A DNA stretch of 64,000 bases from Minisyncoccota bacterium (GTDB lineage Bacteria > Patescibacteriota > Minisyncoccia > Phycocordibacterales > UBA9973): positions 128,048 to 192,047 of the forward strand of contig DALYDY010000001.1 in the NCBI GenBank assembly GCA_031972855.1, given 5' to 3'. Position 1 is the first letter of the stretch, and the number at the start of each line of letters is the position of its first letter. The notes under the pieces were generated by a model. The model was not told where the DNA came from and ran no database searches. It saw only the letters and a program-made list of their open reading frames with translations. This document shows positions 1 to 64,000 of the stretch, piece after piece. The position numbers and the translations under genes are program-made.

Positions 1-2315
1 TTTGATGTTATGGTTACGTTTACATTAATAACTGAATCTTTCTCTATATTATAATCTCCAAGAGGGCTGCTAACTGTAAACTCAGGTTTATTGTTTGGAG
101 TGTGTATATTATCGTAATAGTCTGGTTTTGTTGGTGTTATTGTATTGTACCTATTTTTATTATTTGCCCACCAGTTTTGAACAGCTGTTTCCCAGTTATT
201 ATATTGTGAATCATTGTATGGGTTTGCTGGTATTTCACCTGTAGGATCATTTTTGTTAACCCAGTGTAATATTGTGTGAATATTTGGGATAATTTTTTCT
301 TCTCTAGTTTCATTTGGAGTAAATTCAGTAGCAAGTCCTCCTGATATTTTATCAATAAAGAAACTTTCTCCTCCTTGCCAATTTCCACGCAGTATTGATT
401 TTGTTTCTATAGGTATTTCTGCAGGGGGAGTAAATTTTTCATTATCTCTTTTAGACAGGGCAAATCTCATAAATTCATTCCATGTTGGTCCAGCAAGAGC
501 GGCTCCACCTTTTTTCATTGAAGTATTATCATTATTACCAGCCCAAACTCCAGTTACAATATTTGGAGTATATCCAATAAGCCAAGCATCTCTATTATTG
601 TTTGTTGTACCTGTTTTAGCGGCTACATCGTATCCTGGAATATATAGAGCAGAATTAGCTCCAAACGTTGGTATACGGGCAGTATTATCGCTTAAAACAC
701 TATTTAAAAGTCTTACAGATTGAGTGTTTAATACTTGAGAACTATTTTCTTTAAAATCTTCTAATATTTCACCATTTTTACTCTTAATTTGAAGAATAGC
801 CCTTGTTTCATTTTTTAAACCTTCATTTGCAAAAACTCCATAAGCACTTGTTATGTCTAGTAGAGAAACTTCTCCACCTCCAAGAACAAGAGATAGTCCG
901 TACTGACTTTTGTCTCCAGTCATATTAACACCAAGACTTCTTGCTTTGCGAAGTGCTTCATCAACTCCAACTAAATACAACATCTTTACAGCTGGGACGT
1001 TTATTGATTCTTGAAGAGCGCTTCTTAGTGTGATTGGTCCGCGACTTTTATCATCGAAGTTGCTAGGCATATAACACTCTTCTTTTTTGTGTCCTGACTC
1101 AGGTTTTCCATATGGTGTACATGATGTTGAAAATTCTGTTGGAACATCAAAAACTGTTGTGTTTGGTGTATAACCTTTTTCAAAAGCAGTTTCATATATA
1201 AAAGGTTTAAATGATGATCCAGGTTGACGTCTGGCTGTTGCTATATTGAAAGCACCATCAATATCAGTATCAAAATAATTTCTTGAACCAACCATTACAA
1301 GTATTTGTCCTGTTTTAGGATCAATAGAAACAAGTCCTTGATTGCTTGCGTTGTAAGCTTTTTCACTTTCTTTTGCATTTCTAAAAACGATATCTTCAGC
1401 TTGTTTTTGGAGTGTATAATCTAGAGTTGTTATAACATTCAGTCCTCCTGTTTGTATTACATCTGGACCATATTTTTGTTCCAAATATTCTTGAACAAAA
1501 AATACAAAGTGAGGAGCTTTTATTCCTGTTGATTGTTCTGGTTTAAAAACAACAACTTCGTTTTTTGCTTCATCACGTTCTTTTTCTGTAATTATCCCAA
1601 GTTCAAACATTCTGTTTAAAACTAAATTTTTTCTTTCGTCTAATTTAGCTTTGTTTTTTCTATATGGAGAATACAAAGTAGGGGCGTTTGGAATGGCTGC
1701 CATATATGCTGATTCAGCTAGAGTTAAGTCTATCGGGTCTTTACCAAAAAACATACGAGCACCTTCTTTTACACCATAAACAGTCCCTCCATAAGGATTA
1801 TTGTTTATATATAATTCAAGAATCTGTTCTTTATCAAAAACAGTTTCTATTTTATAAGCCAAAACAACCTCTTTTATTTTACGAGTTATACTCTTGTCTT
1901 GAGTAAGTAGAGAATTCTTTATAACTTGTTGGGTTATTGTGGATCCTCCTTGTTTTGATTTTCCGCTTGTTATATTGACCAAGATAGCTCTCATTATTGA
2001 AATAGGTCTTACTCCATTGTGAGTATAAAAACTAGAGTCTTCAATAGCTGTGGTTGCTTGAGGTAACCATTTTCCCATTTCGGAAAATGGTATTTCTGTT
2101 CTCTTTGTGTTTGTATGGAAATCATACAAAACAACCTCTCCTGTACGGTCGTATATTTTTGTTGAATTTTCTATTAATCTGGCCTCAAAACTCTTAAAAT
2201 CTGGTATTTGAGCTGTTGCTACATATATCATTATTCCTGCAACACCTATAAAAGATATGCCTAAAAATAGGAAAAGAGTATTCTTTAAAATCATTATAAC
2301 TTTACGTTTTTTCAT
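1..2315 (-). CDS. Class A penicillin-binding protein (PBP1A-type transglycosylase/transpeptidase); start codon at 2313-2315, C-terminus runs off the window start (partial)
   Basis: Reverse-strand translation from the ATG at 2315 gives MKKRKVIMILKNTLFLF... with an N-terminal TM helix, a glycosyltransferase-like N-domain, and the transpeptidase motifs SSFKP (SxxK), SIN (SxN) and KTGT. No stop before position 1; absent from the ORF track because it is unterminated. Confidence 0.8.
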   Translation of the reverse strand, partial: MKKRKVIMILKNTLFLFLGISFIGVAGIMIYVATAQIPDFKSFEARLIENSTKIYDRTGEVVLYDFHTNTKRTEIPFSEMGKWLPQATTAIEDSSFYTHNGVRPISIMRAILVNITSGKSKQGGSTITQQVIKNSLLTQDKSITRKIKEVVLAYKIETVFDKEQILELYINNNPYGGTVYGVKEGARMFFGKDPIDLTLAESAYMAAIPNAPTLYSPYRKNKAKLDERKNLVLNRMFELGIITEKERDEAKNEVVVFKPEQSTGIKAPHFVFFVQEYLEQKYGPDVIQTGGLNVITTLDYTLQKQAEDIVFRNAKESEKAYNASNQGLVSIDPKTGQILVMVGSRNYFDTDIDGAFNIATARRQPGSSFKPFIYETAFEKGYTPNTTVFDVPTEFSTSCTPYGKPESGHKKEECYMPSNFDDKSRGPITLRSALQESINVPAVKMLYLVGVDEALRKARSLGVNMTGDKSQYGLSLVLGGGEVSLLDITSAYGVFANEGLKNETRAILQIKSKNGEILEDFKENSSQVLNTQSVRLLNSVLSDNTARIPTFGANSALYIPGYDVAAKTGTTNNNRDAWLIGYTPNIVTGVWAGNNDNTSMKKGGAALAGPTWNEFMRFALSKRDNEKFTPPAEIPIETKSILRGNWQGGESFFIDKISGGLATEFTPNETREEKIIPNIHTILHWVNKNDPTGEIPANPYNDSQYNNWETAVQNWWANNKNRYNTITPTKPDYYDNIHTPNNKPEFTVSSPLGDYNIEKDSVINVNVTITS

Positions 2316-2367
2316 ATAAAAAGTATAACACAAAGACAAAAAAGAGAATTTTTGGTAAAGTGTAGAT

Positions 2368-3570
2368 ATGGAAGCAAATAAAAAAGAACAAATAGAAATA
2401 GTTTTAAATCGCGGGGTTTCTGCTATCTATCCATCTAAAAAAGATGTTTTAGAAATGCTTTCTCAAAATAAAAAACTTACAATTTATGCAGGTTTTGATC
2501 CAACAGGACCAACCCTTCACTTAGGTCATGCTATCTCTCTTTTAAAGCTAAAAGATTTACAAGATATAGGACATAAAATAATTTTTCTTATTGGTGATTT
2601 TACTGCAATGATAGGGGATCCAACAGATAAATCTGCGACAAGACAAAAACTTACAAAAAAAGAAATAATTCATAATCTTAAAGAATACAAAAAACAAGCT
2701 TCAAAAATTATTAATTTTTCTGGGAAAAATAGTGCCGAAATAAAGTTTAATTCAAAATGGCTTGGAAAAATGAATTTTAATGATGTTTTAGAACTTACAT
2801 CACTGATGACTGTAGGACAAATGATAGAGCGTGATATGTTTCAAAAAAGAATGGAAGAAGGTAAGCCAATATTTCTTCATGAATTCTTGTATCCACTTAT
2901 GCAAGGATATGATTCTGTTGCAATGAAAGTTGATGGAGAGGTAGGAGGAAATGATCAAATATTTAATATGTTGGTTGGACGTGATTTGGTAAAATCAATT
3001 CTTGGTAAAGAAAAGTTTGTAATAGCAAATGCATTACTTACAGATGGTTCTGGAAAGAAGATGGGAAAAACAGAAGGTAATATGCTAGCACTCTCTGACA
3101 CACATGAAAATATGTTTGGAAAAGTTATGAGTTGGTCTGACGATATGATAATTAAAGGATTTGAGTTGTGTACAAGAATTCCATTTTCTGAAATCGAGTC
3201 CATTAAGAAAGGTTTAGAAAAAAATACTCTACACCCTAAACATGCAAAAGTTCAACTTGCTTTAACTATAGTTACTATGTTTTATGGTGAGAAAAAAGCT
3301 ATACAAGCTCATGATTTATGGGAAGAAACATTTAGTAAGGGAGGTATTCCAGAAAATGTTGAAGAGATTATTTGTAAAGAAGGTGATAAATTGATAGATA
3401 TTTTTTCAGAAAATAATATTGTTTCATCGAAGACAGAATTTAGAAGACTTACAGAAACTGGATCTATAACACATATGGAAAGTGGCGATAAAATAAATAA
3501 TGAGTCAAAATCTTTAGAGGGAACATACAAAATAGGTAAGAAAAAATTTGTAAAAATAAAAAATAAGTAA
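2368..3570 (+). CDS. tyrS: Tyrosine--tRNA ligase
   Basis: Class I aaRS HIGH-type motif (GFDPTGPTLHLGH), KMSKS-like KMGKTEGN, C-terminal S4-like region; 400 aa. Confidence 0.8.
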   Translation: MEANKKEQIEIVLNRGVSAIYPSKKDVLEMLSQNKKLTIYAGFDPTGPTLHLGHAISLLKLKDLQDIGHKIIFLIGDFTAMIGDPTDKSATRQKLTKKEIIHNLKEYKKQASKIINFSGKNSAEIKFNSKWLGKMNFNDVLELTSLMTVGQMIERDMFQKRMEEGKPIFLHEFLYPLMQGYDSVAMKVDGEVGGNDQIFNMLVGRDLVKSILGKEKFVIANALLTDGSGKKMGKTEGNMLALSDTHENMFGKVMSWSDDMIIKGFELCTRIPFSEIESIKKGLEKNTLHPKHAKVQLALTIVTMFYGEKKAIQAHDLWEETFSKGGIPENVEEIICKEGDKLIDIFSENNIVSSKTEFRRLTETGSITHMESGDKINNESKSLEGTYKIGKKKFVKIKNK

Positions 3571-3573
3571 AAA

Positions 3574-3594
3574 TAAAACCCCTTAAGGGGTTTT
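3574..3594. terminator. Bidirectional rho-independent terminator between convergent tyrS and 3599..3838
   Basis: aaaacccc-ttaa-ggggtttt hairpin flanked by A/T runs. Confidence 0.7.
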
Positions 3595-3598
3595 ATTT

Positions 3599-3838
3599 TT
3601 ATAGTTCTTCTTCCTTTTCTTCTTCATCATCTGTAATGTGAAGTCCAAGTCCAGCCAAATCTTCGCCATCCTCTGTTTCGAGGGTTTCATCAATAACAGC
3701 TTTTACTTCTTCGTCTTCATCATTCTTTGCGAATAAGTCGCTTTTATCTCCGTCAGAATTTGTGTTCCAAAGAACATCTTCTTCTACACTTTCAAATATG
3801 TTTGTTTCAAATGGGTCTTCGTCGTAATTGTCGTACAT
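3599..3838 (-). CDS. Small highly acidic hypothetical protein (79 aa, D/E-rich)
   Basis: ORF with extreme acidic composition (DEDEEVKAVIDETLETEDGEDL...); lies between a terminator and ruvC. No recognisable domain. Confidence 0.35.
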   Translation of the reverse strand: MYDNYDEDPFETNIFESVEEDVLWNTNSDGDKSDLFAKNDEDEEVKAVIDETLETEDGEDLAGLGLHITDDEEEKEEEL

Positions 3839-3926
3839 TTTATTTTTTAAAAATTACTTTTGTTAATGTTTTAATTTTGTACCAAATATTAGAAATCAAT
3901 GCAAGAGCTTTTTTATGTATAAGACA

Positions 3927-4403
3927 CTAAAATCTCTCTATGGCAATACATGTTAGTCCTATAGCTATGGCGTCGAGTTCATCATCAGAGTTTTTTCCTT
4001 CTGGAACAGTGATTAATTTTGTCACCATATCCATAACTTGAGCTTTGTCTGCTTTGCCGTATCCTGTAATTGCGAGTTTTATAGTATTTGGATTATATTC
4101 AAAAATATTTAGATTGTTTGTTGAGGCGTTGGCAAGTAATATTCCTCGAACCTCAGATACAAGCAATGCTGTTTTTACATTGTTTGAAAAAAGAAGTGTT
4201 TCGGTAGCAAAAATTTCTGGTTTATATGTATGTATCATTTCCAAAAATTTATTTTGAACAAGAGAGAGACGTTCGTGGTGGGGGATTTTGGCAGATGTTT
4301 TAAAACACTCACTGTGGATAAGTATTTCTTTTTGCCCTTTTTCTTTTTGTATAACTGCAACCCCAAGTCTTTCAAACCCAGGGTCAATAGAAAGGATAAT
4401 CAT
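3927..4403 (-). CDS. ruvC: Crossover junction endodeoxyribonuclease RuvC
   Basis: MIILSIDPGFERLGVAV... RNase H-like fold with the RuvC N-terminal Asp motif; size 158 aa; adjacent to ruvB. Confidence 0.85.
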   Translation of the reverse strand: MIILSIDPGFERLGVAVIQKEKGQKEILIHSECFKTSAKIPHHERLSLVQNKFLEMIHTYKPEIFATETLLFSNNVKTALLVSEVRGILLANASTNNLNIFEYNPNTIKLAITGYGKADKAQVMDMVTKLITVPEGKNSDDELDAIAIGLTCIAIERF

Positions 4404-4451
4404 ATAAATAGTGTACTAGCAACAGTCAATTTTAATAAATCGCTCTTAACG

Positions 4452-5435
4452 CTACTTTTCAACAAAATCAAAACCAAGATGCTCATACGCCTTTTTTGTT
4501 ACAACACGCCCTCGAGGAGTACGTTCGAGAAGTCCTTCTTGGATGAAGTATGGCTCGATAACTTCTTCTATGGTCGCTTCTTCTTCTCCTGTTGCAGCAG
4601 CAATTGTATTTAGTCCAACAGGGCCACCATTAAATTTTTCTATTATTGTCTGAAGTATGTTTCTGTCTGTAGGGGTTAGACCGAGCTCGTCTATTCCAAG
4701 TAGTGCAAGGGCTTCTTTGACTGTCTTTTGGTCTAACTCTTTTTTGTGTACTTGAGCGTAGTCACGAATACGCTTAAGGAAATAGTTTGCTGTACGAGGT
4801 GTTTTGCGAGCACGAGCACCTATTTCCACTCTTCCTTCAGAAGTAAGTTCTATCCCTAAGACTTTTCCAGATTGTTCAATAATCTTTTCTAATTCTTCTG
4901 GTGTGTAGTATTCAAGACGGAATGTTCCTCCAGAGAATCTTGAACGAAGCGGTGCAGATAAAAGTGCGATGCGAGTTGTTGCGGCAATAAGAGTGAAAGG
5001 TGGAAGGTCAAGTTGTATTGTACGAGCAGAAGGACCTTTGCCAATTACAATATCAAGAACACCAGATTCCATGGCAGGGTAGAGAACCTCTTCTATCATT
5101 TTGTTGAGACGATGTATTTCATCAATAAATAAAATATCTCCAGGTGCTAGGTTTGTAAGTATAGAAGCAAGGTCTCCAACTTTTTCAATTGCAGGTCCTG
5201 ATGTGTTTTTTATGTTTCTTCCTGTCTCACTTGCAATAAGATGTGCGAGTGTTGTCTTGCCAAGACCTGGTGGTCCATAAAATAGTAAGTGTTCTGCTGG
5301 ATGATTGCGTTCATCTGCAGCTTGAAGTAGTATTTTTACATTTTCTTTTATATGAGATTGTCCAATATACCCATCCCACGTCTTTGGTCGGAGAGCTTGA
5401 TCTAAATATTTTTCATTGTCGGGATTTTGTGACAT
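4452..5435 (-). CDS. ruvB: Holliday junction branch migration ATPase RuvB
   Basis: AAA+ Walker A GPPGLGKTTLAHLIA, Walker B/sensor motifs, RuvB winged-helix C-terminus; 327 aa. Confidence 0.9.
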   Translation of the reverse strand: MSQNPDNEKYLDQALRPKTWDGYIGQSHIKENVKILLQAADERNHPAEHLLFYGPPGLGKTTLAHLIASETGRNIKNTSGPAIEKVGDLASILTNLAPGDILFIDEIHRLNKMIEEVLYPAMESGVLDIVIGKGPSARTIQLDLPPFTLIAATTRIALLSAPLRSRFSGGTFRLEYYTPEELEKIIEQSGKVLGIELTSEGRVEIGARARKTPRTANYFLKRIRDYAQVHKKELDQKTVKEALALLGIDELGLTPTDRNILQTIIEKFNGGPVGLNTIAAATGEEEATIEEVIEPYFIQEGLLERTPRGRVVTKKAYEHLGFDFVEK

Positions 5436-5815
5436 AAAATTGGTTTTTGTTGTATAAAATGTATTCTGTATTTAACACAATAAATGAAACTAGTTATTTT
5501 TGGAAGCCTTACGAAGTACGACTGGTGCGAGTAGAGCAAATTTTCACCAGAAAATTATGCGTGCTTCCAAAAATAATCTAGCTGAATGACACTTGACAAA
5601 TAATCTCACTATGATATACTTACCTTAGTTAAGTTAATTATAGCAGAAGAAATTGTAAATCTCTAAGCAATCAACCTTACGGTCTAGAGGGCTTCGCGGA
5701 GGACGTTTTGGTTTGGGTTCGTCCCACTACTGGGGCTATCCTTTAAGATTCTCTTACTTGTTTTTAATACTAATTGCAAGGATTGTTTGGAGATTTATCA
5801 TTTTTTCTTAATTTA

Positions 5816-5850
5816 AAATAAAAACACCACAACTATGTGGTGTTTTTATT
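5816..5850. terminator. Bidirectional rho-independent terminator (downstream of pilB, and of a possible + strand RNA)
   Basis: aaaaacaccacaactatgtggtgttttt perfect hairpin with flanking A/T runs. Confidence 0.7.
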
Positions 5851-5863
5851 TTATTTGTATATT

Positions 5864-7558
5864 TTAATCTTCATCAAAGTCCACAACACTTGTAGCTTCG
5901 TCTAGAGAGGTAATACCTTTTAATATTTTTACAACAGAGTCTTCTTTCATATCTAGAAGATGTTGTTTTTCGGCAACCTTTTTAATTTCACGTTCACTTG
6001 GATTTTCATTTACTATCTTTTCGATTGCTTCGTCTGTCAGAATAGCTTCAAAGATACCAATACGTCCTTTGTATCCAGTGAAGTTACATTTTTCACAACC
6101 TACAGCGTCACAAACTTTGTAAGAATCTTGAACTTCTACTCCATAACTTTTCATATCCTTTCCTTCTTCTACTGCTTCGCTTATTATTTTTTTGAATAAT
6201 TCTGTTTCTTTTTCATTTGCAATACGTTCTGCTTTACAATTTGTACATAGAATTCTTACAAGACGTTGAGCGACAGATATAGTAAGAGCTGAAGTTAGAA
6301 TTTTTGGATTAATACCAAGATCAATAAGACGGGGAATAACACCTTGAGCATTGTTGGTGTGAATTGTTGAAAATACCAAGTGCCCAGTAAGCGCCGCGTC
6401 GATAGCAATCGACGCAGTTTCGCCGTCACGGATTTCTCCCACCATCACAACGTCTGGGTCTTGTCTCATGGCTGCACGCAATCCTGCTGCAAAGTTGTAA
6501 CCTTTATCACTTTCTGTTTGTGTTTGGGTAATACCTGCTAGGTGATATTCAATAGGGTCTTCGATAGTAATGATTTTTATTTCTGGATTGTAGATACGAC
6601 GAAGAAATGAATAGAGTGTTGTTGTTTTTCCAGACCCTGTTGGACCTGTGATGAGCATTAGACCGTTTGGTTTTTTGATTTCGTGATCAAGAATTTCAAA
6701 AAGTTTTGGCTCTATACCTAGAGATTCAAATTTTACTTTTGTAATTTTTGGATTAAGAATACGCATTACAATTCCTTCACCATAAGCAGAAGGGATTACT
6801 GAAGTACGAATTCCTATTTCTTCACCTTTTATTTTTATACTAAAACGGCCATCTTGAGCTTGTCCTGTCTGAGTTAGTTTGAGGCCCGAAAGAAGTTTTA
6901 TTCTTGAATTTATAAAATGGTATCTATCACTTCCAATATCTGTTACATCTTGTAGAACTCCATCAAGACGATAACGAAGTCTTGTTGCGTGCTCTTCTGG
7001 TTCAATGTGTATGTCAGAAGCCTCAATTGCAAGTGCGCCTGCAAGAATAATTTCAAGCATTCGAGAAGTTTTTTGACCGCTTTCCATTGCTTGATCTAAA
7101 GTCTTCTTTATATCATTTGATGATTTTATATTTTCTCCCAAAACAAGAAGTGTGTTTTCCGTAATATCAATACTTCCTTCAGATGAAGCTTCAGCAAGAG
7201 ATAGTTCTTTGTATCGAGACCAAACTTTGTTGAGACTTGTGTGAGACGCAAGATAGAAGTGGGGGATGTATCCTTCTTTTTCAAAAAGTTTAGAAACCTC
7301 CACTCGAGCGTCTTCTTGAGGTGAGATAATTGCGATGTGTAAATGTTTTCCAAGTATTTTGAAAGGGCCAATACCAAATTTGTGTGCATCTTCTTCACTA
7401 ATACTGCGAAGTGCCTCGTTTTCAATAGCCACTCCAGCAAGATTTATTGAAGGCATGTTGTATGTGTCTTCCGCAAGTGTTTTGATTAGATTTTCTTCCT
7501 CATCCTCTCTTAGTTCTCTTATTTTTTTTATATCAGAGTCGTCAAATTGAATAGTCAT
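5864..7558 (-). CDS. pilB: Type IV pilus / type II secretion assembly ATPase (GspE/PilB family)
   Basis: Walker A GPTGSGKTTTLYS, Asp/His boxes, C-terminal tetracysteine CxxC...CxxC; 564 aa. Confidence 0.85.
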   Translation of the reverse strand: MTIQFDDSDIKKIRELREDEEENLIKTLAEDTYNMPSINLAGVAIENEALRSISEEDAHKFGIGPFKILGKHLHIAIISPQEDARVEVSKLFEKEGYIPHFYLASHTSLNKVWSRYKELSLAEASSEGSIDITENTLLVLGENIKSSNDIKKTLDQAMESGQKTSRMLEIILAGALAIEASDIHIEPEEHATRLRYRLDGVLQDVTDIGSDRYHFINSRIKLLSGLKLTQTGQAQDGRFSIKIKGEEIGIRTSVIPSAYGEGIVMRILNPKITKVKFESLGIEPKLFEILDHEIKKPNGLMLITGPTGSGKTTTLYSFLRRIYNPEIKIITIEDPIEYHLAGITQTQTESDKGYNFAAGLRAAMRQDPDVVMVGEIRDGETASIAIDAALTGHLVFSTIHTNNAQGVIPRLIDLGINPKILTSALTISVAQRLVRILCTNCKAERIANEKETELFKKIISEAVEEGKDMKSYGVEVQDSYKVCDAVGCEKCNFTGYKGRIGIFEAILTDEAIEKIVNENPSEREIKKVAEKQHLLDMKEDSVVKILKGITSLDEATSVVDFDED

Positions 7559-7618
7559 TATGTATTGATTTTACCGTTTTTATCTTTGTAATACAAAGGA
7601 AAAATAGAAAATATACTA

Positions 7619-8926
7619 TTGACAAATATAAAGTATTATGATATCATTAGTAAAAATAACGACAAAGTGAAAAAATATACAAAGCTCATTGAAAAAGTCC
7701 TATTACTCTTGCTTCTAATGGGAGCGACAAGTATAGGCATAAAAGCACAAGAAAAACCAAAAATTTCACCGTCCGCATTACAAATACGAGATGGAACCAA
7801 TGGAAGTGAAAGCGAATATACGTTAGAGGATTGGATTGATATCTATTCTTCTGATGATAATGTTGCAGGTAAAAATGGTGAAGGTTATCTATGTTACGTA
7901 ACTAAAGGAGGTATCAAATTATGGGAGCCCCCAAGTTCGTTCAGGTCTCATTTTTGGAGAAGATTAAACTCTGTTGCTCAGTGTAAAAACTGGACAATTG
8001 AAGGTAAGGCTTTTATTCCAGAAACTAAGATGAACAATCTTTCATGGAGAGAAATCATTACATATTACTGTGTGATTGATTATAATCCTTGGGAAGAAGA
8101 TGATGTAAAAGTCTTCGGTTGGTCACATGATAAGAATCAAAAAAATTCGAAGATTGTGCCATCTTTTAGAAAGTCTCACAAAGATGAAGGTAAGCTGTGT
8201 TTTAATACAGCAGCCTTTGATAAAGTGAGTGCGCCACAGGAATTAATTCCGTTGCGGAGTACGCGATGTACAAATCCTTTGGATAAAAAATTGGAATGTT
8301 ATGAGCGAAAAACTTCTAATATTCAAAAGAATTATCCTTCTGTTACATTTATACCTACATCGACATCATGTGGTTGTCCTCAACCCCAGATTGTTTATAT
8401 TAGGTCAGAGCAACGGCATGATAATTATCAGCCACCTCAAACTTATGTAAACAATACCTCTTCCTCTGTTAATGTTGGAGTTAGTCTAGCTTACACCGCT
8501 TTGGGTGCAGCTCAACAAATGATGGGTAACAATTATCAACCTCAGTATTATCCTCAACCTCAACCTCAATATTATCCACAACAACCAACACTTCAGCCAA
8601 GCTGGGGTAATCCAAATCCAACTCTTGGAACTGGATATGTAGATAATGGTGGACCTGTTTTAGGTAATGGAGGAATCCCTCAAACAGGAGGGCCAACTTT
8701 TGGAAATGGTGGAATTCCTATAAACGGAAATCCAACTTATGGAAACTCGGGGTTCTCAAACGGAAATCCAACCTATGGAAATTCTGGTTTTAGTAATGGT
8801 AATCCAAATTATGGAGGTGGAGGAATATCTACAGGAGGCTCTGTTTTAGGTAATGGTGGCGTTTCGACTGGTGGTCCATCTTTTGGAAACGGAGGAAATC
8901 CAAGTCTTGGTAATGGAAGACCGTGA
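7619..8926 (+). CDS. Hypothetical membrane-anchored/secreted protein with a Q/P/Y-rich segment and C-terminal G/N/P-rich tandem repeats
   Basis: N-terminal TM helix (LLLLLLMGATSIGI); QPQYYPQPQPQYYPQQPTLQP; ~10 degenerate repeats of the GNGGxPxxGGPxFGNGG type at the C-terminus (DNA tandem repeats around 8630-8920). Confidence 0.5.
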   Translation: MTNIKYYDIISKNNDKVKKYTKLIEKVLLLLLLMGATSIGIKAQEKPKISPSALQIRDGTNGSESEYTLEDWIDIYSSDDNVAGKNGEGYLCYVTKGGIKLWEPPSSFRSHFWRRLNSVAQCKNWTIEGKAFIPETKMNNLSWREIITYYCVIDYNPWEEDDVKVFGWSHDKNQKNSKIVPSFRKSHKDEGKLCFNTAAFDKVSAPQELIPLRSTRCTNPLDKKLECYERKTSNIQKNYPSVTFIPTSTSCGCPQPQIVYIRSEQRHDNYQPPQTYVNNTSSSVNVGVSLAYTALGAAQQMMGNNYQPQYYPQPQPQYYPQQPTLQPSWGNPNPTLGTGYVDNGGPVLGNGGIPQTGGPTFGNGGIPINGNPTYGNSGFSNGNPTYGNSGFSNGNPNYGGGGISTGGSVLGNGGVSTGGPSFGNGGNPSLGNGRP

Positions 8927-9037
8927 TAATGTGCTTTTAAAATTGAGGAAATTTTGTCTAAGACAAAATTTCCTCTCTATTTTCAAGTATTTACAATTGT
9001 GTGAATATTTAAAAATGGAGTATTCCAGATAATAATT

Positions 9038-10726
9038 ATGAAAACAAATTATATGAAAAAAATAACAAAATACGCACTTGGGTTTACAGCCCTTGTTTTG
9101 AGTGTGTTTGTATCACAAACAGCACACGCTCAATATTCTGGTAATTGGAACAACGATCCAAAAGATCCTCCAACTATCATGATAATGAATTCAACTAGAA
9201 ATCCTGGATGTAATTTTGGACAATGTGGATCAACTTCTGTAACAGCTAATACAGGTGATCTTATTTCTGTTCAAATTTATTATCACAATACAGGTACAAA
9301 TCCTGAACAAGCAATTCTAAATCTATCACCAAGAACAAGTGGAAGTGTAAACTCACTCTCATTTATTGGTGGAGTTAATGGAAAAAATAGTTCAGCTACA
9401 CTTACTATAAACGGAGGTGCACAACCTGTTGAATATATAGGTGTTGGACGTTTTTATCAAAATCAATCATCAGTAGGACAAACAGGAGATTATTCTCAAG
9501 TATTCTCTGGTGGATTTAATGCTGGAAATATTGCTGCGGGATGGTCTTCACAAGGAAACCTCGTATTAGATTTCCGTGTAGGTGTTGGTTCAACTAATAC
9601 AGGTTTTGCTTGTTCTGACGGTATTGATAATGATGGAGATGGACGTATTGATATGAATGATATTGGTTGTTCTGGTTCTACAGATAATGATGAATATAAT
9701 ATTAATTCAAACTCTATTTATGGATGTACTGATAGATCTGCTACAAACTACAATCCAAACGCAACAATAAATTCTGGATGTATATACACTCAAACAGACA
9801 ATACTCTTAATGTTTCAACAACTGTTGCAACAAACGTAGGACAAAACAGTGCTCGTTTGAATGGAATTGTGTTTTCAAATAATTATCAAGCAACATCTTG
9901 GTTTGAATGGGGTTCTACAAGAAGTCTAGGATATACAACATCTCAAACAAATCTTGGAACATCAACAAGTTATCCAACATCTAGTTCTATATCAGGTCTT
10001 AGACCAAACACTGTTTATTTTTATCGTGCCGTTGCACAAAATCAATACGGTGTAGTTCGTGGTTCTATTGTTCAATTCAAAACTCTTGATGACGGAAGTT
10101 CTGTTGTTGTTGATACACAAACAAGATATATTGTTCGCAATCAAATTGTTAGAACAAATCTATCTGCCGGACTAACAACACCATCACTATTTGGTCTTCG
10201 TATTGAAAATCGTTATACAAATGCTTGTATTGGAGATAATCTAGAATATAGTATTCGTTTTGATAACGTAAGCACAACAACAGTTACTGATACAGTGCTT
10301 CAAGTTATTATTCCTTCAGAAATGACTTTTGTTAAATCTTCACAAGGAACTTTTGATGCTGATACAAATACTCTTACAGTAAATGTTGGAACAGTAAATC
10401 CAGGTGAATCAAAAGAAGTTTTTGTAAATGTAAAAATGAATACATCTGCAAAAGACCGTGACTTCGTACTTACAGCTCGTTTGATGTATACAAATCCACA
10501 AACAGGAGCACAAGAAGATGTCCTCGGATATTCTTTCCTAAAAGGATTGGTATGTAATAACAATCTTCTAGGAGCATCAGCTTTCTTCTCAGGAGCATTC
10601 TTCCCAACAACATTGTTTGGATGGTTACTCTTAATACTTCTTATTCTATTGCTTGTATTTATTTCTCGTAATTTATACGAAAAAACTTATAAGAAAAAGA
10701 AAACAGAAATCAATATAACTCAATAA
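9038..10726 (+). CDS. Predicted cell-surface protein (signal peptide, Cys-containing Asp-rich Ca-binding-like segment, C-terminal TM anchor with basic tail)
   Basis: N-terminal signal-like region (ALVLSVFVSQTAHA); CSDGIDNDGDGRIDMNDIGCSGSTDNDE; C-terminal hydrophobic helix LLLILLILLLVFI followed by SRNLYEKTYKKKK. Confidence 0.5.
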   Translation: MKTNYMKKITKYALGFTALVLSVFVSQTAHAQYSGNWNNDPKDPPTIMIMNSTRNPGCNFGQCGSTSVTANTGDLISVQIYYHNTGTNPEQAILNLSPRTSGSVNSLSFIGGVNGKNSSATLTINGGAQPVEYIGVGRFYQNQSSVGQTGDYSQVFSGGFNAGNIAAGWSSQGNLVLDFRVGVGSTNTGFACSDGIDNDGDGRIDMNDIGCSGSTDNDEYNINSNSIYGCTDRSATNYNPNATINSGCIYTQTDNTLNVSTTVATNVGQNSARLNGIVFSNNYQATSWFEWGSTRSLGYTTSQTNLGTSTSYPTSSSISGLRPNTVYFYRAVAQNQYGVVRGSIVQFKTLDDGSSVVVDTQTRYIVRNQIVRTNLSAGLTTPSLFGLRIENRYTNACIGDNLEYSIRFDNVSTTTVTDTVLQVIIPSEMTFVKSSQGTFDADTNTLTVNVGTVNPGESKEVFVNVKMNTSAKDRDFVLTARLMYTNPQTGAQEDVLGYSFLKGLVCNNNLLGASAFFSGAFFPTTLFGWLLLILLILLLVFISRNLYEKTYKKKKTEINITQ

Positions 10727-10730
10727 ACAT

Positions 10731-10764
10731 AAAACGGGTCGGACTAAAAGTCCGACCCGTTTTA
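10731..10764 (+). terminator. Rho-independent terminator after the surface-protein gene
   Basis: aaaacgggtcggact-aaa-agtccgacccgtttt hairpin. Confidence 0.75.
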
Positions 10765-10779
10765 TGTTAGTATATCGTT

Positions 10780-11217
10780 ATGAAAAAGACTTTGGAAAAT
10801 TTAGAAGATGTAAAAGAATTTGCAAGAGATGTTGCAGAAATTGTCGCACGATTTCATGTTGATGAAGCTAAAGTTGTGGCACTCAAAGGCGATCTTGGTG
10901 CAGGGAAGACAACATTTTCAAAAATGTTTGGAGAGGCTATCGGGGTTAAAGAAAGTATTCAGAGTCCTACTTTTGTATTAATGAAATTTTATGATGTTTC
11001 ATTTGGACACTTTAAAAAGATGATTCACATAGATGCTTACCGAATAGAAAGTAATGAAGAAATTTTGCGCCTTGGTTTGACTGAAATTTTGAAAAATAAA
11101 GAAAATCTTGTATTAATCGAATGGCCAGAAAAAATAGAAAACCTAATTCCAAAAAATGCTCTAGAAATTGTATTTACTCATATAGATGAAGATACTAGGG
11201 AAGTTCATGTAAAATAA
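10780..11217 (+). CDS. tsaE: tRNA threonylcarbamoyladenosine biosynthesis protein TsaE (YjeE)
   Basis: P-loop GDLGAGKTTF, SPTF, H.DAYR, IEWPE motifs typical of TsaE; 145 aa. Confidence 0.8.
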   Translation: MKKTLENLEDVKEFARDVAEIVARFHVDEAKVVALKGDLGAGKTTFSKMFGEAIGVKESIQSPTFVLMKFYDVSFGHFKKMIHIDAYRIESNEEILRLGLTEILKNKENLVLIEWPEKIENLIPKNALEIVFTHIDEDTREVHVK

Positions 11218-11240
11218 AAAAAGCCCGGAAATTCCGGGCT
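11217..11240. terminator. Bidirectional terminator between tsaE and 11245..11547
   Basis: aaaaagcccggaaattccgggct hairpin. Confidence 0.65.
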
Positions 11241-11244
11241 CTAA

Positions 11245-11547
11245 CTATTTAGAAATTTCTTCCTTCAGTTGTTTTAATGCGCTGTCAATTCTTTCAAACA
11301 ACAACTTTTTTAACTCTGGGAGAATCTCTTCAAAAGATTCCTTAATAAGAATCACAAACTCTTCTGGGTCTTGACCACTTTCTTTGTAAGCTTCTACATA
11401 ACCATCTCTTTTCATGGTTTTAATGAACTCTTCGATATCCTTTTTTTGCATTTCAGGACTTCTGTCTTCTTTAAGAAAAGGCAGGGTTGTGGCCATCTTT
11501 TTCCACAACATCTTTTTTAAGATGATTTTGATGAACTTGTTTTCCAT
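11245..11547 (-). CDS. Hypothetical protein (100 aa, K/E-rich)
   Basis: ORF only; no recognisable motif. Confidence 0.4.
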   Translation of the reverse strand: MENKFIKIILKKMLWKKMATTLPFLKEDRSPEMQKKDIEEFIKTMKRDGYVEAYKESGQDPEEFVILIKESFEEILPELKKLLFERIDSALKQLKEEISK

Positions 11548-11693
11548 CTTTTTGTATTTAGTTTTTTAAAAAACACAAACCATTACTAGGATTGGTTTGC
11601 AAAATTTGTACTACTACCTAGTATTGCTCTATTTTATTATATACTTTATAAATATTTTGTCAATATTAAGCACTTAGATGTATAATTGGTTTA

Positions 11694-14075
11694 ATGAAAA
11701 AAGATTCTAAAAAACGCCTTGTATTGCTTGATGCTCATGCAATAATTCATAGAGCATATCATGCGCTTCCAGATTTCGCTTCGTCCGACGGTACACCCAC
11801 AGGAGCTCTCTATGGTGTGTCTACAATGCTTTTGCGTATAATAACAGATCTTAAACCTGACTATTTGATAGCTTGTTTTGATCTTCCAGAAAAGACTTTT
11901 CGTCATGAAGTCTATGAAGGATATAAGGGTACTCGCAAGGCTTCCGATGATGCTCTTATTTCCCAAATAGATAAATCCAGAGAAATATTTACTGCCTTTG
12001 GTATTCCCATATACGCAGTTCCAGGATTTGAAGCTGATGACCTTCTTGGAACTTTTGCTGAACTTACAAAAAAAGAAAAAGATTTGGAAGTCATTATTGC
12101 TTCCGGTGATATGGATACACTTCAGCTTGTAGAGGGTGACCGAGTATCTGTCTACACTCTTAAAAAAGGTTTGACAGATACTGTGCTTTATACAGAAAAG
12201 TCTGTGACAGAGCGATTTGGATTTCCACCAACTCTTATTCCTGACTACAAAGGACTTCGAGGTGACCCCTCGGACAACATTATTGGTATTGCAGGTATTG
12301 GAGAAAAGACCGCGACTATACTCATAACTTCATTTGGAACAATAGAACAAATATACAAAGCTCTAAAAAAAGATGAGTCAAAATTTAAAGAAGTAAAAAT
12401 TACCGATAGAATAATTGGTCTTTTAAAAGATGGAGAAGAAGAAGCTTTGTTTTCAAAAACACTTGCAACAATACGTCGTGATGCACCAATAGAACTTTCT
12501 CTTGTAGATGCGGAATGGAAAAACCATATAAAAAGAGAATCCACTGAAGCGACTTTGATGAAATACGAATTCAAAAGTCTTCTAAATAGGGTAAAAAATA
12601 TTTTTGGGGAACATACAGATAATTACGACAACAAAGAAAAAGAGCAAAAAGAAGAAGAAAAAGTTGACCCGAAGTTTTTTCGTGAAGCTCAAATATTAGC
12701 AGGACTGATTGTTGCTGATGGGACACTCCCTGATCTGTCTGGAATATACAGAATGACAAATACAGAAAAATTAGAAGATGCTGTTGTTATTTTGAAAAAA
12801 GATATTGAAAATAACGAATTATCTTACGTTGCTGACCACATAGAAATTCCTCTAATTCCTATTGTAAAACAAATGGAAGATAACGGAATTTTGGTAGATG
12901 TAGAATATCTTGAAAAATTACAAAAACAATATCACAAAGAAGTAGGTATTCTTACAGAACAAATTTACAAAGAAGTAGGTCATGAATTTAATATTAATTC
13001 ACCAAAACAATTGGGTGAAGTTTTGTTTGATGAACTCAAATTAGGAGAGGGGACAAAGCTTAAAAAAAGCGAAGGTGGAGCAAGAACAACTCGAGAATCA
13101 GAACTTGTTAAATACAAAGACGCTCATCCAATAATTCCACTTATATTACAATATCGTGAATATACAAAACTACTCTCTACCTATATAGATACTCTACCTA
13201 CTCTTGTAGACAAAGATAATCGTATTCATGCATTATGGAATCAGCTCGGAGCGGCGACTGGACGATTTTCTTCTGAACGTCCAAACCTCCAAAATATTCC
13301 AACCAAAACAGAACTAGGTAAAAATATCAGACGAGCATTTATTGCTAAAGAAGGTTTTAAACTCGTTTCTTTTGATTATTCTCAAATAGAACTTCGTATT
13401 GCAGCAATACTTTCAGGTGACGAATATCTTGCTAAAGTTTTCCAAGAAGAAAGAGATGTTCACTCTGCCGTATCTTCGAGAGTTTTTGGTGTCCCAGAAA
13501 ATGAGGTGACAGCTGATATGCGAAGACAAGCAAAAGTGATTAACTTCGGAATACTTTATGGAATGGGAGTAAATGCTCTGAAAGAAAATCTTGGAACAGA
13601 CAGAAAGACAGCACAGGAATTTTATGATAATTATTTCAAAGAATTTCCAAGTATTAGAGGATATTTGGATGGAGTCAAAGATTTTGCAAAACGTCTCGGA
13701 TATACAACAACACTTTTTGGGAGAAGAAGATACTTTCCAATGATTAGGTCTCCACTTCCATTTATTCGTGCTACAGGTGAGCGTATGGCCATTAATGCAC
13801 CTATTCAAGGTACTAATGCAGATATTATGAAGCTAGGAATGATTAGGATTAATAAATTTTTAGAAGAAAACAATCTTTCCAGTGAAGTCAAAATTGTTCT
13901 TCAGGTTCACGACGAATTAGTCTATGAAATAAGTGAAAATATTTTAGATGAAATAATTCCTAAAATAGAAAATATTTTAATTGATATTATACCTCTTGAA
14001 TTTTTAGAGAATAGAGTAAAAGTCCCACTTCGTGTTGGGGTTGCATTTTCATCTGATTGGGGTAGTATGAAATAG
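11694..14075 (+). CDS. polA: DNA polymerase I (5'-3' exonuclease + polymerase domains; short, Taq-like length)
   Basis: N-terminal FEN/5'-nuclease motifs (LVLLDAHAIIHRAYHAL, GIPGIGEKTA); family A polymerase motifs (DYSQIELRI, RRQAKVINFGILYGMG, QVHDELV); 793 aa. Confidence 0.9.
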   Translation: MKKDSKKRLVLLDAHAIIHRAYHALPDFASSDGTPTGALYGVSTMLLRIITDLKPDYLIACFDLPEKTFRHEVYEGYKGTRKASDDALISQIDKSREIFTAFGIPIYAVPGFEADDLLGTFAELTKKEKDLEVIIASGDMDTLQLVEGDRVSVYTLKKGLTDTVLYTEKSVTERFGFPPTLIPDYKGLRGDPSDNIIGIAGIGEKTATILITSFGTIEQIYKALKKDESKFKEVKITDRIIGLLKDGEEEALFSKTLATIRRDAPIELSLVDAEWKNHIKRESTEATLMKYEFKSLLNRVKNIFGEHTDNYDNKEKEQKEEEKVDPKFFREAQILAGLIVADGTLPDLSGIYRMTNTEKLEDAVVILKKDIENNELSYVADHIEIPLIPIVKQMEDNGILVDVEYLEKLQKQYHKEVGILTEQIYKEVGHEFNINSPKQLGEVLFDELKLGEGTKLKKSEGGARTTRESELVKYKDAHPIIPLILQYREYTKLLSTYIDTLPTLVDKDNRIHALWNQLGAATGRFSSERPNLQNIPTKTELGKNIRRAFIAKEGFKLVSFDYSQIELRIAAILSGDEYLAKVFQEERDVHSAVSSRVFGVPENEVTADMRRQAKVINFGILYGMGVNALKENLGTDRKTAQEFYDNYFKEFPSIRGYLDGVKDFAKRLGYTTTLFGRRRYFPMIRSPLPFIRATGERMAINAPIQGTNADIMKLGMIRINKFLEENNLSSEVKIVLQVHDELVYEISENILDEIIPKIENILIDIIPLEFLENRVKVPLRVGVAFSSDWGSMK

Positions 14076-14101
14076 TTTAAATGTTATATAATTAAAAAGT
14101 T

Positions 14102-14566
14102 ATGGAAAACAAACAAAGCGTACATGTTATATTATCAAGGTCATATATGGTCTTCTTGCTTATATTTGCACCTTTGATATTTATTGATATTTTTTGGCCT
14201 GTACCAATATTTGATAAAAATATGCAATTATTGGGAGGTTTGCTTATGATCGGATCTCCTTTGATTTTGATCAGTGCCCAAAAAGCATCTCGAGCCTTTA
14301 AGAAGGCAAAATCAATGTATCCAATCACAGCACAATCTTTTAGAAATGGATTATATAAAATAACTCGCACTCCAACTCACATAGGACTATTGCTTCTTGC
14401 TATGGGTTTTGCAATATCTGCAAACTTACCATTTTTGTTGATTGGAGCAATGACATCTTTTCTTATAACTCGTCACACATTTATTGCCAAAGAAGAAAAA
14501 GTTCTTGCAGATAAATATGGCAAGTCTTATATAGAGTATAAGAATACAACAGGAAGATATTTATGA
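14102..14566 (+). CDS. Isoprenylcysteine carboxyl methyltransferase (ICMT/PEMT) family membrane protein
   Basis: Multi-TM protein with C-terminal RTPTHIGLL...EEKVLADKYGKSYIEYKNTTGRYL matching the ICMT-family C-terminal motif pattern. Confidence 0.55.
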   Translation: MENKQSVHVILSRSYMVFLLIFAPLIFIDIFWPVPIFDKNMQLLGGLLMIGSPLILISAQKASRAFKKAKSMYPITAQSFRNGLYKITRTPTHIGLLLLAMGFAISANLPFLLIGAMTSFLITRHTFIAKEEKVLADKYGKSYIEYKNTTGRYL

Positions 14567-15264
14567 TTTTTTTGGTTATTGGAAATTCCTCAATTTCAGA
14601 TGAAATAAAAAAAACATTAGATAATACAACTCGTGTATTTTTTGATGAGAATACTTCTTTTGAGCAATTTATAAAAGAATCTCTAAGATCAATGTCACTT
14701 TTTGATGATGTTTATACTTATAGTATTTCAGATATTTCAAACGATGATTTTGTGAATGTATTTTCAAAGTACAAAGAAGAGTTTAAAAATACAAAAAATA
14801 ATTTTATTTTTTCTATACCTTCACTTACAAAAAAAGTAGAAGATGTGTGCAAGGATGTTACTGTATCTTTTGTAAAAAATGAAACAAAAAAACAAGCATC
14901 TATTCCAAAAGTTTTTGCACTTTCTGATGCGTATATAAATCATGACAAGAAAAAGGCATACGCAACATTTTGTGAAATTATAAATGAAGGTGGTACGCCC
15001 GAAGAAATATTAGGAACATTGATATGGCAAATAAAACAAGTTTTGAATATTTATAATATACAAAAAGAAAAATTATCTCCAGATGATTTTGGAATGAAAC
15101 CTTATACATTTTCAAAAACAAAAAGTGCTCTATTAAAAAAAGAAAACACCGAAGAAAATATTTTGAATGATTATAAAGAACTCGTACTTATATATCACAG
15201 GGGACACAATGGAATTGTTTCTATAAAAAATGCTTTAGAAAAATTTATTTTAGAAAGAGTTTAA
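14563..15264 (+). CDS. Hypothetical protein, possibly DNA polymerase III delta subunit (HolA-like, short)
   Basis: ATGA overlap with the upstream gene; C-terminal region LSDAYINHDKKKAYATFCEIINEGGTPEEILGTLIWQIKQVL resembles the HolA C-terminal domain. Weak. Confidence 0.3.
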   Translation: MIFLVIGNSSISDEIKKTLDNTTRVFFDENTSFEQFIKESLRSMSLFDDVYTYSISDISNDDFVNVFSKYKEEFKNTKNNFIFSIPSLTKKVEDVCKDVTVSFVKNETKKQASIPKVFALSDAYINHDKKKAYATFCEIINEGGTPEEILGTLIWQIKQVLNIYNIQKEKLSPDDFGMKPYTFSKTKSALLKKENTEENILNDYKELVLIYHRGHNGIVSIKNALEKFILERV

Positions 15265-15556
15265 ATAATATAATGAATAAAAAAATAAAGCACGGACAAT
15301 CGTCTGTGCTTTTATATAAATGTATTTAATTTTGTGTATCGTAATGAACTAATAAGGGTTGTAATAATAAATGTTTTTCAAAAACAAAAAAGATTTAATT
15401 CTTTTTATATTGCTCTAAACTGAGCGTGTGTTGAATAACGTTTTTTGTTTTTAAACATGAACCCTTCTTGTATTAAGTATATCCACAATAAAAGCCCTTG
15501 TTAAGAGCTTTGTTGTGGATATCTATAAGTTCTAAATAATCCTTATACTGCAAACT

Positions 15557-16081
15557 CTATTTAGAGTTTCTTTCTCCAACAAATGCTAGTAATGATATTG
15601 TTATCAACACCACCAAAGACATAAGAGGGATACTAATAAAACCAAATCCTGACACTAAATGTTGAGTGCAAGACACTTCAACACCACAAGGTAGGGGAGA
15701 GTTTCCTGTGTAATAAATAAAATTGTGATAAATAGCAAACAATAATCCAAAGATAGATAGTGATTGTATTGAAGAAAACAAAGAAGGTGTTTTTATTTTT
15801 TTACTCACTAGAGCTGTTGCACTTATAATAAATGCTCCAAAGATTCCGATACGTTGCCACCAACAAAGTACGCATGGCTCGTATCCTATTATTCCAGAAT
15901 AGATAAGACTTCCGATAGATGCTCCTCCAGATATAAGAACAATTAAGGTTAGAGAATTATTTTTTACAAAATCAAAAACAAAGTGTTGTTTTTTTGAAAT
16001 GATAAAATAAATAATTTTTATACTAAATCCAGCGAGAACTATTGTTCCTAAAGATAATATTGTATTTAGAGTTTCTGCCAT
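15557..16081 (-). CDS. dsbB: Disulfide bond formation protein B (DsbB family)
   Basis: 4-TM protein with EPCVLCWWQRI (compare E. coli DsbB KPCVLCIYER) and a second Cys pair LPCGVEVSC. Confidence 0.75.
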   Translation of the reverse strand: MAETLNTILSLGTIVLAGFSIKIIYFIISKKQHFVFDFVKNNSLTLIVLISGGASIGSLIYSGIIGYEPCVLCWWQRIGIFGAFIISATALVSKKIKTPSLFSSIQSLSIFGLLFAIYHNFIYYTGNSPLPCGVEVSCTQHLVSGFGFISIPLMSLVVLITISLLAFVGERNSK

Positions 16082-16082
16082 A

Positions 16083-16493
16083 TTATTTTTCTATAAGTTT
16101 TAATGTTTCTGATATTGGACAACTTGTTTTCTCTGCAAGAGATAGAGGAGTTTGTTCTCCTGTAAGTTTGCTACCATCTGCAAATATCCAAGTCGGGTAT
16201 CCTTCTATTCCAGCGTCTTTACAAACTTGTAGTTGAGATTTTCCGTCGCCTGTTGAACATTCAGTATATGGTAATTTCTTTGCGCCAGCTTTACCAAACA
16301 TTTTCTTTTGGTTTTGACAATGAGGACACCAAAAAGTTCCATAAAATTTTGCTCCTGCATCACTGATACATTGAGCGAGTGTTTCTGCTTCTGTTGGAAC
16401 TCTATTTTTATTTTTCTTGTACGCTGTAGCGGATCCCCAAATTACAATCGCTATAACTATTAAAAATGACACTAAAAATATCTTCTTTTTCAT
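16083..16493 (-). CDS. Thioredoxin-fold thiol:disulfide oxidoreductase (DsbA/Bdb-like), membrane-anchored
   Basis: N-terminal TM/signal anchor; CPHC active site (FWCPHCQNQK); immediately upstream of dsbB on the same strand (1-bp gap). Confidence 0.7.
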   Translation of the reverse strand: MKKKIFLVSFLIVIAIVIWGSATAYKKNKNRVPTEAETLAQCISDAGAKFYGTFWCPHCQNQKKMFGKAGAKKLPYTECSTGDGKSQLQVCKDAGIEGYPTWIFADGSKLTGEQTPLSLAEKTSCPISETLKLIEK

Positions 16494-16558
16494 ATAGGGA
16501 TATTATAGCAAATTTTTGGAAAGGGGAGGGTAAAATAAAAAAGGTAACAGTTAGACTG

Positions 16559-16897
16559 TTACCTTTTAAATAATTGCTCCTTTAAAACTTTATTTTTAGG
16601 AATTACTGGTATTTCATAAGATATTGCTAAATTGATTTCTTTTAACATACCTTCTGTAATTTTGGGTCCATACAACCAGACTTCGTCAATCATCCCTCTT
16701 CTAAAATATTCATGATTTACCAAACCGGCACGATATTTTGTAGAATCATTTTCTGGTAAATATTGTCTCCATGTAAAACTAGGGAAGACTGGAATAATTT
16801 CTTCAGAATGAATTGCTTTGCATATTTGAATTACTTTTTTGATATTACTCTCAACATCTCCAGATATTGCATGAGCTATAAAAACTGTTTTTGCCAT
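16559..16897 (-). CDS. Hypothetical protein (112 aa), possibly nucleoside 2-deoxyribosyltransferase-like fold
   Basis: VFIAHAISGD... flavodoxin-like N-terminus; weak similarity only. Confidence 0.3.
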   Translation of the reverse strand: MAKTVFIAHAISGDVESNIKKVIQICKAIHSEEIIPVFPSFTWRQYLPENDSTKYRAGLVNHEYFRRGMIDEVWLYGPKITEGMLKEINLAISYEIPVIPKNKVLKEQLFKR

Positions 16898-16920
16898 TTT
16901 TTTATATTTGTTTGATTAGA

Positions 16921-16946
16921 TATTATACTTATTTTGTAGAATGTCA
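16921..16946 (-). promoter_or_regulatory. Sigma70-like promoter for 16559..16897 (minus strand: TTGACA-14 nt-TATAAT)
   Basis: Minus-strand reading ttgacattctacaaaataagtataat; part of a ~55-bp module duplicated at 17503-17560. Confidence 0.5.
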
Positions 16947-16964
16947 ACAAAAATAAAAAGCCGA

Positions 16965-17501
16965 TCACACGGCTTTTTTGGGAATACTATTCAAAACTTT
17001 TTCTGCTAATTCTGATATGGTTTTCTTTACTTCAAAATAATCTTCTTTGTTGAATATTGGATCGAGACCTGTACTTAAAGATTGTTCCATAATTCTGAAT
17101 TTTTTGTCGTCCCAACGAAGATTATTTATTGGAAATTCCGTCCAATTGTTTTTGTAGTGATCTTCCTTGATATTAAATCGAACAATTATATCTCCATCAT
17201 ATTCAAACCCAATGAAGTTTATTTTTTCTATGTATAGTATTTCTATACTCAACAGAGTGATTCCTGTTTTAGGGTATTCAATTCCATAGAATATTTTATA
17301 TCTTGTTTCTTCACTCAAGAAAATTGGAATTTCTCCAAAATTAATAGAACCAATTACATTTTCATGATTCTTATCTAATTCTTTCTCAATCTCTTTTTTT
17401 AATGAAGTTATTTTTTCATTGAAGTTGTCTTTAGCTAGACTTCTTTTATTAAAGAAAGATTCCAAATCTCCTTTAAGAAATGTTTTTTCTTGTGTGTTCA
17501 T
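16965..17501 (-). CDS. Hypothetical protein (178 aa)
   Basis: ORF only; preceded by the same promoter/5'UTR module as the downstream gene. Confidence 0.4.
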   Translation of the reverse strand: MNTQEKTFLKGDLESFFNKRSLAKDNFNEKITSLKKEIEKELDKNHENVIGSINFGEIPIFLSEETRYKIFYGIEYPKTGITLLSIEILYIEKINFIGFEYDGDIIVRFNIKEDHYKNNWTEFPINNLRWDDKKFRIMEQSLSTGLDPIFNKEDYFEVKKTISELAEKVLNSIPKKAV

Positions 17502-17525
17502 TTTTTAGTATTTGTTTGAGTAGAT

Positions 17526-17551
17526 ATTATACTTATTTTTAATAATGTCAA
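17526..17551 (-). promoter_or_regulatory. Sigma70-like promoter for 16965..17501 (second copy of the duplicated promoter module)
   Basis: Minus-strand reading ttgacattattaaaaataagtataat. Confidence 0.5.
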
Positions 17552-17638
17552 CAAAAATAATTTAACGGAATCGCCTCTCCCTTCGGTCGAAACGCACTAA
17601 TTTTACATTCGTTACACTTATTAAAATTAGGCGCCTGC

Positions 17639-17661
17639 GGTTCGATTCCTACCGAGCGGAC
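17639..17661 (+). repeat. Inverted partial copy of the tRNA-Lys T-arm/acceptor 3' end (23 nt), convergent with tRNA-Lys across a palindromic terminator
   Basis: ggttcgattcctaccgagcggac is the exact reverse complement of 17716-17738 (gtccgctcggtaggaatcgaacc). Confidence 0.8.
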
Positions 17662-17673
17662 TTTAACAGAAAT

Positions 17674-17707
17674 AAAAAATACCAAATTTATAAATTTGGT
17701 ATTTTTT
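17674..17707. terminator. Perfect palindromic hairpin (bidirectional terminator) between the tRNA-Lys gene and its inverted fragment
   Basis: aaaaaataccaaattta/taaatttggtatttttt. Confidence 0.7.
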
Positions 17708-17715
17708 ATTTATTG

Positions 17716-17788
17716 TCCGCTCGGTAGGAATCGAACCTACGACCATCTCCTTAAAAGGGAGCTGCTCTACCAGCTGAGCTACGAGCGG
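17716..17788 (-). tRNA. tRNA-Lys (anticodon TTT); no encoded CCA
   Basis: Minus-strand cloverleaf: CCGCTCG acceptor, D arm GCTC-AGCTGGTA-GAGC, anticodon loop CTTTTAA, T arm GTAGG-TTCGATT-CCTAC, acceptor CGAGCGG + A. Confidence 0.85.
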
Positions 17789-17922
17789 ATGTATTTAAAG
17801 CATTCAACAGAGTAATAAGTATAACCTATTTTTTATTGAAGCCGCTACATCTAAGCTAACGAGCGGATATATTCTCTAAAATCTTTGGAAAATTAGAGAA
17901 TATGTATAATAAAATAGCATTT

Positions 17923-18312
17923 TTAGAGCGGAAGGTCAAATGCGTAAAAACCTGCAGTTGAGAAAAGGAGAGAAATCGCTGTTGCTATAACAAAAACAAA
18001 CAAAGTTTTTTCTGTTAGATTTCCATCTTTTAATTTTTTACCTAGTCTGATTGTTGTATCAAAAATAGCAAATAGAGATGCAATCTGTGTTAATGTTCCA
18101 AGCAAAAACAAGACTCCAAGCACTATTTCAAAACCACTATACCATTTGTGCCATGAATTATCCTTATCTTTCCATGTTTTCAAACCACGAAGGAAAAAAT
18201 AAAGACCAATAGTAATTCTAAGTATTAATGGAGCCACAAGTGCCCACGAAAGTAAATTTGGAAATATTGTAACCATATATGCTAGTATACTCTGTATAAG
18301 CCAGAGACTCAA
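17923..18312 (-). CDS. Hypothetical membrane protein (4 TM)
   Basis: Hydrophobic 129-aa ORF. Confidence 0.4.
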   Translation of the reverse strand: MSLWLIQSILAYMVTIFPNLLSWALVAPLILRITIGLYFFLRGLKTWKDKDNSWHKWYSGFEIVLGVLFLLGTLTQIASLFAIFDTTIRLGKKLKDGNLTEKTLFVFVIATAISLLFSTAGFYAFDLPL

Positions 18313-18326
18313 CAGAGATTCAATAT

Positions 18327-18848
18327 ATGAAAACCATCAAAAAAGAACCAAATATTATAGTAATCCTTCCAGACATTCGAAGTGCTGAAAATGTCGGCTC
18401 TATTTTTCGTACATCTGAAGCTCTTGGGGTAGATCAAATAGTTCTTGGGGGAATCACCCCAGATCCTGTAGATAAATTTAATCGTCCAAATAGTAAAATT
18501 GCAAAGACAGCGCTCGGTGCGGAGAAAACAGTTTCTTGGACTCATTGTAATAGTTTGGGTGCTAGATTTACTAGATTAAAAAAAGCCGGGTATACACTTG
18601 TGGGAATAGAACAAGATGTGAGGTCTGTTGATTATAAAAAAATAAAAAATACAGATAAGATGGTATTTGTGATGGGTAATGAAGTAGAAGGTCTTCCTAA
18701 AAATATTTTGGATAAGATGGATATAATTGCTGAGATTCCAATGAGAGGGGAGCTTGCCCGGAATCGCCCAATAGGTGATATGGGTAAAGAATCTCTTAAT
18801 GTATCTGTTTCTTTTGGTGTGGCTTTGTTTAGAATTTTGAATAAATAA
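18327..18848 (+). CDS. SpoU/TrmH-family RNA 2'-O-methyltransferase
   Basis: SPOUT motifs: SAENVGSIFRTSEALGV, VFVMGNEVEGL, SLNVSVSFGVALF. Confidence 0.75.
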   Translation: MKTIKKEPNIIVILPDIRSAENVGSIFRTSEALGVDQIVLGGITPDPVDKFNRPNSKIAKTALGAEKTVSWTHCNSLGARFTRLKKAGYTLVGIEQDVRSVDYKKIKNTDKMVFVMGNEVEGLPKNILDKMDIIAEIPMRGELARNRPIGDMGKESLNVSVSFGVALFRILNK

Positions 18849-19010
18849 AAACTCGTTATATAAATAACGAGTTTTTATTTTTTTATCTAACTTCCTGAGG
18901 GGATTCAAGAAAAGGGTCTGTATAAACTTTTTTTGCACCACCATTTGCATACCACAGCATAAACAATGCTACAAATGCGACTATAAACCATTTAAAATCT
19001 TCCATATAAT

Positions 19011-19967
19011 TTAATTATAAAGCACTTGGTGTTTATTGCAAAAGTGAGAACTGCGACCATTTACCATCTTTCTTTCTATTATTCCTCCACATCCGCGTTT
19101 ACCGCAAACTTCATTTTTCTTTTGGTATACATTGTGATGGTGTTGAAAATTTCCACGTTCTCCATCTATATTTCTATAGTCAGACATTGAGTCTCCTCCA
19201 AAATCAATTCCTTTTTCTAAGACTTCCTTCATACTTTTATAAAGTAGAGAAAGATTTTTCTTTGGGATTTTATTGAATGTCGATTCTGGGTGAATAGATG
19301 ATGACCACAACATTTCATCAGAATAAATATTTCCTATACCCGCCACAATGCTCTGGTCCATAAGTACTGTTTTGATGGCTTTATTTGTATTTTTACTCAA
19401 TCTCTCTAAGAATACTTTTTCTGTAAAAGATTCTTCAAGTGGTTCAGGGCCTACACCTTTCAAATGAATACTTTGCTCTAGATAATCTGTTTTTATTAAT
19501 GTGACTTTTCCGAATTTTCTAGAATCACAAAAAGCGAGATACTTTCCATTGGAGAAAGAAAATACAACATGAATAAATCTATTGTAAGGGTCTTTTAATG
19601 CTTCATTTTTTTCATCACTCGCTACACTCCAAGCATTTTTCTTTTTGTCGTAAGTGTATTTCCCAAAGAGTAGGTGACCTGTCATTTTTAGGTGAATGAG
19701 GATTGTATATGAAATTGCTTGCCCGTCTATTTGAATAGGAGCGAGATGTATAAGAATATTTTTTGCTCTCCTCTCTACCTTTTTTACTTTTGCACCAACA
19801 ACAATCTTTTTTAATTTCTTAAAAAATTCTTCATCTTTTATTGTGTCTTTGAATTGTTTGATTGGGTTTTTGCGAGTAAGGTCTGTCCACACATCAGTGA
19901 TGGTGAGTTTTGGCAAGACTTTTTGTAATCCATTTACTGTCGTTGTAACTTCTGGTAGTTCAGGCAT
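19011..19967 (-). CDS. mutM: Formamidopyrimidine-DNA glycosylase (Fpg/MutM/Nei family)
   Basis: Start chosen at MPELPEVTT (Fpg N-terminal PELPEV signature); C-terminal zinc finger CGKRGCGG...HFCNKHQ. The ORF-track start at 20021 is an upstream extension. Confidence 0.8.
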   Translation of the reverse strand: MPELPEVTTTVNGLQKVLPKLTITDVWTDLTRKNPIKQFKDTIKDEEFFKKLKKIVVGAKVKKVERRAKNILIHLAPIQIDGQAISYTILIHLKMTGHLLFGKYTYDKKKNAWSVASDEKNEALKDPYNRFIHVVFSFSNGKYLAFCDSRKFGKVTLIKTDYLEQSIHLKGVGPEPLEESFTEKVFLERLSKNTNKAIKTVLMDQSIVAGIGNIYSDEMLWSSSIHPESTFNKIPKKNLSLLYKSMKEVLEKGIDFGGDSMSDYRNIDGERGNFQHHHNVYQKKNEVCGKRGCGGIIERKMVNGRSSHFCNKHQVLYN

Positions 19968-19972
19968 ACAAT

Positions 19973-20377
19973 TTAATATATATAAAAATAAATAATTATT
20001 GGAACAATCCAAACAAGCCAATCAATAATTCCTTTGTAGAGATTTTGATTATAAAAAGTTGGATGCAAATAAAATTCCTGGAAGGTAATCCAAAGAGTTA
20101 ATAATCCCAGAATTATAATTGGAAATATTTTAAAGCCAGTTTTGGTAAAAAGGAAGTGAGAAAATAAAATAATAAGTATTGCTCCAGCAAAATGAAATAT
20201 TTCTCTATAAATTAGAAGGCTAGTGCAGTGATACGCGTCGCCGTACTTTAGAGTACATGTATCATGTACATAGTTGTAGGATTTTCTAAAGAAAACAGTT
20301 TTTCCTGAAATATGTGAAGGAAATATAAAAAGCCTGTCTGGAATAGTAATTATAAAATTATATAAATTTTTGATCAT
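19973..20377 (-). CDS. Hypothetical membrane protein
   Basis: Hydrophobic 134-aa ORF. Confidence 0.35.
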   Translation of the reverse strand: MIKNLYNFIITIPDRLFIFPSHISGKTVFFRKSYNYVHDTCTLKYGDAYHCTSLLIYREIFHFAGAILIILFSHFLFTKTGFKIFPIIILGLLTLWITFQEFYLHPTFYNQNLYKGIIDWLVWIVPIIIYFYIY

Positions 20378-20379
20378 AT

Positions 20380-20949
20380 CTATTTACCCAATAATTGAAG
20401 TGCGGAGCGAATGCGTTCGTTTGTTGTACCTTCTTTTGGAATATCTTTTAGAATATTACGAACTTCAGATCCGTTCCATCCGAGAGCTTCTAGGGCTAGA
20501 ATAACATCTCCATCAGAAGACATTTCTTCTTTTGTCATAACCACTCCTTTTACTTTATCTTTCAATTCATGAACAATCTTCTCAGCTGTCTTTTTCCCTA
20601 TACCAGAAACTTTGGTTAGGTGAGATGCGTCGTTTGAAGCGATTGCATTTATGAGGGTTTCACTATCTACTGCATCAAGCACGCCGAGAGCTGACTTTGG
20701 CCCTATTCCGGAGACTTGTAGAAGTAACTCGAATGTTTCGAGGGTTCCCATTGTGGTAAATCCGTATAAATCTAAAGCATTCTCACGAACAGATAGATAT
20801 GTGAAGAATGTTATTGGGTTTCCCAAATTGTCATTTATAGAAAATAATGTTTCTTTTGTGGTGTGTATTTTGTAGCCAACACCTCGAACATCAACAAGTG
20901 CGATGTTTTCTTTTAGAGAGCGTGGAATTCCTGTAATTGAGCCAATCAT
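20380..20949 (-). CDS. ruvA: Holliday junction DNA helicase RuvA
   Basis: MIGSITGIP...VDVRGVGYKIH OB-fold N-terminus, helix-hairpin-helix pairs (GIGPKSALGVL, SGIGKKTAEKIV), RuvB-binding C-terminal domain; 189 aa. Confidence 0.85.
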   Translation of the reverse strand: MIGSITGIPRSLKENIALVDVRGVGYKIHTTKETLFSINDNLGNPITFFTYLSVRENALDLYGFTTMGTLETFELLLQVSGIGPKSALGVLDAVDSETLINAIASNDASHLTKVSGIGKKTAEKIVHELKDKVKGVVMTKEEMSSDGDVILALEALGWNGSEVRNILKDIPKEGTTNERIRSALQLLGK

Positions 20950-21156
20950 ATGGATATAGTATATAGTAACTAGTAATTAGAGTATAGACTCATACAAGCT
21001 CGGTACCTTTAGGCGTCAAACAAATACTATGTTCTATTTACTAATTACTAATTACTAAAATACTTACAAGTTCTGGTATTTTCTCATTTTTCATGATATA
21101 GTATCTTTTGTTCGCAATGATCGTGTCTCGATATAAGCAAACACTTAAATAAACAT

Positions 21157-21402
21157 ATGCCAATTACAAAATCAGCAAAACAAGCACTTAAAGTTTCACT
21201 TAAGAGACGTGCAATGAATGACCGCAATAAAAAAGCAGTCAAAGAATCTATAAAAGCCGTTGAAAAAAATCCAAAGGCAACAGATTCAAAACAAACTCTT
21301 TCAAAGGCTTTCAGTGCTCTCGATAAAGCAGTAAAGCGTGGTGTTATGAAAAAGAACACAGCTTCTCGCAAAAAATCACAACTTTCAAAAAAGGTTGGAT
21401 AA
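21157..21402 (+). CDS. rpsT: 30S ribosomal protein S20
   Basis: MPITKSAKQALKVSLKRRAMNDRNKK... basic helical protein, 81 aa. Confidence 0.85.
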   Translation: MPITKSAKQALKVSLKRRAMNDRNKKAVKESIKAVEKNPKATDSKQTLSKAFSALDKAVKRGVMKKNTASRKKSQLSKKVG

Positions 21403-21405
21403 TAA

Positions 21406-21441
21406 AAATCCCTCATAAGTAACTCTTATGGGGGATTTTTC
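21406..21441 (+). terminator. Rho-independent terminator after rpsT
   Basis: aatccctcataag-taac-tcttatgggggatt followed by a T run. Confidence 0.65.
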
Positions 21442-21463
21442 TTTGCTATACTATAAAAATATC

Positions 21464-22975
21464 ATGAAATATTTTCGACGAATTGTTAATTATTTTTTTT
21501 ATTCAATAAGAATAAATCGCATTTATCGCGATCACAAAAATTTTAAAAAACTTCAACAAGAAGAACTTTTTAAGATTATAAATTTAACAAAGGATACAAA
21601 GTGGGGGGCATTATATAAATATAATGAAATAAATTCTATAGAAGATTTTCAAAAAAATGTACCAATTTCAAAATATGAAGAAATAGCACCTTTTATAGAA
21701 GAGATGTTAAAGGGTGAAAAAAATATTTTATGGCCTGGCTTTGTTAAAAATTTTTCAAAATCATCAGGAACAACAAATGCAAAAAGTAAGTATATTCCAC
21801 TACCTGATATTTCTCTTCAAAAAAATCATTTCAACCAAGGTATGGATATGATATCTGTATATCTTTATAACAATAAATATTCTAGAGTACTTTTTGGTAA
21901 GACACTCTCTATTACCGGGAGTCTCTCGAATTCTCCTTTTGGTAATACAGATATTATGGTTGGAGATGTTTCGGCTGTCATAGCTTCAAACGTTCCAAAA
22001 TGGGCTCATATTATAAGAACCCCAAAACTATCTACAGCACTACTTTCTGATTGGAAAGAAAAGGTTGTAAAAATAGTTGACTCTGCTTCAAAAGAAAATG
22101 TTGTAGCATTACTTGGTACACCAACCTGGGTTTCTGTTATTTTGAATAGATTGAATGAAAATACAAATAAGCCTATAAGTGCTTCTTGGAAAAATTTAGA
22201 AGTGTTTTTTCATGGAGCTGTTTCTTTTGCTCCATACAAAACTCTTTTTAAAGAACTTCTTCCTGATAAAAAAATAAATTATGTTGAAGTATATAATGCT
22301 TCAGAAGGCTTCTTTGCTTTTTCTGATGATATGGAAAAACCAGAAGAAATGTTACTTTGTTTGTCTGGAGTATTTTATGAATTTATTCCACTATCTCTTT
22401 TTTCAAAAGGTGAAAGACATGCAGTCTCTTTAAAAGATGTTGAATGTGGTGTTTCTTATGTTGTTGTAATTACAACATATGGAGGACTTTCTAGATATGT
22501 GATTGGAGATACTATATCTTTTGTTAATCTTAATCCTTTTAAAATTATATTTACTGGACGTACAAAATATTTTTTAAATGCTTTTGGTGAAGAGTTAGAA
22601 GCTTTTCACGTTGAAAAAGCGCTGAAAGAATCACTCCAAAAAACAGGAGGTTCAATAAAAAATTTTACAGTTGCCCCTCTTTATATGAAGGATAATAAAA
22701 GCGGCGCTCATGAATGGCTTATTGAATGGTCATTTGAACCTTCTGATATTTTGTTATTTGAAAATAGTGTTGATGAAATTATTAAAAACTTGAACTCAGA
22801 TTATGAGGCAAAAAGAATGAACGATTCTATTTTAGGGAAGCCTGTTTTTAGATATTTACCCGAAAATACTTTTCATAATTGGATGGAAAAGAGGGGAAAG
22901 CTCGGAGGTCAGAACAAAGTCCCGATACTTTCAAATAATCGTGAATACGTTGATGATATTATAAATACACTTTAA
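21464..22975 (+). CDS. GH3 family (auxin-responsive GH3-like acyl-adenylating enzyme) protein
   Basis: SSGTTNAKSKYIPL adenylation motif and overall length typical of bacterial GH3 proteins. Start moved to ATG 21464 because the ORF-track start (21428) lies inside the rpsT terminator hairpin. Confidence 0.6.
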   Translation: MKYFRRIVNYFFYSIRINRIYRDHKNFKKLQQEELFKIINLTKDTKWGALYKYNEINSIEDFQKNVPISKYEEIAPFIEEMLKGEKNILWPGFVKNFSKSSGTTNAKSKYIPLPDISLQKNHFNQGMDMISVYLYNNKYSRVLFGKTLSITGSLSNSPFGNTDIMVGDVSAVIASNVPKWAHIIRTPKLSTALLSDWKEKVVKIVDSASKENVVALLGTPTWVSVILNRLNENTNKPISASWKNLEVFFHGAVSFAPYKTLFKELLPDKKINYVEVYNASEGFFAFSDDMEKPEEMLLCLSGVFYEFIPLSLFSKGERHAVSLKDVECGVSYVVVITTYGGLSRYVIGDTISFVNLNPFKIIFTGRTKYFLNAFGEELEAFHVEKALKESLQKTGGSIKNFTVAPLYMKDNKSGAHEWLIEWSFEPSDILLFENSVDEIIKNLNSDYEAKRMNDSILGKPVFRYLPENTFHNWMEKRGKLGGQNKVPILSNNREYVDDIINTL

Positions 22976-22996
22976 ATATGATAAAGTATTAAATAT

Positions 22997-23266
22997 ATGG
23001 AAATTTATTTAGAAGAATATTTTGGTTTGGAATGTCCTCACTGTCAGAGGATGCAAGAACTTTCAAAAAAAGTTGAAAAAGAAATTGGTATAACCATCAA
23101 TCGTTTTGAGGTTTGGCACAATTATGAAAATATGAAAAAGGTCGAAGATCTCGACCCTAAGAACGAATGTGGTGGTGTACCTTTTTTTATAAACAAAAAA
23201 ACAGGAAAGACTCTTTGTGGGGAAGTTTCTGAAGAGGAAATAAAAAATTGGGCTCTTGGTAAATAA
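22997..23266 (+). CDS. Small glutaredoxin/thioredoxin-like protein
   Basis: CPHCQ redox motif in an 89-aa protein. Confidence 0.5.
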   Translation: MEIYLEEYFGLECPHCQRMQELSKKVEKEIGITINRFEVWHNYENMKKVEDLDPKNECGGVPFFINKKTGKTLCGEVSEEEIKNWALGK

Positions 23267-23284
23267 GGTATATACTTTTTATAT

Positions 23285-23818
23285 ATGAACCAACCTCACA
23301 AAACACATTTTATAGGTACAATACTGATTACTTTCTTTATTATTCTATTGACCGCTATTTTTTTAATAATGAAGAATAGAGTTATTACCGAAGACATTGT
23401 TATTGTTCCTGTTCAAGAAAAACCAATAAGTACTGTAGTAGATAAAACTAAAAGTAATTGCGGTATAACAGTCACTAGTCCAATGATTAGTGATAAATTT
23501 AATGATATTAAAAAAGTTTCAGTGATTGTAGATAATACTAAGAGGGTTGAGCTTGGATGTGGTTGGACTGTATTTGAAGCTCAAGCTGGAACATTTAAAT
23601 TCTTTGATTCAAACAATGAAGAAATTGCAAATGGAATATTGATGGCTGAAAATGGTGCGGATTGGATGACATCTCTTCCTGTGATATATGAAGGGGAAAT
23701 AAAAATAATTGATATTAAAAAATCTATAAAAGAAGGTATAGGTAAACTTGTTATTACAGAAGATGATCCAAGTGGAGAAAAAATTCCTCAAACTGTTGAA
23801 ATCCCTGTGAAGTTTTAG
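23285..23818 (+). CDS. Hypothetical N-terminally membrane-anchored protein
   Basis: TM helix followed by a soluble domain; no motif. Confidence 0.4.
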   Translation: MNQPHKTHFIGTILITFFIILLTAIFLIMKNRVITEDIVIVPVQEKPISTVVDKTKSNCGITVTSPMISDKFNDIKKVSVIVDNTKRVELGCGWTVFEAQAGTFKFFDSNNEEIANGILMAENGADWMTSLPVIYEGEIKIIDIKKSIKEGIGKLVITEDDPSGEKIPQTVEIPVKF

Positions 23819-23838
23819 ATAAATAAAAACCCTATTTG

Positions 23839-23867
23839 TTGACAAAAATGTTTATATAGTATATAAT
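23839..23867 (+). promoter_or_regulatory. Consensus sigma70 promoter (TTGACA-17 nt-TATAAT) upstream of the sigma factor gene
   Basis: ttgaca aaaatgtttatatagta tataat. Confidence 0.6.
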
Positions 23868-23885
23868 ACAAAAAATTAACAAAAA

Positions 23886-24407
23886 ATGAATAAACTTATT
23901 AACGAAACAGGAGAAGTTTTTACTGAGCGTACTTATTGCATAAATGCATATTTACGCGATATTGAAAAAATTCCTGTACTTAATAAGGTAGAGGAATTAG
24001 GATTGGTTCAAAAAGCCAGAGAAGGAGATGAAATGGCAAGAATGGTTTTAATTGTATGTAATTTGAAATTAGCTTTTAGAATTGCAAAAAAATACTATTC
24101 TCCAAAAATATCTTTTCATGATTTATTTTGTGAATCAAACGAAGGATTAATAAAGGGGGTGGATAGGGTAATATCTAAGTGGGATTCTTCTCGTGGCTTT
24201 AGAATAACAGCTCTTGCTATTTATTCTATTTACGGTCAACTGGTTAATAATTTTGATTTTTTAAAAGATCAAATAAAGTTACCTTATTCTGTTGCTAAGA
24301 TAATTCGAGAAAGAAAAAAAGTTTTTAAAGAGTTGCAATCAAAAAATTGTTGTGATCCATCAGAACAAATGGTTCTTGAAAATTATCAGAGAAAGATATT
24401 TTTTTAG
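23886..24407 (+). CDS. RNA polymerase sigma-70 family factor, N-terminal part (regions 1.2-3); interrupted at a T7 run
   Basis: YLRDIEKIPVLNKVEELGLVQKAREGDEMARMVLIVCNLKLAFRIAKKY (regions 1.2/2.1-2.2), HDLFCESNEGLIKGVDR (2.3/2.4), region-3-like tail. Stop codon immediately after TTTTTTT (24399-24405). Confidence 0.7.
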   Translation: MNKLINETGEVFTERTYCINAYLRDIEKIPVLNKVEELGLVQKAREGDEMARMVLIVCNLKLAFRIAKKYYSPKISFHDLFCESNEGLIKGVDRVISKWDSSRGFRITALAIYSIYGQLVNNFDFLKDQIKLPYSVAKIIRERKKVFKELQSKNCCDPSEQMVLENYQRKIFF

Positions 24408-24418
24408 ATAGGAGTCTA

Positions 24419-24865
24419 TTGATGATTCAAGAAGGACTTGAATTTGTTTATGAAAACAACGTTTCATTTTTTAGTACTGAAGAATGTTCAAATTTATTAA
24501 TTCAAAAAGAGTTATTCATTGCTGATGAAGATTTTTCAGCAGATCATTTTGTAGAAAAAGAAGATTTGAAAACAGATACATTAAGATCTCTTAGTTTCTT
24601 AACAGAAAAAGAATTTATAGTTGTTAGTCTGTATTATGGAATTGAATCTGAGAAACTTTTTAAACTTGTTTCTGGTATTAATAAAAATATTGGAATTGAA
24701 ATAAAAAATAAGTTTCAAAATCCAGAACACGAAGGACTAACTCTTGAGGAAATTTCTGGAATCATTCCTTTTACAGTGGAGAGGATTAGGCAGATAAAAG
24801 AAAAAGGAGTAAGAAGACTTAGACAATCTAGGGTTTCTGGTGTTTTGAGAAAATATTTAGGATAG
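24419..24865 (+). CDS. Sigma-70 region 4 (C-terminal part of the same sigma factor, different reading frame)
   Basis: LRSLSFLTEKEFIVVSLYYGI...LTLEEISGIIPFTVERIRQIKEKGVRRLRQ is a region-4 HTH. The frame is reached by adding 1 nt to the T7 run. Confidence 0.65.
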   Translation: MMIQEGLEFVYENNVSFFSTEECSNLLIQKELFIADEDFSADHFVEKEDLKTDTLRSLSFLTEKEFIVVSLYYGIESEKLFKLVSGINKNIGIEIKNKFQNPEHEGLTLEEISGIIPFTVERIRQIKEKGVRRLRQSRVSGVLRKYLG

Positions 24866-25154
24866 TCCCGCAGAAATGCGGGATTTTTTTTGTACTCTAG
24901 TTATGTACGCGAGTAAAGTAGATTGCTCTCGGTAGAAATCTCGCTACACTAAAGGTACTGCGATTTAAACAGGTTGATTAAAATCTAATAAATCGGGAGC
25001 CTACGGTCGCGGGTGAGTTTCAATCTCACTTCGTTCAATAATGAAACTCCTTTCGATTCCTAACAAAAATAAAGTAGTTCACGGAATCGCCTCTCCCTTT
25101 GGTCGAAACGCACAATTTTTATAATCACTCCGTTCTTTAAAAATTGGCGCCTAC

Positions 25155-25201
25155 GGTTCGATTCCTACACGCGAGCAAAGCAGATTGCTCGCTCGAGAGC
25201 A
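25155..25201 (+). repeat. Inverted copy of the tRNA-Arg(GCG) T-arm/acceptor 3' end interrupted by a 25-nt hairpin insertion
   Basis: ggttcgattcctac + acgcgagcaaagcagattgctcgct + cgagagca; compare the tRNA 3' end GGTTCGATTCCTACCGAGAGCA on the opposite strand. Confidence 0.75.
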
Positions 25202-25202
25202 C

Positions 25203-25239
25203 AAAGAGAAAAGCCTCCCTATGGGAGGCTTTTCTCTTT
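25203..25239. terminator. Palindromic hairpin (bidirectional terminator) between the tRNA fragment and tRNA-Arg
   Basis: aaagagaaaagcctccc-tat-gggaggcttttctcttt. Confidence 0.65.
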
Positions 25240-25240
25240 G

Positions 25241-25312
25241 TGCTCTCGGTAGGAATCGAACCTACATCGCAACTTCCGCAAAGTTGCGTCCTATCCATTG
25301 AACGACGAGAGC
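25241..25312 (-). tRNA. tRNA-Arg (anticodon GCG as read; possibly ACG/ICG family), no encoded CCA
   Basis: Minus strand: GCTCTCG acceptor, D arm TCGT-TCAATGGATA-GGACG, anticodon stem CAACT / loop TTGCGGA, T arm GTAGG-TTCGATT-CCTAC, CGAGAGC + A. Confidence 0.75.
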
Positions 25313-25390
25313 AGATTGATAACATATATCAATAGTAAGTAATATACAGTAAAAAACCCTTTTTGAAAAGGGTTTTTAAATATTCTTTAT

Positions 25391-25858
25391 TTATATACCA
25401 AAATAATCAAAAAGTCTTTCAGCAACACTCTCCATTAGAGCCTCTTCTTTTTTTGTATAGGATCCAACAACTTTAACTAAGTCCTCTTCATTTATATTAA
25501 TAATAGGAAAAGATACGATTCTGTTTATACCAACATTACGACTAATAAGAAGAAGTCTCTCATCTTTTCTTGTAACAATATTGTAATTTAGAATATTGTT
25601 CCACAGTATGTACTCTTCATTTATTGAAATTCCTTTTTCATTGATTTCAAAATCAGTAATATTCGGCTCCTTGTGTGCTGTAAATATTATAAGAGATCCA
25701 GAGATTAAAATAAAAATTCCAAAAAGAAAGTTTGAATAGAAAAAAGATGCAATCGATCCAGCGATAACTATAATTCCCATAGCCCAATACCAATCAATGC
25801 TTTTAGGTTTGAATTGGTAGGGAAGAGCGCTCCAAGATATAGACGGTTTTTGTTCCAT
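25391..25858 (-). CDS. Hypothetical membrane protein (2 TM near N-terminus)
   Basis: ORF with hydrophobic helices; no motif. Confidence 0.4.
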   Translation of the reverse strand: MEQKPSISWSALPYQFKPKSIDWYWAMGIIVIAGSIASFFYSNFLFGIFILISGSLIIFTAHKEPNITDFEINEKGISINEEYILWNNILNYNIVTRKDERLLLISRNVGINRIVSFPIININEEDLVKVVGSYTKKEEALMESVAERLFDYFGI

Positions 25859-25860
25859 AT

Positions 25861-26361
25861 ATGTATTGTAGCAATAATTTAATTATTAACAGGTGGAAAA
25901 ATAGTTGCAACATGTTACTATGGTTTTCTATGTGGATTATTTTTGCTTTAGGTGCTTCTGTATTTTGGGGAATGACTTATGTATTGAATGAAGAAATATA
26001 TAAGAAAATTTCTGTTACAACATCTCTTGCTGTTGCTTCTTTGTTTATCTTTATAATAATGACAATTGTTTCGTATTTAAATAATACATTAAAAACAGAC
26101 TTAGCTTCTATTGTTTCTTCAAAAAGGACTTTCCTATATGTTTGTGCTGGAATAGTAACTCTTCTTATTGCTGAGCTTTTTATTGGGTTTTCTATAACAC
26201 ACAAAAGCGCTGTTTTAGCGGGGCTTGTAGAAATTTCATATCCAATATTCATAGCTTTGTTTAGTTATCTTCTTTTTAAAAATCATATAAGTATACCTAC
26301 TATATTAGGGGCTATATTTATTTTTGGAGGAATATTTATAACTTACTATTTTAATAAATAG
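25861..26361 (+). CDS. Hypothetical small multi-TM membrane protein (EamA/SMR-like size)
   Basis: Four to five predicted TM helices in 166 aa. Confidence 0.4.
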   Translation: MYCSNNLIINRWKNSCNMLLWFSMWIIFALGASVFWGMTYVLNEEIYKKISVTTSLAVASLFIFIIMTIVSYLNNTLKTDLASIVSSKRTFLYVCAGIVTLLIAELFIGFSITHKSAVLAGLVEISYPIFIALFSYLLFKNHISIPTILGAIFIFGGIFITYYFNK

Positions 26362-26387
26362 AAAATCGTAGTACAAAATATTAGTAT

Positions 26388-26930
26388 TTGTTATATTTAT
26401 TAAATATGAAAAGGATTTTTATTGTTTTAATTTCACTTATTATTGTTGGTGCTATTTTTTATATCTTAAAAACTAAAGAATTATTTGTTCCAATTGCTAA
26501 AAGTGTGACAATTGACCATATTTTAATAGAAAAAAGTAATCGCGTTATGAGTGTTTATAGTAAAGGTGAACTCATAAAAACATATAAAGTCTCACTCGGC
26601 TCTAATTCAAAAGGTCCAAAACAATTTGAAGGTGACAAGAAAACTCCTGAAGGTGTCTATTTTATTGATAGTAAAAACTCTAACAGTAGTTTTCATAAAA
26701 ATTTGGGAATTTCTTATCCCAATCAAGATGATAAAAAATTTGCCGAATCTCAAGGAAAAAATCCTGGTGGCGACATAAAAATTCATGGCCTTATGAATGG
26801 GTTTGGATTTATTGGTGAATTACATAGATTATTTGATTGGACGTCCGGATGTATAGCTGTGACTAATCAGGAGATTGATGAATTGTACGAACATGTTTCA
26901 GTTGGTGCTAAGTTTGAAATTAGAGAATAG
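26388..26930 (+). CDS. L,D-transpeptidase (YkuD family)
   Basis: Catalytic-domain motifs HGLMNGFG...DWTSGCIAV (His/Cys of the LDT active site); N-terminal TM anchor. Confidence 0.7.
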   Translation: MLYLLNMKRIFIVLISLIIVGAIFYILKTKELFVPIAKSVTIDHILIEKSNRVMSVYSKGELIKTYKVSLGSNSKGPKQFEGDKKTPEGVYFIDSKNSNSSFHKNLGISYPNQDDKKFAESQGKNPGGDIKIHGLMNGFGFIGELHRLFDWTSGCIAVTNQEIDELYEHVSVGAKFEIRE

Positions 26931-26947
26931 TCTTATTAAAAATAAAT

Positions 26948-26968
26948 AAAACCCTTTCGGGTTTTATT
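26948..26968 (+). terminator. Rho-independent terminator after the L,D-transpeptidase gene
   Basis: aaaaccctttcgggtttt. Confidence 0.7.
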
Positions 26969-27204
26969 TATTTTGTTGCGGAAGAGGTGAGATTCGCCTT
27001 CGACTAAAAATATTGCCGTCGCATATATTTTTGTCTAGGCACCGGCTCGAAAAATTTTCTGCTGAAAATTTTATACTCCGCTGTTCTAAAGTCCATCAAG
27101 GCATTAAAATGGACACCTGTGGACGGCCCGGCTCAGTCTCTGACTTTGTCAGGCTTCGCGGTCTGCGCCTTTCGAATCCTCCCAACCTTACCGAAAACAA
27201 AATC

Positions 27205-27226
27205 ACCCGACACTTTTGTGTCGGGT
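27205..27226. terminator. Hairpin terminator downstream of tRNA-Ser (bidirectional)
   Basis: acccgacac-tttt-gtgtcgggt with flanking T/A runs. Confidence 0.6.
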
Positions 27227-27239
27227 TCATTTGTTTTTG

Positions 27240-27326
27240 CGGAGGCGGGGGGATTCGAACTCCCGGACCCCGTAAAGGGTCTCCTGTTTTCAAGACAGGT
27301 GCCTTCAACCACTCAGCCACACCTCC
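27240..27326 (-). tRNA. tRNA-Ser (anticodon TGA), type II with long variable arm; no encoded CCA
   Basis: Minus strand: GGAGGTG acceptor, D arm, anticodon stem CCTGT / loop CTTGAAA, variable arm AGACCCTTTACGGGGTCC, T arm GGGAG-TTCGAAT-CCCCC (one A-C mismatch), CGCCTCC + G. Confidence 0.8.
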
Positions 27327-27417
27327 ATGTATATTACGTTTTTGGTTGAACGTTTAAGTACTATATCAAAAATATGACAAGAGAGCAATATTCAAAATAC
27401 TATGATAGGATATCTAT

Positions 27418-27840
27418 ATGAAGTCTTTAGGAATTGATTATGGAACAAAAAAGGTTGGTTTTGCTATGTCTGACAATGATGGTATTATGGCTTTTCCTTT
27501 AAAAATAATAAAAAATGATGAAAATTTAATAAAAAATATTTTAGATATAATTAGTGAAAATAATATAGAAATAATATTTGTCGGTAAGTCTATTTCGCAA
27601 ACAGGGGAGAATAATAATGTTCAAAAAGATATTGAAAAGTTTCTAGAAAGATTAAAAGAAGAAATAAATATACCAATCAAGACTGTCATAGAATCTTTTA
27701 CTAGTAGTCATTCCAGATATGGTTCTGATAAAAGTTCTTTTAATGATAGGAAGACAAAACAATTAAATGATGGACTTGTAGATGCAAAAGCTGCAACACT
27801 TATTTTACAGAGAGGTTTAGAAACTATTAAAAATTTATAA
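27418..27840 (+). CDS. ruvX: Putative pre-16S rRNA nuclease / Holliday junction resolvase-like protein YqgF (RuvX)
   Basis: MKSLGIDYGTKKVGFAMSD N-terminal RNase H-like motif; 140 aa. Confidence 0.75.
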   Translation: MKSLGIDYGTKKVGFAMSDNDGIMAFPLKIIKNDENLIKNILDIISENNIEIIFVGKSISQTGENNNVQKDIEKFLERLKEEINIPIKTVIESFTSSHSRYGSDKSSFNDRKTKQLNDGLVDAKAATLILQRGLETIKNL

Positions 27841-27853
27841 TTTAAAAAATAAT

Positions 27854-28195
27854 ATGATAACAATTGATGATTTTGCAAAATTAGAAATAAAATTAGGAAA
27901 AATTTTGAGCGCAGAGCTTGTGGAAGGTTCTGATAAATTAGTTTTATTTAATATTGATCTTGGAGAAGAAACAGGTCCAAGACAAATCCTCTCTGGCGTG
28001 CGTGCTTATTTTCCAGACGAGCAAATGTTGGTAGGGAAGACTGTTCCTGTTATTGCAAACCTAGAACCTAGAACAATTAGAGGACATATTTCAAATGGAA
28101 TGATTTTGTATGGAATACAAAAAGATGAAGAGGGTGAAATTCTAACGACTCTTGAACCAAATAAAGAATTACTTCCTGGATCTTTGGTTAGTTAA
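27854..28195 (+). CDS. tRNA-binding protein (CsaA/Trbp111, EMAP-like OB-fold)
   Basis: IDDFAKLEIKLGKILSAELVEGSDKL...RQILSGVRAYF...PVIANLEPRTIRGHISNGMIL matches the Myf/EMAP tRNA-binding domain. Confidence 0.75.
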   Translation: MITIDDFAKLEIKLGKILSAELVEGSDKLVLFNIDLGEETGPRQILSGVRAYFPDEQMLVGKTVPVIANLEPRTIRGHISNGMILYGIQKDEEGEILTTLEPNKELLPGSLVS

Positions 28196-28197
28196 TT

Positions 28198-28242
28198 AAA
28201 ACCCCGCGAGACAATAAAATTTTATTGTCTCGCGGGGTTTTT
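28198..28242 (+). terminator. Strong rho-independent terminator
   Basis: aaaaccccgcgagacaataaaattttattgtctcgcggggttttt. Confidence 0.8.
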
Positions 28243-28292
28243 CATTACTTTCTCTTTAGAATAAAAAATTTAATTGCTATAATAAAAGAGTA

Positions 28293-29921
28293 ATGCGAAA
28301 TATTTTTGCAAAACTTTTTAACCCTCCTTCATATTTAAAAATGCCTTCAGTTGGTGTTGATATTTCAGATAGGTCTATAAGATTTGTAGAATTTAAAGAG
28401 GATTATTTGGGTAACAAAAAACTGGCTCGTTATGGCCTAAAAGATATAGAAGCAGGAATAATATCAAATGGTAAAGTTTTAGATAGAGAAAAGCTGATAA
28501 AAATTTTAAATCAAATTAAAAAAGACTACAAATTGTCTTTCGTTAGAGCTTCTATACCAGAAGAGCAAGTGTATTTGTTTTCTATACAGATTCCAAAAGT
28601 TAAAGAAAACAATATAAGAGAGACTATTGAACTCTTACTAGAAGAACATGTTCCAATTCCTGCTAATGAAATAGTTTTTGACTATCAAATTATAAGCGAA
28701 TTAGAAAATAATTATAATATTGAAGTTACTGCTGTATCTACAAAAATAGTTGAAGATTATGCAGCAATATTTGAGGAAGCAGGACTGACTCTTGTTGGTT
28801 TTGAACTTGAAGCTCAGTCAATAACTAGATCTATTATAAAAACAGGAGACTCTGGTACTTATATGGTCGTTGATTATGGTAATACTCGTACAGGACTTTC
28901 GTTTGTTGTTGATGGTATTGTGAGGTTTGCGTCTTCTGTAGATATTGGTAGCTCTATGCAAGATAAGGAATTATCTAGAGCTCTTTCTCTTGATGTAAAA
29001 ATAATAGAAGAATTAAAGAAAAAAAATGGCTTACTAAAAACCAATAAAGACGAGGCTTTTTTCCAAGCAATATTAAGTGAGACAGCACTTCTTCGTGATG
29101 AAATAAATAAACACTTTATTTATTGGCATACACACAAAGACGACTTTGGTGAAGTTAGACCTCCTGTTGATAAGATTCTTTTGTGTGGAGGAAATGCAAA
29201 TCTTATAGGTCTTCCGGAATACTTGTCTTCATCTTTACGTGTACCTGTTATGCATTCTGATGTTTGGATAAATATTACAAACAGAACAAAATATATTCCA
29301 CCTCTAGAAAGAGGGCCGGCTTTGTCTTACCCAACAGCAATAGGTCTAGCTCTTGCTGAAGATAATTCTCTTGTTAATTTGCTCCCTCTGAATTTTCAAA
29401 AGACACTAAAGAAAATACTCTTTCTAAGGTTTGCAAACTTATTTGTTATATCTTTATCAGTCTCTTTTTTACTTGGAACAATACTTTTAATTCCAACATA
29501 TATTATTGGAAATGAAAGATTGTTGGACTTAGAATCAAAAATATCACTTCAAGATAAAACACAATTAAATCAACAAGAATCAATTGTTTTAACTGATACA
29601 GAAGATATAGTTTCTAAATTAAAAATATTCCCCGATGGAGATATACAAAATAATTCATTTGTATCTGGGGTTATTATTCCTATAACTGAAAAGTCTAAAA
29701 ATACTGTAAATATAAATTCAATATTATATGAATATAGAACAAACAAAGAAGATATAAATATAAAGATTTCAGGAAAAGCTTCCACAAGAAATATTCTTGC
29801 TACTTTTGAGCAAAACTTAAATAAAAGTGAATTATTTAAAAAAGTAAATTTACCAATATCTAATTTCGTAAAAGGAAAAGATATTGATTTTACTATAGAT
29901 GGACTTATTACATATGAATAA
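28293..29921 (+). CDS. Type IV pilus assembly protein PilM-PilN fusion
   Basis: N-terminal actin-like ATPase-fold PilM region (VGVDISDRSIRFVEF...), central TM helix (LFVISLSVSFLLGTILLI), C-terminal PilN-like periplasmic region; 542 aa. Confidence 0.6.
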   Translation: MRNIFAKLFNPPSYLKMPSVGVDISDRSIRFVEFKEDYLGNKKLARYGLKDIEAGIISNGKVLDREKLIKILNQIKKDYKLSFVRASIPEEQVYLFSIQIPKVKENNIRETIELLLEEHVPIPANEIVFDYQIISELENNYNIEVTAVSTKIVEDYAAIFEEAGLTLVGFELEAQSITRSIIKTGDSGTYMVVDYGNTRTGLSFVVDGIVRFASSVDIGSSMQDKELSRALSLDVKIIEELKKKNGLLKTNKDEAFFQAILSETALLRDEINKHFIYWHTHKDDFGEVRPPVDKILLCGGNANLIGLPEYLSSSLRVPVMHSDVWINITNRTKYIPPLERGPALSYPTAIGLALAEDNSLVNLLPLNFQKTLKKILFLRFANLFVISLSVSFLLGTILLIPTYIIGNERLLDLESKISLQDKTQLNQQESIVLTDTEDIVSKLKIFPDGDIQNNSFVSGVIIPITEKSKNTVNINSILYEYRTNKEDINIKISGKASTRNILATFEQNLNKSELFKKVNLPISNFVKGKDIDFTIDGLITYE

Positions 29922-30489
29922 TAAAATAATTAAAAACACCATAGCGACTTTAATTGTTTCATTTATATTGATGGTTTTGTGTATTTTGTTGTTTGTTTTT
30001 AGTATTTCAAAAATAAAAAAAATATCAAACAATATTCTAAAAGCACAAGAAGATATAGCCTCCCTAAAAGATATCTCAGGTAGAATGATAGCTTTGTCTC
30101 GTTCACAAAATTCTCTTAAAGAAGCTCATGATAAATTGGATGTTTATTATATAACTGAAAATAGTGTCCCTGATTTTTTGAGTGAAATAGAAAATTATGG
30201 AAAATCAATCAATACTTCTGTAGACTTTCAAATGATTGATAAAAATAATACAAAATCTAATTCAATAACAATTAAAATAAATGCAGAAGGGAATTTTAAG
30301 TCAATTCTTAATTTTACAAATTATTTAGAAACTCTTCCTTACTATACAAAATTCAATCGCGTATTTTTAGTTTCAAAGCCAATAGAAAATATTGTTGTCG
30401 ATCCAAAATCAAAAACCCCAACATTGTCTAATATTTGGAAAGCAGAATATTCACTAGAAGTTTTAAGTTTTATTCCTACTAAAAATTAA
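29899..30489 (+). CDS. PilO-like bitopic membrane protein (pilus alignment subcomplex)
   Basis: N-terminal TM anchor then coiled-coil/ferredoxin-like region; overlaps the pilM/N stop; 196 aa. Weak. Confidence 0.35.
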   Translation: MDLLHMNNKIIKNTIATLIVSFILMVLCILLFVFSISKIKKISNNILKAQEDIASLKDISGRMIALSRSQNSLKEAHDKLDVYYITENSVPDFLSEIENYGKSINTSVDFQMIDKNNTKSNSITIKINAEGNFKSILNFTNYLETLPYYTKFNRVFLVSKPIENIVVDPKSKTPTLSNIWKAEYSLEVLSFIPTKN

Positions 30490-30491
30490 TT

Positions 30492-30806
30492 ATGCAAATA
30501 AATAATCTTCTAAAAAATCCAATAAAATTTCACAAGAGAAATCCTCTAGCTATTGTTTTTAATGTTTGGTACTTGATATTGTCCATGTTCTTAGTGTTGT
30601 CAGTATTTATTGGAATTTATGCTAAAAATTTATTTGATAGTGTAAATAATTCTGTTTATGAAGGAAATCCAAATCAAATAATAAGAACAGATAAAGATGT
30701 CTCTTATGAAAAAATAAACAATATAGAAAAGTTTTTTAATAATAGAAAAGAAAATTTTCCATCGGTAAATAGTATAATCAATACAGTAGGGGATCCTTCT
30801 TTGTAA
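30492..30806 (+). CDS. Hypothetical bitopic membrane protein (possibly pilus-associated)
   Basis: Single TM helix, 104 aa, same operon. Confidence 0.3.
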   Translation: MQINNLLKNPIKFHKRNPLAIVFNVWYLILSMFLVLSVFIGIYAKNLFDSVNNSVYEGNPNQIIRTDKDVSYEKINNIEKFFNNRKENFPSVNSIINTVGDPSL

Positions 30807-30818
30807 GAAAGTAGTTTG

Positions 30819-30890
30819 TGCCCTCGCGAGGAATCGAACCTCGAATAACGGCTTAGAAGTCCGCAGTTATATCCATTTAACTACAAGGGC
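30819..30890 (-). tRNA. tRNA-Arg (anticodon TCT); no encoded CCA
   Basis: Minus strand: GCCCTTG acceptor, D arm GTTA-AATGGATA-TAAC, anticodon loop CTTCTAA, T arm CGAGG-TTCGATT-CCTCG, CGAGGGC + A. Confidence 0.8.
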
Positions 30891-31086
30891 GTATTAGGTT
30901 TTATAAACTTAGTGTGTTCATATTTCTTACCACTACAAGGTCTTATATATTTATATATAACACATAATTTACATGTAGTATTGCTATCTTATCAAATATA
31001 GATAATTTAATAAAGTATTTCTAAATATTGTATTTTTTATAAAATTATTGTAATATAACCCTATTGGATACAAATGTTTCCTTTTT

Positions 31087-31159
31087 GGGCGATTAGCTCA
31101 GTTGGTAGAGCAACGCTTTTACACAGCGAAGGTCAGAGGTTCGAGTCCTCTATCGCCCA
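31087..31159 (+). tRNA. tRNA-Val (anticodon TAC); no encoded CCA
   Basis: GGGCGAT-TA-GCTC-AGTTGGTA-GAGC-A-ACGCT-TTTACAC-AGCGA-AGGTC-AGAGG-TTCGAGT-CCTCT-ATCGCCC-A. Confidence 0.85.
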
Positions 31160-31302
31160 CAAAATCAAAAACCTCATTCTGAAAGAATGAGGTTTTTGAT
31201 TTTTGAGGTAAATAGGGGATGAGAAAGACGGAGGCGCGAAGCCGGTTTTGTAAAAACCGTTGCCGAGTCGGGGTCGATAAATTTTAAAAAAATATTAGTG
31301 AC

Positions 31303-31325
31303 CGAGTCCTCTATCGCCCACAAAA
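31303..31325 (+). repeat. Direct repeat of the last 23 nt of tRNA-Val plus its trailer (cgagtcctctatcgcccacaaaa), 161 bp downstream of the tRNA
   Basis: Identical 23-mer at 31142-31164 and 31303-31325; each copy is followed by its own hairpin terminator. Confidence 0.8.
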
Positions 31326-31366
31326 ACAAAAACTCACTCTTCTGGAGTGAGTTTTTGTTTTAATAT

Positions 31367-31843
31367 CTATTCATTATTTAAAACAATAGTGTCTGCAATT
31401 AAGTCGTGTAATGCTTGTTTATTTTTTGTAAAAAAGTATATAAGCCACCCAATATAAAAAGGTATAAATCTTGTAACTATTTTTGAAAACTCTCTTTTGA
31501 AAGATTGTGTCTTTTTTATTTTATTTCCTTCAAAGTCTGTTACATGAATATTTAGAATATGTTTTCCAAGTGTTCCGCTATGTTCTTTTGAATTCATTAT
31601 TGCATTATAGATAACATTTAATATTATAAATAAAAATATAGAAACTAGAACATATAAATAACTTACTCCGTGAATAATTTTCATTATTATCGAAGTAATT
31701 CCAAAAGAAATAATAATTATAGTTATGTCGTCTATGAGTATTGCAAGTGCTCTTTTCCAAAAAGGTGCAAAATTTTTCTCTAAACTAGAATGTATTTCCA
31801 AGGGTTGTATTTCTGGAATAATTTGTGATTCTTTGTTTTCCAT
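31367..31843 (-). CDS. RDD-family membrane protein
   Basis: RALAILIDDITII motif (RDD) and 3 TM helices. Confidence 0.5.
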   Translation of the reverse strand: MENKESQIIPEIQPLEIHSSLEKNFAPFWKRALAILIDDITIIIISFGITSIIMKIIHGVSYLYVLVSIFLFIILNVIYNAIMNSKEHSGTLGKHILNIHVTDFEGNKIKKTQSFKREFSKIVTRFIPFYIGWLIYFFTKNKQALHDLIADTIVLNNE

Positions 31844-31884
31844 ATTGTTTTATATGAGTTATTGCTGTATTGTAACATTAACAC

Positions 31885-32649
31885 ATGGGAAATATCAAAA
31901 CACCAAAAATAATATACGAAGACGATCTCGTGCTGGTTATAGATAAACCGGCAGGTTTGATAGTTCATGCAGATGGCAAAAGAGAGCAAGAAACACTTGT
32001 TGATTGGTTGCTTGAAAATCGCCCAGAACTAAAAGATATTGGAGAACAAATGGTTGTAAAAAAAGATGGGGAAGACTTCATTATTCCAAGACCAGGTATT
32101 ATGCATCGTTTAGACAAAGAAACATCTGGTGTAATGATTATTGCAAAAACAGATGCAATGTTTAAGTTTTTAAAAAGACAATTTTTTGAACACACAATTA
32201 AGAAAACTTATCGCGCTTTTGTGTACGGACACTTATCAAACGATATTGGAATGATTGATGCTCCAATAGGAAGAAGTTCTACTGATATTCGTATGTGGAA
32301 TGCTGGACGTGGAGCTCGTGGTGAGAGAAGGGAAGCCAAGACTCGTTATAGAGTTCTTTCTCGTTTTATTGATCCAGAAAGCAATGAAAAAGTTAGTGAA
32401 ATTGAAGCATATCCTCAAACAGGGAGAACACATCAAATTCGTGTTCACTTTAAGTTTATAAATCATCCAATTGTCTCTGATTTCTTGTATTCCCAAAACA
32501 AACCAAAACTACTTGGTTTTGATAGGGTAGCATTACACGCCTATTCTCTAGAAGTGGCTTTTCCAGGGGGAGAAAGGAAGACTTTTAATGTAGAACCACC
32601 AGAAGATTTCAAAAAAGCTGAAGAACTTGCAAAAGCCCTAAAAATGTGA
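31885..32649 (+). CDS. RluA-family pseudouridine synthase
   Basis: HRLDKETSGVMIIAKTD catalytic-Asp motif, IVHADGKREQ; 254 aa. Confidence 0.8.
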   Translation: MGNIKTPKIIYEDDLVLVIDKPAGLIVHADGKREQETLVDWLLENRPELKDIGEQMVVKKDGEDFIIPRPGIMHRLDKETSGVMIIAKTDAMFKFLKRQFFEHTIKKTYRAFVYGHLSNDIGMIDAPIGRSSTDIRMWNAGRGARGERREAKTRYRVLSRFIDPESNEKVSEIEAYPQTGRTHQIRVHFKFINHPIVSDFLYSQNKPKLLGFDRVALHAYSLEVAFPGGERKTFNVEPPEDFKKAEELAKALKM

Positions 32650-32665
32650 TACATTCACTCTACTT

Positions 32666-33106
32666 ATGGCAACAGAAAATATTAGCTTTTCTCCTACAGT
32701 AAATGTAGAAGAACGCAAAAAAATCAATATAAAAGCAGGAGACACTGTTCGTGTTTGGAATAAAATCCAAGAAAAAGGAAAAACACGTCTACAGGCTTTC
32801 GAAGGACTAGTTCTTGCTCGCAAACACGGTACAGAAGCAGGTGCAACTTTTACAGTTCGCAAAGTTTCTAATGGTGTTGGTGTAGAACGTATTTTCCCTC
32901 TATATTCTCCAAGTATCGACAGAATAGAAATCTTGAAGAAATCAAGTGTTCGTCGTTCAAAACTATACTTTATTCGTGAAAAAGCTGTTAAGGAAGTTGC
33001 AAAACGTCTAAAAAGTGTGGTTGTTGCTTTTCAAAAAGGAAAACCTGTTGAAGAAGAATTGATTGAAGCAGAAACAGAAGAAAATACTTCAGAAAATGCA
33101 GAATAG
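32666..33106 (+). CDS. rplS: 50S ribosomal protein L19 (with C-terminal acidic extension)
   Basis: GDTVRVWNKIQEKGKTRLQAFEGLVLARKHG...TFTVRKVSNGVGVERIFPLYSP...RRSKLYFIR. Confidence 0.85.
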   Translation: MATENISFSPTVNVEERKKINIKAGDTVRVWNKIQEKGKTRLQAFEGLVLARKHGTEAGATFTVRKVSNGVGVERIFPLYSPSIDRIEILKKSSVRRSKLYFIREKAVKEVAKRLKSVVVAFQKGKPVEEELIEAETEENTSENAE

Positions 33107-33109
33107 TTA

Positions 33110-33152
33110 AAAAGAAAAGTGCGTCCCGTTCGGGACGCACTTTTCTTTTTAA
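33110..33152 (+). terminator. Rho-independent terminator after rplS
   Basis: aaaagaaaagtgcgtcccgttcgggacgcacttttcttttt. Confidence 0.8.
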
Positions 33153-33202
33153 ATTTTTTCAGCTTGAAATAAACACTATTTTAATGTATATTGTCAGCAT
33201 AT

Positions 33203-33286
33203 GCGCAGGTGGCGAAACTGGTAGACGCACTACCTTGAGGTGGTAGCGCCCGCAAGGGCATGGAAGTTCAAGTCTTCTCTTGCGCA
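33203..33286 (+). tRNA. tRNA-Leu (anticodon GAG), type II; no encoded CCA
   Basis: GCGCAGG acceptor, 3-bp D stem with AAACTGGTAGA loop, anticodon stem CTACC / loop TTGAGGT, long variable arm CGCCCGCAAGGGCAT, T arm GGAAG-TTCAAGT-CTTCT, CTTGCGC + A. Confidence 0.8.
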
Positions 33287-33367
33287 CATAAACTCTTAAG
33301 CCCGGCTCTAGTAGAGTTGGGCTTTTGATTTTTCTCTATATTTTATGTATTTGTTATAATTAAAAAC

Positions 33368-33949
33368 ATGATTATAAGACCAAAATCAAAACAACCAATA
33401 CCGGAAAATGCTACAAAAGTATTTAAAGGTAAGATATTTGATGTTTATCAATGGGAACAAAAAATGTTTGATGGAAGTGTTTCTGTTTTTGAAAAGATAA
33501 AACGTCCAGACACTGTCTTGGTTTTACCTGTGTTAGATAATGGGAATATTATAATTGCCGAAGAAGAACAACCTGGTGCTGAAATGGTTATACAAGCTAT
33601 TGGGGGAAGAGTAGAAGAAGGAGAGGATGTTTTAGATGCTATAAAGAGAGAATTATTAGAAGAGAGTGGGTATGAAGCATCTAAATTTATTCTTTGGAAG
33701 GCTTTTCAGCCAGAGACAAAGACAGATAGAGCAATTTATTTTTTTATAGCAAAAGGTTTAATAAAGGTTGGTGAAAATTCGATAGATAATGGTGAAAAAA
33801 TATCTTTAAAAGAAATTACATTTGATGAATTATTAAAACTTGCTTATGATATGAAATTAGGAGACAAAGAAATAGTACCTGATTTATTAAAAGCCTCTAT
33901 TGATCAAGATTTGAAAGAAGAATTAATAAAATTATTTAGCCCAAATTAA
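33368..33949 (+). CDS. NUDIX hydrolase
   Basis: Nudix box GGRVEEGEDVLDAIKRELLEESG. Confidence 0.75.
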   Translation: MIIRPKSKQPIPENATKVFKGKIFDVYQWEQKMFDGSVSVFEKIKRPDTVLVLPVLDNGNIIIAEEEQPGAEMVIQAIGGRVEEGEDVLDAIKRELLEESGYEASKFILWKAFQPETKTDRAIYFFIAKGLIKVGENSIDNGEKISLKEITFDELLKLAYDMKLGDKEIVPDLLKASIDQDLKEELIKLFSPN

Positions 33950-33989
33950 TTTTTGAAAACATCGTATATTTTGATACTATATAAAAATA

Positions 33990-34988
33990 ATGAATATAAA
34001 TTTTTTGTTTGGAATACTTTTCTCGCTTGTAGGACTTTTAATAGCCCTGTATTTATTCCGTAAAAAGAAAGCATTACAAAAGCCCTTTTGTCCTCTTCGT
34101 GCCGATTGTCATACTGTAATACAAAGTAACTATGCTTCAATGTTTGGTGTACCTTTGGAATATTTTGGGATAGGGTATTATCTTTTGTCTGCTATTTTAT
34201 ACGCAACACCTTTTGCTTTTAATTTTTTAGATATTGTATTACTTAAAACAATTCTTATTGCACTTTCTGTTGTTGGAGCAATTTTTTCAATATATCTAAT
34301 AGCTCTCCAGGCTTTTGTTATTAAGTCTTGGTGTTCTTGGTGTGTTTTGTCAGCCACAATATCAATCATACTTTTTATAATATCTTCTATATCTCTAACT
34401 CCTGAAGTCTTCGCTCTCATCGCTTCATTTAAAAGATTTATAATTATTATTCATGTTCTTGCTGTTGTTATTGGAATGGGAAGTGCTTTTGTTACTGATA
34501 GACTTTTCTTTAAGTTTTTGAAAGATTACAAAATTTCAGAAGAAGAAAAAAACATTATGGACGAAGTTTCAAAAGTGATTTGGTACTCCCTTTTTGTTGT
34601 AATTATTTCTGGAATATTTATCTATATGACAAATATGGAAGGGTATAACAACTCTCCAAAATTTTGGGTAAAAATGATAGCTGTTTTGGTTGTTACAATA
34701 AATGGTATATTTTTGAATGTTGTTATTTCTCCAAAACTTATATCTATTAATTTTTTGAATGAAGTGCCGTTCTCAAGAGATATATCTAAGAAAAGAAAAC
34801 TCGCATTTGCTCTCGGTGCAATATCTTTATCTTCTTGGCTTACAGCATTTTGTCTTGCTATGTTAAAAAATCTGCCTTATAATCTCTTTGAAATTTTTGG
34901 TGCATATTTCGTAATTTTAGTTTTAGCTATTTTAGGTAGTCAGGTTTTCGAATATGTATTATCAAATAAAAAAATAAATATTTCATAA
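33990..34988 (+). CDS. Vitamin K epoxide reductase (VKOR)-family membrane protein with an extra C-terminal multi-TM domain
   Basis: Loop cysteines CPLRADC and TM active-site CSWC, in a ~9-TM 332-aa protein. Confidence 0.6.
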   Translation: MNINFLFGILFSLVGLLIALYLFRKKKALQKPFCPLRADCHTVIQSNYASMFGVPLEYFGIGYYLLSAILYATPFAFNFLDIVLLKTILIALSVVGAIFSIYLIALQAFVIKSWCSWCVLSATISIILFIISSISLTPEVFALIASFKRFIIIIHVLAVVIGMGSAFVTDRLFFKFLKDYKISEEEKNIMDEVSKVIWYSLFVVIISGIFIYMTNMEGYNNSPKFWVKMIAVLVVTINGIFLNVVISPKLISINFLNEVPFSRDISKKRKLAFALGAISLSSWLTAFCLAMLKNLPYNLFEIFGAYFVILVLAILGSQVFEYVLSNKKINIS

Positions 34989-34989
34989 T

Positions 34990-35562
34990 ATGCTCTACAC
35001 TGGAAAAGGTGACAAAGGAACAACAAAATTATTCAATACACCAAGTGATGAGCGTATTTCAAAAGGGGATGTTATTTTTGAAGCACTAGGGACTGTTGAT
35101 GAATTGAATGCTTATATAGGATTGTTAAAAGTAAAGGTAGAGAATATGACATTCTTGATGAATCATGAAGAAAAACTCATTTCTCATATTCTTCATACTG
35201 TCCAAGAAAGCCTTTTTGTTGTTCAAGCCGAGCTTGCGGGTGTCCAAATGCATCTTGAAGAAAAGCACACACAAGAACTAAGTGATCTTGTGAACGATAT
35301 AGAAAAAACACTTCCTCCAATTACAACATTTTTTATTTCAGGAGGTACAGAACTCGCAGTTATTTCTGATATAATCCGCACTATTTCGAGAAGATGTGAA
35401 AGGCTTTTGGTTCGAGTTTCTAATCAAAATAAAGAAATTGTGGGGGAATATACGCTTTCTTATATAAACCGTCTCTCAAGTGTGTTTTATGCGTTTTCAC
35501 GCCTGTTTAACCACGAGGCAGGTGTTTCAGATATACCTCCAGGATATAGAAGAGATAAATAG
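34990..35562 (+). CDS. PduO-type ATP:cob(I)alamin (corrinoid) adenosyltransferase
   Basis: MLYTGKGDKGTT...ISKGDVIFEALGTVDELNAYIG N-terminal signature of the PduO/MMAB family; 190 aa. Confidence 0.7.
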   Translation: MLYTGKGDKGTTKLFNTPSDERISKGDVIFEALGTVDELNAYIGLLKVKVENMTFLMNHEEKLISHILHTVQESLFVVQAELAGVQMHLEEKHTQELSDLVNDIEKTLPPITTFFISGGTELAVISDIIRTISRRCERLLVRVSNQNKEIVGEYTLSYINRLSSVFYAFSRLFNHEAGVSDIPPGYRRDK

Positions 35563-35616
35563 TTGAAAAATACACAGAAATATGGTTTAATCGACAGACA
35601 ATAGAATAATGTAGAT

Positions 35617-35689
35617 GGGGATTATGGTGTAACGGTTAACACTGAGGTTTGTGGAACCTTCAATCTGGGTTCGATTCCCAGTAATCCCC
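35617..35689 (+). tRNA. tRNA-His (anticodon GTG) with encoded G(-1); no encoded CCA
   Basis: G(-1)-GGGATTA-TG-GTGT-AACGGTTA-ACAC-T-GAGGT-TTGTGGA-ACCTT-CAATC-TGGG-TTCGATT-CCCA-GTAATCCC-C. Confidence 0.85.
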
Positions 35690-37336
35690 CTTTTCAGGAG
35701 TTAATATAACGGAGTCAGGTAATTTGGTCTGGCGTATAGATACGTTCCGACCCCGACCCCTGACAGGACTTAATATAACTGAGTCATCCGTTGTAATAAT
35801 TCCTTTCTCAAAAGCTCGATCCTTTACCGGATCGGGCTTTTGCGTTGTGTTCCAAATAAGCGCGCCTGTTGCCTCAAGTCCTAACACGATTGGAGATTTA
35901 ATTGCCTCGACGATTAGCTTGTCCTCGGCTTTGAATTGGTCCCAGAAAAGCCCAAGGTACAGGCGTTTCAAATCGTCCGGTGCTTTCTGGTAGGTCTTGC
36001 CGATGTTCCGCATAAGGGCTAGTACGTCTTGGATTACATCAATCTTCAGGTTCTTTGTTTGGTCCAGTTTGTGCATTTCGTCCTCGACTCCATCAATCTG
36101 TTCTCGGTAGCGGACCTTTATTTTGGTGAACGCCGCATCGTCGATGATTCCGTTGATCAGCTTTTCTTCGGCGATCTCAAGTTTGCGCTCGAAGTTTATT
36201 TTTGATGTCATGAACTGTTTCTTTTGATTCCCGACATCGGATTTCTTTTCTTCGTAGATGTCCCGCATTTTCTTCACCACTTTATCTATGAAGTCGTCAG
36301 AGAATTGCAGTCCTTTGAATTTCTCTATGATCTGATTTTCTAAATCAAACACCTCGACGTATTTGTCGGTACATTTCTTTTGGTCATTGGACCGATTGCA
36401 GTGGTAGTACGCTTTCTTTTTCAAAGGGTGATATTCGGCCGTGTATCGTTGGCCGCACTTGTTACAAAATACAAATCCGCGCAGTAGAAAGTTATGCTTG
36501 TGCCGTCTGCATGCGTAGCGATTATTTTCCAGCATGACTCTCTGGCATTTATCAAAAAGCTCTTTGGTGATGATTGCCTCATGCTTGCCGATATCATTCA
36601 TCCCTCGCCACTCCATTCCGCCATAATAAAAAGGGCACTTGATTGTGCGAAACATTTTACTCATCGCCACTCGTTTACCCACGGTGCTGACCAGTCCTTT
36701 CTTGTAGAGCAGATCCCGAATCTCAATCAGGGAATAATCGCCGGTGCTATAGAGTTTGAATCCCTCGGCGATGAGTGGTGCGCGGATCGGGTCTGTCGTG
36801 ATGATTCTTTTCTTTTCGTCGTCGGGAGTTCCCGAGTTGAAGTATCCCATCGGTGCTTTCGTCGGCCACCATCCGTCCTTGTATTTTTGCTCCATGCTCT
36901 TGAGCGTCTTTCGGGAAGTGATCTGCGATTGCAGTTGGTTCACGCCGGCAATTATCAAGTCCATGAAGTTGCCCTCGGGCGTGTCCTCGAGTCCCGGTTG
37001 CGATACCGATATCAGTTCGACGTTGTGCTTTCGCAGGAGTGCCTTGATCGTAAGGTGGTCCCCGGCATTACGGGCGAGTCGGTCCGTATCTTGGACGAAG
37101 ATCGCGCCGATGCTCTTATCCTCTTGGATACGGATCAACATGTCTTGAAGTCCGGGGCGATTCATGTTGGTCGCGCTCTTGCCCGGGTCCTTGTAGACAC
37201 CGTCGTCGGCAAGCTTGAAGGTTTTCATATCTTCAATGCCGCGCTCGCAGAGGCGCAGTTGGGTTTTTAATGAGTGCCGTTCGTCACCGGCTTGTTCATC
37301 GGTGGAAACTCGGCAGTAAATGAGAGCTTTATTCAT
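35660..37336 (-). CDS. Large serine recombinase (resolvase/invertase catalytic domain + recombinase domain + zinc ribbon)
   Basis: N-terminal YCRVSTDEQ catalytic-Ser motif, resolvase-domain conserved Arg/Asp residues, central recombinase domain, C-terminal Cys cluster (CNKCGQ...HCNRS). Start taken at MNKALIYCRVS. The open frame continues antisense through the tRNA-His 3' end before the first stop. Confidence 0.8.
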   Translation of the reverse strand: MNKALIYCRVSTDEQAGDERHSLKTQLRLCERGIEDMKTFKLADDGVYKDPGKSATNMNRPGLQDMLIRIQEDKSIGAIFVQDTDRLARNAGDHLTIKALLRKHNVELISVSQPGLEDTPEGNFMDLIIAGVNQLQSQITSRKTLKSMEQKYKDGWWPTKAPMGYFNSGTPDDEKKRIITTDPIRAPLIAEGFKLYSTGDYSLIEIRDLLYKKGLVSTVGKRVAMSKMFRTIKCPFYYGGMEWRGMNDIGKHEAIITKELFDKCQRVMLENNRYACRRHKHNFLLRGFVFCNKCGQRYTAEYHPLKKKAYYHCNRSNDQKKCTDKYVEVFDLENQIIEKFKGLQFSDDFIDKVVKKMRDIYEEKKSDVGNQKKQFMTSKINFERKLEIAEEKLINGIIDDAAFTKIKVRYREQIDGVEDEMHKLDQTKNLKIDVIQDVLALMRNIGKTYQKAPDDLKRLYLGLFWDQFKAEDKLIVEAIKSPIVLGLEATGALIWNTTQKPDPVKDRAFEKGIITTDDSVILSPVRGRGRNVSIRQTKLPDSVILTPEKGDYWESNPD

Positions 37337-37509
37337 GGTAATTGTAATAGTTAGCTGATAAGGGCAATGCGACGACATTATGCTAGGAACACGGGATATA
37401 GCAATGGTGGGTTTTGTTTTTGTGTCGTATATGTGGTCATTTTTATCGTTTTTCACTACTGGCTTAACTGACGTTATTTTGAAATGGTCCTTATTTCATG
37501 GGCTATTAA

Positions 37510-37869
37510 CTACAGAAATCCGTCATGTCTGTTCCGAGGGTCGATCCAGTCGCCCGGGTACTCTCTGATGATTTCATTGAGTTTCTGTCGCAACTGCGCC
37601 ATTTCAACAGAAAACTGTTCAAGCCGTTCTTTCCATCGGTCAAACTGCGGTCGCTTTTCACGGAGTACTGTCTGTTCTTTCGTAAGGCGTTCGAATGCTT
37701 TCCACATCAGCTTTGTTGCATATGCTCGGTTGAGGTTGTATCCCTTTTCTTTGAGGTAATAGCAAAGCGCACGAGCGCTCATGCTCGTATCTTTGGATAC
37801 GATGTCATAGATGATATCGATATGGTGGTTTGTTTGTTCTGATGAGTATTTCATGGATTGTGAAAACAA
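37510..37869 (-). CDS. Hypothetical small HTH/coiled-coil protein (possible transposase-OrfA-like or recombination accessory factor)
   Basis: 119 aa, GC-rich codon usage like the island; basic helical N-terminus. Weak similarity only. Confidence 0.3.
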   Translation of the reverse strand: MFSQSMKYSSEQTNHHIDIIYDIVSKDTSMSARALCYYLKEKGYNLNRAYATKLMWKAFERLTKEQTVLREKRPQFDRWKERLEQFSVEMAQLRQKLNEIIREYPGDWIDPRNRHDGFL

Positions 37870-38030
37870 AATTCATTCTGGCTTATTCGCTGTTTGGTGG
37901 CTTGTGATGGATTGTCATTCGGTGTTTTCTTAGGGTTTTCAGTATTTTTTGGCACGCGCGTTAGGTTTCTTTTTTTATTTCCTTTATTTTCTTTCTTACC
38001 CCCTCGAAAGTGTTCGGTATGCTGAACACC

Positions 38031-38504
38031 TTATAGCGGTTTAACCCTGAATTTATCAGTAAGATTCTTGATTCCGTCTTGTAAATTTGAACGGTCTTGC
38101 TGTTCATTCTGTCGAATGTTCTGTTCTGTAGGTTGAATCCCTTGTTCGATACACCGAAATCCCTGTTCAGCTTGCCGAACCGAGGCTTGATAAATCCAGA
38201 AGTAATTCACACCTGTTTTATTTTTCGGGAGCTTAATAAGGAACCCTTTCTCGGCGAGTGACTTTCTGGTTTCACTGATCTTGCCACGGGACCAGTTTGG
38301 CAAGCAGTGATCTTTGATGTCTTGAAGTGATAAGTCCTCGATGATACCAAACCGCTCCTCGTCGCGTTTATCCCATCGTGCATGGGTCACATACATGTCG
38401 AAAAGCCGATACTCCTGATCGGTCATCACTTTTTTGTATTCGATAGCCATATATCTATATAGCTTTAGGTAGCCTACGTGTTTTTTCTTCATGTTCATTT
38501 TCAT
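38031..38504 (-). CDS. Hypothetical protein (157 aa)
   Basis: ORF with island-like composition. Confidence 0.35.
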   Translation of the reverse strand: MKMNMKKKHVGYLKLYRYMAIEYKKVMTDQEYRLFDMYVTHARWDKRDEERFGIIEDLSLQDIKDHCLPNWSRGKISETRKSLAEKGFLIKLPKNKTGVNYFWIYQASVRQAEQGFRCIEQGIQPTEQNIRQNEQQDRSNLQDGIKNLTDKFRVKPL

Positions 38505-38618
38505 GCTCGATTTGCATCAAGAGGATTTGGGCGAGACGTTCGACAAAGAAATCCAAGTCTTTTGGATTCAAGGGGACCTGTACAGGGACCGGTTTGTTGT
38601 CGAGCGTCTGGTCCATAA

Positions 38619-38876
38619 TTAATTTACCTCGTAGAGGCGGGTCTTTAACGCTTTGATCTGGTCAAAGTAAGCGCGCGGTTCGACCGACAGCTGACGCTTT
38701 TGGAATTCTGAAACAATGTCTTCAAGTTCCGGAGTCCGGGCGAATATGAATTGCGCTCGCCTCGGTACACTCTTGTCGACATCTTCGAGTGGCACGAACA
38801 GCGAAATTGCCGCCGCGCACGCGAGGTCTGAAGTTTGGTACATAGATTTTTGATTAATAATAATTTTCATAGTCAT
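38619..38876 (-). CDS. Hypothetical protein (85 aa)
   Basis: ORF only. Confidence 0.3.
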   Translation of the reverse strand: MTMKIIINQKSMYQTSDLACAAAISLFVPLEDVDKSVPRRAQFIFARTPELEDIVSEFQKRQLSVEPRAYFDQIKALKTRLYEVN

Positions 38877-39354
38877 TTTTCAAAGAGCTAGCTGAAAACA
38901 AAAAAGAGGACTTGCAACGCAAATCCAATATTGATGGATATGCATCACAAGTCCTCCGGGGTATTCGGCCAGACTTCGAACATTAGTTGTGAAAAGACTA
39001 CTCTCAAATCGTAGCGCGGACCGCTAATGAAGCGCAACTCCTGACAGTGTGGACAAAGTAGTATGCCTAGTGAACCACTTAAAGATTTTATCTTTACGTC
39101 ATAACAACTTTTTGGAATCGAATTGGCCGTATGAGGAGAGCAATAGAACACTTGTTTTTAAAAAGGCAAACAGTGGAGAGATTCCCTGTAGGCTTAGTCT
39201 GGTATCTATAACACCGTGGGGATAACCGATAAAGGTTGTAGATATGCGACAAGTAAAATCTAAAATAACCCTTATTTAAAAGGGCTATTTTTGGAATAGG
39301 GGTCTCTTGTAAATAACTATTTGCAAGTAAAGGCACTTTCTTGTATACTTATGT

Positions 39355-40821
39355 TTGCAAGTGAAAAAGCCTATGAAAACAGAGCAAAAACAAAAAATCT
39401 TTGAATTTATACAGGACCAGATCGCAAATGCTGACTTTAGAATCAAGGCATACGTATTTGATGAGTCCGGGAAGAAGCGTCTCGGGCGTAACTGCTTTGT
39501 GAAGCTTGATATGCATGTACAGAACTTCCTACAAGGAAAATCTCCTATTCGATGGATAACCATGTATGGCTTACGTGGTGCCGGCAAAACTACCTTACTT
39601 GCTCAGTTGTATGAGCAGACGAAAATTGAGAGCAAAAGAAAATTATTTTTATCAGTGGATCAGGCGGTTGGAATTTTTGGAGTTAGTCTCAAAGATATTC
39701 TTGATGTCTACGAAGAATCGCTTGGTACATCCTTCGAACGTCTCACGGAACCAGTCTTCCTTTTTCTTGATGAGGTTCAATACGATGAGAAGTGGGCTCT
39801 ATTACTCAAAACGATTTATGATCGCAGTAGCAAGGTTTTTATTATTGCGACAGGTTCGTCTGCGCTTTCGCTACAAGCGAGTCCTGATGTTGCACGACGC
39901 GCAATTTTTGAAAAACTTTTCCCGATGAGCTTCACGGAATATATAAAGATTAAAAATCAAAAGACAGAAATTCGGGGACTTGCCAAGGAACTACGCGAGG
40001 CGATTTTTAATTCCAAAGATGCTAAAGAGGTTCACACACGTCTTAAGGGTTTGGAAGTAAAAGCTCGGCAGTATTGGTTAGATATAGAACGGAAAGAGAT
40101 TGATTCATATATGCAATATGGGACACTGCCTTTTATGATCGCTCTGAATAATGAGGCAATGGTCTACGATCAAATCAAGAAGACCCTTGAGCGTGTTATC
40201 AGTATTGATATTCCACATATAAATCAATTTTCAGCAGAGACTATATCCAAGATACCAATGGTGCTTTATGCACTTGCAGAAACGGACCAGTTGAGCTTGA
40301 GCAGTCTCGCTGATAAAGGCGAGCTTGATATTAGCCGTCCAGTGCTTACAGCCGTTCTCGAAACTCTGGAAAGAACAGAAACGATTTGGCGTATTTACCC
40401 TCATGGGTCGCATGTAACACAAACAACTCGTCAGCCATCAAAATATCTTTTTACGAGCCCAGCGTTTCGGTCCATGTATTTTAATTTTATAGGAAACACA
40501 AGGACCCACGATACCTATAAAGGGAAAATACTTGAAGATACTGTCGGTCTTTATCTTAATCGCATATTCTCGGGCAAGCCCGACACTTCCGTAACGTACG
40601 ACAGTGCCGCCGGCGGAGCTGATTTCATTATTCGTCAAAGTAAAGACATGATTGTATTGGAAGTCGGGTACGGCGATAAATCGTTTAGGCAAGTTGTAAC
40701 TACAATGGCAAAGGTCGGAGTAAATGCTCGATACGGCATAGTTGTGTCGCAAAGTCCGCTTGCCTTAGATGAAGAGAAAAATGCAGTAAGTATCCCACTC
40801 TCTTATTTTTTGTTGATGTAA
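39355..40821 (+). CDS. AAA+ superfamily ATPase (COG1373/DUF4143-type)
   Basis: Walker A GLRGAGKTTLLAQL, Walker B FLDEVQY, C-terminal DUF4143-like region; 488 aa. Confidence 0.65.
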   Translation: MQVKKPMKTEQKQKIFEFIQDQIANADFRIKAYVFDESGKKRLGRNCFVKLDMHVQNFLQGKSPIRWITMYGLRGAGKTTLLAQLYEQTKIESKRKLFLSVDQAVGIFGVSLKDILDVYEESLGTSFERLTEPVFLFLDEVQYDEKWALLLKTIYDRSSKVFIIATGSSALSLQASPDVARRAIFEKLFPMSFTEYIKIKNQKTEIRGLAKELREAIFNSKDAKEVHTRLKGLEVKARQYWLDIERKEIDSYMQYGTLPFMIALNNEAMVYDQIKKTLERVISIDIPHINQFSAETISKIPMVLYALAETDQLSLSSLADKGELDISRPVLTAVLETLERTETIWRIYPHGSHVTQTTRQPSKYLFTSPAFRSMYFNFIGNTRTHDTYKGKILEDTVGLYLNRIFSGKPDTSVTYDSAAGGADFIIRQSKDMIVLEVGYGDKSFRQVVTTMAKVGVNARYGIVVSQSPLALDEEKNAVSIPLSYFLLM

Positions 40822-40845
40822 AGATCCAGAATAATTAAAATTACT

Positions 40846-41034
40846 ATGAAAATCGACAACCAAGAAAACAAAAAAGAACTCTACATCAAATGCGTAAAAT
40901 GCGGTGATGAGATTTTTTGGAATACGCACAAACAACTAACTTACTGCACATGTAAGGCTATTTATGTTGATGGCTGCGAGGGTTATATCCGGGTCGGCGG
41001 AAATAAAGAGGATCACGTTGAGATTCAAAAATAG
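40846..41034 (+). CDS. Small zinc-ribbon protein
   Basis: CVKCGDE...CTCKAIYVDGCEG Cys pattern; 62 aa. Confidence 0.4.
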   Translation: MKIDNQENKKELYIKCVKCGDEIFWNTHKQLTYCTCKAIYVDGCEGYIRVGGNKEDHVEIQK

Positions 41035-41039
41035 ATCAC

Positions 41040-41372
41040 ATGAATAATCAAAAGATAGAAATTATAAGACAACCAGTATTTAAACCTTTTGAAAGTAGAA
41101 TGGTTCTTTGCGCTGATCCTGTTATCAAAATAAGCGATAAAGAAAAAATAGCCCGCTTTGCTATTTCTATGGTTGATACATCTGTTTTACAGTTGGGAGA
41201 TAATTTTGAAAAATTAAACAAAATGATTAGAGATACTCTCCAGGACGGTGTTCAAGAAAATTTTGAAATAGATGGTGTTTACTACTTTGAATACACAGGT
41301 AGTCATTTCCAACAATTAGATGGGAAACCAGATTGGGCTAATGATTTCTATAGACAAGGTATAAATATTTAA
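41040..41372 (+). CDS. Hypothetical protein (110 aa)
   Basis: ORF only; 6-bp intergenic gaps on both sides (operonic). Confidence 0.35.
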   Translation: MNNQKIEIIRQPVFKPFESRMVLCADPVIKISDKEKIARFAISMVDTSVLQLGDNFEKLNKMIRDTLQDGVQENFEIDGVYYFEYTGSHFQQLDGKPDWANDFYRQGINI

Positions 41373-41377
41373 AATTT

Positions 41378-42847
41378 ATGGGATGGATAATTTTCATTGG
41401 AATAGTTATTTACTTCATTTACAGCTCTTCAAAAAGCACAGGTACTTCAGCGTCTCCATCTAAGCCTCACTACTCGAAGCCTTATAGCAAGCCCGCAGTT
41501 GTTGTAAATAAAAAACTAAATGAGGATCAGTTACTTGTTGAAAAAATAACGCTTAGCGAAGAGCAGCAGACCCTGTTCGATAAAATCGAACATAGCACCG
41601 ATCACTTCTTCATTACAGGTAAGGCGGGGACCGGTAAGTCAGTGTTGTTGCAGTATTTGAAATTCAAATCAAAGAAACGCTTGGTTGTTGGTGCTTTTAC
41701 CGGAGTCGCTGCACTGAACGTAGGAGGCCAGACCTTGAATTCGTTATTCGAATTGCCGACGGGTTTCATAGATTTAAGTCGCTTAACAGTAAGCGGTCGA
41801 GTTTCCACTTTGATGAGGCACGTTGATACTGTCGTCATCGATGAGATATCTATGGTCCGGGCTGATATGATGGGTGCCATTGATGTAATTCTTCGACAGG
41901 CGCGCAAGAATGACGTTCCATTCGGCGGAGTTCAAATGGTCATGTTTGGGGACCTTTACCAATTACCTCCCGTTGTGGCCGACGAAGCACTGCATCAGTA
42001 TTTTGCCCATAATCATGGTGGTCCTTATTTTTTTAATGCTGATGTCTGGCAGAGAGCAACACTTCACACTTTCGAACTGAGTCATATTTTCCGTCAGCAG
42101 GATGATGAGGAATTCAAAGCTATTCTTAATTCAGTACGAAAAAATCAAATAGAAGATACTGTCCTTTCATCCTTGAATCAACGGCACGTTGACCAGGTAC
42201 CCACTGACGGAGTCGTTACGCTTGCAACTCGCAACGCTGTGGTTGATCGAATAAACAATGATCGCCTGGCTCGACTTGGCGGTGAGTTGTATGAATATCG
42301 CGCAGATGTTTCTGGGAATTTAGAACGATCTGCGTTTCCAGCTGAAGAATTCTTACGACTCAAAAAGGGTGCTCAGGTGATGCTCCTCAAAAATGATCCA
42401 GAGAAGCGATGGGTAAATGGTACGGTCGGTGTGGTTGAGTCGTTGTCATCGTCTGAAATAAAGGTCCGCATTAATGGCGAAATTATTTATTCGATCCCGC
42501 GAGCAACCTGGACCAAAATTCGCTATTTCTACGATACTGAAACAAGAAAAATCGAAGAGGAAGTTTTGAGCTCATTTACTCAATTCCCACTTCGCTTGGC
42601 ATGGGCGTTCACGATTCACAAATCCCAAGGTAAAACATACAATGCTGTCGTCGTAAATATGGAGGGAGGTGCTTTTGCTCACGGACAAACGTATGTTGCG
42701 CTCAGTCGTTGCACTTCTCTTAACGGACTATATCTGACCCAGCCTATCGAAAGAGATGATATAAAAGTTGATCCGGTCGTAGTCAGCTTTATGGAACAAA
42801 TTACATTAGAGACTATTAATCCTGATGTACAAACACAAATTATATGA
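41378..42847 (+). CDS. PIF1/RecD-family (SF1B) DNA helicase
   Basis: Walker A GKAGTGKSVLL, VVIDEISMV (Walker B), GDLYQLPPV (Pif1 motif III), C-terminal SF1 helicase motifs (AFTIHKSQG...YVALSR); N-terminal TM segment. Confidence 0.8.
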   Translation: MGWIIFIGIVIYFIYSSSKSTGTSASPSKPHYSKPYSKPAVVVNKKLNEDQLLVEKITLSEEQQTLFDKIEHSTDHFFITGKAGTGKSVLLQYLKFKSKKRLVVGAFTGVAALNVGGQTLNSLFELPTGFIDLSRLTVSGRVSTLMRHVDTVVIDEISMVRADMMGAIDVILRQARKNDVPFGGVQMVMFGDLYQLPPVVADEALHQYFAHNHGGPYFFNADVWQRATLHTFELSHIFRQQDDEEFKAILNSVRKNQIEDTVLSSLNQRHVDQVPTDGVVTLATRNAVVDRINNDRLARLGGELYEYRADVSGNLERSAFPAEEFLRLKKGAQVMLLKNDPEKRWVNGTVGVVESLSSSEIKVRINGEIIYSIPRATWTKIRYFYDTETRKIEEEVLSSFTQFPLRLAWAFTIHKSQGKTYNAVVVNMEGGAFAHGQTYVALSRCTSLNGLYLTQPIERDDIKVDPVVVSFMEQITLETINPDVQTQII

Positions 42848-44226
42848 AAAATAACATCTACCCAATTATCGGCATGAGTCCAGGCAATAGCTACTTCAAG
42901 GATGAAGAGATTAAATATCTTCTCAAGACCGCAGTAGACCGCTATGGAAAGGTTGCTGTGATGATTGCTGACATCCCTGCAATCTCGACATATGTCGCAC
43001 TCGGCTATCCTGAAAATCGTGCGCGGCGCGATAAGGCCCTGCCACAAGGAAATCTTTTGAAAAATAGAACTGAGCGGGCCGTCGTCCAACTCGGATACAC
43101 AAAGGATCAGGTAAGGATTATTGATTGGGAAAATGAAATAGAACCGAATGAAAATTACAAAAAGTCGTATAAGTATATTCGGCATCTTTATGAATCAAAC
43201 AAGCAATTTGAACATGATGCCGATGAGACAACTAAGGGTGTCGTCACTGGTTCAAAGAAAGAAATTAAAGATATAGATGTTGCGGTAAAAACTGCGGTCC
43301 ACTACTTGCTTTCAGAATTTGCTTTTCTTGATTTTGCACCCGGATTTTTAGGAGCTGAAAAAATCACCTATATTTATCACAAAAATTGGCCTGTGTATGA
43401 AAACTATATTGCAGGAAAGTATGACGGGAAATCAAAAGACCATGTCGATTTCCTACTCATGGAAAATCCATGGGAGACGTATCGTTCAGTGTGGGGTGAT
43501 GAGGATAATGAGAATGGAAGTTATACATCCGCCCTTGATCGTGTAGAAAAGACAAAGACGCTCCGTGTAGCTTTCACAAACTATCCACCCGCGTTATTTT
43601 ATAATCACGAAACCGATACTTTCTCGGGTATTTTCTATGAGATTATTACTGCAATAGCAGAAAAGCATGGTTGGCAGATTAAGTGGAGCGAAGAGACAGG
43701 ATATGGTGTTGTAATTGATGGATTGGACCATAATCGCTTTGATCTGTTTGGGAGCACTGTTTGGCCGACACCTGAGCGAAAAGAGAAAGCGTCTTTTTCA
43801 AAATCTATGTATACAAGCGAGGCATATCCATGGACGTTTCCAGGATTTGAGTATGAAAAGCTTAAAGATAGTCCTGATCTAAGGGTTGTGGTGAAAGAAA
43901 ACGATATCTCTCATTCGATTGCAATGGCTGATTTTCCAAAAGCACGACTGGTATTTGTACCGCAGCTTTCGGACCCTCAAGAATTGCTGCAATTTGTAGC
44001 TGACGGAAAAGGGGACGTGACGTTTGCAGAAATTAACCTTGTGGAAATTTTTATAAAAGCGAAACAAAAGAAATTGGTACAGGCAACAAGTAGTCCTATT
44101 CGCGTATATGAAAATACTTTTGTTTTCAAAAAAGACGATCCCTCATTAAAAAATCTTATTGATGAAGAAATCGTAGCCATGGTTGCTAGTGGTAAAATGG
44201 AAAAGTTGATAGAAAAATATCTTTAA
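42844..44226 (+). CDS. Two-domain protein: N-terminal cyclodipeptide synthase (CDPS, tRNA-dependent)-like domain fused to C-terminal family-3 solute-binding-protein (SBP_bac_3)-like domain
   Basis: N-terminal ~235 aa align motif-by-motif with YvmC/AlbC-type CDPSs: IIGMSPGNSYFKDEEI vs VGISPFNSRFSEDYI, VAVMIADIPAISTYVALG vs VSVLLAGHEAANLLEALG, AVHYLLSEFAFLDFAPGFLGAEKITYIYH vs [29 protein letters not shown] (catalytic Tyr/Glu positions conserved). C-terminal ~225 aa match amino-acid-binding SBP family 3: LRVAFTNYPPALFY...GIFYEIITAIAEKHGWQIKW...RFDLFGSTVWPTPERKEKASFSKSMY. ATGA start/stop overlap with the helicase gene. Confidence 0.65.
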   Translation: MKNNIYPIIGMSPGNSYFKDEEIKYLLKTAVDRYGKVAVMIADIPAISTYVALGYPENRARRDKALPQGNLLKNRTERAVVQLGYTKDQVRIIDWENEIEPNENYKKSYKYIRHLYESNKQFEHDADETTKGVVTGSKKEIKDIDVAVKTAVHYLLSEFAFLDFAPGFLGAEKITYIYHKNWPVYENYIAGKYDGKSKDHVDFLLMENPWETYRSVWGDEDNENGSYTSALDRVEKTKTLRVAFTNYPPALFYNHETDTFSGIFYEIITAIAEKHGWQIKWSEETGYGVVIDGLDHNRFDLFGSTVWPTPERKEKASFSKSMYTSEAYPWTFPGFEYEKLKDSPDLRVVVKENDISHSIAMADFPKARLVFVPQLSDPQELLQFVADGKGDVTFAEINLVEIFIKAKQKKLVQATSSPIRVYENTFVFKKDDPSLKNLIDEEIVAMVASGKMEKLIEKYL

Positions 44227-44240
44227 CACATAATTAATTC

Positions 44241-44768
44241 ATGACACTACTTATTTTCCAAATTCTCTCAAGCGTTTTTGGTTTTGCAAACAAACTCTTG
44301 CTGTATCTTGGGAAACGAACGGGTTGGATTTTGGGATTTCTGGCGGGAGTATTTTTTGTCGTTTATTTTTTCCTAATCGGATTTACTGTATATGCATTCG
44401 TACAAATAGGATTTAGTCTTTTGATGCTGTATGGATATTTTTCTCATACAGGAATCTCTAAAAATGCAAGAATTTTTGCCACCGTAATTTTATCTTTAAT
44501 CGCTATTATTATTTGCTTTATAACGTTTAACGGCAAACTGACTTTACTTGAAGCAACTTCAGCTTTATTGGCCTCATGGGGCACATACTATCTTGCATCA
44601 AAGAATAATATAAAAGGGTGGGGCATGTACCTTATTGCTCATTTTATCCTTATTTATCTAACCATCATAAAACAACAATATATTTTTGCCTTGTTTCAAG
44701 GGTTGTCAGCAGTCGTTTCGATCTTAGGAATTATTAGATCAGGAGATACTAAAACGAAGGGTTTCTAA
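44241..44768 (+). CDS. Small multi-TM membrane protein (possible PnuC-like transporter; uncertain)
   Basis: 175 aa, 5-6 TM helices, directly downstream of the CDPS-SBP fusion gene. Confidence 0.3.
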   Translation: MTLLIFQILSSVFGFANKLLLYLGKRTGWILGFLAGVFFVVYFFLIGFTVYAFVQIGFSLLMLYGYFSHTGISKNARIFATVILSLIAIIICFITFNGKLTLLEATSALLASWGTYYLASKNNIKGWGMYLIAHFILIYLTIIKQQYIFALFQGLSAVVSILGIIRSGDTKTKGF

Positions 44769-44785
44769 AAGTTTAACTATTAAAA

Positions 44786-44821
44786 AAACCTCATGTTGAA
44801 TTTATACAACATGAGGTTTAA
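44786..44821. terminator. Bidirectional hairpin terminator
   Basis: aaacctcatgttg-aatttataca-acatgaggttt. Confidence 0.7.
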
Positions 44822-44850
44822 CTTTTGATGAAGAGGATTAAACTGTCATC

Positions 44851-45423
44851 TCAGTTCATTTGAGCTTTAATACCGAAAACTTCGCCACCATACGCAAACA
44901 CCTGTTCATCTAACACCTTGATCAAGCTGGAAAGTACTTTGTCTTTCTTTTTTGAATGGGCAAAGATGATGTTTTCAACCGAGATGACAATCTCACCTTT
45001 TTTGAGCTTATTGACACTTTTTTCAAAACTGCCATCGCTATAAGGTATAGATTGGGTAATGATAGTATCAGCGGTTGCTTGTTCAATTTTAATTACGCAA
45101 CTGCCACTCATTCCACTCATCCTGCCTTCAATGCTGTAACGGGCATTTACTATGCGGTTGCCTACACTATCTCTTTGATATGCATCAGGGTCTTTCCATT
45201 CAATGTTGGTTCCAACTGTAGGGAAGTATTTTTTCGCAGTATCGACCATTAAGGCAAACACTGAATCCAATACTTCATTTTTAACAATTTTTGCTTCCAC
45301 CTTTGGAACCTCCTTTGCTACGGGGACCGGAGCGAGAGTGTCATTTCTACTTTCTGGCTCATTAGAGCAAGATGTCATACATAAAGCGATAAACGCAATA
45401 GAAAGATTAAGTAACTTTTTCAT
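44851..45423 (-). CDS. Lipoprotein (hypothetical)
   Basis: Signal peptide with lipobox LCMTSC. Confidence 0.5.
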   Translation of the reverse strand: MKKLLNLSIAFIALCMTSCSNEPESRNDTLAPVPVAKEVPKVEAKIVKNEVLDSVFALMVDTAKKYFPTVGTNIEWKDPDAYQRDSVGNRIVNARYSIEGRMSGMSGSCVIKIEQATADTIITQSIPYSDGSFEKSVNKLKKGEIVISVENIIFAHSKKKDKVLSSLIKVLDEQVFAYGGEVFGIKAQMN

Positions 45424-45533
45424 TTGTTATTTGGTTTTGATTGTTTGAAAAGAACGAATTTCACTGTCAACCCACAACGTTTTGTTATGAACTGAATAAT
45501 GAAGGGAGCTACTTTATTCACTCCCTTTGAGGT

Positions 45534-45944
45534 TTAACCTCCATATGAATTTGAAGAAAGTACCGTCAGGTCTTTATCTCCACCACTCAATTCCCAATCT
45601 CTATCCATTCTCCAACAGGATAATGTTACTTCATCCAAACGATGGATTTGAAGTAACTTGATAGCAGGAAAGTGAATCGCAATGTGAGAAAACCTTGATA
45701 CTTCTGCAAGCTCTATTGTTACACCCAGCGTATCAGCATTCTTTTCGATTTTGGTAATCCCTTTATACCAATCCCATACATAGACAACAGGAATGAAATC
45801 AGGGTCACTGGTTTCTACTGTCATATCCATATCGAGATTGAGCTGATTGATGTCAGTAGGGTTGATGTTATATTTTCTAACACCCAAATTTCTACCTAAT
45901 CGTGTAAGTGTTGCTACACCAAGATGGTTCAATGAAGTTTTCAT
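45534..45944 (-). CDS. Hypothetical protein (136 aa)
   Basis: ORF only. Confidence 0.35.
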   Translation of the reverse strand: MKTSLNHLGVATLTRLGRNLGVRKYNINPTDINQLNLDMDMTVETSDPDFIPVVYVWDWYKGITKIEKNADTLGVTIELAEVSRFSHIAIHFPAIKLLQIHRLDEVTLSCWRMDRDWELSGGDKDLTVLSSNSYGG

Positions 45945-46083
45945 TTTTGAAAGAATTTTACCGCAACGTGCGATGCCGAGATGATTTTTTAGCGTTGTGC
46001 CATTCTGTGAGTTTGTCCATTCTCACTATATCTGCCAATTAAGGAAGCAGAGGAACCTATGCCTGTAGTATAGCACATATACA

Positions 46084-46112
46084 TTGACAAGTCAAGCACA
46101 ATATGCTATGAT
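46084..46112 (+). promoter_or_regulatory. Consensus sigma70-type promoter upstream of the DGR target gene
   Basis: ttgaca-17 nt-tatgat, ~75 nt upstream of the start codon. Confidence 0.5.
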
Positions 46113-46189
46113 TTAACCAGAATACAGTAAACCTCTCGCCGTCTTCGGTATAACGAGTAGAGGCTTCGTTCATTTAAATCTTAATTGTC

Positions 46190-46828
46190 ATGGCAAAATT
46201 TAATGTCACAGGCGACCAACACTTCGGCACCACAGGACAGGTGCTCGAAATTCAACGCCAAATCCGTCTTAAGGGCGGAAGTCCAATCGATCCCGAGCTC
46301 GTTGCTCTTGCACTTCAGGACATCATCGAAGGTAAGTTCAACCGCAGTAAGAAAGAGAATGCAATTCTCAAACTACTGTCGAAAGGCGAATCCATCATCA
46401 TTGATGCATGTGATGGGACCGAAACATTGGCAACTGCCAAAGAAACATTCAAATCTGGTATAGATGGAGACTTCAAGAACTGGGGTACCAACAAGCCGGG
46501 CGTTTCTACTGAAGACACCGCAGTACAGGTTCACGAAATGGTGAAGGACGCTACCTTTGCACAAATGTTCGGCTCCCTCGGGACCGATCTGGACAAGCTG
46601 TGTCTGACACAAGCCCAGATAAAGAACTTTTGCAAAAAGCATCCCAACTGGTTACGCAAAGACGGATATGCGACTTTCTTCCTGTTCAAGGTTGAAGATC
46701 AATTCTTCGTTGCTTTCGTGTACGTGTACTCTGACGGCTTGAACGTCTTCGTGTTCCGGTTCGGGTACGACTTCGTTTGGTTTGCCGAGTGCTCCCTTCG
46801 TCTGGTGGTTCCGCAACTGACCGCTTAG
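46190..46828 (+). CDS. DGR target (variable) protein; C-terminal variable region encoded by the VR
   Basis: The last ~40 codons coincide with the VR (46700-46820). The VR differs from the TR only at TR adenines, mostly in AAC codons. Confidence 0.8.
46700..46820 (+). repeat. DGR variable repeat (VR), 121 bp
   Basis: 121-bp alignment with the TR at 47131-47251: 19 mismatches, all at positions where the TR has A (AA->TT x5, AA->TG, A->T x5, A->G, A->C x2). Confidence 0.9.
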
Positions 46829-47130
46829 TACCTTGTTCTAATGACGCTTATTTTCTTAATCCCTTTGATTCTTCGGAATTGAAGGGATTTTTTTATTTTT
46901 GTATAATGATCGGGCAGTGGTGCAATATGTCGCGGTTACGGCTGCGGGATCACGATTGCTCAAAATCATCATCGAGAATTTTGCCGGCTACGGCTTTCAA
47001 AAGAGTGAAGATTTTTTTGAAATAAAAAAACTTTTCAGTTGGTGCGGTGTGCTTGCGGACTTCTAGGTCCCGAATAAAATACAGCACGGTCCCTGATGGA
47101 AACATGCTTGGATCGGCGGTGGTATAGACG

Positions 47131-47251
47131 GCACAGCGCACAATTCTTCGTTGCTAACGTGAACGTGAACTCTGACGGCTTGAACGTCAACGTGAACCGG
47201 TTCGAGAACGACAACGTTTGGAATGCCGAGAACTCCCATCGTCTGGTGGTT
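47131..47251 (+). repeat. DGR template repeat (TR), 121 bp
   Basis: Non-coding copy of the VR containing AAC-rich sequence (aacgtgaacgtgaac...); sits between the target gene and the RT. Confidence 0.9.
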
Positions 47252-47281
47252 CCGAAAATGATAGTTTTCTCCTCTCTGATT

Positions 47282-47626
47282 TTATTGTCCGAGAGGAGTT
47301 TTCTTTTCAAGCCCCTTTCTCCAACCGCCGAGCATTTTGCCTATCTCATCCAACTGTTCGGAGAGTATTGCATATTTGTCGTTCGGCAGGCATTTGTTCT
47401 CCCACGCCAACTGCAAAAAGAATTTCACCCCGTCGAGCTTTGATATTGAAATGGTGATACGGTTGATCTTCTGATCTCCCGACAGATAGAAGGAAACAAA
47501 AATGTTTTCCAACAGTTCTAAAAAATAGCAGTCTATCTTGCCACCGAGATTGTGGCGGTAGGTCTTGGGAAAATCGGCCAGTAACTTAAACCAGAGTGAG
47601 TACGATGCTTTTGCCTTTATGAGCAC
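47282..47626 (-). CDS. Accessory variability determinant (Avd)-like four-helix-bundle protein, encoded antisense to the TR and RT
   Basis: 114 aa; LWFKLLADFPKTYRHNLGGKIDCYFLELLENI... and C-terminal EIGKMLGGWRKGLEKK resemble the Avd family (compare the bAvd C-terminus VGRILGSWIARVNRKG). Confidence 0.6.
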   Translation of the reverse strand: MLIKAKASYSLWFKLLADFPKTYRHNLGGKIDCYFLELLENIFVSFYLSGDQKINRITISISKLDGVKFFLQLAWENKCLPNDKYAILSEQLDEIGKMLGGWRKGLEKKTPLGQ

Positions 47627-47680
47627 TGAAGGTGCTCGGGGGGGGTAGATTAATTGACATAGTAATTTTAATTAATATTT

Positions 47681-48697
47681 ATGAAAAAATTCGGTCGCTC
47701 TTACCAGAATATCATAACAGTCGAAAATTTGCTCCGCGCGTGGCAGGAATTTTTGTCTGGGAAAAAGAACCGCATCGATGTCGCCGCGTTCCAGAATCGG
47801 CTCATGAATAATATCTGCGATCTGCATCAGGAGCTTGCCGACAAGACCTACCGGCATGGTGCGTATCACGCATTCAACATTTCCGATCCGAAGCCGAGGA
47901 ACATTCACAAGGCTACGGTCCGGGACCGTCTGTTGCACCACTTACTTCACGCCGAAATGTATCCGCACTTCGATAAGAAATTCATTCACGACTCGTATTC
48001 CTGTCGCATCGGCAAAGGTACGCACAAAGCGATGGACCGCTTTCAGGATTTTGGCCGTATCGTTTCCAAAAACGACACTCGCGTATGTTGGGTTCTGAAA
48101 TGCGACATCAGAAAATTCTTTGCAAACATAGACCACGTGATTTTGAAAGATATCATTGCACGGCACATTGAAGATCGCGACTTGTTGGACTTGCTCGGGC
48201 ATATCATCGATAGTTTTTCGACACAGGGCAGGACGGATGTCGGTCTGCCACTCGGCAATCTCACCAGTCAGCTCTTGGTCAATGTCTACATGAACGAGTT
48301 CGATCATTTCATGAAGCGGACGCTCAAAGTTACCCATTACATTCGCTACGCTGATGACTTTGCCATTCTCTCCGAGGATCGGGACTATCTGGCGGACCTT
48401 ATTCCACAAATAGCCGAGTTTCTGGGGGATAGGCTGAAATTGTCCTTGCATCCCGACAAAGTGTTTGTGAAGACGCTTGGCTCGGGCGTTGATTTCTTGG
48501 GGTGGGTTCATTTCCCGCACCATCGGGTTTTGCGTACGGCCACGAAACGGCGGATGTTTGCCAATCCGGGCATTTACGCGGCCGACGAAGCGGTGGTGAA
48601 CTCATATCGCGGGTTGGTTTCTCATGGCAACGGGTGGAAGTTGGTTCGCACGATCGAGGCGGTTTCGGCGAAGGTGTCGTCGTCCGAAATCGGCTGA
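47681..48697 (+). CDS. DGR-type reverse transcriptase
   Basis: RT motifs including YADD (IRYADDFAILS) and the DGR-typical LPLGNLTSQ motif (SQ rather than the group II SP); 338 aa; immediately downstream of TR/avd. Confidence 0.85.
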   Translation: MKKFGRSYQNIITVENLLRAWQEFLSGKKNRIDVAAFQNRLMNNICDLHQELADKTYRHGAYHAFNISDPKPRNIHKATVRDRLLHHLLHAEMYPHFDKKFIHDSYSCRIGKGTHKAMDRFQDFGRIVSKNDTRVCWVLKCDIRKFFANIDHVILKDIIARHIEDRDLLDLLGHIIDSFSTQGRTDVGLPLGNLTSQLLVNVYMNEFDHFMKRTLKVTHYIRYADDFAILSEDRDYLADLIPQIAEFLGDRLKLSLHPDKVFVKTLGSGVDFLGWVHFPHHRVLRTATKRRMFANPGIYAADEAVVNSYRGLVSHGNGWKLVRTIEAVSAKVSSSEIG

Positions 48698-48888
48698 ACG
48701 TGGCCGTTGAAATTCTGGAGGGTGACAAACCCTCGGATGCCGTTTGAAGAGCTCACACAGGGCAAAATACGCGCGAATTATGCCAACTGTAATTCTTTCT
48801 TCTTGTCGGAAATCAGCCTTAGTTTCTCTCGTAAAATTTGCATATACCCCTCGTCGAGAAGTATAGTTAGAAGGTCATTCTGACTCTG

Positions 48889-48932
48889 CCCCAAAAGAGA
48901 AAAAGCCCATAAGGGCTTTTTCTCTTTTGGGG
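48889..48932. terminator. Long perfect palindrome (hairpin terminator) at the right end of the GC-rich island
   Basis: ccccaaaagagaaaaagccc-ataa-gggctttttctcttttgggg. Confidence 0.6.
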
Positions 48933-48974
48933 GATTAAGCAAGTGAACTACTTCACTTGCGTCTGGGAATCGAA
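48929..48974 (-). repeat. tRNA-His 3'-end-like fragment (inverted relative to tRNA-His) interrupted by a 25-nt hairpin insertion
   Basis: Plus strand gggggatta + agcaagtgaactacttcacttgcgt + ctgggaatcgaa. The flanks equal the reverse complement of tRNA-His 3' end GGGGGATTACTGGGAATCGAA (21/21). The insertion is a homologue of the 25-nt insertion at 25169-25193. Confidence 0.7.
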
Positions 48975-49122
48975 AAGCTTTTGCTTATTTATGAAAATCT
49001 TTGATTTGAATAAATGCAAAAGGTGTACTGCTCCTGTAAGGAGAGATTCCTATTAATCTAAAAATTATTTATATTGACTTATAAAAAAATAAATAGTATA
49101 TTACGATAAATAATTTTAATTT

Positions 49123-49386
49123 ATGAATAAAATAGAATCAATATCTTCTTTTGCAGAAGGTCAAAAAGTCACAGTAAATCGTTTGGAAAAAGATAGTTAT
49201 ACTGATGAAGGTGAAATAATATCAGTTTCAGGCGAAAGGCTTAAGGTAAAAATTACCAAGTCAGATAAGGCAGAAATTGAAGGTAAAATCATCGAGCTTG
49301 GTTACAGAAATGGAATTTGGAACTATATCAACGAAGGTGGAACCTATAGTAGTCGCGATGAAGGCTATAATATAGTCAAAATCTAA
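49123..49386 (+). CDS. Hypothetical protein (87 aa)
   Basis: ORF only. Confidence 0.35.
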   Translation: MNKIESISSFAEGQKVTVNRLEKDSYTDEGEIISVSGERLKVKITKSDKAEIEGKIIELGYRNGIWNYINEGGTYSSRDEGYNIVKI

Positions 49387-49446
49387 AAAAAGTATTATTT
49401 AAAATATAATGCTTTTTATTTTGTTTTTGTTGTTATAATAAAACAC

Positions 49447-50121
49447 ATGTACAACAGACTAAATCATCTACTAAAATCTTATACAACACACTTTAAACAA
49501 AAAGAGTTTATATTATCTTTTTTGATTTCTTTGGTTATGATGTGTGTTGCTCTTGTTGTTAATTTTTATGCCGGAACTTATGCTACCTTGAATGCTAGTA
49601 ATTCTGTAACAGATATTATTTTGAATAATATTCGCGCTTTTGCTGTTGATGATTTGTTTGCTGATGGTACGACTATATTTGCAGTATTTTCTTTGATAAT
49701 ATGTCTGCTCTATATAAAAAGATTGCCATTTATTTTTAAATCTCTAAGTCTTTTTATTCTGGTTCGTTCTATTTTTATTAATCTTACAAATATAGGCCCT
49801 TTTCCAAGTCAGGTAATTATTTCCCCAGAAGATATAATAAGTAAGTTTTCTTTTGCTGGAGACCTTTTCTTTTCAGGCCACACAGGTATACCATTTTTGT
49901 TAGCATTAATATTTTGGGATGTAAAAATACTTAGATATACATTTCTTGGAGGTTCATTCTTTTTTGCAACCATTGTATTACTCGGGCATCTTCATTATTC
50001 TATAGATGTGTTGTCCGCTTTCTTTATTACATACACTATATATCACATCGCAAAGATTGTCTTCAAAAAGGATTTGAATTTATTTGAAAAAGATATTTAT
50101 ATAGAAGTGTTTGAGAAATAA
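49447..50121 (+). CDS. PAP2-superfamily-like membrane protein
   Basis: SGHTG and HYSIDV motifs (PAP2 motifs 2/3-like) in a 6-TM protein. Confidence 0.45.
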   Translation: MYNRLNHLLKSYTTHFKQKEFILSFLISLVMMCVALVVNFYAGTYATLNASNSVTDIILNNIRAFAVDDLFADGTTIFAVFSLIICLLYIKRLPFIFKSLSLFILVRSIFINLTNIGPFPSQVIISPEDIISKFSFAGDLFFSGHTGIPFLLALIFWDVKILRYTFLGGSFFFATIVLLGHLHYSIDVLSAFFITYTIYHIAKIVFKKDLNLFEKDIYIEVFEK

Positions 50122-50642
50122 TGGTATATTTAAAAAATATGGAAAATTTAAACGAAGACGAAAATTCAAAAATAGAAAAACAGGAAGCTAAACCCACTTT
50201 AGAAGAAAATAATACTTCTTTTGTTGTGAAAGATAACAAAACAGAAAATCATAAAGAAGTGGAAAATAAAATAGGAGAAATAAAAGATGATTTAGAAAAA
50301 GCCTATAATGGTGAAAATACTATTGAAAGTGAAAAAATAGAAAAAGATTTTGTGGTAGAAATGCTCAAGAAAAATGGACTCGAAGATCTTGAGACTAAGA
50401 AATTATTTAATGATTATCTTGATCAACAGCAAGAATTGAGAGATAGTAATGAAGACATAGATGCATCGCAGATATTCAATATTCGTCACTCTATGGATAT
50501 GACAGATTTTTATATTGCTATAGGTGATAATGAAGGTGCTCTTGAAAACATTAATGAGGCTCTGGACCAAGCAGAACACTACAAGTTGGAGGATCTAGTC
50601 TTGGAGATAAAAAATAAAAGAAAAGAATTATTAAAAAATTAA
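50121..50642 (+). CDS. Hypothetical acidic protein (173 aa)
   Basis: ORF only, E/D/K-rich. Confidence 0.35.
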   Translation: MVYLKNMENLNEDENSKIEKQEAKPTLEENNTSFVVKDNKTENHKEVENKIGEIKDDLEKAYNGENTIESEKIEKDFVVEMLKKNGLEDLETKKLFNDYLDQQQELRDSNEDIDASQIFNIRHSMDMTDFYIAIGDNEGALENINEALDQAEHYKLEDLVLEIKNKRKELLKN

Positions 50643-50718
50643 TAAAAATAAAAAAGTATCATTAATTAATGACACTTTTTTATTTAGGTATATACTATAT
50701 CTGTAACCTTATAATTTT

Positions 50719-51234
50719 ATGCAATACAATATACATCCAATTTTTGTTCATTTCCCTATAGCTTTTCTAATGCTTTATTCGTTAATCAAGATACTCCCGC
50801 TTCAAAAATGGATATCGAGTATTTCTTTAAAAGTTGTAGAAAGAATTCTTCTTACTGCTGGTATATTGGGTGGACTTCTCGCTCTTCAGACAGGTGAAAT
50901 TGCTGAAAATCTAACCAATCCAAATCATGATATTTTAGAAATGCATGAATTTTTTGCTTCTCTATCTGTAAGGGTTTATGGTGTGATATTGCTTGGTGAG
51001 CTAATGGTTATTTTTGGATCTTTTGTAAATAGTAAAATTCAAAATAAAACAGTTTTGGATATATATAAAACTCTTGTTACTCTTCTTACAAATAAATATT
51101 TAGTAATTATTCTTGCTGTTGTTGGTGTTGTTGCGATAGCTCTAACAGGTCTTCTTGGTGGAGTTATGGTTTATGGAACATCGGCAGATCCTTTAGCGGA
51201 ACCGATACTCTCATTATTAGGAATTAATTTTTAA
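50719..51234 (+). CDS. Hypothetical membrane protein (4 TM)
   Basis: Hydrophobic ORF. Confidence 0.4.
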   Translation: MQYNIHPIFVHFPIAFLMLYSLIKILPLQKWISSISLKVVERILLTAGILGGLLALQTGEIAENLTNPNHDILEMHEFFASLSVRVYGVILLGELMVIFGSFVNSKIQNKTVLDIYKTLVTLLTNKYLVIILAVVGVVAIALTGLLGGVMVYGTSADPLAEPILSLLGINF

Positions 51235-51240
51235 AAAAAT

Positions 51241-51639
51241 ATGAAAAAAGGATATAAAGAAAATATTGAACAAAAAACATTAGAGAACACAAATTTTAGA
51301 CACGTTTTGTATACAGGAGAAGAGATGCAATTAGTTTTAATGAGTCTTCTTCCTGGAGAAGATATTGGTGAAGAAGTTCACAATGAAAACGATCAATTCT
51401 TTCGTTTCGAAGCTGGTTTTGGAAAGGTTGTAATTAATGACAATGAATATGAAGCAGTTGATGGTGATGTTGTGATAGTTCCAAAAGGTGCAAAACATAA
51501 TGTTATAAATACTGGAAGTATTGCTTTGCAACTCTATACAATATATTGCCCAGCTCACCACAAAGATGGAATAATTAGAGAAACAAAACAAGATGCGATG
51601 GATAATGAGGAAGAGTTTGATGGAACAACAACAGAATAA
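51241..51639 (+). CDS. Cupin-domain protein
   Basis: VVIVPKGAKHNVINTG cupin motif; 132 aa. Confidence 0.5.
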   Translation: MKKGYKENIEQKTLENTNFRHVLYTGEEMQLVLMSLLPGEDIGEEVHNENDQFFRFEAGFGKVVINDNEYEAVDGDVVIVPKGAKHNVINTGSIALQLYTIYCPAHHKDGIIRETKQDAMDNEEEFDGTTTE

Positions 51640-52024
51640 AGCTTTCACGATGCAGAGCATTGAGACACGGAACCTTTGTTCTGTCTTCACTCGGACGTTG
51701 TAAAAGTTAGAAAACTTTTACACGCTCTTCGTTTGCCAGAATAAAATAAAGCCCTTTAGGGGCTTTTTAGTTGTGAGACATTAGATAGCAGAATCTATCG
51801 TATCTTGCTTTTTCTATGGTCCCGCATTCAAATAATTCATTAAATATTTTCAACGCTTCTTTTAGGGAATTAAATTCAAAACTTTCATATTCACCCTTTT
51901 TGATGTACCAAGCCAATTTACAATGAGTAGGTACTTGTAATAATTCTGCCTCCATAATTAAAAAGAATTTATTATATATATTGTACGTTTTTTATTTTAT
52001 AAAAACAAATGGTATATTTGGATT

Positions 52025-52594
52025 ATGAAAGAAGTAATAATCATACATGGTTGGGATGGAAGTCCCAATGAACCACTACATCAATATTTGAAAGGTCTTT
52101 TTGAAAAAGAAGGTTTCAATGTAAAAATCCCAAGTATGCCTCATCCAGAAACTCCAAATATAGAAGATTGGGTTTCTACTATAAAAGAAAATGTAAATAA
52201 TCCAGAGAATACTATTTTTGTTGGCCATTCTGTTGGATGTCAGGCTGTACTTCGCTTTGTTGAAACATTAGATTTAATTGTTCCGAGAATTATTTTGTTT
52301 GCTCCTTGGATGGAATTAGATGAACAGACTATAGAAGATGAAGGGGAAGAAGTAGTAGAAATTGCACGTCCATGGATGGAAACACCTATTGATTTTGAAA
52401 AAATAAAATCAAATATAAAAAGTGGAATTGCAATTTTTTCTGACAACGATATTTATGTTCCAATTTTTCAAAAAGAGTTTTTTGAAAATAAATTAAATAT
52501 AGAAACTCTAATTGAACACAATCAAGGACATTTCGATCCTTCAAGTGGATTCACAGAATTACAAACAGACTTTGATATTATACTAGGAAAATAA
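52025..52594 (+). CDS. Alpha/beta-hydrolase-fold serine hydrolase (YdeN/RBBP9-like)
   Basis: GHSVG nucleophile elbow, ~190 aa with the Ser/Asp/His spacing of the Ser_hydrolase family. Confidence 0.6.
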   Translation: MKEVIIIHGWDGSPNEPLHQYLKGLFEKEGFNVKIPSMPHPETPNIEDWVSTIKENVNNPENTIFVGHSVGCQAVLRFVETLDLIVPRIILFAPWMELDEQTIEDEGEEVVEIARPWMETPIDFEKIKSNIKSGIAIFSDNDIYVPIFQKEFFENKLNIETLIEHNQGHFDPSSGFTELQTDFDIILGK

Positions 52595-52596
52595 AT

Positions 52597-52620
52597 AAAA
52601 CTCCCCGTAAGGGGAGTTTT
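52597..52620. terminator. Bidirectional terminator
   Basis: aaaactcccc-gtaa-ggggagtttt. Confidence 0.75.
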
Positions 52621-52635
52621 ATTTATTTGTGAATA

Positions 52636-52953
52636 TTATTCACGTGGGCGGTCTTCTTTTGGACGAGCGATTGAAACGCGGATTCCGCGTCCATCGAGCT
52701 CTTTTCCATCAAGTTCTGAAATTGCACGTTCTGCTTCTTCAGCTGAACTCATTTCAACGAACCCGAAGCCTTTTGAGCGACCTGTCATTTTATCCATAAT
52801 CACAGCTGCAGATTCTACAGTTCCGATTGTTTGGAAGAATGCACGTAGTGAATCATCTGTGGTTTTCCACGCGAGTGATCCAATGTAAAGTTTTTTCTCC
52901 ATAGGTATATGTTCTAGTTTATCACTTTCGACCGTATCCAAAACCAACAGCAC
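52636..52953 (-). CDS. RNA-binding protein with RRM domain (glycine/arginine-rich tail)
   Basis: RNP-2 LYIGSL and RNP-1 KGFGFVEM motifs. Confidence 0.85.
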   Translation of the reverse strand: MLLVLDTVESDKLEHIPMEKKLYIGSLAWKTTDDSLRAFFQTIGTVESAAVIMDKMTGRSKGFGFVEMSSAEEAERAISELDGKELDGRGIRVSIARPKEDRPRE

Positions 52954-53097
52954 CTATAGAGAAAACTCGATACGAAGCAGTAGCAGAAGATACTCTATAA
53001 GTAAAGCACACTTACAGACAAAAAGGAAGGGGTATAAATTAAGTTATGTGTTATATAATTGCTGTTATTAGTAGTTTTTTAATTTTTTCTGTATTAT

Positions 53098-53475
53098 ATG
53101 CTGTCATTTATAGGTATTTTACTTCTTGCAACTATAGCTTCTGTTATTGTTGGTATGATTTGGTACACCCCATTTGCTTTTGGTTCTATTTGGATGCGCC
53201 TTTCTGGTGCTTCTATGGAAGAAGGATCAAACATTAAAGCAATGGCTTTAGGTATTTTGATTAGAATTCTTGCAACTTTTGGTTTGTTTGTATTTACTGT
53301 TGCTACAGGTGCAAATCCTTTGTTTGTTGCTGGTATGTTGTGGATATCTGTTATTGTTCCTGGATATCTATCTTCAATGCTTTATAACAAAATGAATTGG
53401 AGATTAGCCTTGATTCATTCTGGGTATGATATTATTTCTCTAGTTGCTGGTGCTTTGGTTTTGATGTATTTGTAA
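53098..53475 (+). CDS. Hypothetical membrane protein (DUF1761-like)
   Basis: 4 TM helices, 125 aa. Confidence 0.4.
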   Translation: MLSFIGILLLATIASVIVGMIWYTPFAFGSIWMRLSGASMEEGSNIKAMALGILIRILATFGLFVFTVATGANPLFVAGMLWISVIVPGYLSSMLYNKMNWRLALIHSGYDIISLVAGALVLMYL

Positions 53476-53828
53476 AATATAAAACAACCAATAAAAAAAT
53501 CTCTCACTAGTGAGAGATTTTTTTATTGGTTGTTTTTAAAGTCTAAACAAGTCTTTTAATAGTGTATTCCAGCTTTTATTAAAGTTTGTAACTATTAAGT
53601 AAGAAGGAATAAAAAATATAGCCAAAATAAAAAATAACAACAATTTAAGAGTTTTCTCAATTATTGTAAAAATAACTCCAGAGATATCTTTACTACTTCC
53701 TTTTGTTCCTTCCCAAAGTTCTTTAAAAAAGTCTTCCATATATAAAGAATATACAATGTATAGTCCAAAAATGCTAGTCTAGTAGTATTTTTATAAAAGA
53801 ATATAATTAAATAAAACTAAATAAAAAA

Positions 53829-54485
53829 ATGAAAACAAAGGAAGAATTAAGAAGAAGATTCTTCTTAAAAGAAGAGCAGTGGCAAGAATTGACTATGGAA
53901 TATTACTATAGAGAATCAGTTTATATTGATTTTTATTATGACGATTCAATTTTTTCCTTGTCTAGACAAAATCTATGGCTTCGTAAAAGATTTGATCAAA
54001 AATCAAATTTTGTTTATCAATTGATAAAGTTGGATAATTCTGGAAATTTAGATTCATATGAAAAATATGATGACTTAGAAAAAATTAAGGAAATGTGCAA
54101 TATTATTAATTTTGATGAAATTGATTCTAAATTAAAAACATTTTGTGAACTAAATGTTCATAAAGAAACAATTTGTATTCCTCACATCACAGAAGGACTT
54201 GGGCATATTGGATTTAAAGTTACTAAGAATTTTGTAACAAGCCCTAATGATTCTTCATGGTCCTACACTGTTTATGATTTAAAATATATTAAAGGTGTTG
54301 AAGGTCTTTCTCTTCCTGAAAAAACACGCGTTATTGATTTAATGTGTAAAGAATCAAAATGGGATAATACATATATGTATGGTAGGGTTATTGAATATTT
54401 AAGAAATTTTTCTCCAGACCATTTTACAAAATTAGTTAATAATTTTGTTTGCCCTCCTTTTCCTGAAAATATTGCCGTTATTTAA
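53829..54485 (+). CDS. Hypothetical protein (218 aa)
   Basis: ORF only. Confidence 0.4.
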   Translation: MKTKEELRRRFFLKEEQWQELTMEYYYRESVYIDFYYDDSIFSLSRQNLWLRKRFDQKSNFVYQLIKLDNSGNLDSYEKYDDLEKIKEMCNIINFDEIDSKLKTFCELNVHKETICIPHITEGLGHIGFKVTKNFVTSPNDSSWSYTVYDLKYIKGVEGLSLPEKTRVIDLMCKESKWDNTYMYGRVIEYLRNFSPDHFTKLVNNFVCPPFPENIAVI

Positions 54486-54553
54486 GCCCCCTTATAGGAG
54501 GCTTTTCTTTTTGTGTTACAATAAGTTCCTACTAGAATAATTAAATAAAAAAT

Positions 54554-55171
54554 ATGTCATTTATAAAAAATCTTTCATGGCGCTATGCAACAAAAATGTT
54601 TGATTCAAACAAAAAAGTTGAAAGTGCTCATGTAGAAAAAATATTAGAAGCCGTAAGACTTGCTCCAACATCTTTTGGTCTACAACCATTCCATGCGACC
54701 GTTGTAGAAAATCAAGAACTCAAAGATAAGCTTCAAGGTTTTGCTTGGAATCAAGCTCAAATTGGCTCATCTTCACAAGTACTTGTTTTTTCATATAGAA
54801 CAGATATCTTAGCTAGAATTAATACTTACTTTGAAATGGTTTCTGGAGGTAGTGAAGAGGTTAGAAAAGGAATGGGAGAATACGAAACAATGATGAAAAA
54901 TTTTGCAGAAGGTATGTCAGAAGAAAAAATTTCTTCATGGGCTGCAAAACAAGCATACATTGCTCTTGGATTTGCTCTTGCTACTTGTGCGGAGCTTGAG
55001 ATAGACTCTTGTCCTATGGAAGGATTTGATCCTATTGCTTTTAAAGAAGCTTTAGAACTTCCAGAAAATATAACCCCTGTAGCACTTCTTCCAATTGGTT
55101 ACAGATCAGAGAGTGATATTGTACGTGCTAAAGTTCGTTTTCCAGAAACTGATCTATTTTCAAATAAATAA
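54554..55171 (+). CDS. NAD(P)H nitroreductase family protein
   Basis: VRLAPTSFGLQPFHATVV and C-terminal nitroreductase-fold motifs. Confidence 0.7.
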   Translation: MSFIKNLSWRYATKMFDSNKKVESAHVEKILEAVRLAPTSFGLQPFHATVVENQELKDKLQGFAWNQAQIGSSSQVLVFSYRTDILARINTYFEMVSGGSEEVRKGMGEYETMMKNFAEGMSEEKISSWAAKQAYIALGFALATCAELEIDSCPMEGFDPIAFKEALELPENITPVALLPIGYRSESDIVRAKVRFPETDLFSNK

Positions 55172-55248
55172 ACATAAAAATAAAAAACTGGATTTAATCC
55201 AGTTTTTTATTTTTATGTTAAGAATGGTTTTGTTATACTAGATATATT

Positions 55249-55869
55249 ATGAAAAAATACATTTCAGAACTTATTGGAACTTTTATTTTGTCACTAGTTG
55301 TTGCTTTGGCTGTTGGTGGGGGAGCTTTCTCTATATCAATACCAGTCTTAGCAGCTATAATCATCGGAATATTTTTCTATACAATTGGTGGAATATCTGG
55401 AGCACATTTAAATCCTGCTGTAACAATAGCAATGATTGCAACAAAAGAAATAGAAGGTAAACAAGGAATTGCTTATTTAGCATCTCAATTTATTGGTGGA
55501 GCTTTTGCTCTTGTTGTTGCAGGAATGTTTAATTTAAGTTCAAATCTTCCTTCCACTTCTGTGTCTATGGGTTCTGGGATAGCTGAAGCTGTTGGTGCAT
55601 TTGTTTTTGCTTTTGGTGTAGGGGCTGTTTACTATAAGAAAGTAAATTCTACAATCTCAGGAATTGTTGTTGGTATGTCATTTATTATTGGTGTTTCAAT
55701 TGCTGGTCTTCTTGGTTCTTATGGCTTCATTAATCCAAGTATCTCACTTGCTTCTGGGGTTTTTGATATGTTCTATCTACTCGGACCTATTATAGGTTTT
55801 ACTATTGGTTTTATGTTTTATAAATGGCTTATAGATTCACCTAGTATTCAAGTACAAGTAGTTGAATAA
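55249..55869 (+). CDS. MIP-family (aquaporin-like) channel, short form
   Basis: First NPA box (GAHLNPAVT) and an NPS variant second box (GFINPSISL); 6 TM; 206 aa. Confidence 0.55.
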   Translation: MKKYISELIGTFILSLVVALAVGGGAFSISIPVLAAIIIGIFFYTIGGISGAHLNPAVTIAMIATKEIEGKQGIAYLASQFIGGAFALVVAGMFNLSSNLPSTSVSMGSGIAEAVGAFVFAFGVGAVYYKKVNSTISGIVVGMSFIIGVSIAGLLGSYGFINPSISLASGVFDMFYLLGPIIGFTIGFMFYKWLIDSPSIQVQVVE

Positions 55870-55933
55870 TAAAAACAAAACCCTTAGTATAGGGTTTTGT
55901 TTTTATTTAAATAATGATACATACTGTAGGAAT

Positions 55934-56779
55934 ATGAGCATCACACTAAAAAGAGTAATAAAAATAAGTCGACCTAGATTTTGGTTGTATGAACTCGGGA
56001 CATTTTTTGTGGGAGTTATTGCTGGAGGATTTTTTGGTGTTTCTATTATAAGTCTTATTGTGTGGGGGCTTTATTTTTTAATTTCAGCAAATATTTTAAT
56101 TTATGGAATAAATGATATATATGATTATGATACGGATAAATTAAATCCAAAAAAACAAAACTATGAAGATTTATTAAATCCAACAGATCACAAAAAAATA
56201 TATTTTTGGATTTTGATAACAAATATACCTTTTGCTTTTTTTGTTTTTAATTTATCAAAGGCTACAATAATTTCTCTATTTTTCTTTGTGTTTTTTGCTA
56301 CTTTTTATTCTGCAAAACCTATTCGAGCAAAAGCTCGTCCTTTCCTAGATTCATTTTTTTCTGCGGGTCACTATGTAGCAACAGGTGTGTTTGGATATTT
56401 TCTAACAAATCCTGAGTATGCGTTTCCTTTGTGGGGAATTGTAGCTGGGATGTCTTGGGCTATTTCTATGCACGCATACTCTGCTGTTCCTGATATTGAA
56501 TCTGATGCAAATGGAGGCTTGCAAACAATTGCGACCTATTTAGGTAAAAATAAAACAATATTGCTGTGTTCTTTTTTGTACACAGTCTCAGCAATTATTG
56601 GGTCTATATTGGTAGGGTGGTGGATTTCAATTTTACTTATTCCGTATTTGGTTATAATGTATAAATCTTATTTTGCTGATGAAATTTTTCTTTTTAAACT
56701 TTATAAATATTTTCCAATATTAAACGCATTCTCTGGAATGGTTATCTTTTGGAGTTTGTTATTAAAAATAATTTTATAA
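55934..56779 (+). CDS. UbiA-family prenyltransferase (possibly carotenoid-related, e.g. lycopene-elongase-like)
   Basis: Asp-rich motifs NDIYDYDTD and DIESD in a 9-TM protein; convergent with crtI and sharing its terminator. Start moved to ATG 55934 (MSITLKRV...), which has an RBS-like agga upstream. Confidence 0.55.
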   Translation: MSITLKRVIKISRPRFWLYELGTFFVGVIAGGFFGVSIISLIVWGLYFLISANILIYGINDIYDYDTDKLNPKKQNYEDLLNPTDHKKIYFWILITNIPFAFFVFNLSKATIISLFFFVFFATFYSAKPIRAKARPFLDSFFSAGHYVATGVFGYFLTNPEYAFPLWGIVAGMSWAISMHAYSAVPDIESDANGGLQTIATYLGKNKTILLCSFLYTVSAIIGSILVGWWISILLIPYLVIMYKSYFADEIFLFKLYKYFPILNAFSGMVIFWSLLLKIIL

Positions 56780-56782
56780 AAT

Positions 56783-56807
56783 AAAAACCTCACATTGTGA
56801 GGTTTTT
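56783..56807. terminator. Bidirectional terminator between the UbiA gene and crtI
   Basis: aaaaacctcacattgtgaggttttt. Confidence 0.75.
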
Positions 56808-56818
56808 ATTTTATTTGT

Positions 56819-58336
56819 CTAAACTTCTTTTAGTGGTTCTGGGTCAGATATTTTTTCAATTCTTTTGTAAACTAGTTCTGCAGAAATGAGACATATAGGA
56901 ACTCCAATTCCAGGGTTTGTTCCTGCTCCAACAAAAAATAGATTTTCAACCTTTTTTGATATATTGTTTGGTCTGAATATTGCTGTCTGTGGAAGAGTGT
57001 GAGCGAGTCCTAAAGCTGTTCCTTTGAATGCATTGTAGTCTTGTATAAAATTATCAACACTGTAAATTTCTTTTGTTATAATTCTTTCTTTGAGATTTGG
57101 TATGTCCAATTCTTTTTCCATTAATGAAAGTATTTTATCAGCGTATAATTCTTTCTCTTCCTCTGTATGAGATAGGCCTGCTGCAATCGGGACCAAGACA
57201 AAAATATTTTCAGTATTATCTGGAGATATACTGTTGTCAGATTTTGATGGGGCACATACATAGAGTGCTGGATATCCTGGCCATGTAGGATGCTTGAATA
57301 TTTGATCAAAATTCTCTTTCCATGTTTTAGGGAAGAAAAGGTTGTGATGTGATAGTGTCGGAACTTTTCCATCTATTCCCAAATACATAATAAATGCACT
57401 TGGAGCAAGAGTCCTTTTGTCCCAATATCTCTGATTGTGTTCTCGATATTCTTCTTGAATAAGAACTTGTTCTGTGTGGTGATAGTCTGCATTTGAAATA
57501 ACCATATCAGCATCAATAACCGATCCATTTTCCAAAGTAACACCTGTAGTTTTTCCATCTACAATATTTATTTTTTTAACAGGTGAATTTATTTTTATTT
57601 CAGTACCATATTTCTCTGATACTGTAACAAGAGCTTTTGTTACTTCATAAAGACCTCCTTTTGGGTACCAAACCCCAAGACCGAAGTCTACATAATTCAT
57701 CAATGTATATATGCCTGGAGTATCATAAGGAGATGTTCCAAGTAGTACTGTCTGATACTGCATGACTTTTTGTAAAAGATCGTTTTTGAATAATTTATTT
57801 ATTATGGTGCTTTGTTTTGAAAAGATAGGAAGCTTTCTTCCTAGAGTCATTACTCTTTTGTTGAAGAAATCAAAAATAGAATCATAGTTTTTGTACATGA
57901 ATTCTTGTTTTGCAACTTCATATTGAAATTTTGTTTGTGACAAAAATTTTTCAAGAACATCTCCACTGCCTTTTTCTAATGATTCAAAAGTTTCTTTGTT
58001 TTTTTCTAGGTCTGCAAAGAAATCAAAAAATCCATCACCTTGCTGGAATACTCTATAAGAAGGGGATAGTAATTGTAGTTCTAAGTGATCATTAATATCC
58101 TCGCCTAATACTTTAAAGAAATCTTCAAAAACATCTGGCATCATATACCAACTTGGACCTTTGTCGAAAATAAACTTTCCTTTATTAGTATCTTTTACGA
58201 TTAGAGAAGCTCTACCTCCTGGCATGTCATTTTTTTCTAAAATCGTAACCTTATATCCTTTTTTTGAAAGTAGACAAGCTGAAGCAAGTCCTCCTATTCC
58301 TGATCCTATAATAATTATGTGTTTTTGTTTATTCAT
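56819..58336 (-). CDS. crtI: Phytoene (or 4,4'-diapophytoene) desaturase, CrtI/CrtN family
   Basis: N-terminal FAD/Rossmann motif IIIGSGIGGLASA...LEKNDMPGGRA; 505 aa amine-oxidase-fold length typical of CrtI. Confidence 0.75.
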   Translation of the reverse strand: MNKQKHIIIIGSGIGGLASACLLSKKGYKVTILEKNDMPGGRASLIVKDTNKGKFIFDKGPSWYMMPDVFEDFFKVLGEDINDHLELQLLSPSYRVFQQGDGFFDFFADLEKNKETFESLEKGSGDVLEKFLSQTKFQYEVAKQEFMYKNYDSIFDFFNKRVMTLGRKLPIFSKQSTIINKLFKNDLLQKVMQYQTVLLGTSPYDTPGIYTLMNYVDFGLGVWYPKGGLYEVTKALVTVSEKYGTEIKINSPVKKINIVDGKTTGVTLENGSVIDADMVISNADYHHTEQVLIQEEYREHNQRYWDKRTLAPSAFIMYLGIDGKVPTLSHHNLFFPKTWKENFDQIFKHPTWPGYPALYVCAPSKSDNSISPDNTENIFVLVPIAAGLSHTEEEKELYADKILSLMEKELDIPNLKERIITKEIYSVDNFIQDYNAFKGTALGLAHTLPQTAIFRPNNISKKVENLFFVGAGTNPGIGVPICLISAELVYKRIEKISDPEPLKEV

Positions 58337-59177
58337 ATTTGTTTAAGATTGTTTTTATAAAAACAATAAATTTTTCTTTTGTATTTAAACTTGTTCTTTT
58401 GCTAATATTGTAATTGCTTTCTTTTATTTTTTTTAACAATCTCGAATATCTATTGTAAGACAAAAGTATTGCGAATCTCGTATATATAGGTAATAGTTTT
58501 ATACCCTCTCTCCCAATAATACCAAGTTCGCGAGTTCTTTTTTCTTGTATATCCATATATTTTATCCAATCTATATTCTTTTCTTGTAACCCTATTTGTC
58601 TTATAAAATCTTTTTGTTTTAAATTACAATTTTCTAACTCGTCTTGAGGTAAGTATATACGAGATCTCTCTTCATAATCATTTCGTGCGTCTCTAATAAA
58701 GTTTACCATTTGGAACATTTCAGCCATTGCTTTTGCGTGAGGTTTCCAATCTCCCTGTGCTTTTGTTATATATCCCATAACATATCCTATTATTACAGCC
58801 GATCCATACATGTATTCCTCCAATTCTCTATAAGTATTATATATATACTTACTTGTATCTTTTTCCATTGATTGAAAAAAAGCGTCAAAAATTTCTTCCT
58901 CTATAGCAATTTCTTTTTGTAAAATCCTCGTACTTTCTTGAACTATATTTTGATTGTAATTATTTTTCCAAGCATTACGCCATTTATTTAGAGCAATTTT
59001 TGCTTCTTCGTCTTTAAAATCGGTATCTACAATTTCATCAACAATTCTTACGAATGCATAAAATATCCAAGTCTGATACCTTTGTCTTTTTGGAAAGAAT
59101 AAAGTAGCAACATAAAATGTGTTGCTGTATTTTTTAATAATATTCTTTGAGTTTTTAATTTGTTCCTTTGTGTACAT
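58329..59177 (-). CDS. crtB: Phytoene/squalene synthase family enzyme (CrtB/CrtM-like)
   Basis: YSNTFYVATLFFP...FYAFVRIVDEIVD (first Asp-rich motif) and YGSAVIIGYVMG; 282 aa. Confidence 0.75.
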   Translation of the reverse strand: MYTKEQIKNSKNIIKKYSNTFYVATLFFPKRQRYQTWIFYAFVRIVDEIVDTDFKDEEAKIALNKWRNAWKNNYNQNIVQESTRILQKEIAIEEEIFDAFFQSMEKDTSKYIYNTYRELEEYMYGSAVIIGYVMGYITKAQGDWKPHAKAMAEMFQMVNFIRDARNDYEERSRIYLPQDELENCNLKQKDFIRQIGLQEKNIDWIKYMDIQEKRTRELGIIGREGIKLLPIYTRFAILLSYNRYSRLLKKIKESNYNISKRTSLNTKEKFIVFIKTILNKYE

Positions 59178-60187
59178 TATGATGTTCTTTTTTCTATCAA
59201 CAAAATTAAATCTAAAAGAATTTTTTTTGTATTATCTTTTATATCTTCATTTTCAATATTTATCTTTGCTTTTTTTAATTTTTCAAATACTTCATTTCTC
59301 AACTCACCAACCAATCCACTTGTTCTTATTCTTTGTTTAAATTCATTTGTAATAAGATTTCTATTCTTTGATCCAAATATTTTATTAAATTCTTTTGTTA
59401 ATAATAAATCATTTTGATTTTTTATCTTTGCATTAATAAGTGTTGGTTGTCCTTCTACTATATCTGTAAATCCGTGCTTACCCAAATCTTCATCTTCACT
59501 CATTATATCAATCAAATCGTCGGTTATTTGGAAACATGTTCCAAGATTGTCTCCATAAACATAAACCCAGTCACTAGGTTTTTTGTCTGACAGTATTACA
59601 CCAAGTTCAAGTGGGCGAGTGCATGTATATCGAGCTGTTTTTAAAAGCATGCATTCTAAAATATTTTTTTCCAATGGGTCTTTTTGATTTCTATTATCCA
59701 AGTCAATCATTTGTCCAATAACAACTTCGTTGATTAATTTTTTCCAAATATTCAAACTCTCTTTTGGTTGTGGAAAAGAAAAGAAGGAATTATATGCCCA
59801 ATTAAAAAGAAGGTCAGCAATAAGTATTGCTTGATGTTCGTTTATAGGTTCTTTATATATTTTTTTTGAGAATGTGTGTATAGCTTCTGTTCCATGCCTT
59901 AAATCTTGTTCATCCATAATATCATCCTCTACTAGAGCCATAAGATGTATAAGTTCTATAGCTATTAGAACATCTTTTATATCTTTCCAAGACTCTTTAT
60001 TTTCTTGGTAGCCTACAGCTATTATAAAAGGACGAATCCTTTTACCTTTTGCGGCAAGAATTATTATATGATCAAATATGTCTTTTAATCTTTCATTTGT
60101 TGTAATTTCTTTACTTTCTTCTATATATTTATTAAGTGATTCTAGTAATAACAGATCAAATTCTTTTTTAAATTCTGAGAGGTTCAT
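59177..60187 (-). CDS. Polyprenyl synthetase (GGPP/FPP synthase, CrtE/IdsA-like)
   Basis: [12 protein letters not shown] and SARM ITDDLID Asp-rich motifs; 336 aa; stop overlaps the crtB start. Confidence 0.7.
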
Positions 60188-60279
60188 ATTTTAAAAACAT
60201 TGTAAATGTTTTTTTTGATTATTATATTAATACAATTTACCATTTTGCAATTATACTTTTTTTTTATAGAATACTCTAT

Positions 60280-60831
60280 ATGAACAATAATAACGACGAC
60301 AAACAAGCAATTTGGTGGATTATAGGAGTTCTTATTGTTGCTGGTATTGGTTCTTATTTTTTAATAAATAAAACAGTAAATACAACAGAAAAGATTCCAG
60401 CAAAAATAAATATTGCAAATCCAGATGAATTGCCAAAAGAAACGGTTCCAGGAAAAGATGATAAATTAATAGATAATAAAAATAATATGGATAATACTAT
60501 AACAACAAAAGATGGAATGAAAATAACTACTTTAAAACAAGGTAGTGGGGAAGTAGCAGAAAACGGTAAAGAAGTTACTGTACACTACACAGGTACATTT
60601 ACTGATGGTAAAAAATTTGATTCAAGTGTTGATCGTGGTGAACCTTTTAAATTTGTTCTTGGTGCGGGAAGAGTTATTAAAGGTTGGGATGAAGGTGTTC
60701 TCGGTATGAAAGTTGGAGAAAAAAGAAGTCTAGTTATTCCTCCAGCTCTTGGTTATGGAATGAATGATTATGGTCCTATACCTGGAGGGTCAACACTTTT
60801 GTTTGATGTTGAACTTCTCGGAGTTAAATAA
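60280..60831 (+). CDS. FKBP-type peptidyl-prolyl cis-trans isomerase, membrane-anchored
   Basis: N-terminal TM helix; FKBP domain [18 protein letters not shown]...[27 protein letters not shown]. Confidence 0.8.
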
Positions 60832-60914
60832 ATTTTTCTTAAGTATTAAATAAAAAAACTTATTTTTAAATAAGTTTTTTTATTTTTAATTGAAAATTAT
60901 GGTATAATGACCAT

Positions 60915-62447
60915 ATGAATTCAAATATAATGGATAAAATTAAATATGGACTTAAGGGTTTTTTTAGTAAAAAAAGATACTGGATGGGGTTTATCTTAAT
61001 TGTTTTAATATCTTTACCTTTTATTTTAAAAGATAAAACAGCTGGAATAATAACATCTGTTGTTGAAAATAAAACATTAACTCAGACAGTTCTTGCTACT
61101 GGACAAGTGACAAGTATTACAGATCTGTCATTATCATTCACTTCTTCTGGTGTTATAAAAAACATTCCAGTTGTAGTTGGCCAAAAAGTTAAAAAAGGTC
61201 AAATACTTGCAAGTATAGAGCAAGGTAATGAACTTGCTGTGCTAACACAAGCTCGTGGCCAACTTCTTGCAGCAAAAGCAAGATATCAAAAAATTATTGA
61301 AGGTGCAACAAACGAAGAAGTTGCTTTAGCACAAACAGCCTTAAATAATGCAAAATCAGATTTAGAAAAAACAAAATTAACCCAAACAACTTTGGTTGAG
61401 AATGCTAGAAGAACTCTCCTTAGTACTGGTCTAGAAGCAGTTTCTTCTTCATCAACAACACCTCCTACAATTTCTGGTACTTATAATGGAGAAGAAGGTT
61501 TTTATAAAATAAATACTTTTTCTACTGGTGCTGGTGGGTATTTTTCAGTTACCGGACTTGAAAATTCAACAGGAGTTATTAGTACAAATAATCCTGTAGC
61601 TATTGGTGAAAGGGGGCTTTTTATTCAATTTCCATCAAACTTTAATTCAGGATCTCAAACATCTTGGACTATAGATATTCCAAATAAAAAATCATCAAGT
61701 TATATAACTTCTTTAAATTTATATAATTCTGCAATTGAAACACAAAAAAGCCAAATCTCTAGTGCTGAATCTCTGGTGGCTACAAGACAAGCTGAATTTA
61801 ATATAAAAGTTGCAAAAGCTCGTGATGCAGATATAAATTTAGCTCAAGCAGATGTTTTATCTGCTGAAGGGAGTTTACAAAATGCTCAAGCAAATTTTGA
61901 AAAAACAGTAATTAGAGCCCCAGGAGATGGAACTATTACAAGAGTTGTAAACAAAGTTGGAGAACTCGCACAAGCTCTAAAAGAAGCTATAGTACTTCAA
62001 GATGTTGATAATTTATATATTAAAGCAAATATAAATGAGTCAAATATAACAAATATTGTTATTGGTCAAAAAGTATCTATTACATTCGACGCTTTCCCAG
62101 GTAACTACACTGGTGAAGTCGTACATATTGACCCTTCAGCAAAAGTAGAAGATGGTATTGTTAATTATGAAATTAAAATCTCAATAAATGAGAAAGATAT
62201 GTTTATTCGTCCAGGGATGAATGCTGATATAAAAATAGAGGCAAACGAGAAACCAAATACAATAGTTGCTCCAAAAGCCTCTATCAAAAAAGATGAACAA
62301 GGTTCTTATGTTGAAGTTGTTACAAATACAAAAAACAAAAAATCTGAAAGAAGAAATGTTACAACAGGAGTAACAGGGGATGGAGCTCTTGTGGAAATTA
62401 TTTCTGGTCTATCTGTCGGAGAAGAAATAATTGTATCTAGAAGTTAA
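60915..62447 (+). CDS. Efflux periplasmic adaptor (HlyD/MacA-family membrane fusion protein)
   Basis: N-terminal TM anchor, biotin-lipoyl-like and coiled-coil regions, beta-barrel C-terminus; followed by ABC permease and ATPase genes. Confidence 0.65.
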   Translation: MNSNIMDKIKYGLKGFFSKKRYWMGFILIVLISLPFILKDKTAGIITSVVENKTLTQTVLATGQVTSITDLSLSFTSSGVIKNIPVVVGQKVKKGQILASIEQGNELAVLTQARGQLLAAKARYQKIIEGATNEEVALAQTALNNAKSDLEKTKLTQTTLVENARRTLLSTGLEAVSSSSTTPPTISGTYNGEEGFYKINTFSTGAGGYFSVTGLENSTGVISTNNPVAIGERGLFIQFPSNFNSGSQTSWTIDIPNKKSSSYITSLNLYNSAIETQKSQISSAESLVATRQAEFNIKVAKARDADINLAQADVLSAEGSLQNAQANFEKTVIRAPGDGTITRVVNKVGELAQALKEAIVLQDVDNLYIKANINESNITNIVIGQKVSITFDAFPGNYTGEVVHIDPSAKVEDGIVNYEIKISINEKDMFIRPGMNADIKIEANEKPNTIVAPKASIKKDEQGSYVEVVTNTKNKKSERRNVTTGVTGDGALVEIISGLSVGEEIIVSRS

Positions 62448-63727
62448 TGATTAATAATCTACAAAAAATAGAAAAATCTTTTAAGCAAAATGCTAAAGTT
62501 GGCTGGTTTTTGGCTAAGCGTGATATTAAACGTGCAAATATTTGGACAACAGGACTTATAGTTCTTGTGATGACTCTTACTTTTTTAAATCTAATTGTTG
62601 TTTCCGGAATACTCGTTGGACTTATTCAAGGTTCAGAAGATTCTCAAAAGAAATATGGAATTGGTGATGTTATAATTTCTCCTTTTTTGAATAGAAGTGC
62701 TATAGATCAAACACCTCAAATAATTGATATTGTAAAAAACATTCCAGGATACAAGAATCATACAGTCAGATATTCTGGTTCTGCTCGTATAGAATCAAAT
62801 TATCGCGACACAATAAAGCCTGGTAATAAACGTGACGGTGCAGGAGGTTCGCTTCTCGGTATTGATCCAATAGTAGAAGAAAAATTTTCTGGAATATCAA
62901 AATTTGTTATTAGAGGTTCATATTTAGAAACTCAAGATAGTGATAGTGTTCTACTTGGTAAAAATCTTTTGTATGAGTTCACACCTATTGAGGCTCCAGG
63001 TTTTCAAACTCTAAAAGATGTTTCTATAGGTTCTCGTGTAAAAATTACAGTAGGAAATACTTCTCGTGAATATTTTGTAAAAGGTATTTTGGGTAGTAAG
63101 GTTGATGAATTTGATACCTCTATTGTGATGGTTGATAGTGAAGTTAGAAAGCTTACAGGTAGAACTGATTTGAATGCTGGTTCTATTCCTATTCAAATTT
63201 TATCAGGTACAGACCCTGTTGCTGTAAAAAATTTCTTACTTGATTCTGGGGTAGGAGAATATGCTCGTGTTCAAACAGCAGAAGAAGCTTTCCCAAAATT
63301 CTTAAAAGATATAAAAAACACTTTTGCACTCCTTGGCTCTATGATTTCAGCTATTGGTCTTGTTGTTGCTTCGATTACTATATTTATTGTTATTTTCGTT
63401 AACGCTATAACTCGTAGAAGATTTATTGGTATTTTGAAGGGTATTGGTATAAACAAAAGAGCTATTTTATATTCATATATATATCAAGCTTGTATATATG
63501 CATTGTTTGGAATTATTATCGGAATGATTTTAATATTCTTTTTGATAAAACCTTATTTTGCTGCTAATCCGATTAACTTTCCTTTTTCTGATGGAATATT
63601 AGTTGCAACATTATCAGGGACTTTGATTAGAGCAGGTATTTTGATGGTAACAACACTCATTGCTGGATTTATACCTGCTCGAATGGTTATTAAACAAAAT
63701 ACACTCAGTGCAATTCTTGGTCGCTAG
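62447..63727 (+). CDS. ABC transporter permease (FtsX/MacB-like)
   Basis: N-terminal TM, large periplasmic domain, C-terminal FtsX-type 3-TM bundle; 426 aa. Confidence 0.65.
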   Translation: MINNLQKIEKSFKQNAKVGWFLAKRDIKRANIWTTGLIVLVMTLTFLNLIVVSGILVGLIQGSEDSQKKYGIGDVIISPFLNRSAIDQTPQIIDIVKNIPGYKNHTVRYSGSARIESNYRDTIKPGNKRDGAGGSLLGIDPIVEEKFSGISKFVIRGSYLETQDSDSVLLGKNLLYEFTPIEAPGFQTLKDVSIGSRVKITVGNTSREYFVKGILGSKVDEFDTSIVMVDSEVRKLTGRTDLNAGSIPIQILSGTDPVAVKNFLLDSGVGEYARVQTAEEAFPKFLKDIKNTFALLGSMISAIGLVVASITIFIVIFVNAITRRRFIGILKGIGINKRAILYSYIYQACIYALFGIIIGMILIFFLIKPYFAANPINFPFSDGILVATLSGTLIRAGILMVTTLIAGFIPARMVIKQNTLSAILGR

Positions 63728-63745
63728 TTATATAAATTATAAAAT

Positions 63746-64000
63746 TATGCTTACTATAAAAAATCTTACAAAAAAATTTAAAAGTGGAGACCAAGAGACG
63801 ATCGCCGTCAACGATCTTTCTTTTGATATTATAGAAGGGCAATTTGTTACCATTACAGGTAAATCAGGTTCTGGAAAATCTACTTTAATGTATCAGATAG
63901 GGCTTTTAGATATGCCTACAAGTGGACAAGTTATAATGGATGGAAAAGATCTTATTAATCTTGATGAAGAAGGAAGAACAATAATACGCCTAAATGACTT
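63746..64000 (+). CDS. ABC transporter ATP-binding protein (MacB/LolD-like), 3'-partial at the window end
   Basis: MLTIKNLTKKFKSGDQETIAVNDLSFDIIEGQFVTITGKSGSGKSTLMY... Walker A; runs off the end of the window. Confidence 0.75.

What the first reader, a model, noticed from the sequence alone, without database searches (positions are those of the whole stretch)
35617..48985. ~13-kb GC-richer insertion abutting tRNA-His with a large serine recombinase
Immediately 3' of tRNA-His the composition switches from AT-rich to GC-rich (many GCGC/CCGG strings) and returns to AT-rich after ~48.95 kb. A large serine recombinase gene (YCRVSTDEQ catalytic motif plus zinc ribbon) starts at 37336 and its open frame runs antisense into the tRNA 3' end. 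The far boundary carries a degenerate inverted tRNA-His 3'-end copy and a long palindrome. This looks like an integrative element or prophage remnant carrying the DGR and the CDPS operon.
Basis: partly seen in the sequence, partly recalled or inferred. Interest (0 to 1): 0.7.

Follow-up and report, generated by a model that had tools for sequence, protein, structure and literature searches.

The report
Serine-recombinase island inserted at tRNA-His
A 13.2-kb mobile island has inserted precisely at the end of a tRNA-His gene in a tiny (Patescibacteria) bacterium, using a serine recombinase whose own gene straddles the insertion site so that integration swaps the enzyme's tail; that arrangement turns out to be shared by a large, apparently undescribed, tRNA-targeting recombinase clade.

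Summary
The insertion is real and I mapped it to the base. Closely related genomes (flanks 97-98.5% identical) have an empty site where tRNA-His runs straight into the sequence that follows window 48892. The island is 35691-48892 (13,202 bp, 42.5% GC against about 31%), with crossover inside a C-run. A sister element at a different site shares homology that stops at the same two ends.

The island has no phage or conjugation genes. It has a backbone (large serine recombinase, DUF5659, 157-aa protein, AAA_14/DUF4143 ATPase) plus swappable cargo (PIF1 helicase, CDPS fusion, PnuC-like protein, a complete DGR).

The recombinase gene spans attP. Integration replaces its last 36 codons, a conserved helix now stranded at 48778-48888, with tRNA-antisense codons.

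This holds across the clade:
- 63 of 80 homologous loci have a convergent tRNA (about 2 expected by chance).
- In 60 of those, the reading frame ends inside the tRNA.
- At least 14 homologues have the tail attached directly, one of them on an 18.8-kb circle.
- Five more integrated elements have displaced tails.

The papers I could search describe serine integrases as not known to target tRNA genes.

The parts
35618..35690 (+). Host tRNA-His(gtg), left intact by the insertion. Its 3'-terminal C-run (35686-35690) is the crossover region on the attL side.
   Evidence: ARAGORN. The empty sites L005 and L004 carry the same tRNA followed directly by the sequence found after window 48892.
35691..48892 (.). 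The inserted element, 13,202 bp. The position is ambiguous by up to 4 nt because the crossover lies within a C-run.
   Evidence: Comparison with the empty sites. Homology with sister element L100 runs exactly from 48892 to 35686. GC is 0.425 against 0.31-0.32 in the flanks.
35660..37336 (-). Large serine recombinase in its integrated form (558 aa). The last 8 codons (DYWESNPD) and the stop codon are antisense tRNA-His sequence.
   Evidence: Pfam PF00239, PF07508 and PF13408. ORF and translation. More than 1000 homologues, of which the named ones are Patescibacteria.
35688..35717 (.). Outer P'-arm and core module, next to the tRNA. This is the crossover site used in the window.
   Evidence: Direct repeat D3. 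The same junction is used in L100 and L088.
35757..35786 (.). Inner copy of the P'-arm and core module, 69 nt further in. It serves as the junction in L110, L111 and the sister recombinases that end ...SPVRG|AY...
37510..37869 (-). 119-aa ORF with no family match. It is not conserved in sister elements, so it may not be a real gene.
38031..38504 (-). Backbone gene of 157 aa with a weak match to replication-initiator-O-like proteins.
   Evidence: PHROG 678, E=7e-4. Conserved at the DNA level in L088, L094 and L100.
38619..38876 (-). Backbone gene, DUF5659.
   Evidence: Pfam PF18903. Present in L088, L094, L100 and L112.
39355..40821 (+). AAA_14/DUF4143 ATPase, a backbone gene. It matches the PADLOC candidate defence family PDC-S01.
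   Evidence: A homologous gene occupies the same position in L088 and L094.
40846..41034 (+). 62-aa backbone ORF, the counterpart of the DUF7695 genes in L088 and L094.
   Evidence: 80% nucleotide identity to L088 6081-6284 and L094 6088-6291, both annotated PF24749.
41040..41372 (+). 110-aa cargo ORF of unknown function.
   Evidence: no family match.
41378..42847 (+). PIF1/Dda-like helicase (cargo, or possibly a replication function).
   Evidence: Pfam PF05970, E=4e-32. PHROG 325 Dda-like helicase, E=8e-75.
42844..44226 (+). Cyclodipeptide synthase fused to a family-3 solute-binding domain (cargo).
   Evidence: Pfam PF16715, E=2e-28, and PF00497, E=2e-19.
44241..44768 (+). PnuC-like (nicotinamide mononucleotide transporter family) membrane protein (cargo).
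   Evidence: Pfam PF04973.
44851..45423 (-). 190-aa ORF whose N-terminus looks like a lipoprotein signal. No family match (cargo).
   Evidence: Translation. No matches.
45534..45944 (-). 136-aa ORF of unknown function (cargo).
46190..46828 (+). DGR target gene. The variable repeat (VR) is at 46700-46820, at its 3' end.
   Evidence: Repeat family D1. Within the repeat core, the TR/VR differences are all at TR adenines: 17 A>T, 3 A>G and 3 A>C.
47141..47261 (+). DGR template repeat (TR).
47282..47626 (-). DGR accessory protein Avd.
   Evidence: Pfam PF22296 bAvd, E=9e-13.
47681..48697 (+). DGR reverse transcriptase.
   Evidence: Pfam RVT_1. PADLOC RT, E=5e-54.
48778..48888 (-). Displaced 3' end of the recombinase gene: 36 codons plus the stop, QSQNDLLTILLDEGYMQILREKLRLISDKKKELQLA*. 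In the excised circle it is in frame with ...TPEKG across the GGGG core.
   Evidence: Sequence. The 115-nt right-end module shared with L100 ends at this stop codon, with 5 synonymous against 2 non-synonymous codon differences. It is homologous to the tails attached directly in P0121 and at least 13 other homologues.
48889..48892 (.). attR core (CCCC).
48889..48974 (.). Host sequence, not part of the element: a terminator-like hairpin (48889-48932) and an inverted tRNA-His 3'-end copy (48929-48937 and 48963-48974) interrupted by a 25-nt hairpin.
   Evidence: Present in the empty sites L005 and L004. Hairpin I4.

Best explanation
The region is a 13.2-kb integrative genomic island, recently acquired by a Patescibacteria (Parcubacteria/Paceibacteria-type) chromosome. 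It is neither a prophage nor a conjugative element.

Its own large serine recombinase (LSR) inserted it by recombining a short attP with an attB at the 3'-terminal C-run of tRNA-His. The tRNA stays intact, and the only shared sequence at the two junctions is CCCC.

The element has two parts. A small conserved backbone holds the LSR, a 157-aa O-like protein, DUF5659, an AAA_14/DUF4143 ATPase and a 62-aa DUF7695-like ORF. Next to it sits an exchangeable cargo bay, which here holds a PIF1 helicase, a CDPS-SBP fusion, a PnuC-like protein and a complete DGR.

The recombinase gene spans attP. In the excised circle it would encode about 584 aa ending in a conserved helix (...LLDEGYMQILREKLRLI...). 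The crossover core lies in the part of the gene that AlphaFold predicts to encode a disordered linker. Integration therefore cuts off the last 36 codons, leaves them at the far end of the island, and replaces them with a few codons read from the antisense strand of the tRNA.

Shown: the insertion, its ends, its gene content, the split gene, and the generality of the architecture. Inferred: that the LSR catalysed the event, and that the element can still excise. Hypothesis only: that the tail swap tells the enzyme whether it is integrated and so regulates its direction, stability or expression.
For: **Insertion and ends.**
- Empty sites in L005 and L004 align straight across the junction, at 97.3% and 98.5% identity to the flanks.
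- Sister element L100 shares homology that begins at 48892 and ends at 35686. L100 is inserted in a protein-coding gene that reads through again once the element is removed.
- GC is 0.425 against 0.31-0.32 in the flanks. A related element sits in a host of about 40-43% GC.

**Recombinase.** All three LSR domains are present. AlphaFold gives an LSR-like fold with a coiled coil.

**Not a phage or ICE.** PHROGs and Pfam find no structural, relaxase or type IV secretion genes.

**Backbone against cargo.** Comparison with L088, L094, L100 and L112.

**Split gene.**
- The frame runs through the GGGG core into 36 further codons.
- The conserved right-end module ends exactly at that stop codon, with a 5:2 ratio of synonymous to non-synonymous differences.
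- The tail is attached directly to the LSR in P0121 and at least 13 other homologues.
- Conserved tail residues use 2-5 different synonymous codons.
- A native-tail LSR sits on an 18,798-bp circular contig with no tRNA.
- Displaced tails, always on the LSR strand, occur at the far ends of 5 more tRNA-integrated elements.
- In L019 (tRNA-Asn), body and tail join in frame across a shared TGGCTC core.

**Clade-wide tRNA targeting.** 63 of 80 loci have a convergent tRNA, against 2.0 expected by chance. In 60 of these the frame stops inside the tRNA.
Against: - No free circular copy of this particular element was found. The predicted attP junction occurs in two metagenome contigs, but both are chromosomal, LSR-less remnants.
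- No recombination directionality factor was identified.
- attP shows no statistically detectable inverted symmetry (8 of 24 positions; 26% of shuffles do as well).
- The central dinucleotide within the C-run is not resolved.
- AlphaFold gives the tail only a low-confidence helix (pLDDT 44-49) and does not dock it onto the body, so nothing structural supports a function for it.
- The same LSR lineage also inserts into a protein-coding gene (L100), so it is not strictly specific for tRNA.
- The host lineage is inferred from synteny with named MAGs, not from a phylogeny.
Confidence: 0.88

Rival explanations
1. The region is a degraded prophage that entered through the tRNA and has lost its structural genes.
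For: It lies next to a tRNA and has foreign GC. DGRs and Dda/PIF1-like helicases are common in phages. The 157-aa protein has a weak match to a phage replication-initiator-O-like family (E=7e-4).
Against: No capsid, portal, terminase, tail or lysis genes were found by PHROGs or Pfam. There was no match in IMG/VR for the attP junction. Sister elements of 8-11 kb share the same small backbone with unrelated, defence-like cargo and also lack phage genes. The recombinase, both ends and the displaced tail are intact and under purifying selection, which does not fit a decaying remnant.
Confidence: 0.05
2. The element is a satellite or mobilizable island that depends on a helper (a phage or a conjugative element of the host or its partner cell) to move between cells. 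The LSR only handles integration and excision.
For: The island has no transfer machinery of its own, yet near-identical backbones occur in hosts with different GC and different flanks. Something must move it between cells. The host encodes type IV pilus and competence-like genes (PilB, PilM).
Against: No relaxase, oriT, packaging signal or helper-related gene was recognised. Natural transformation of an excised circle would also account for the spread. This adds to the best explanation rather than competing with it.
Confidence: 0.3
3. The apparent 'tail' is not part of the recombinase. The 115-nt right end is conserved only as the P arm of attP or as a regulatory DNA/RNA element, and the in-frame reading is a coincidence.
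For: LSR attP sites do need specific flanking DNA. AlphaFold gives the tail low confidence. The P'-side motif that encodes ...SVILSPVRG could well be constrained at the DNA level.
Against: An LSR P arm needs only about 25 bp, yet conservation runs for 111 nt and ends at the stop codon. The differences from L100 are 5 synonymous to 2 conservative. Across 11 lineages the conserved Leu, Asp, Tyr and Ile residues use 2-5 different codons. The same peptide motif is attached directly to the LSR in at least 14 database proteins, down to 43% identity. All 28 profile hits lie on the LSR strand and none on the opposite strand.
Confidence: 0.08
4. The region is ancestral to this lineage, and the 'empty' sites in other genomes are secondary deletions.
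For: The same tRNA-His locus is occupied by related elements in many Patescibacteria, so occupancy is common.
Against: The empty sites are seamless: the tRNA is followed by a terminator hairpin whose 5' arm begins inside the tRNA. The island's GC is 11 points above the host's. The ends coincide with those of a sister element at an unrelated site. Different occupants of the locus carry different cargo, which indicates repeated independent insertions.
Confidence: 0.02

Closest known systems
Large serine recombinases (serine integrases) of phages and integrative elements, e.g. phiC31, Bxb1, TP901-1, A118 and SPbeta integrases, TndX, CcrAB
   Same: The domain set matches: resolvase catalytic domain with YxRVSTxxQ, recombinase domain, and zinc ribbon with a coiled-coil insert. 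The integrase gene sits at the edge of the element. The junctions share only a few bases, and the tRNA is not duplicated.
   Different: Characterised LSRs target protein-coding genes or specific intergenic sites. The literature I could search says serine integrases are not known to target tRNA genes (PMC4383910), and computational cases unreported and unproven (PMC7192596). Here the whole clade sits at tRNA 3' ends. In addition, the recombinase ORF crosses attP, so its C-terminus changes on integration. By sequence, only the catalytic domain matches solved structures.
tRNA-integrating genomic islands with tyrosine integrases (Islander-type islands, P4-like and pSAM2-like elements)
   Same: The target is the 3' end of a tRNA gene, the tRNA stays functional, the integrase gene lies at the tRNA-proximal end, and the cargo is variable.
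   Different: There is no tyrosine integrase. There is no displaced tRNA fragment as a direct repeat at the far end, only 4 nt of identity. The chemistry would be the serine recombinase's concerted double-strand cleavage and subunit rotation, which I infer from family membership.
SSV1-type integrases of archaeal fuselloviruses, whose int gene is partitioned by integration into a tRNA gene (background in review PMC8371274; the comparison is from my own knowledge)
   Same: attP lies inside the integrase ORF, the target is a tRNA gene, and integration splits the integrase gene into two parts at opposite ends of the element.
   Different: Those are tyrosine recombinases of archaeal viruses, and the split separates a short N-terminal part and is thought to inactivate the gene. 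Here the enzyme is a bacterial serine recombinase. Only the last 36 codons are removed, leaving every recognised domain intact.
Integration-dependent immunity of mycobacteriophages, where attP lies inside the repressor gene and integration removes a C-terminal degradation tag (from my own knowledge; not checked in the library)
   Same: Integration changes the C-terminus of a phage-encoded regulatory protein, so the protein 'reports' whether the element is integrated.
   Different: In that system the affected gene is the repressor and the integrase is a tyrosine recombinase. Here the affected gene is the recombinase itself, and the function of the tail is unknown.
Diversity-generating retroelements of CPR/DPANN organisms and phages
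   Same: The island carries an RT, Avd, a TR/VR pair with adenine-specific differences, and a VR at the 3' end of a small target gene.
   Different: Nothing about the DGR itself is unusual. The notable point is that it rides as cargo at the tail end of this LSR element, in at least two genomes (the window and L110).

Membership tests
Large serine recombinase (serine integrase) | N-terminal resolvase-type catalytic domain with the catalytic serine motif | tested here: met
   PF00239, E=4.5e-25, residues 4-155. The sequence contains ALIYCRVSTDEQ.
Large serine recombinase (serine integrase) | Recombinase domain followed by a zinc-ribbon domain with an inserted coiled coil | tested here: met
   PF07508 (E=1.8e-10) and PF13408 (E=3.4e-11). 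The AlphaFold model of native homologue P0121 has a long helical hairpin at 347-443 inside the zinc-ribbon region.
Large serine recombinase (serine integrase) | Short att sites that share only a small central identity (a 2-bp crossover), with no long direct repeats at the junctions | tested here: met
   attB, attP, attL and attR share only a C-run: 5 C in attB and attL, 4 C in attR and in the deduced attP. In L019 the shared core is 6 nt. The exact dinucleotide was not resolved.
Large serine recombinase (serine integrase) | Imperfect inverted symmetry of attP around the central dinucleotide | tested here: inconclusive
   The best ungapped score is 8 of 24 complementary positions, and 5115 of 20000 shuffles do as well. 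By eye there is a GTTA...TCCTG / CAGAA...TAAC pattern, but it needs a 1-nt slip.
Large serine recombinase (serine integrase) | A separate recombination directionality factor controls excision | not testable with these tools
   RDFs have no common sequence signature. None of the small ORFs matched a family.
Large serine recombinase (serine integrase) | Catalyses attP x attB recombination | not testable with these tools
   This needs an in vivo or in vitro recombination assay.
tRNA-integrating island with tyrosine integrase (Islander type) | Tyrosine (Phage_integrase) recombinase on board | tested here: not met
   No ORF in 35.6-49 kb matches a tyrosine recombinase family.
tRNA-integrating island with tyrosine integrase (Islander type) | A displaced tRNA 3' fragment forms a direct repeat at the distal end | tested here: not met
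   Only CCCC is shared. The tRNA-like fragment near the distal end is inverted and is also present in the empty sites.
Prophage | Virion, packaging or lysis genes (capsid, portal, terminase, tail, lysin) | tested here: not met
   PHROGs gives only a helicase, a weak O-like match and one unknown family. Pfam finds none.
Integrative conjugative or mobilizable element | Relaxase, coupling protein or type IV secretion genes | tested here: not met
   None among the Pfam hits for the island's ORFs of 62 aa or more. Shorter ORFs, and ORFs with no family match, cannot be excluded.
Diversity-generating retroelement | RT, an accessory protein, a TR/VR pair whose differences lie at TR adenines, and a VR at the 3' end of the target gene | tested here: met
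   RVT_1 and bAvd. TR 47141-47261 and VR 46700-46820, with 23 core differences all at TR adenines.
SSV1-type partitioned integrase | attP lies inside the integrase ORF, so integration splits the gene | tested here: met
SSV1-type partitioned integrase | Tyrosine recombinase of an archaeal virus or plasmid | tested here: not met
   The enzyme is a serine recombinase, and the host is bacterial: PolA, TyrRS, and PilB/PilM with NCBIfam bacterial models.

The most novel reading that the evidence does not exclude
The tail swap is a built-in sensor of integration state. The excised form of the enzyme carries the conserved C-terminal helix on a disordered tether, and the integrated form carries tRNA-antisense residues instead. 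The two forms would differ in direction (integration against excision), in stability, or in self-inhibition through the coiled coil. That would give this clade directionality control that does not depend on, or only partly depends on, a separate directionality factor. Together with the clade's use of the near-universal tRNA 3' end as half of its target, this would be a new operating mode for serine integrases.
Probability: 0.3. Interest if true: 0.85.

Novelty: new variant of a known kind. Interest (0 to 1): 0.72.

Why it matters
At the level of this window, the result shows that a DGR and a cyclodipeptide synthase operon in a genome-reduced Patescibacteria are recent, mobile cargo rather than core genes. 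It also identifies the vehicle, a small modular island whose cargo bay elsewhere holds defence-like genes.

At the family level, it contradicts a working rule of mobile-element biology, that tRNA targets mean a tyrosine integrase. That rule is built into island-finding tools such as Islander.

It also reveals a gene architecture, a recombinase ORF that spans its own attP, which offers a concrete and testable handle on how serine integrases choose direction.

Serine integrases are the main tools for inserting large DNA into genomes. Enzymes that recognise the conserved 3' end of tRNA genes could serve as broad-host-range landing systems, including in organisms that have no genetic tools, such as CPR bacteria.

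Tried and rejected
- **Far-boundary features as att scars.** Rejected. The inverted tRNA-like copy and the palindrome are both present in the empty sites.
- **Inverted symmetry in attP.** The ungapped test was not significant. I report the by-eye pattern only as a lead.
- **A free circle of this element.** The exact attP junction is absent from IMG/VR. It occurs twice in JGI metagenomes, but both hits are chromosomal, LSR-less remnants joined at the inner core.
- **Exact-protein look-ups.** The RT and the 598-aa GTG-start version of the recombinase ORF were not on record.
- **L087 (P0005) as a possible 14-kb circle.** It is a chromosomal contig with tRNA-His.
- **L094.** I first read it as an excised form. 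It is a tandem array at tRNA-His with two tails and a duplicated host flank, and I did not resolve its history.
- **L104 (P0116).** It sits next to a second recombinase and polymorphic-toxin genes and told me nothing about integration state.
- **Solved structures.** Only the catalytic domain matches, so the tail could not be compared with known LSR C-termini.
- **AlphaFold.** The body is confident, but the linker and tail are below pLDDT 50, so there is no structural evidence for what the tail does.
- **Inner repeat as a decayed tRNA fragment.** Rejected. The sequence after it is homologous to the start of the native tail, and L110 and L111 use it as a junction.
- **Literature.** Seven searches and seven papers turned up no prior description, but subscription journals are not covered.

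Full report
**1. The observation**

GC rises from about 0.30-0.32 to 0.40-0.49 immediately after tRNA-His(gtg) (35618-35690, + strand) and falls back near 48.9-49.0 kb. The island averages 0.425 against 0.323 and 0.305 for the flanks.

A 558-aa ORF on the minus strand (ATG at 37336) carries the three domains of a large serine recombinase (LSR): Resolvase, Recombinase and Zn_ribbon_recom. Its frame runs antisense into the tRNA and stops at 35660.

Inside the region are:
- a cyclodipeptide synthase fused to a solute-binding domain;
- a PnuC-like protein;
- a PIF1 helicase;
- an AAA_14/DUF4143 ATPase;
- DUF5659;
- a complete DGR: target gene with VR at 46700-46820, TR at 47141-47261, bAvd and RT. 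The 23 core TR/VR differences are all at TR adenines.

**2. The decisive test: an empty site**

Exact-protein look-ups of the flanking genes found contigs from other samples in which the left and right flanks are adjacent (L005 from GCA_020049755.1 and L004 from ENA). In both, the tRNA-His 3' end ...AGTAATCCCCC is followed directly by AAAAGAGAAAAAGCCC..., the sequence that follows window 48892. A reconstructed empty site aligns without a break across the junction, at 97.3% (L005) and 98.5% (L004) identity.

So the insert is 35691-48892 (13,202 bp). The crossover lies within a C-run: attB and attL have five C's, attR has four, and the deduced attP has four.

It follows that the 20-nt-arm hairpin (48889-48932) and the inverted copy of the tRNA 3' end (48929-48937 and 48963-48974, split by a 25-nt hairpin) are native host sequence. 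The hairpin's 5' arm begins inside the tRNA, and it looks like the tRNA's terminator.

**3. Independent confirmation of the ends**

A recombinase in the same 90%-identity protein cluster (P0127; the gene is 90% identical to ours at the DNA level) sits on an 8-kb element (L100-L103). That element is inserted in a roughly 171-aa host gene, not at a tRNA, and the gene reads through again when the element is removed. Homology between that element and the window begins at 48892 and ends at 35686, the same two junctions.

Apart from the recombinase gene itself, the shared DNA amounts to the DUF5659/157-aa region, a 42-nt piece, and a 115-nt right-end module. Everything else differs: AbiEii and a DUF87 ATPase there, against PIF1, CDPS, PnuC and the DGR here.

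Two further relatives share the same backbone with other cargo:
- L088, with an 89%-identical LSR, also at tRNA-His, carries a 1516-aa helicase-nuclease.
- L094 carries a methylase and a GmrSD/HNH protein.

The element is therefore a small modular island with a conserved backbone and an exchangeable cargo bay.

PHROGs, PADLOC and Pfam find no virion, lysis, relaxase or type IV secretion genes. The only hints at replication are a weak O-like match for the 157-aa protein and the Dda/PIF1-like helicase. The host of L088 has about 40-43% GC, close to the island's 42.5%. That fits recent arrival from a GC-richer patescibacterial lineage.

The host of the window is bacterial (PolA, TyrRS, PilB, PilM). 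It shares the CobAT/tRNA-His/tRNA-Leu/L19/PilM neighbourhood with MAGs labelled Parcubacteria and relatives.

**4. The recombinase gene spans attP**

Homologues more than 90% identical to ours all share ...SVI(L/I)SP(V/E)RG and then diverge at exactly the crossover point.
- Most continue with peptides such as AYRDLNPN, DYRELNPN or, in ours, DYWESNPD. These are what the antisense of a tRNA T-arm encodes.
- One (P0121) continues QWSTFIIPILEDKEYMTSLSCKLRAIL...

Reading our gene across the deduced attP, from 35691 on to 48892 and downwards, gives in frame ...TPEKG|QSQNDLLTILLDEGYMQILREKLRLISDKKKELQLA*. This resembles the P0121 tail (E=2e-4 for that single comparison).

The evidence that this tail is genuine coding sequence:
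- The 115-nt right-end module shared with L100 ends exactly at this stop codon (48778-48780). It differs by five synonymous and two conservative codon changes.
- Among 133 homologues, about 63 end in tRNA-antisense peptides, about 36 stop within two residues of the core glycine, and at least 14 carry a native tail with the motif (I/L)I(T/P)xLxDx(E/G)YMxxLKEKLxxIK.
- Across 11 lineages the conserved Leu, Asp, Tyr and Ile positions are encoded by 2-5 different synonymous codons, so the constraint acts on the peptide.
- One native-tail recombinase (P0104) lies on an 18,939-bp k141 contig. Another contig bridges its two ends with exactly 5,083 + 141 = 5,224 nt, so it is an 18.8-kb circle with no tRNA.
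- A profile of the tails finds displaced tails at the far ends of five more tRNA-integrated elements (L011, L012, L014, L017, L019). All 28 significant hits are on the recombinase strand and none on the other strand.
- In L019 (43% identity, tRNA-Asn) the body ends ...SNWL|RW* inside the tRNA, and the displaced tail 9.4 kb away begins ...YWL|PSPELTITLENWAYMGMLKEKL. Both junctions share TGGCTC, the antisense of the tRNA's GAGCCA end, and the join reproduces the native consensus.

AlphaFold on a native homologue folds the body confidently to about residue 495. It predicts residues 499-543, the part encoded by the P' arm and core, as disordered, followed by a short low-confidence helix that corresponds to the tail. 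An att site embedded in a linker-coding stretch would explain how DNA-level and protein-level constraints can coexist there.

**5. tRNA targeting is a property of the clade**

A scan of one genome per species with an alignment of the family returned 80 loci, from Patescibacteria (31-65% identity) and from Bacteroidota, Actinomycetes, Verrucomicrobiota, Melainabacteria, Chloroflexota and others (25-33% identity).

In 63 of the 80, a tRNA gene on the opposite strand lies immediately 3' of the recombinase. In 60 of those 63, the frame stays open to a stop codon inside the tRNA. From the density of other tRNAs in the same loci, about 2 such cases are expected. The targets are His (18), Glu (12), Arg (8), Asn (7), Leu (6) and nine other tRNA types.

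The papers I could search say the opposite or leave it open:
- The TIGER paper found 14 of 297 S-Int islands at t(m)RNA genes, called this previously unreported, and asked for experimental proof (PMC7192596).

I found no description of a serine recombinase gene that spans attP. Subscription journals are not covered, so prior work cannot be excluded.

**6. How it most likely works**

Shown: the island is an insertion at the C-run of tRNA-His, it carries an intact LSR at the tRNA-proximal edge, and the junctions share only CCCC, as expected for serine rather than tyrosine chemistry.

Inferred: the LSR bound attP and an attB whose conserved half is the tRNA's acceptor 3' strand and T-arm, cut at a CC dinucleotide, and exchanged strands. 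The tRNA stays whole. Its terminator hairpin is rebuilt at attR because the element supplies the four C's.

After integration the enzyme loses its 36-residue helix and gains eight tRNA-antisense residues. The tail remains at the far end, ready to be rejoined on excision.

Hypothesis (about 0.3): this swap makes the enzyme's properties depend on integration state, through direction, stability or self-inhibition. That would be analogous in logic to integration-dependent immunity in mycobacteriophages and in architecture to SSV1-type integrases, although both of those use tyrosine recombinases.

How the island moves between cells is unknown. It has no transfer genes, so a helper element or natural transformation is needed.

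**7. Loose ends**

- The window carries two tandem P'-core modules 69 nt apart (35688-35717 and 35757-35786). The outer one was used here and in L100 and L088. The inner one is the junction in L110, L111 and the sister enzymes.
- L110 is an LSR-less derivative at the tRNA-His locus of a related host. It carries the same DGR (91.8% identity) and is flanked by a roughly 107-nt repeat of the host flank.
- No free circle of this exact element was found.
- attP symmetry is not significant.
- No directionality factor was identified.

**8. Verdict**

The island itself is a new member of a known kind. Its recombinase belongs to a large clade that is, as far as I could find, undescribed. The clade's tRNA targeting and attP-spanning gene make it a new variant of serine integrase systems.

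Noticed in passing
window 48889-48974 (also L005 1955-2042 and L004 47-134): Downstream of tRNA-His the host has a long inverted repeat. The tRNA's 3' half plus 16 nt is mirrored by GGGCTTTTTCTCTTTTGGGGGATTA...CTGGGAATCGAA, with a separate 25-nt hairpin inserted in the mirrored copy. It is present in the empty sites, so this insertion did not create it. I cannot say whether it is a terminator, a relic of an older event, or a pseudo half-site for the recombinase.
   Followed up: partly
window 35688-35717 and 35757-35786: Two tandem copies of the P'-arm and core module lie 69 nt apart (83% identical) inside the recombinase's 3' coding region, giving the repeated peptide DSVILSPVRG...DSVILTPEKG. 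The outer core is the junction here and in L100 and L088. The inner core is the junction in L110, L111 and the sister enzymes. One possibility is two alternative attP sites matched to two tRNA-His 3'-end types (...TAATCCCCC and ...GGCACCC).
   Followed up: partly
window 42844-44768: The cyclodipeptide synthase is fused to a family-3 periplasmic solute-binding domain, and a PnuC-like transporter gene follows it. This is an unusual architecture for a CDPS, and I did not examine it further.
   Followed up: no
L100 3556-3684 and 11644-12051 (also L101-L103): An LSR in the same 90%-identity cluster as the window's, with identical element ends, is inserted in a roughly 171-aa protein-coding gene (...GDGIVTG|GATGVDYFAM...) at a G-run instead of at a tRNA. 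The lineage therefore has at least one non-tRNA target, and it disrupts that gene.
   Followed up: yes
L110 2159-7100 (Ga0265340_10000007): A related host carries the same DGR cassette (91.8% identical to window 46367-48892) in a 4.9-kb LSR-less island at its tRNA-His locus. The island is bounded by a roughly 107-nt direct repeat of the host flank that includes the start of the next gene (MEEYLEFAKK...).
   Followed up: partly
L094 11555-16632; L014 2006-9318: These are arrays at tRNA-His. In L094 the LSR, with its native tail, lies 4.85 kb from the tRNA, with a second tail and a duplicated host flank in between. L014 has four tail-like segments upstream of one LSR. Both suggest tandem accretion or decay of elements at this hot spot.
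   Followed up: partly
L106-L108 (ENA k141_518993 and relatives): An 18.8-kb circular element carries a native-tail LSR, an AlwI-type restriction enzyme, two N6/N4 methyltransferases and an RNase H. It has no tRNA and no recognisable phage genes.
   Followed up: partly
proteins P0031, P0045, P0050, P0053, P0069: Five homologues end, right after the core glycine, in a shared peptide AVVEDVRTVFER(K/R)NDATIYIP. It resembles neither tRNA antisense nor the native tail. It could be a different conserved target or a second type of tail.
   Followed up: no
L001 and L002 (Logan run SRR6410602): Contigs 100% identical to the window's left and right flanks both break close to the junctions, inside tRNA-His and at window ~48970. 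This could reflect occupied and empty alleles coexisting in that sample, or simply tRNA repeats breaking the assembly graph.
   Followed up: no
window 17715-35690: Seven tRNA genes are clustered in 18 kb: Lys, Arg, Ser, Arg, Val, Leu, His. The order Ser(tga)-Arg(tct)-Val(tac)-Leu(gag)-His(gtg) recurs in several Patescibacteria MAGs (L007, L009, L014, L026, L088), so the neighbourhood of the integration hot spot is conserved.
   Followed up: partly
window 39355-40821; L088 1528-6078; L094 2407-6085; L100 3910-7504: The cargo bays of sister elements hold defence-like genes: a helicase-nuclease with DUF559, a methylase with GmrSD/HNH, and AbiEii with a DUF87 ATPase. The backbone AAA_14/DUF4143 ATPase matches the PADLOC candidate family PDC-S01. 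This element family may act as a carrier of defence and diversification genes in CPR bacteria.
   Followed up: partly

Follow-up and report, generated by a model that had tools for sequence, protein, structure and literature searches.

A six-gene array at a Patescibacteria tRNA-His island is probably an accessory arm of separately mobile modules

Do six tightly packed genes for an AAA+ ATPase, a zinc-ribbon protein, a small protein, a Pif1 helicase, a cyclodipeptide synthase (CDPS) fused to a solute-binding domain (SBP) and a membrane protein make up one conflict system, or have they merely come to lie together? The question arose from a first-pass annotation of a 64,000-nt stretch of DNA (the window, by which we mean the whole of the stretch analysed), in which six co-directional plus-strand ORFs occupy positions 39355-44768 (Table 1). 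Our answer is that they are most probably the accessory arm that runs rightward in an integrative element of ~13 kb, built from separately mobile modules and not one machine. The host would be a low-GC Patescibacteria genome (Paceibacteria/Nomurabacteria-like), with the element sitting at tRNA-His, where a large serine recombinase would have mobilised it.

Table 1. The island and its six-gene array, in window coordinates
Feature	Positions	Strand	Basis
tRNA-His(GUG), integration site or left border of island	35618..35690	+	ARAGORN and Rfam
Large serine recombinase (island integrase)	35660..37333	-	Resolvase, Recombinase, Zn_ribbon_recom domains
Leftward conserved backbone, four genes (o119, o157, o53, DUF5659)	37510..38876	-	Pfam and PHROGs
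o119	37510-37869	-	
o157	38031-38504	-	Weak PHROGs match to replication-initiation O-like
o53	38455-38616	-	
DUF5659 gene	38619-38876	-	
Divergent intergenic region, promoter-like site 39320-39349 inside	38877..39372	.	Consensus match only
Gene 1, AAA_14 ATPase with DUF4143	39373..40821 (ORF listed 39355-40821)	+	Pfam, PADLOC
Gene 2, DUF7695 zinc-ribbon protein, 62 aa	40846..41034	+	Pfam 2.2e-10
Gene 3, 110-aa protein, very small family, motif YYFxFTGSHFxxLDEKPxW	41040..41372	+	
Gene 4, Pif1/Dda-like SF1B helicase, N-terminal hydrophobic anchor and low-complexity linker	41378..42847	+	Pfam, PHROG
Gene 5, NYH-type CDPS fused to amino-acid-type solute-binding domain, no signal peptide	42844..44226	+	
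Gene 6, small polytopic membrane protein, weakly PnuC/NMN-transporter-like	44241..44768	+	Pfam
13-bp hairpin, likely bidirectional terminator, between convergent gene 6 and o190	44786..44819	.	
o190 and o136, two unannotated genes	44851..45944	-	No Pfam match
Diversity-generating retroelement (DGR)	46190..48697	+	Repeat D1, bAvd and RVT_1 domains
DGR target gene VR	46700-46820		
DGR TR	47141-47261		
DGR bAvd	47282-47626	-	
DGR RT	47681-48697		
Right end of island: 94-nt stretch (48686-48779) shared with L070, and perfect 20-bp hairpin (48889-48932)	48686..48932	.	

The coordinates of the six ORFs stood, as did every domain call of the first-pass annotation, with profile matches for genes 1, 2, 4, 5 and 6 and no family for the 110-aa gene 3. 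Its spacing of 25/6/6/-4/15 was off by one, because it had been computed as start minus end; the true untranslated gaps from gene 1 to gene 6 are 24, 5, 5, -4 and 14 nt. The array is bracketed by a promoter-like site and by the hairpin right after gene 6, and transcription of the six genes together probably starts in the divergent promoter region and stops at this hairpin. Judged on the DNA alone, we call a single transcript for all six plausible, a modest word chosen because promoter-like matches in the region are rarer than in shuffles (16 observed versus 21.9). With gaps this short, and with genes 4 and 5 overlapping by 4 nt, joint expression of the array today is likely, and its genes may interact functionally to some extent in this host. 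GC3 across the array is mixed, at 0.21-0.44 versus 0.15-0.25 in the host.

The array lies on a GC-rich island of ~35.7-48.95 kb that adjoins tRNA-His and the recombinase. GC is 0.40-0.49 on the island versus ~0.30 in the host, and GC3 is 0.21-0.64 versus 0.15-0.25; beyond ~48.95 kb GC is back to host level. An integrase with Resolvase, Recombinase and Zn_ribbon_recom domains at the border, beside its tRNA-His target, places the island among large-serine-recombinase elements. The 3' ends of the recombinase ORF and tRNA-His overlap; the ORF is listed from a GTG at 37456, the likelier start being MNKALIY at 37333. To the right of the array come o190 and o136, seen elsewhere only on an identical contig (L001), and then the DGR, in which all 19 of 19 VR/TR differences fall at TR adenines. 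A search for a displaced tRNA fragment or repeat marking att sites found none, and because the att sites are unmapped, the right border rests on the GC drop and a single 94-nt match to L070. Capsid, packaging and conjugation genes were not seen on the island.

Five sister islands were recovered (L002/L068, L069, L070, L071 and L073), and these, like the gene contexts below, were read from fragmentary metagenome contigs. The recombinase (homologues in L002, L069-L071 and L073), o157, o53 and DUF5659 are common to all five, and three of them (L002, L069 and L073) start at tRNA-His. The arm that carries our six genes holds other cargo in these relatives: AbiEi/AbiEii, a type II MTase with an SNF2/ZorD-like helicase, Fic (PDC-S04/SoFic), PD-T7-4 (1.6e-85) and an REase-like gene. 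The full six-gene array was not found outside contigs 100% identical to the window.

Gene 1 would fill the slot that AbiE or Fic/PD-T7-4/REase-like genes hold in sister islands. We favour ATG 39373 as its more likely start, because the resulting 482 aa equals the length of homologues and agrees with the gene call on the identical contig. Pfam finds AAA_14 (1.9e-22) and, slightly below its cutoff (27.7 versus 28.1 bits), DUF4143, a domain that has been placed in the PD-(D/E)XK superfamily (PMC3424549). PADLOC, a check that the first-pass annotation had proposed, matched this gene to six PDC-S01 models (best 3.2e-27), with residues 69-485 aligned to model positions 31-405 of 412, nearly full length. 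PDC-S01 is an ATPase fused to PD-(D/E)XK, a defence candidate awaiting validation (PMC12988326), and gene 1 has that AAA+ plus PD-(D/E)XK architecture in a single gene. Its homologues (79-89% identity) stand alone in three unrelated contexts, away from mobile elements. We regard it as a candidate stand-alone defence gene of PDC-S01 type, whose product would recognise and cleave invading nucleic acid in an ATP-dependent manner.

The sole conserved pair of the array is genes 2 and 3. Their order is swapped in sister islands (79-87% nt identity), and their partners elsewhere are AbiEi/AbiEii or an MTase plus SNF2. Gene 2 scores 40.5 bits as DUF7695, versus a gathering cutoff of 25, and is 84-85% identical in nucleotides to L069, L070 and L073, where it comes after the gene 3 homologue. 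No match to gene 3 was found in Pfam, PADLOC, NCBIfam or PHROG; we found six homologues, and a set of 1.84 billion proteins contained 15 representatives. Its AF2 model (pLDDT 85) gave no significant fold match. All gene 3 homologues with readable context lie inside the same island family, the 2.2-kb contig L072 being too short to tell. Sequence comparison places genes 2 and 3 in the backbone of this family.

Gene 5 matches CDPS (2.2e-28), TIGR04539 (7.6e-35) and SBP_bac_3 (1.7e-19). In alignment its S12, N15, Y154, E158, Y178 and H179 correspond to AlbC S37, N40, Y178, E182, Y202 and H203, and it thus carries the residues of the NYH subfamily (Ser37, Tyr178, Glu182 and Tyr202 plus Asn40 and His203, AlbC numbering); all six are invariant across 33 homologues. 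The CDPS domain, to which YvmC is the closest solved structure, is predicted to be catalytically intact and autonomous. The C-terminal domain has a confident type II periplasmic-binding fold (Foldseek TM 0.83 to AncCDT-1 and other amino-acid binders). We rejected an exported ABC solute-binding protein as its identity, since it is C-terminal to a cytoplasmic enzyme; a hydrophobic N-terminus was looked for and none was found. No ABC permease/ATPase or tailoring enzyme recurs beside CDPS-SBP genes, each neighbour family being present in at most 4 of 51 loci. The fusion, strongly conserved, comes from lineages that are ultra-small, episymbiotic or predatory, and it often lies directly after tRNA genes; C-terminal "ABC-transporter domain" CDPS fusions have received passing mention only (PMC5816076). 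It closes the defence-cargo arm in the window island and in one sister island, and on L068 it is immediately preceded by TrmB, Fic, PD-T7-4 and the REase-like gene.

In island-free relatives (L064, L012 and L042) tRNA-His is followed by the CDPS gene, and CDPS-SBP and the genes downstream could be resident chromosomal genes, with an island that inserted upstream at tRNA-His and ends with the Pif1 gene. The order tRNA-Val, tRNA-Leu, tRNA-His, CDPS is indeed syntenic in these three and in island-bearing L002, and in L064 18 nt of the tRNA-His 3' end are repeated in the interval that separates the tRNA from CDPS-SBP, which puts CDPS-SBP outside the att footprint there. We nevertheless consider residence unlikely. 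Gene 5 is 91% identical in amino acids to a Nomurabacteria copy (CP064958; 84% in nucleotides, with homology limited to the coding sequence), whereas syntenic host flank proteins reach 39-70%, and its GC3 is 0.36 versus 0.15-0.25 in the host. No spacer or displaced tRNA fragment lies between genes 4 and 5, and composition stays foreign to ~48.95 kb, where the 94 nt match the L070 island end. Two related elements, L077 and L096, likewise carry Pif1 together with a DGR, and this brackets gene 5 within the element. An ordinary chromosomal gene past tRNA-His in relatives, gene 5 was here probably acquired horizontally together with island DNA. Whether CDPS-SBP was resident or imported, genes 4 and 5 would be adjacent by insertion history, not function.

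Gene 4 belongs with the Pif1-like SF1B helicases, having a PIF1 (4.2e-32) and AAA_30 core, a 2B domain (Pif1_2B, 2.1e-06), the Walker A motif GKAGTGKS and a PHROG match to Dda-like helicase (8e-75). Its N-terminal anchor is kept in most homologues at 52-76% identity. Homologues sit in variable mobile-element contexts: among 80 metagenome loci they lie near serine recombinases in seven and near a DGR RT in two. One homologue comes after a TraG/coupling-like ATPase. Such contexts, the Dda-like match, the weak O-like initiator match of o157 and the backbone status of genes 2 and 3 would all suit a replication/transfer module of the element formed by genes 1-4 (AAA+ loader or initiator, zinc ribbon, small protein and Pif1), leaving genes 5 and 6 as metabolic cargo and nothing for defence. 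That is quite unlikely, for the backbone persists in sister islands that have neither gene 1 nor gene 4, so the element's life cycle needs neither of them, and gene 1 has its PD-(D/E)XK domain and PDC-S01 match and occurs alone off elements. The notion of plasmid or phage replication genes only, which the first-pass annotation had listed against its own proposal, was not borne out either.

Gene 6 scores just above cutoff as an NMN_transporter (1.1e-07; 32.5 versus 27.3 bits), is only 175 aa long with ~4 hydrophobic stretches detected, and has no NCBIfam match; no homologue of it was found adjoining any other CDPS locus. For genes 2, 3, 4 and 6 we infer the following roles. Genes 2 and 3 may have a part in the element's own functions, such as regulation or recombination directionality. 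Gene 4, a membrane-anchored helicase recurring on elements that bear serine recombinases and DGRs, would act in replication or processing of element DNA, and gene 6 would be a PnuC-like membrane protein, rare and not linked to the other five genes in any conserved way. If the array is, as we think probable, an arm of separately mobile modules, these would be a PDC-S01-type candidate, a backbone pair, an element-associated Pif1, an acquired CDPS-SBP and a PnuC-like protein.

Components of a multi-gene system should recur together in divergent genomes, and these do not. None of 62 genome loci with CDPS(-SBP) has any other array gene adjacent, a Pif1 homologue being near in just two, 5-9 kb off, with unrelated housekeeping genes between in L058; genes 1, 2, 3, 5 and 6 were likewise missing near the Pif1 homologues (43-78% identity) of all 80 metagenome loci. 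The first-pass annotation was right about an operon-like array on a mobile element (co-directional, gaps of 24 nt or less, at tRNA-His) and about conflict or defence cargo, as the PDC-S01 match and the AbiE, Fic, PD-T7-4 and REase-like genes of sister arms attest. Its idea of one system with this composition was not supported, and the co-occurrence of CDPS-SBP with Pif1 and AAA+ partners, a check that it had suggested, was not found: homologues elsewhere are scattered and never co-localised as six, the very outcome it had named as refuting.

There is a slim chance that CDPS-SBP, and not the six-gene array, is the true novelty: an enzyme that consumes charged tRNA under amino-acid gating or makes a dipeptide signal, recruited by mobile elements for host-symbiont or phage conflict, in which case its 4-nt coupling to the membrane-anchored Pif1 would be functional. 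A co-adapted conflict system comprising all six genes, or at a minimum Pif1, CDPS-SBP and the PnuC-like gene, in which a nucleic-acid sensor/helicase controls a tRNA-dependent effector and a membrane protein, is highly improbable: the tight co-directional packing with its overlap, the location within a defence-cargo arm and the last place of CDPS-SBP in that arm in two islands are in its favour, but it is already largely refuted because co-occurrence is absent (62 CDPS loci, 80 Pif1 loci, three gene 1 contexts), no CDPS-SBP neighbour family exceeds 4 of 51 loci, the array is confined to contigs identical to the window, and genes 2, 3, 5 and 6 have no PADLOC match.

Reading the array as an arm of separate modules removes a false lead, since the mix of ATPase, helicase, tRNA-dependent enzyme and membrane protein would reflect cargo accretion and not a new multi-protein system. 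It yields instead a Patescibacteria island family that targets tRNA-His by a serine recombinase and has an exchangeable defence arm (with a DGR in the window copy), a membrane-anchored Pif1 helicase subfamily linked to such elements, and a widespread, uncharacterised CDPS-SBP fusion enzyme in reduced-genome bacteria. Defence-bearing islands in Patescibacteria have already been reported (PMC12455944), and this family adds to the evidence that minimal genomes gain defence genes via islands.

How do these parts compare with known systems? Gene 1 resembles PDC-S01, a PADLOC single-gene candidate (COG1373), in its AAA_14 plus DUF4143 architecture and its stand-alone close homologues, differing in a DUF4143 score just short of the Pfam cutoff. 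Gene 4 shares with Pif1, phage Dda and RecD2-type SF1B helicases its PIF1, AAA_30 and Pif1_2B domains, Walker A motif and Dda-like match, but its subfamily keeps the N-terminal anchor and an S/P/K/Y-rich linker, and it has no relaxase or nuclease domain. Like the NYH CDPSs AlbC, YvmC and Rv2275, gene 5 has the Pfam and TIGRFAM matches, the catalytic Ser/Tyr/Glu/Tyr and the N and H signature; unlike them, it carries a C-terminal SBP_bac_3 domain and has no conserved tailoring-enzyme neighbour, and CDPS-SBP has a wide distribution across Patescibacteria, Obscuribacterales, Bdellovibrionota and some archaea, and not across Actinobacteria/Firmicutes. P4-like satellites, the hotspots of SXT ICEs and Patescibacteria genomic islands that bear R-M systems are examples of elements with variable anti-phage cargo. 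The island shares with genomic islands and phage satellites that have anti-phage hotspots a site-specific recombinase beside a tRNA gene, a backbone that is conserved and an arm whose contents change; in this family the arm holds AbiE, Fic/SoFic-like, PD-T7-4, REase-like, MTase plus SNF2 and PDC-S01-like genes. It differs in having a large serine recombinase, not a tyrosine integrase, in its uncharacterised backbone (o157, o53, DUF5659, DUF7695 and the 110-aa family), and in carrying a DGR and a biosynthetic-type CDPS gene as well.

Six plus-strand ORFs lie exactly where the first-pass annotation had drawn them, with 24, 5, 5, -4 and 14 nt between them, and family scans bore out all of its domain calls. 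The first gene probably starts at the ATG at 39373, judging from homologue lengths and the gene call on an identical contig. There is a promoter-like site immediately 5' of the array and a 13-bp hairpin 3' of gene 6. Matches in a promoter scan of the array region did not rise above chance expectation, however, so plausible is as far as we would take co-transcription of the six genes. PADLOC returned no matches for genes 2, 3, 5 and 6, and a scan of PHROGs gave no informative hit to gene 1, gene 3 or gene 6.

Features of the island (window positions)
Feature	Position	Strand	Domains or identity
tRNA-His	35618-35690		left start of the block
Gene 1	39355/39373-40821	+	AAA_14 (1.9e-22) + DUF4143
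Gene 2	40846-41034	+	DUF7695 zinc ribbon
Gene 3	41040-41372	+	no family match
Gene 4	41378-42847	+	PIF1 (4.2e-32) + 2B domain
Gene 5	42844-44226	+	CDPS (TIGR04539, 7.6e-35) + SBP_bac_3 (1.7e-19)
Gene 6	44241-44768	+	NMN_transporter, weak (32.5 bits vs cutoff 27.3)
DGR, complete	46190-48697
DGR target gene VR	46700-46820
DGR TR	47141-47261
DGR bAvd		-
Conserved right-end stretch (94 nt)	48686-48779

The idea that these genes form an undescribed six-gene system is not supported by where else they occur: their homologues are scattered, an outcome that the first-pass annotation itself had named as refuting it. The full array turned up on only three contigs, each 100% identical to the window. A scan for loci of gene 5, CDPS-SBP (an NYH-type cyclodipeptide synthase fused to a C-terminal solute-binding domain), took one genome per species and returned 62 loci, some with just one of the two domains, CDPS or binding. 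They come from Patescibacteria, Obscuribacterales, Bdellovibrionota, Proteobacteria and some archaea. At none of the 62 does the CDPS gene adjoin homologues of genes 1-4 or 6. Pif1 homologues occur near CDPS at two loci, 5-9 kb off; the one at locus L058, 5 kb from a stand-alone CDPS with Bro-N, methyltransferase, SLOG and Nramp genes intervening, we judged a coincidence. When neighbours within 5 kb were clustered across 51 CDPS loci, no family appeared in more than four, and CDPS-SBP therefore looks like an enzyme without a conserved partner. For the helicase, the other five genes are absent from all 80 metagenome loci that carry a Pif1 homologue (43-78% identity); 7 of these loci have a serine recombinase and 2 a reverse transcriptase (RT) of a diversity-generating retroelement (DGR), and the neighbours sampled are methylases, an AAA_21 ATPase, a ClpB-like ATPase and a TraG-like ATPase. 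Homologues of gene 1 number more than 900, chiefly in Patescibacteria, and those at 79-89% identity stand alone in three different contexts. Genes 1 and 2 were considered as a conserved pair and rejected, because the 49-aa ORF that follows the gene 1 homologue at locus L154 is not DUF7695. Gene 6 appears to encode a PnuC-like membrane protein, short and rare, that nothing conserved ties to the other five.

What the array sits in is an island. A block of GC 0.40-0.49 runs from about 35.7 to 48.95 kb in a genome of about 0.30 GC, and GC3 across it is 0.21-0.64 vs 0.15-0.25 in host genes. On the left, the gene for a large serine recombinase overlaps the tRNA-His 3' end with its own 3' end (35660-35690), so the last part of the tRNA gene seems to come from the island. 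Neither an att repeat nor a displaced 3' fragment of tRNA-His was found in the window or in the sister island L002 (a weak resemblance near 48940-48975 was considered and judged unconvincing); serine recombinases do not require a long repeat. Right of the recombinase, four small genes read leftward: o119, o157 (a weak match to an O-like initiator), o53 and DUF5659. Two unannotated minus-strand genes lie right of the array and beyond them, on the same island, a complete DGR, in which 19 of 19 VR/TR differences sit at TR adenines. The block's right end carries a conserved 94-nt stretch and a perfect hairpin. This stretch is 80% identical to positions 11484-11575 of L070, near the end of that sister island, which has no RT there; it is non-coding except for 12 nt at its start, where the RT gene ends, and RNA folding showed nothing unusual (z = -0.4). 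Synteny with the complete Candidatus Nomurabacteria genome CP064958, seen both in the host genes on the flanks and in the order of the tRNAs (Arg, Val, Leu, His), makes the host a Patescibacteria relative. Scans of IMG/VR, run with gene 1 and with a CDPS-SBP alignment, found no relatives, which leaves a phage origin without support.

The island belongs to a family of elements. Gene 3, from a very rare protein family, has six close homologues, with 15 representatives among 1.84 billion proteins, and all those with readable context lie on elements that share the recombinase, o157, o53 and DUF5659 backbone; two of these elements, L069 and L073, are located at tRNA-His. These elements run AbiEi, AbiEii, gene 3, DUF7695, then an N6/N4 methylase, a protein of 462 aa and an SNF2/ZorD-like helicase. 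Their copies of genes 2 and 3 share 79-87% nucleotide identity with the window copies and stand in reversed order, as if whole genes had been shuffled as cassettes. (Window 40833-41358 aligns with L070 6031-6590, the two genes being 85-87% identical to the L069/L070 island with their order swapped.) A motif, AATAATTAAAATTACT-ATG, lies upstream of gene 2, of its L070 homologue and of the L070 462-aa gene, and also occurs inverted between bAvd and RT (47653-47674). Genes 2 and 3 are missing from the sister island L002/L068, another one at tRNA-His, which carries TrmB, Fic (PDC-S04/SoFic-like), PD-T7-4 (1.6e-85) and an REase-like gene; its own CDPS-SBP comes 5 nt after the last of these. The rightward arm is thus an exchangeable cargo region in which known or candidate defence genes abound. 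To that extent the first-pass notion of a conflict region on a mobile element holds; the part that made the six genes a single system is not supported.

Gene 1 fills the first slot of the window's arm. Its architecture is accompanied by a match (3.2e-27) to PDC-S01, a PADLOC single-gene defence candidate described as an ATPase fused to a PD-(D/E)XK domain, very common and with defence activity still unvalidated (PMC3424549; PMC12988326). It may act as an ATP-driven nuclease on foreign nucleic acid. Genes 2 and 3, by their context, are part of the island backbone. The gene 3 family has an invariant motif, YYF..TGSHF...P.W, and its confident predicted model (pLDDT 85) found no fold match in PDB or BFVD; a part for the two genes in regulating the element itself, or in recombination directionality, is a guess at most. 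Gene 4 has a Pif1/Dda-like helicase core (PHROG, 8e-75) behind an N terminus (41378-41520) made of a hydrophobic helix, MGWIIFIGIVIYFIY, and an S/P/K/Y-rich low-complexity linker. Helix and linker are kept in most homologues at 52-76% identity (L074-L096), and we propose a membrane-tethered SF1B helicase subfamily, whose members live on variable mobile elements, often near serine recombinases and sometimes DGRs. Gene 4 would replicate or process element DNA at the membrane.

Gene 5 belongs to a large, well-conserved fusion family (at least 249 proteins; mean column identity 64% in 33 sampled). All six CDPS signature residues are present. Prediction gave a confident two-domain model (pLDDT 87.8), whose C-terminal part fits amino-acid-binding proteins on superposition (TM 0.83). 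In an alignment, the conserved Arg312 and an acidic residue at 396 fall where solute binders grip the amino-acid backbone. There is no export signal in gene 5 and no transporter partner at its loci; we infer a cytoplasmic role in amino-acid sensing or substrate holding. In other Patescibacteria and archaea the CDPS domain occurs alone (about 205-240 aa; L041-L052), apparently split from the SBP part at L038 and L039, and L053 and L056 hold four to six SBP-only paralogues in tandem. Our literature searches turned up nothing on the CDPS solute-binding fusion, or on CDPS in CPR, save a passing mention in 2018 of NYH CDPS fusions to 'ABC-transporter domains' (PMC5816076).

How did this enzyme come to lie behind a helicase? 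In island-free relatives the CDPS gene sits just downstream of tRNA-His, at 215 nt in L064 (the CP064958 copy), 327 nt in L042 and 1.85 kb in L012, so the adjacency is older than the islands that target this tRNA. In L064 the tRNA-His 3' end recurs as an exact 18-nt repeat (9769-9786 and 9931-9948), 145 nt past the tRNA and 52 nt short of CDPS-SBP, and this looks like the att footprint of an earlier, lost element; L042 has degenerate copies. CDPS-SBP could be a resident gene with the island inserted upstream. We think this unlikely. The foreign composition extends to about 48.95 kb, at the 94-nt match to the L070 end, and Pif1 and DGR are found together on related elements, all of which argues that gene 5 came with the island. 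The window gene appears foreign to its host (GC3 0.36). It matches the L064 copy at 91% in protein and 84% in DNA, homology ending at the limits of the coding sequence, and the syntenic flank proteins, ribosomal protein L19 included, match at 39-70%. Gene 5 would have entered with island DNA, most likely from a donor where the island adjoined it. Under either origin, genes 4 and 5 are neighbours by insertion history, not shared function. CDPS or CDPS-SBP lies directly 3' of tRNA genes (His, Gly, Ser, Leu) at no fewer than six loci (L064, L042, L012, L015, L011, L046); an enzyme that depends on tRNA may be co-transcribed with tRNAs there, or the gene may have arrived time and again where elements integrate at tRNAs.

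What stays most interesting is the CDPS-SBP family of enzymes, together with the Pif1 subfamily that carries a membrane anchor and the family of islands. The array itself belongs to a familiar type of integrative element, one that targets a tRNA gene and has an arm of variable defence or accessory content.

Follow-up and report, generated by a model that had tools for sequence, protein, structure and literature searches.

A single open reading frame at 42844..44226 (+ strand) of the window, the 64-kb stretch of DNA analysed here, encodes 460 amino acids plus a stop codon and fuses a cyclodipeptide synthase (CDPS) to a solute-binding-protein (SBP) domain. The fusion belongs to an uncharacterised but widespread family, found mostly in ultra-small CPR bacteria. 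Its CDPS half is predicted from the sequence to be a catalytically competent, tRNA-dependent cyclodipeptide synthase of the NYH subfamily with intact catalytic residues. Our tentative reading of the whole, held with slightly less than even confidence, is that this synthase is gated by a ligand of the SBP half, releases an untailored diketopiperazine and is carried as cargo of a genomic island. CDPSs have been regarded as enzymes that stand alone at the entry to diketopiperazine pathways, and to our knowledge it has not been reported what regulates their consumption of charged tRNAs.

Architecture of the fusion protein

The preliminary description of this DNA had proposed a CDPS-like N-domain and an SBP_bac_3 C-domain, and profile searches bear out both. 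Residues 8-193 match the Pfam family PF16715 (CDPS) with 99.9 bits (E=2.2e-28; cut-off 27), the NCBIfam model TIGR04539 (tRNA_cyclodipep) is matched with 120.4 bits (cut-off 45), and residues 241-460 match PF00497 (SBP_bac_3) with 70.3 bits (E=1.7e-19; cut-off 26.4). The domain limits first proposed hold for the SBP domain, at about residues 236-460, but not for the CDPS domain, which had been drawn to about residue 235; predicted secondary structure ends it near residue 212 and leaves 213-235 as a linker. The synthase domain thus spans residues 1-212 (42844..43479, +), the linker residues 213-235 (43480..43548, +; delimited by conservation and by pLDDT), and the cytoplasmic SBP_bac_3 domain residues 236-460 (43549..44223, +).

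The AF2 model of the protein has a pLDDT of 92.2 and a pTM of 0.84, with a pLDDT of 76-87 along the linker. The CDPS domain has the class-Ic aaRS-like Rossmann fold known from CDPS structures, and the SBP domain a bilobal type II periplasmic-binding-protein fold. Directly before the linker lies a family-invariant motif, E207-N-P-x-E-T212, identified by conservation among homologues. Since over 100 independent assemblies show the same architecture and the ENPxET motif, an assembly or frameshift artefact was rejected. The protein has no N-terminal hydrophobic signal or transmembrane segment (maximum 19-residue Kyte-Doolittle mean 1.55), in agreement with the earlier remark that a signal peptide is lacking. 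SBP_bac_3 domains that operate within the cytoplasm are rare, and the fusion would provide one.

Catalytic residues and pockets of the synthase half

The GxSPxNS and YLLSE motifs noted in the preliminary description are present as G10-M-S12-P-G-N15-S and H153-Y154-L-L-S-E158. By alignment, S37, N40, Y128, Y178, E182, Y202 and H203 of AlbC (3oqv) correspond to S12, N15, Y105, Y154, E158, Y178 and H179 of the fusion. The catalytic residues among them (S12, Y105, Y154, E158 and Y178) are each kept in 111-113 of 113 homologues, and N15, Y178 and H179 supply the NYH signature (Asn40, Tyr202 and His203 in AlbC). Residues 57-82, on the long helix, are a candidate for the basic patch with which CDPSs bind tRNA; they contain seven Lys or Arg residues in the sequence, several of them conserved.

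Pocket P1 of the synthase reads IGMAWFLY and pocket P2 TGVGKWP. P1 is hydrophobic and strongly conserved across the fusion family, and P2 varies. None of the characterised CDPSs in the portion of the Gondry et al. (2018) tables that was compared has this P1/P2 signature, and the pockets give no product prediction; the family's entries there are in a sheet of unassigned NYH synthases.

The binding-protein half and its proposed ligand

The likely ancestor of the SBP half is the substrate-binding protein of an ABC importer of the polar-amino-acid type. Its cleft is polar and aromatic in character and almost invariant; candidate cleft residues are F244, E283, E284, Y287, S304, W307, R312, E352, D354, Q374, D391, E396 and N424. 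Alignment to AncCDT-1 and AncCDT-3 equates R312 and E396 with the backbone-binding Arg (HisJ R77) and acid (HisJ D161), and both are invariant or nearly so across the fusion family. This suggests a free amino acid, or a compound closely derived from one, as the ligand of the domain. In PMC8050422, SBPs are placed outside the cytosol. Stand-alone relatives of the C-domain, for which metagenomes were scanned with the single protein P0143, have ABC permease and ATPase genes next to them; such linkage is absent at this locus and does not recur in 43 non-redundant fused loci.

A domain that has lost ligand binding and is no more than a scaffold, whether for structure, solubility or oligomerisation, seems improbable. 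Stand-alone CDPSs of the fusion's own clade exist, some with identical pockets, and function without an SBP half, and a rough NJ tree places apparent secondary losses of that half among fused proteins. However, the canonical cleft positions, R312 and E396 included, are near-invariant across proteins that are ~43-91% identical, which is not expected of a mere scaffold. A split version, in which a separate SBP gene accompanies the stand-alone CDPSs, was also sought and rejected, as none lies within 6 kb.

More than 20 polar residues are extremely invariant in the fusion family, which would fit a catalytic site as well. The SBP-fold domain may be a catalytic or acceptor-binding module and the final product something other than a plain diketopiperazine, a reading that we regard as unlikely. 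In one variant, the domain would tailor the product in the manner of cyclohexadienyl dehydratase (CDT), an SBP turned enzyme; in another, the amine of a held free amino acid would intercept the aminoacyl- or dipeptidyl-Ser12 intermediate. CDT-like catalysis was rejected because E401, the residue that aligns with the general acid Glu173 of CDT, is less than 50% conserved in the family. Also against a catalytic module, the invariant cleft signature is common to SBPs of ABC importers, which are binders and not enzymes, the cyclisation residues Y178, H179 and N15 are kept, and stand-alone forms share the same pockets.

The SBP half may instead bind the enzyme's own cyclodipeptide, for feedback inhibition or for hand-off to a membrane exporter. 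The fixed domain arrangement predicted by AF2 would suit such a role, as would the transporter genes that adjoin the fusion in several loci, PnuC-like here, EamA in locus L007 and MFS near P0090. These transporters, however, are of different families and are absent from most loci. Diketopiperazines have no free alpha-amino or alpha-carboxylate groups, yet R312 and E396 are invariant. Moreover, the SBP cleft stays constant in the family, unlike the variable pocket P2 of the synthase. Product binding is accordingly given a rather low probability.

Proposed mechanism

In the ligand-gated model that we tentatively prefer, the CDPS half would take two aminoacyl-tRNAs, with the first aminoacyl group loaded on Ser12 and held in the hydrophobic P1 pocket, and the diketopiperazine would be released without being tailored by any nearby enzyme. 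In the SBP half, R312 would contact the alpha-carboxylate and E396 the alpha-ammonium of the ligand, as in amino-acid binders. Closure of the cleft on a free amino acid or close derivative may then gate the synthase allosterically. Such gating would couple the diversion of charged tRNA to metabolite availability, which would suit amino-acid-auxotrophic episymbionts. Against the gating model, the SBP-enzyme fusions that serve as precedent are extracytoplasmic.

More speculatively, and in our view doubtfully, the family could represent the first tRNA-dependent peptide synthase that is gated by a ligand or presented with an acceptor. An importer-derived cytoplasmic amino-acid sensor that directly controls or feeds the CDPS would let ultra-small episymbionts (CPR, DPANN), as well as bacteria that are predatory or depend on a host, release a diketopiperazine signal only in the presence of a specific host-derived metabolite, and the single-gene module would spread by horizontal gene transfer. 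The family offers a simple system in which control of a tRNA-dependent enzyme by a small molecule could be tested, because its binding domain is strictly conserved and cytoplasmic, tailoring genes are absent and the hosts have minimal metabolism. It could also reveal the role of cyclodipeptides in CPR/DPANN-host interactions.

Genomic island and gene neighbourhood

The fusion gene lies in a horizontally acquired island of ~13.3 kb (35691..49000), whose right border is approximate and was placed at the drop in GC. The left border is a tRNA-His(GTG) gene (35618..35690, +; ARAGORN and Rfam), abutted by a large serine recombinase, the integrase (35660..37456, -), with Resolvase, Recombinase and Zn_ribbon_recom domains and a match to the phrog_95 integrase (E=1e-80). 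From ~35.7 to 49.0 kb the GC content is 40-55%, whereas the flanks have 27-31%, and GC3 is 0.31-0.64 within the island against 0.12-0.25 outside. A recombinase beside a tRNA gene and a foreign composition are thus found together, which confirms the GC-rich insertion, or mobile element, first suggested for this DNA. An att direct repeat derived from the tRNA-His 3' end was looked for and not found, as the 64-kb window holds no second copy of that end; serine recombinases use very short cores, so a missing repeat says little either way. A functional link between the fusion and tRNA-His was rejected, since the two are adjacent only in loci L002 and L007/L022 and elsewhere different tRNAs or none lie upstream.

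The fusion protein is 91% identical in amino acid sequence to a Nomurabacteria copy, compared with 39-70% for the flanking genes. This difference, with the foreign GC3, indicates horizontal acquisition of the gene, which is recent and from a Nomurabacteria-like donor of ~41% GC. The island also carries a diversity-generating retroelement (46190..48697) with a target ORF at 46190-46828, its VR at 46700-46820, the TR at 47141-47261, bAvd at 47282-47626 (-) and the RT at 47681-48697 (+). All 19 VR/TR mismatches fall at A in the TR (19/19).

Upstream of the fusion is a PIF1/Dda-like SF1B helicase (41378..42847, +; PF05970 E=4e-32, phrog_325 E=8e-75), whose stop codon overlaps the fusion's start codon (ATGA), so the overlap cited earlier as translational coupling to a Pif1 helicase is confirmed in the sequence. 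The small membrane protein reported downstream is a PnuC-like protein of 175 aa (44241..44768, +) with four hydrophobic peaks and a match to PF04973 (PnuC/NMN_transporter; 32.5 bits, cut-off 27.3). A bidirectional, terminator-like hairpin with a 13-bp stem (44786..44819) closes the + strand gene run 39355-44768. Genes within three positions on either side were clustered across the 43 non-redundant fused loci, and none of the resulting families was present in more than three of them. Pif1, the PnuC-like protein and any other neighbour were therefore rejected as conserved partners, as none recurs. For Pif1 and the PnuC-like protein, the linkage is incidental and particular to this window. The Pif1 and mobile-island setting adds evidence for horizontal movement of the module and has no bearing on its function.

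The tailoring enzymes that adjoin the synthase in a classical CDPS biosynthetic gene cluster are missing here. Genes for CDO, P450, methyltransferase or prenyltransferase were found neither in the window nor recurrently in the 43 fused loci. A signal-producing rather than classical biosynthetic role, as raised in the preliminary description, is compatible with their absence.

CDPSs deacylate tRNA and do not destroy it, which counts against the tRNA-consuming effector also proposed there. The island setting, with the helicase, an AAA_14 ATPase (weak PADLOC PDC-S01 matches) and the retroelement close by, could fit an effector of the mobile element, a toxin or an anti-phage device, acting by depletion of charged tRNAs. 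The fusion protein, however, matches 0 PADLOC families and has 0 copies in 50,697 phage records, and plasmid matches are confined to canonical stand-alone CDPSs of at most 32% identity. In other genomes the gene sits mostly amid housekeeping chromosomal genes, without a conserved partner or an immunity-like gene. Association with phages, plasmids or defence was thus rejected in every search, and an effector role is very improbable.

Distribution of the family

The architecture had at first not been recognised, and it proves to belong to a large family. Both Pfam domains occur in 117 of the 120 best database clusters, so at least 117 protein clusters have the fused architecture, and ~42 full-length fused loci were found among species-representative genomes. 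The hosts are mostly CPR bacteria, with others among Melainabacteria, Bdellovibrionota and Proteobacteria and in one DPANN MAG. NCBI and JGI annotate the fusion proteins as tRNA-dependent cyclodipeptide synthase. A literature search returned no paper pairing 'cyclodipeptide synthase' with 'solute-binding' and none for the family accessions.

Comparison with known systems

The stand-alone NYH synthases YvmC (3oqh), BtCDPS (6ztu/7azu), AlbC (3oqv) and Rv2275 (2x9q) are ~20-27% identical to the fusion over aligned regions. Compared with these enzymes, the fusion is ~20 residues shorter at the N-terminus (the Pfam model is entered at position 21), carries an extra 250 aa at the C-terminus with the SBP domain, and lacks neighbouring tailoring genes such as CDO or P450. 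ParcuCDPS of Parcubacteria bacterium RAAC4_OD1_1 (ETB63777.1), the only biochemically characterised CPR CDPS found, makes cHP/cHE and belongs to the XYP subfamily; it was compared by its description only, which mentions no extra domain.

On the SBP side, LAO/HisJ, GlnH, EhuB, AncCDT-1 and an unnamed stand-alone subfamily (P0136-P0170) share the fold, lobes, hinge, Arg/acid pair and cleft signature. Unlike these SBPs, the fusion's SBP half has no signal peptide or lipobox, is cytoplasmic, has no adjoining permease or ATPase and is covalently joined to an enzyme. Enzymes that carry SBP_bac_3-like modules are known too; MltF, the RmcA PBP domain (7ejg), a GGDEF protein (5gzs) and the VFT domains of BvgS/EvgS are all extracytoplasmic sensors, none of them joined to a tRNA-dependent enzyme. 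The PaCDT/PheC lineage is periplasmic, and it differs from the fusion family at the Glu173 position discussed above.

Fusions of CDPSs to tailoring enzymes are known (CDPS 71, CDPS-P450), and the isolated CDPS half of CDPS 71 is active, according to the account in Gondry et al. 2018 (PMC5816076). These proteins likewise place the CDPS at the N-terminus and a second domain at the C-terminus, whereas the present fusion has a binding-protein fold in that place and not a recognised tailoring enzyme. The closest counterparts are two members of the same fusion family listed in the sheet 'NYH CDPSs' of supplementary file 7 of that paper, OGY85379.1 from Ca. Kerfeldbacteria (= P0091; 479 aa, 56% identical, both Pfam domains) and OGI43181.1 from Ca. 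Moranbacteria. Their pockets in that sheet, VGLAWFLY/TAVGKWT and IGFAWFLY/TGVGKWE respectively, match the IGMAWFLY/TGVGKWP found here. In that sheet the two proteins are entered without expression or analysis, whereas the copy described here lies on a mobile island.

Domain architecture

The ORF at 42844-44226 (+) encodes a 460-aa protein, described beforehand as an N-terminal cyclodipeptide synthase (CDPS) joined to a C-terminal family-3 solute-binding protein (SBP), and profile searches place both domains where they had been expected. In Pfam, residues 8-193 match PF16715 (CDPS; E=2.2e-28, 99.9 bits, cut-off 27) and residues 241-460 match PF00497 (SBP_bac_3; E=1.7e-19, 70.3 bits, cut-off 26.4), while the protein also clears the NCBIfam model TIGR04539, 'tRNA-dependent cyclodipeptide synthase' (120 bits, cut-off 45). 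A phmmer alignment pairs S37/N40/Y128/Y178/E182/Y202/H203 of AlbC (3oqv) with S12/N15/Y105/Y154/E158/Y178/H179 of the fusion protein. Since all AlbC catalytic and NYH positions are matched, the N-terminal half is classified from its sequence as an intact NYH-type CDPS in which no catalytic residue is missing. Each of these positions, including the catalytic S12/Y105/Y154/E158/Y178, is kept in 111-113 of 113 homologues.

The P1 pocket (AlbC positions 33, 35, 65, 67, 119, 185, 186 and 200) reads IGMAWFLY in the window copy and follows the pattern [IV]G[LMF][AP]WF[LM]Y in fused and stand-alone forms alike. The P2 pocket reads TGVGKWP, and four of its seven positions vary among homologues. An AlphaFold2 model of the fusion protein, computed from 87 homologues, reached a mean pLDDT of 92.2 and a pTM of 0.84; the high pTM suggests that the two halves hold a defined, fixed mutual arrangement. 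Using Foldseek, the SBP half was matched to 9e2b, AncCDT-1 and PaCDT at TM 0.79-0.86, and no solved chain spanning both halves was found.

The binding cleft and its origin

Neither a signal peptide, whose absence had been reported earlier, nor a TM segment was found in the fusion protein, and the SBP domain is cytoplasmic. Its signature of 21 positions (R241 F244 E283 E284 Y287 R298 D300 S304 x W307 P308 R312 S325 R347 E352 D354 Q374 D391 T393 E396 N424) is nearly constant, even where overall identity is 43-49%. In amino-acid binders of the AncCDT-1/LAO type, the aligned counterparts of R312 and E396 are the Arg and Asp that bind the ligand backbone, a role established in HisJ and LAO.

With residues 226-460 as query, exhaustive HMMER searching returned only 1415 relatives (E<=1e-3). 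The nearest beyond the fusion family are proteins of ~280-295 aa, 30-37% identical to the C-domain, with signal-peptide or lipoprotein N-termini and most of the cleft signature retained. Some carry the name 'amino acid ABC transporter substrate-binding protein' and the others none; no NCBIfam equivalog covers them, the top match being EhuB or LAO, far under cut-off. On metagenomic contigs the stand-alone relatives adjoin a BPD_transp_1 permease, an ABC_tran ATPase and paralogous SBPs. Because these relatives are exported, importer-linked and largely share the cleft signature, the C-domain is an importer SBP, which shed its export signal and became part of a cytoplasmic enzyme. Three metagenome contigs (L078, L079 and L094) hold these relatives in operons of 2-4 paralogous SBP_bac_3 genes with a single permease and ATPase; such operons encode a multi-receptor, polar-amino-acid-type importer bearing the fusion family's cleft signature.

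These data point, tentatively, to a domain that would bind a free amino acid or close derivative, with its closure gating the CDPS, which would then release an untailored diketopiperazine. That the domain is itself catalytic, or presents an acceptor, is unlikely, as the conserved cleft reads as a binding signature. CDT-like catalysis in particular is not supported, because the residue aligned with the catalytic Glu173 of cyclohexadienyl dehydratase (CDT), E401, is not conserved in the family. Given such a cleft, binding of the product, for feedback or export, is somewhat less likely again, and a ligand-free scaffold is improbable.

Genomic context

The island begins at tRNA-His(GTG) (35618-35690). 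On the opposite strand, a 598-aa large serine recombinase with a GTG start (35660-37456, -) overlaps the 3' end of the tRNA. Just 3' of the tRNA lies an imperfect 30-nt direct repeat (35688-35717 and 35757-35786), which could represent recombinase binding sites; within the 64-kb window the tRNA-His 3' end was found only once. GC rises from ~29% to 40-55% up to ~49.0 kb, and GC3 is 0.31-0.64 inside the island versus 0.12-0.25 outside, in keeping with the GC-rich mobile insertion proposed previously.

In Ca. Nomurabacteria CP064958, the fusion gene directly follows tRNA-His, and the upstream order (tRNA-Arg, tRNA-Val, RluD-like, L19, tRNA-Leu, VKOR, Cob_adeno_trans, tRNA-His) is syntenic with the window. 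The fusion proteins share 91.5% identity (84% at the nucleotide level) versus 39-70% for flanking proteins, and GC3 is 0.356 in the window gene and 0.37 in its orthologue. In that genome (9714-9950) the tRNA-His 3' end, aatcccgataggcaccca, recurs ~160 bp downstream, ~50 bp before the fusion gene start, and looks like an att-type scar of a past integrative element. The simplest reading is that a tRNA-His-targeting element took up the adjoining fusion gene in a donor and brought it to the window genome.

A PIF1/Dda-like helicase (41378-42847, +) precedes the fusion gene, its TGA overlapping the ATG, which bears out the coupling noted before. This junction is local to the island element, because homology to CP064958 begins a few codons inside the fusion ORF. 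The small membrane protein noted downstream is PnuC-like (175 aa; PF04973, 32.5 bits), and a hairpin with a 13-bp stem (44786-44819) closes the + strand gene run. In eight other genomes the fusion gene is surrounded by housekeeping genes. When genes within three positions of 43 non-redundant fusion loci were clustered, no neighbour family occurred in more than three, including Pif1, PnuC, CDO, P450, methyltransferases and ABC components; transporters of differing families (EamA, MFS, PnuC-like) appear occasionally. The fusion gene is self-contained and horizontally mobile, without tailoring partners. At a few loci tRNA genes of differing identity lie immediately upstream. tRNA-Ser(GGA) (L021, 5290-5377) and tRNA-Arg with tRNA-Gly (L025, 2127-2320) stand ~10-80 bp upstream of the gene in two further genomes, a pattern compatible with repeated insertion at integration hot spots associated with tRNA genes.

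The island carries further cargo. Ahead of Pif1, the + strand run contains three genes (39355-41372) encoding an AAA_14/DUF4143 ATPase of 488 aa with a TTG start and weak matches to the PADLOC candidate PDC-S01 (E=3e-27), a DUF7695 zinc-ribbon-like protein (62 aa) and a 110-aa ORF of low GC3 (0.21) with no family match. Two ORFs without family matches (44851-45944, -) separate the PnuC-like gene from a diversity-generating retroelement (DGR): one of 190 aa with a lipoprotein-like N-terminus (…ALCMTSCS…) and one of 136 aa. The DGR is complete (46190-48697), with a 212-aa target ORF lacking a Pfam match (46190-46828), VR in its 3' part (46700-46820), TR (47141-47261), bAvd (47282-47626, -) and RT (47681-48697, +). 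All 19 VR-TR mismatches fall at A in TR, and VR reads T at 15.

No defence model matches the fusion protein, which is absent from phage records, and plasmids carry canonical CDPSs only; a tRNA-depleting effector, as the preliminary description had suggested, is therefore very improbable. That description was accurate, and its interpretation held in part.

Distribution and relation to known CDPSs

The architecture, previously thought unrecognised, is widespread. Searching 5.8 billion proteins yielded 249 matches; among the best 120 clusters, 117 combine the two Pfam domains in 433-500 aa, the remaining three being short fragments. Names, where given among these 120, are tRNA-dependent cyclodipeptide synthase, and sources are Nomura-, Parcu-, Uhr-, Kerfeldbacteria and other Patescibacteria. 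A scan of species-representative genomes found 66 loci. The full fusion is present at ~42, in many CPR lineages and in non-CPR MAGs labelled Obscuribacterales/Melainabacteria, Bdellovibrionota, Alpha-, Gamma- and 'delta'-proteobacteria, Bryobacterales and one Woesearchaeota archaeon. Stand-alone CDPSs of the same clade (204-238 aa) occupy ~20, in CPR, DPANN and other archaea; no ORF resembling the C-domain lies within 6 kb of them. In a rough NJ tree without support values, archaeal and CPR stand-alone forms are basal and fused forms make up the crown, with a few stand-alone forms nested among them; this suggests that the fusion arose once, with later losses and transfer between phyla.

Under translation table 11, the gene appears broken into several ORFs at four loci (L049-L052: Peribacteria, a Gammaproteobacteria MAG, Absconditabacterales and one further bacterium). 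Absconditabacterales use an alternative code in which UGA encodes Gly, which fits their split; the other copies may be frameshifts or pseudogenes.

An invariant cytoplasmic binding domain, distributed in episymbiotic lineages, poses a clear and cheap experimental question. The literature search found no paper characterising a CDPS-SBP fusion. Ca. Kerfeldbacteria OGY85379.1 (P0091), a homologue of the fusion protein, is included together with Ca. Moranbacteria OGI43181.1 in a supplementary table of Gondry et al. (Gondry et al., 2018; PMC5816076). One CPR CDPS, ParcuCDPS, has been characterised; it belongs to the XYP subfamily, with no extra domain mentioned in two published descriptions. The family is a CDPS variant flagged earlier and unstudied, of which the window copy is one more member, carried incidentally as island cargo.
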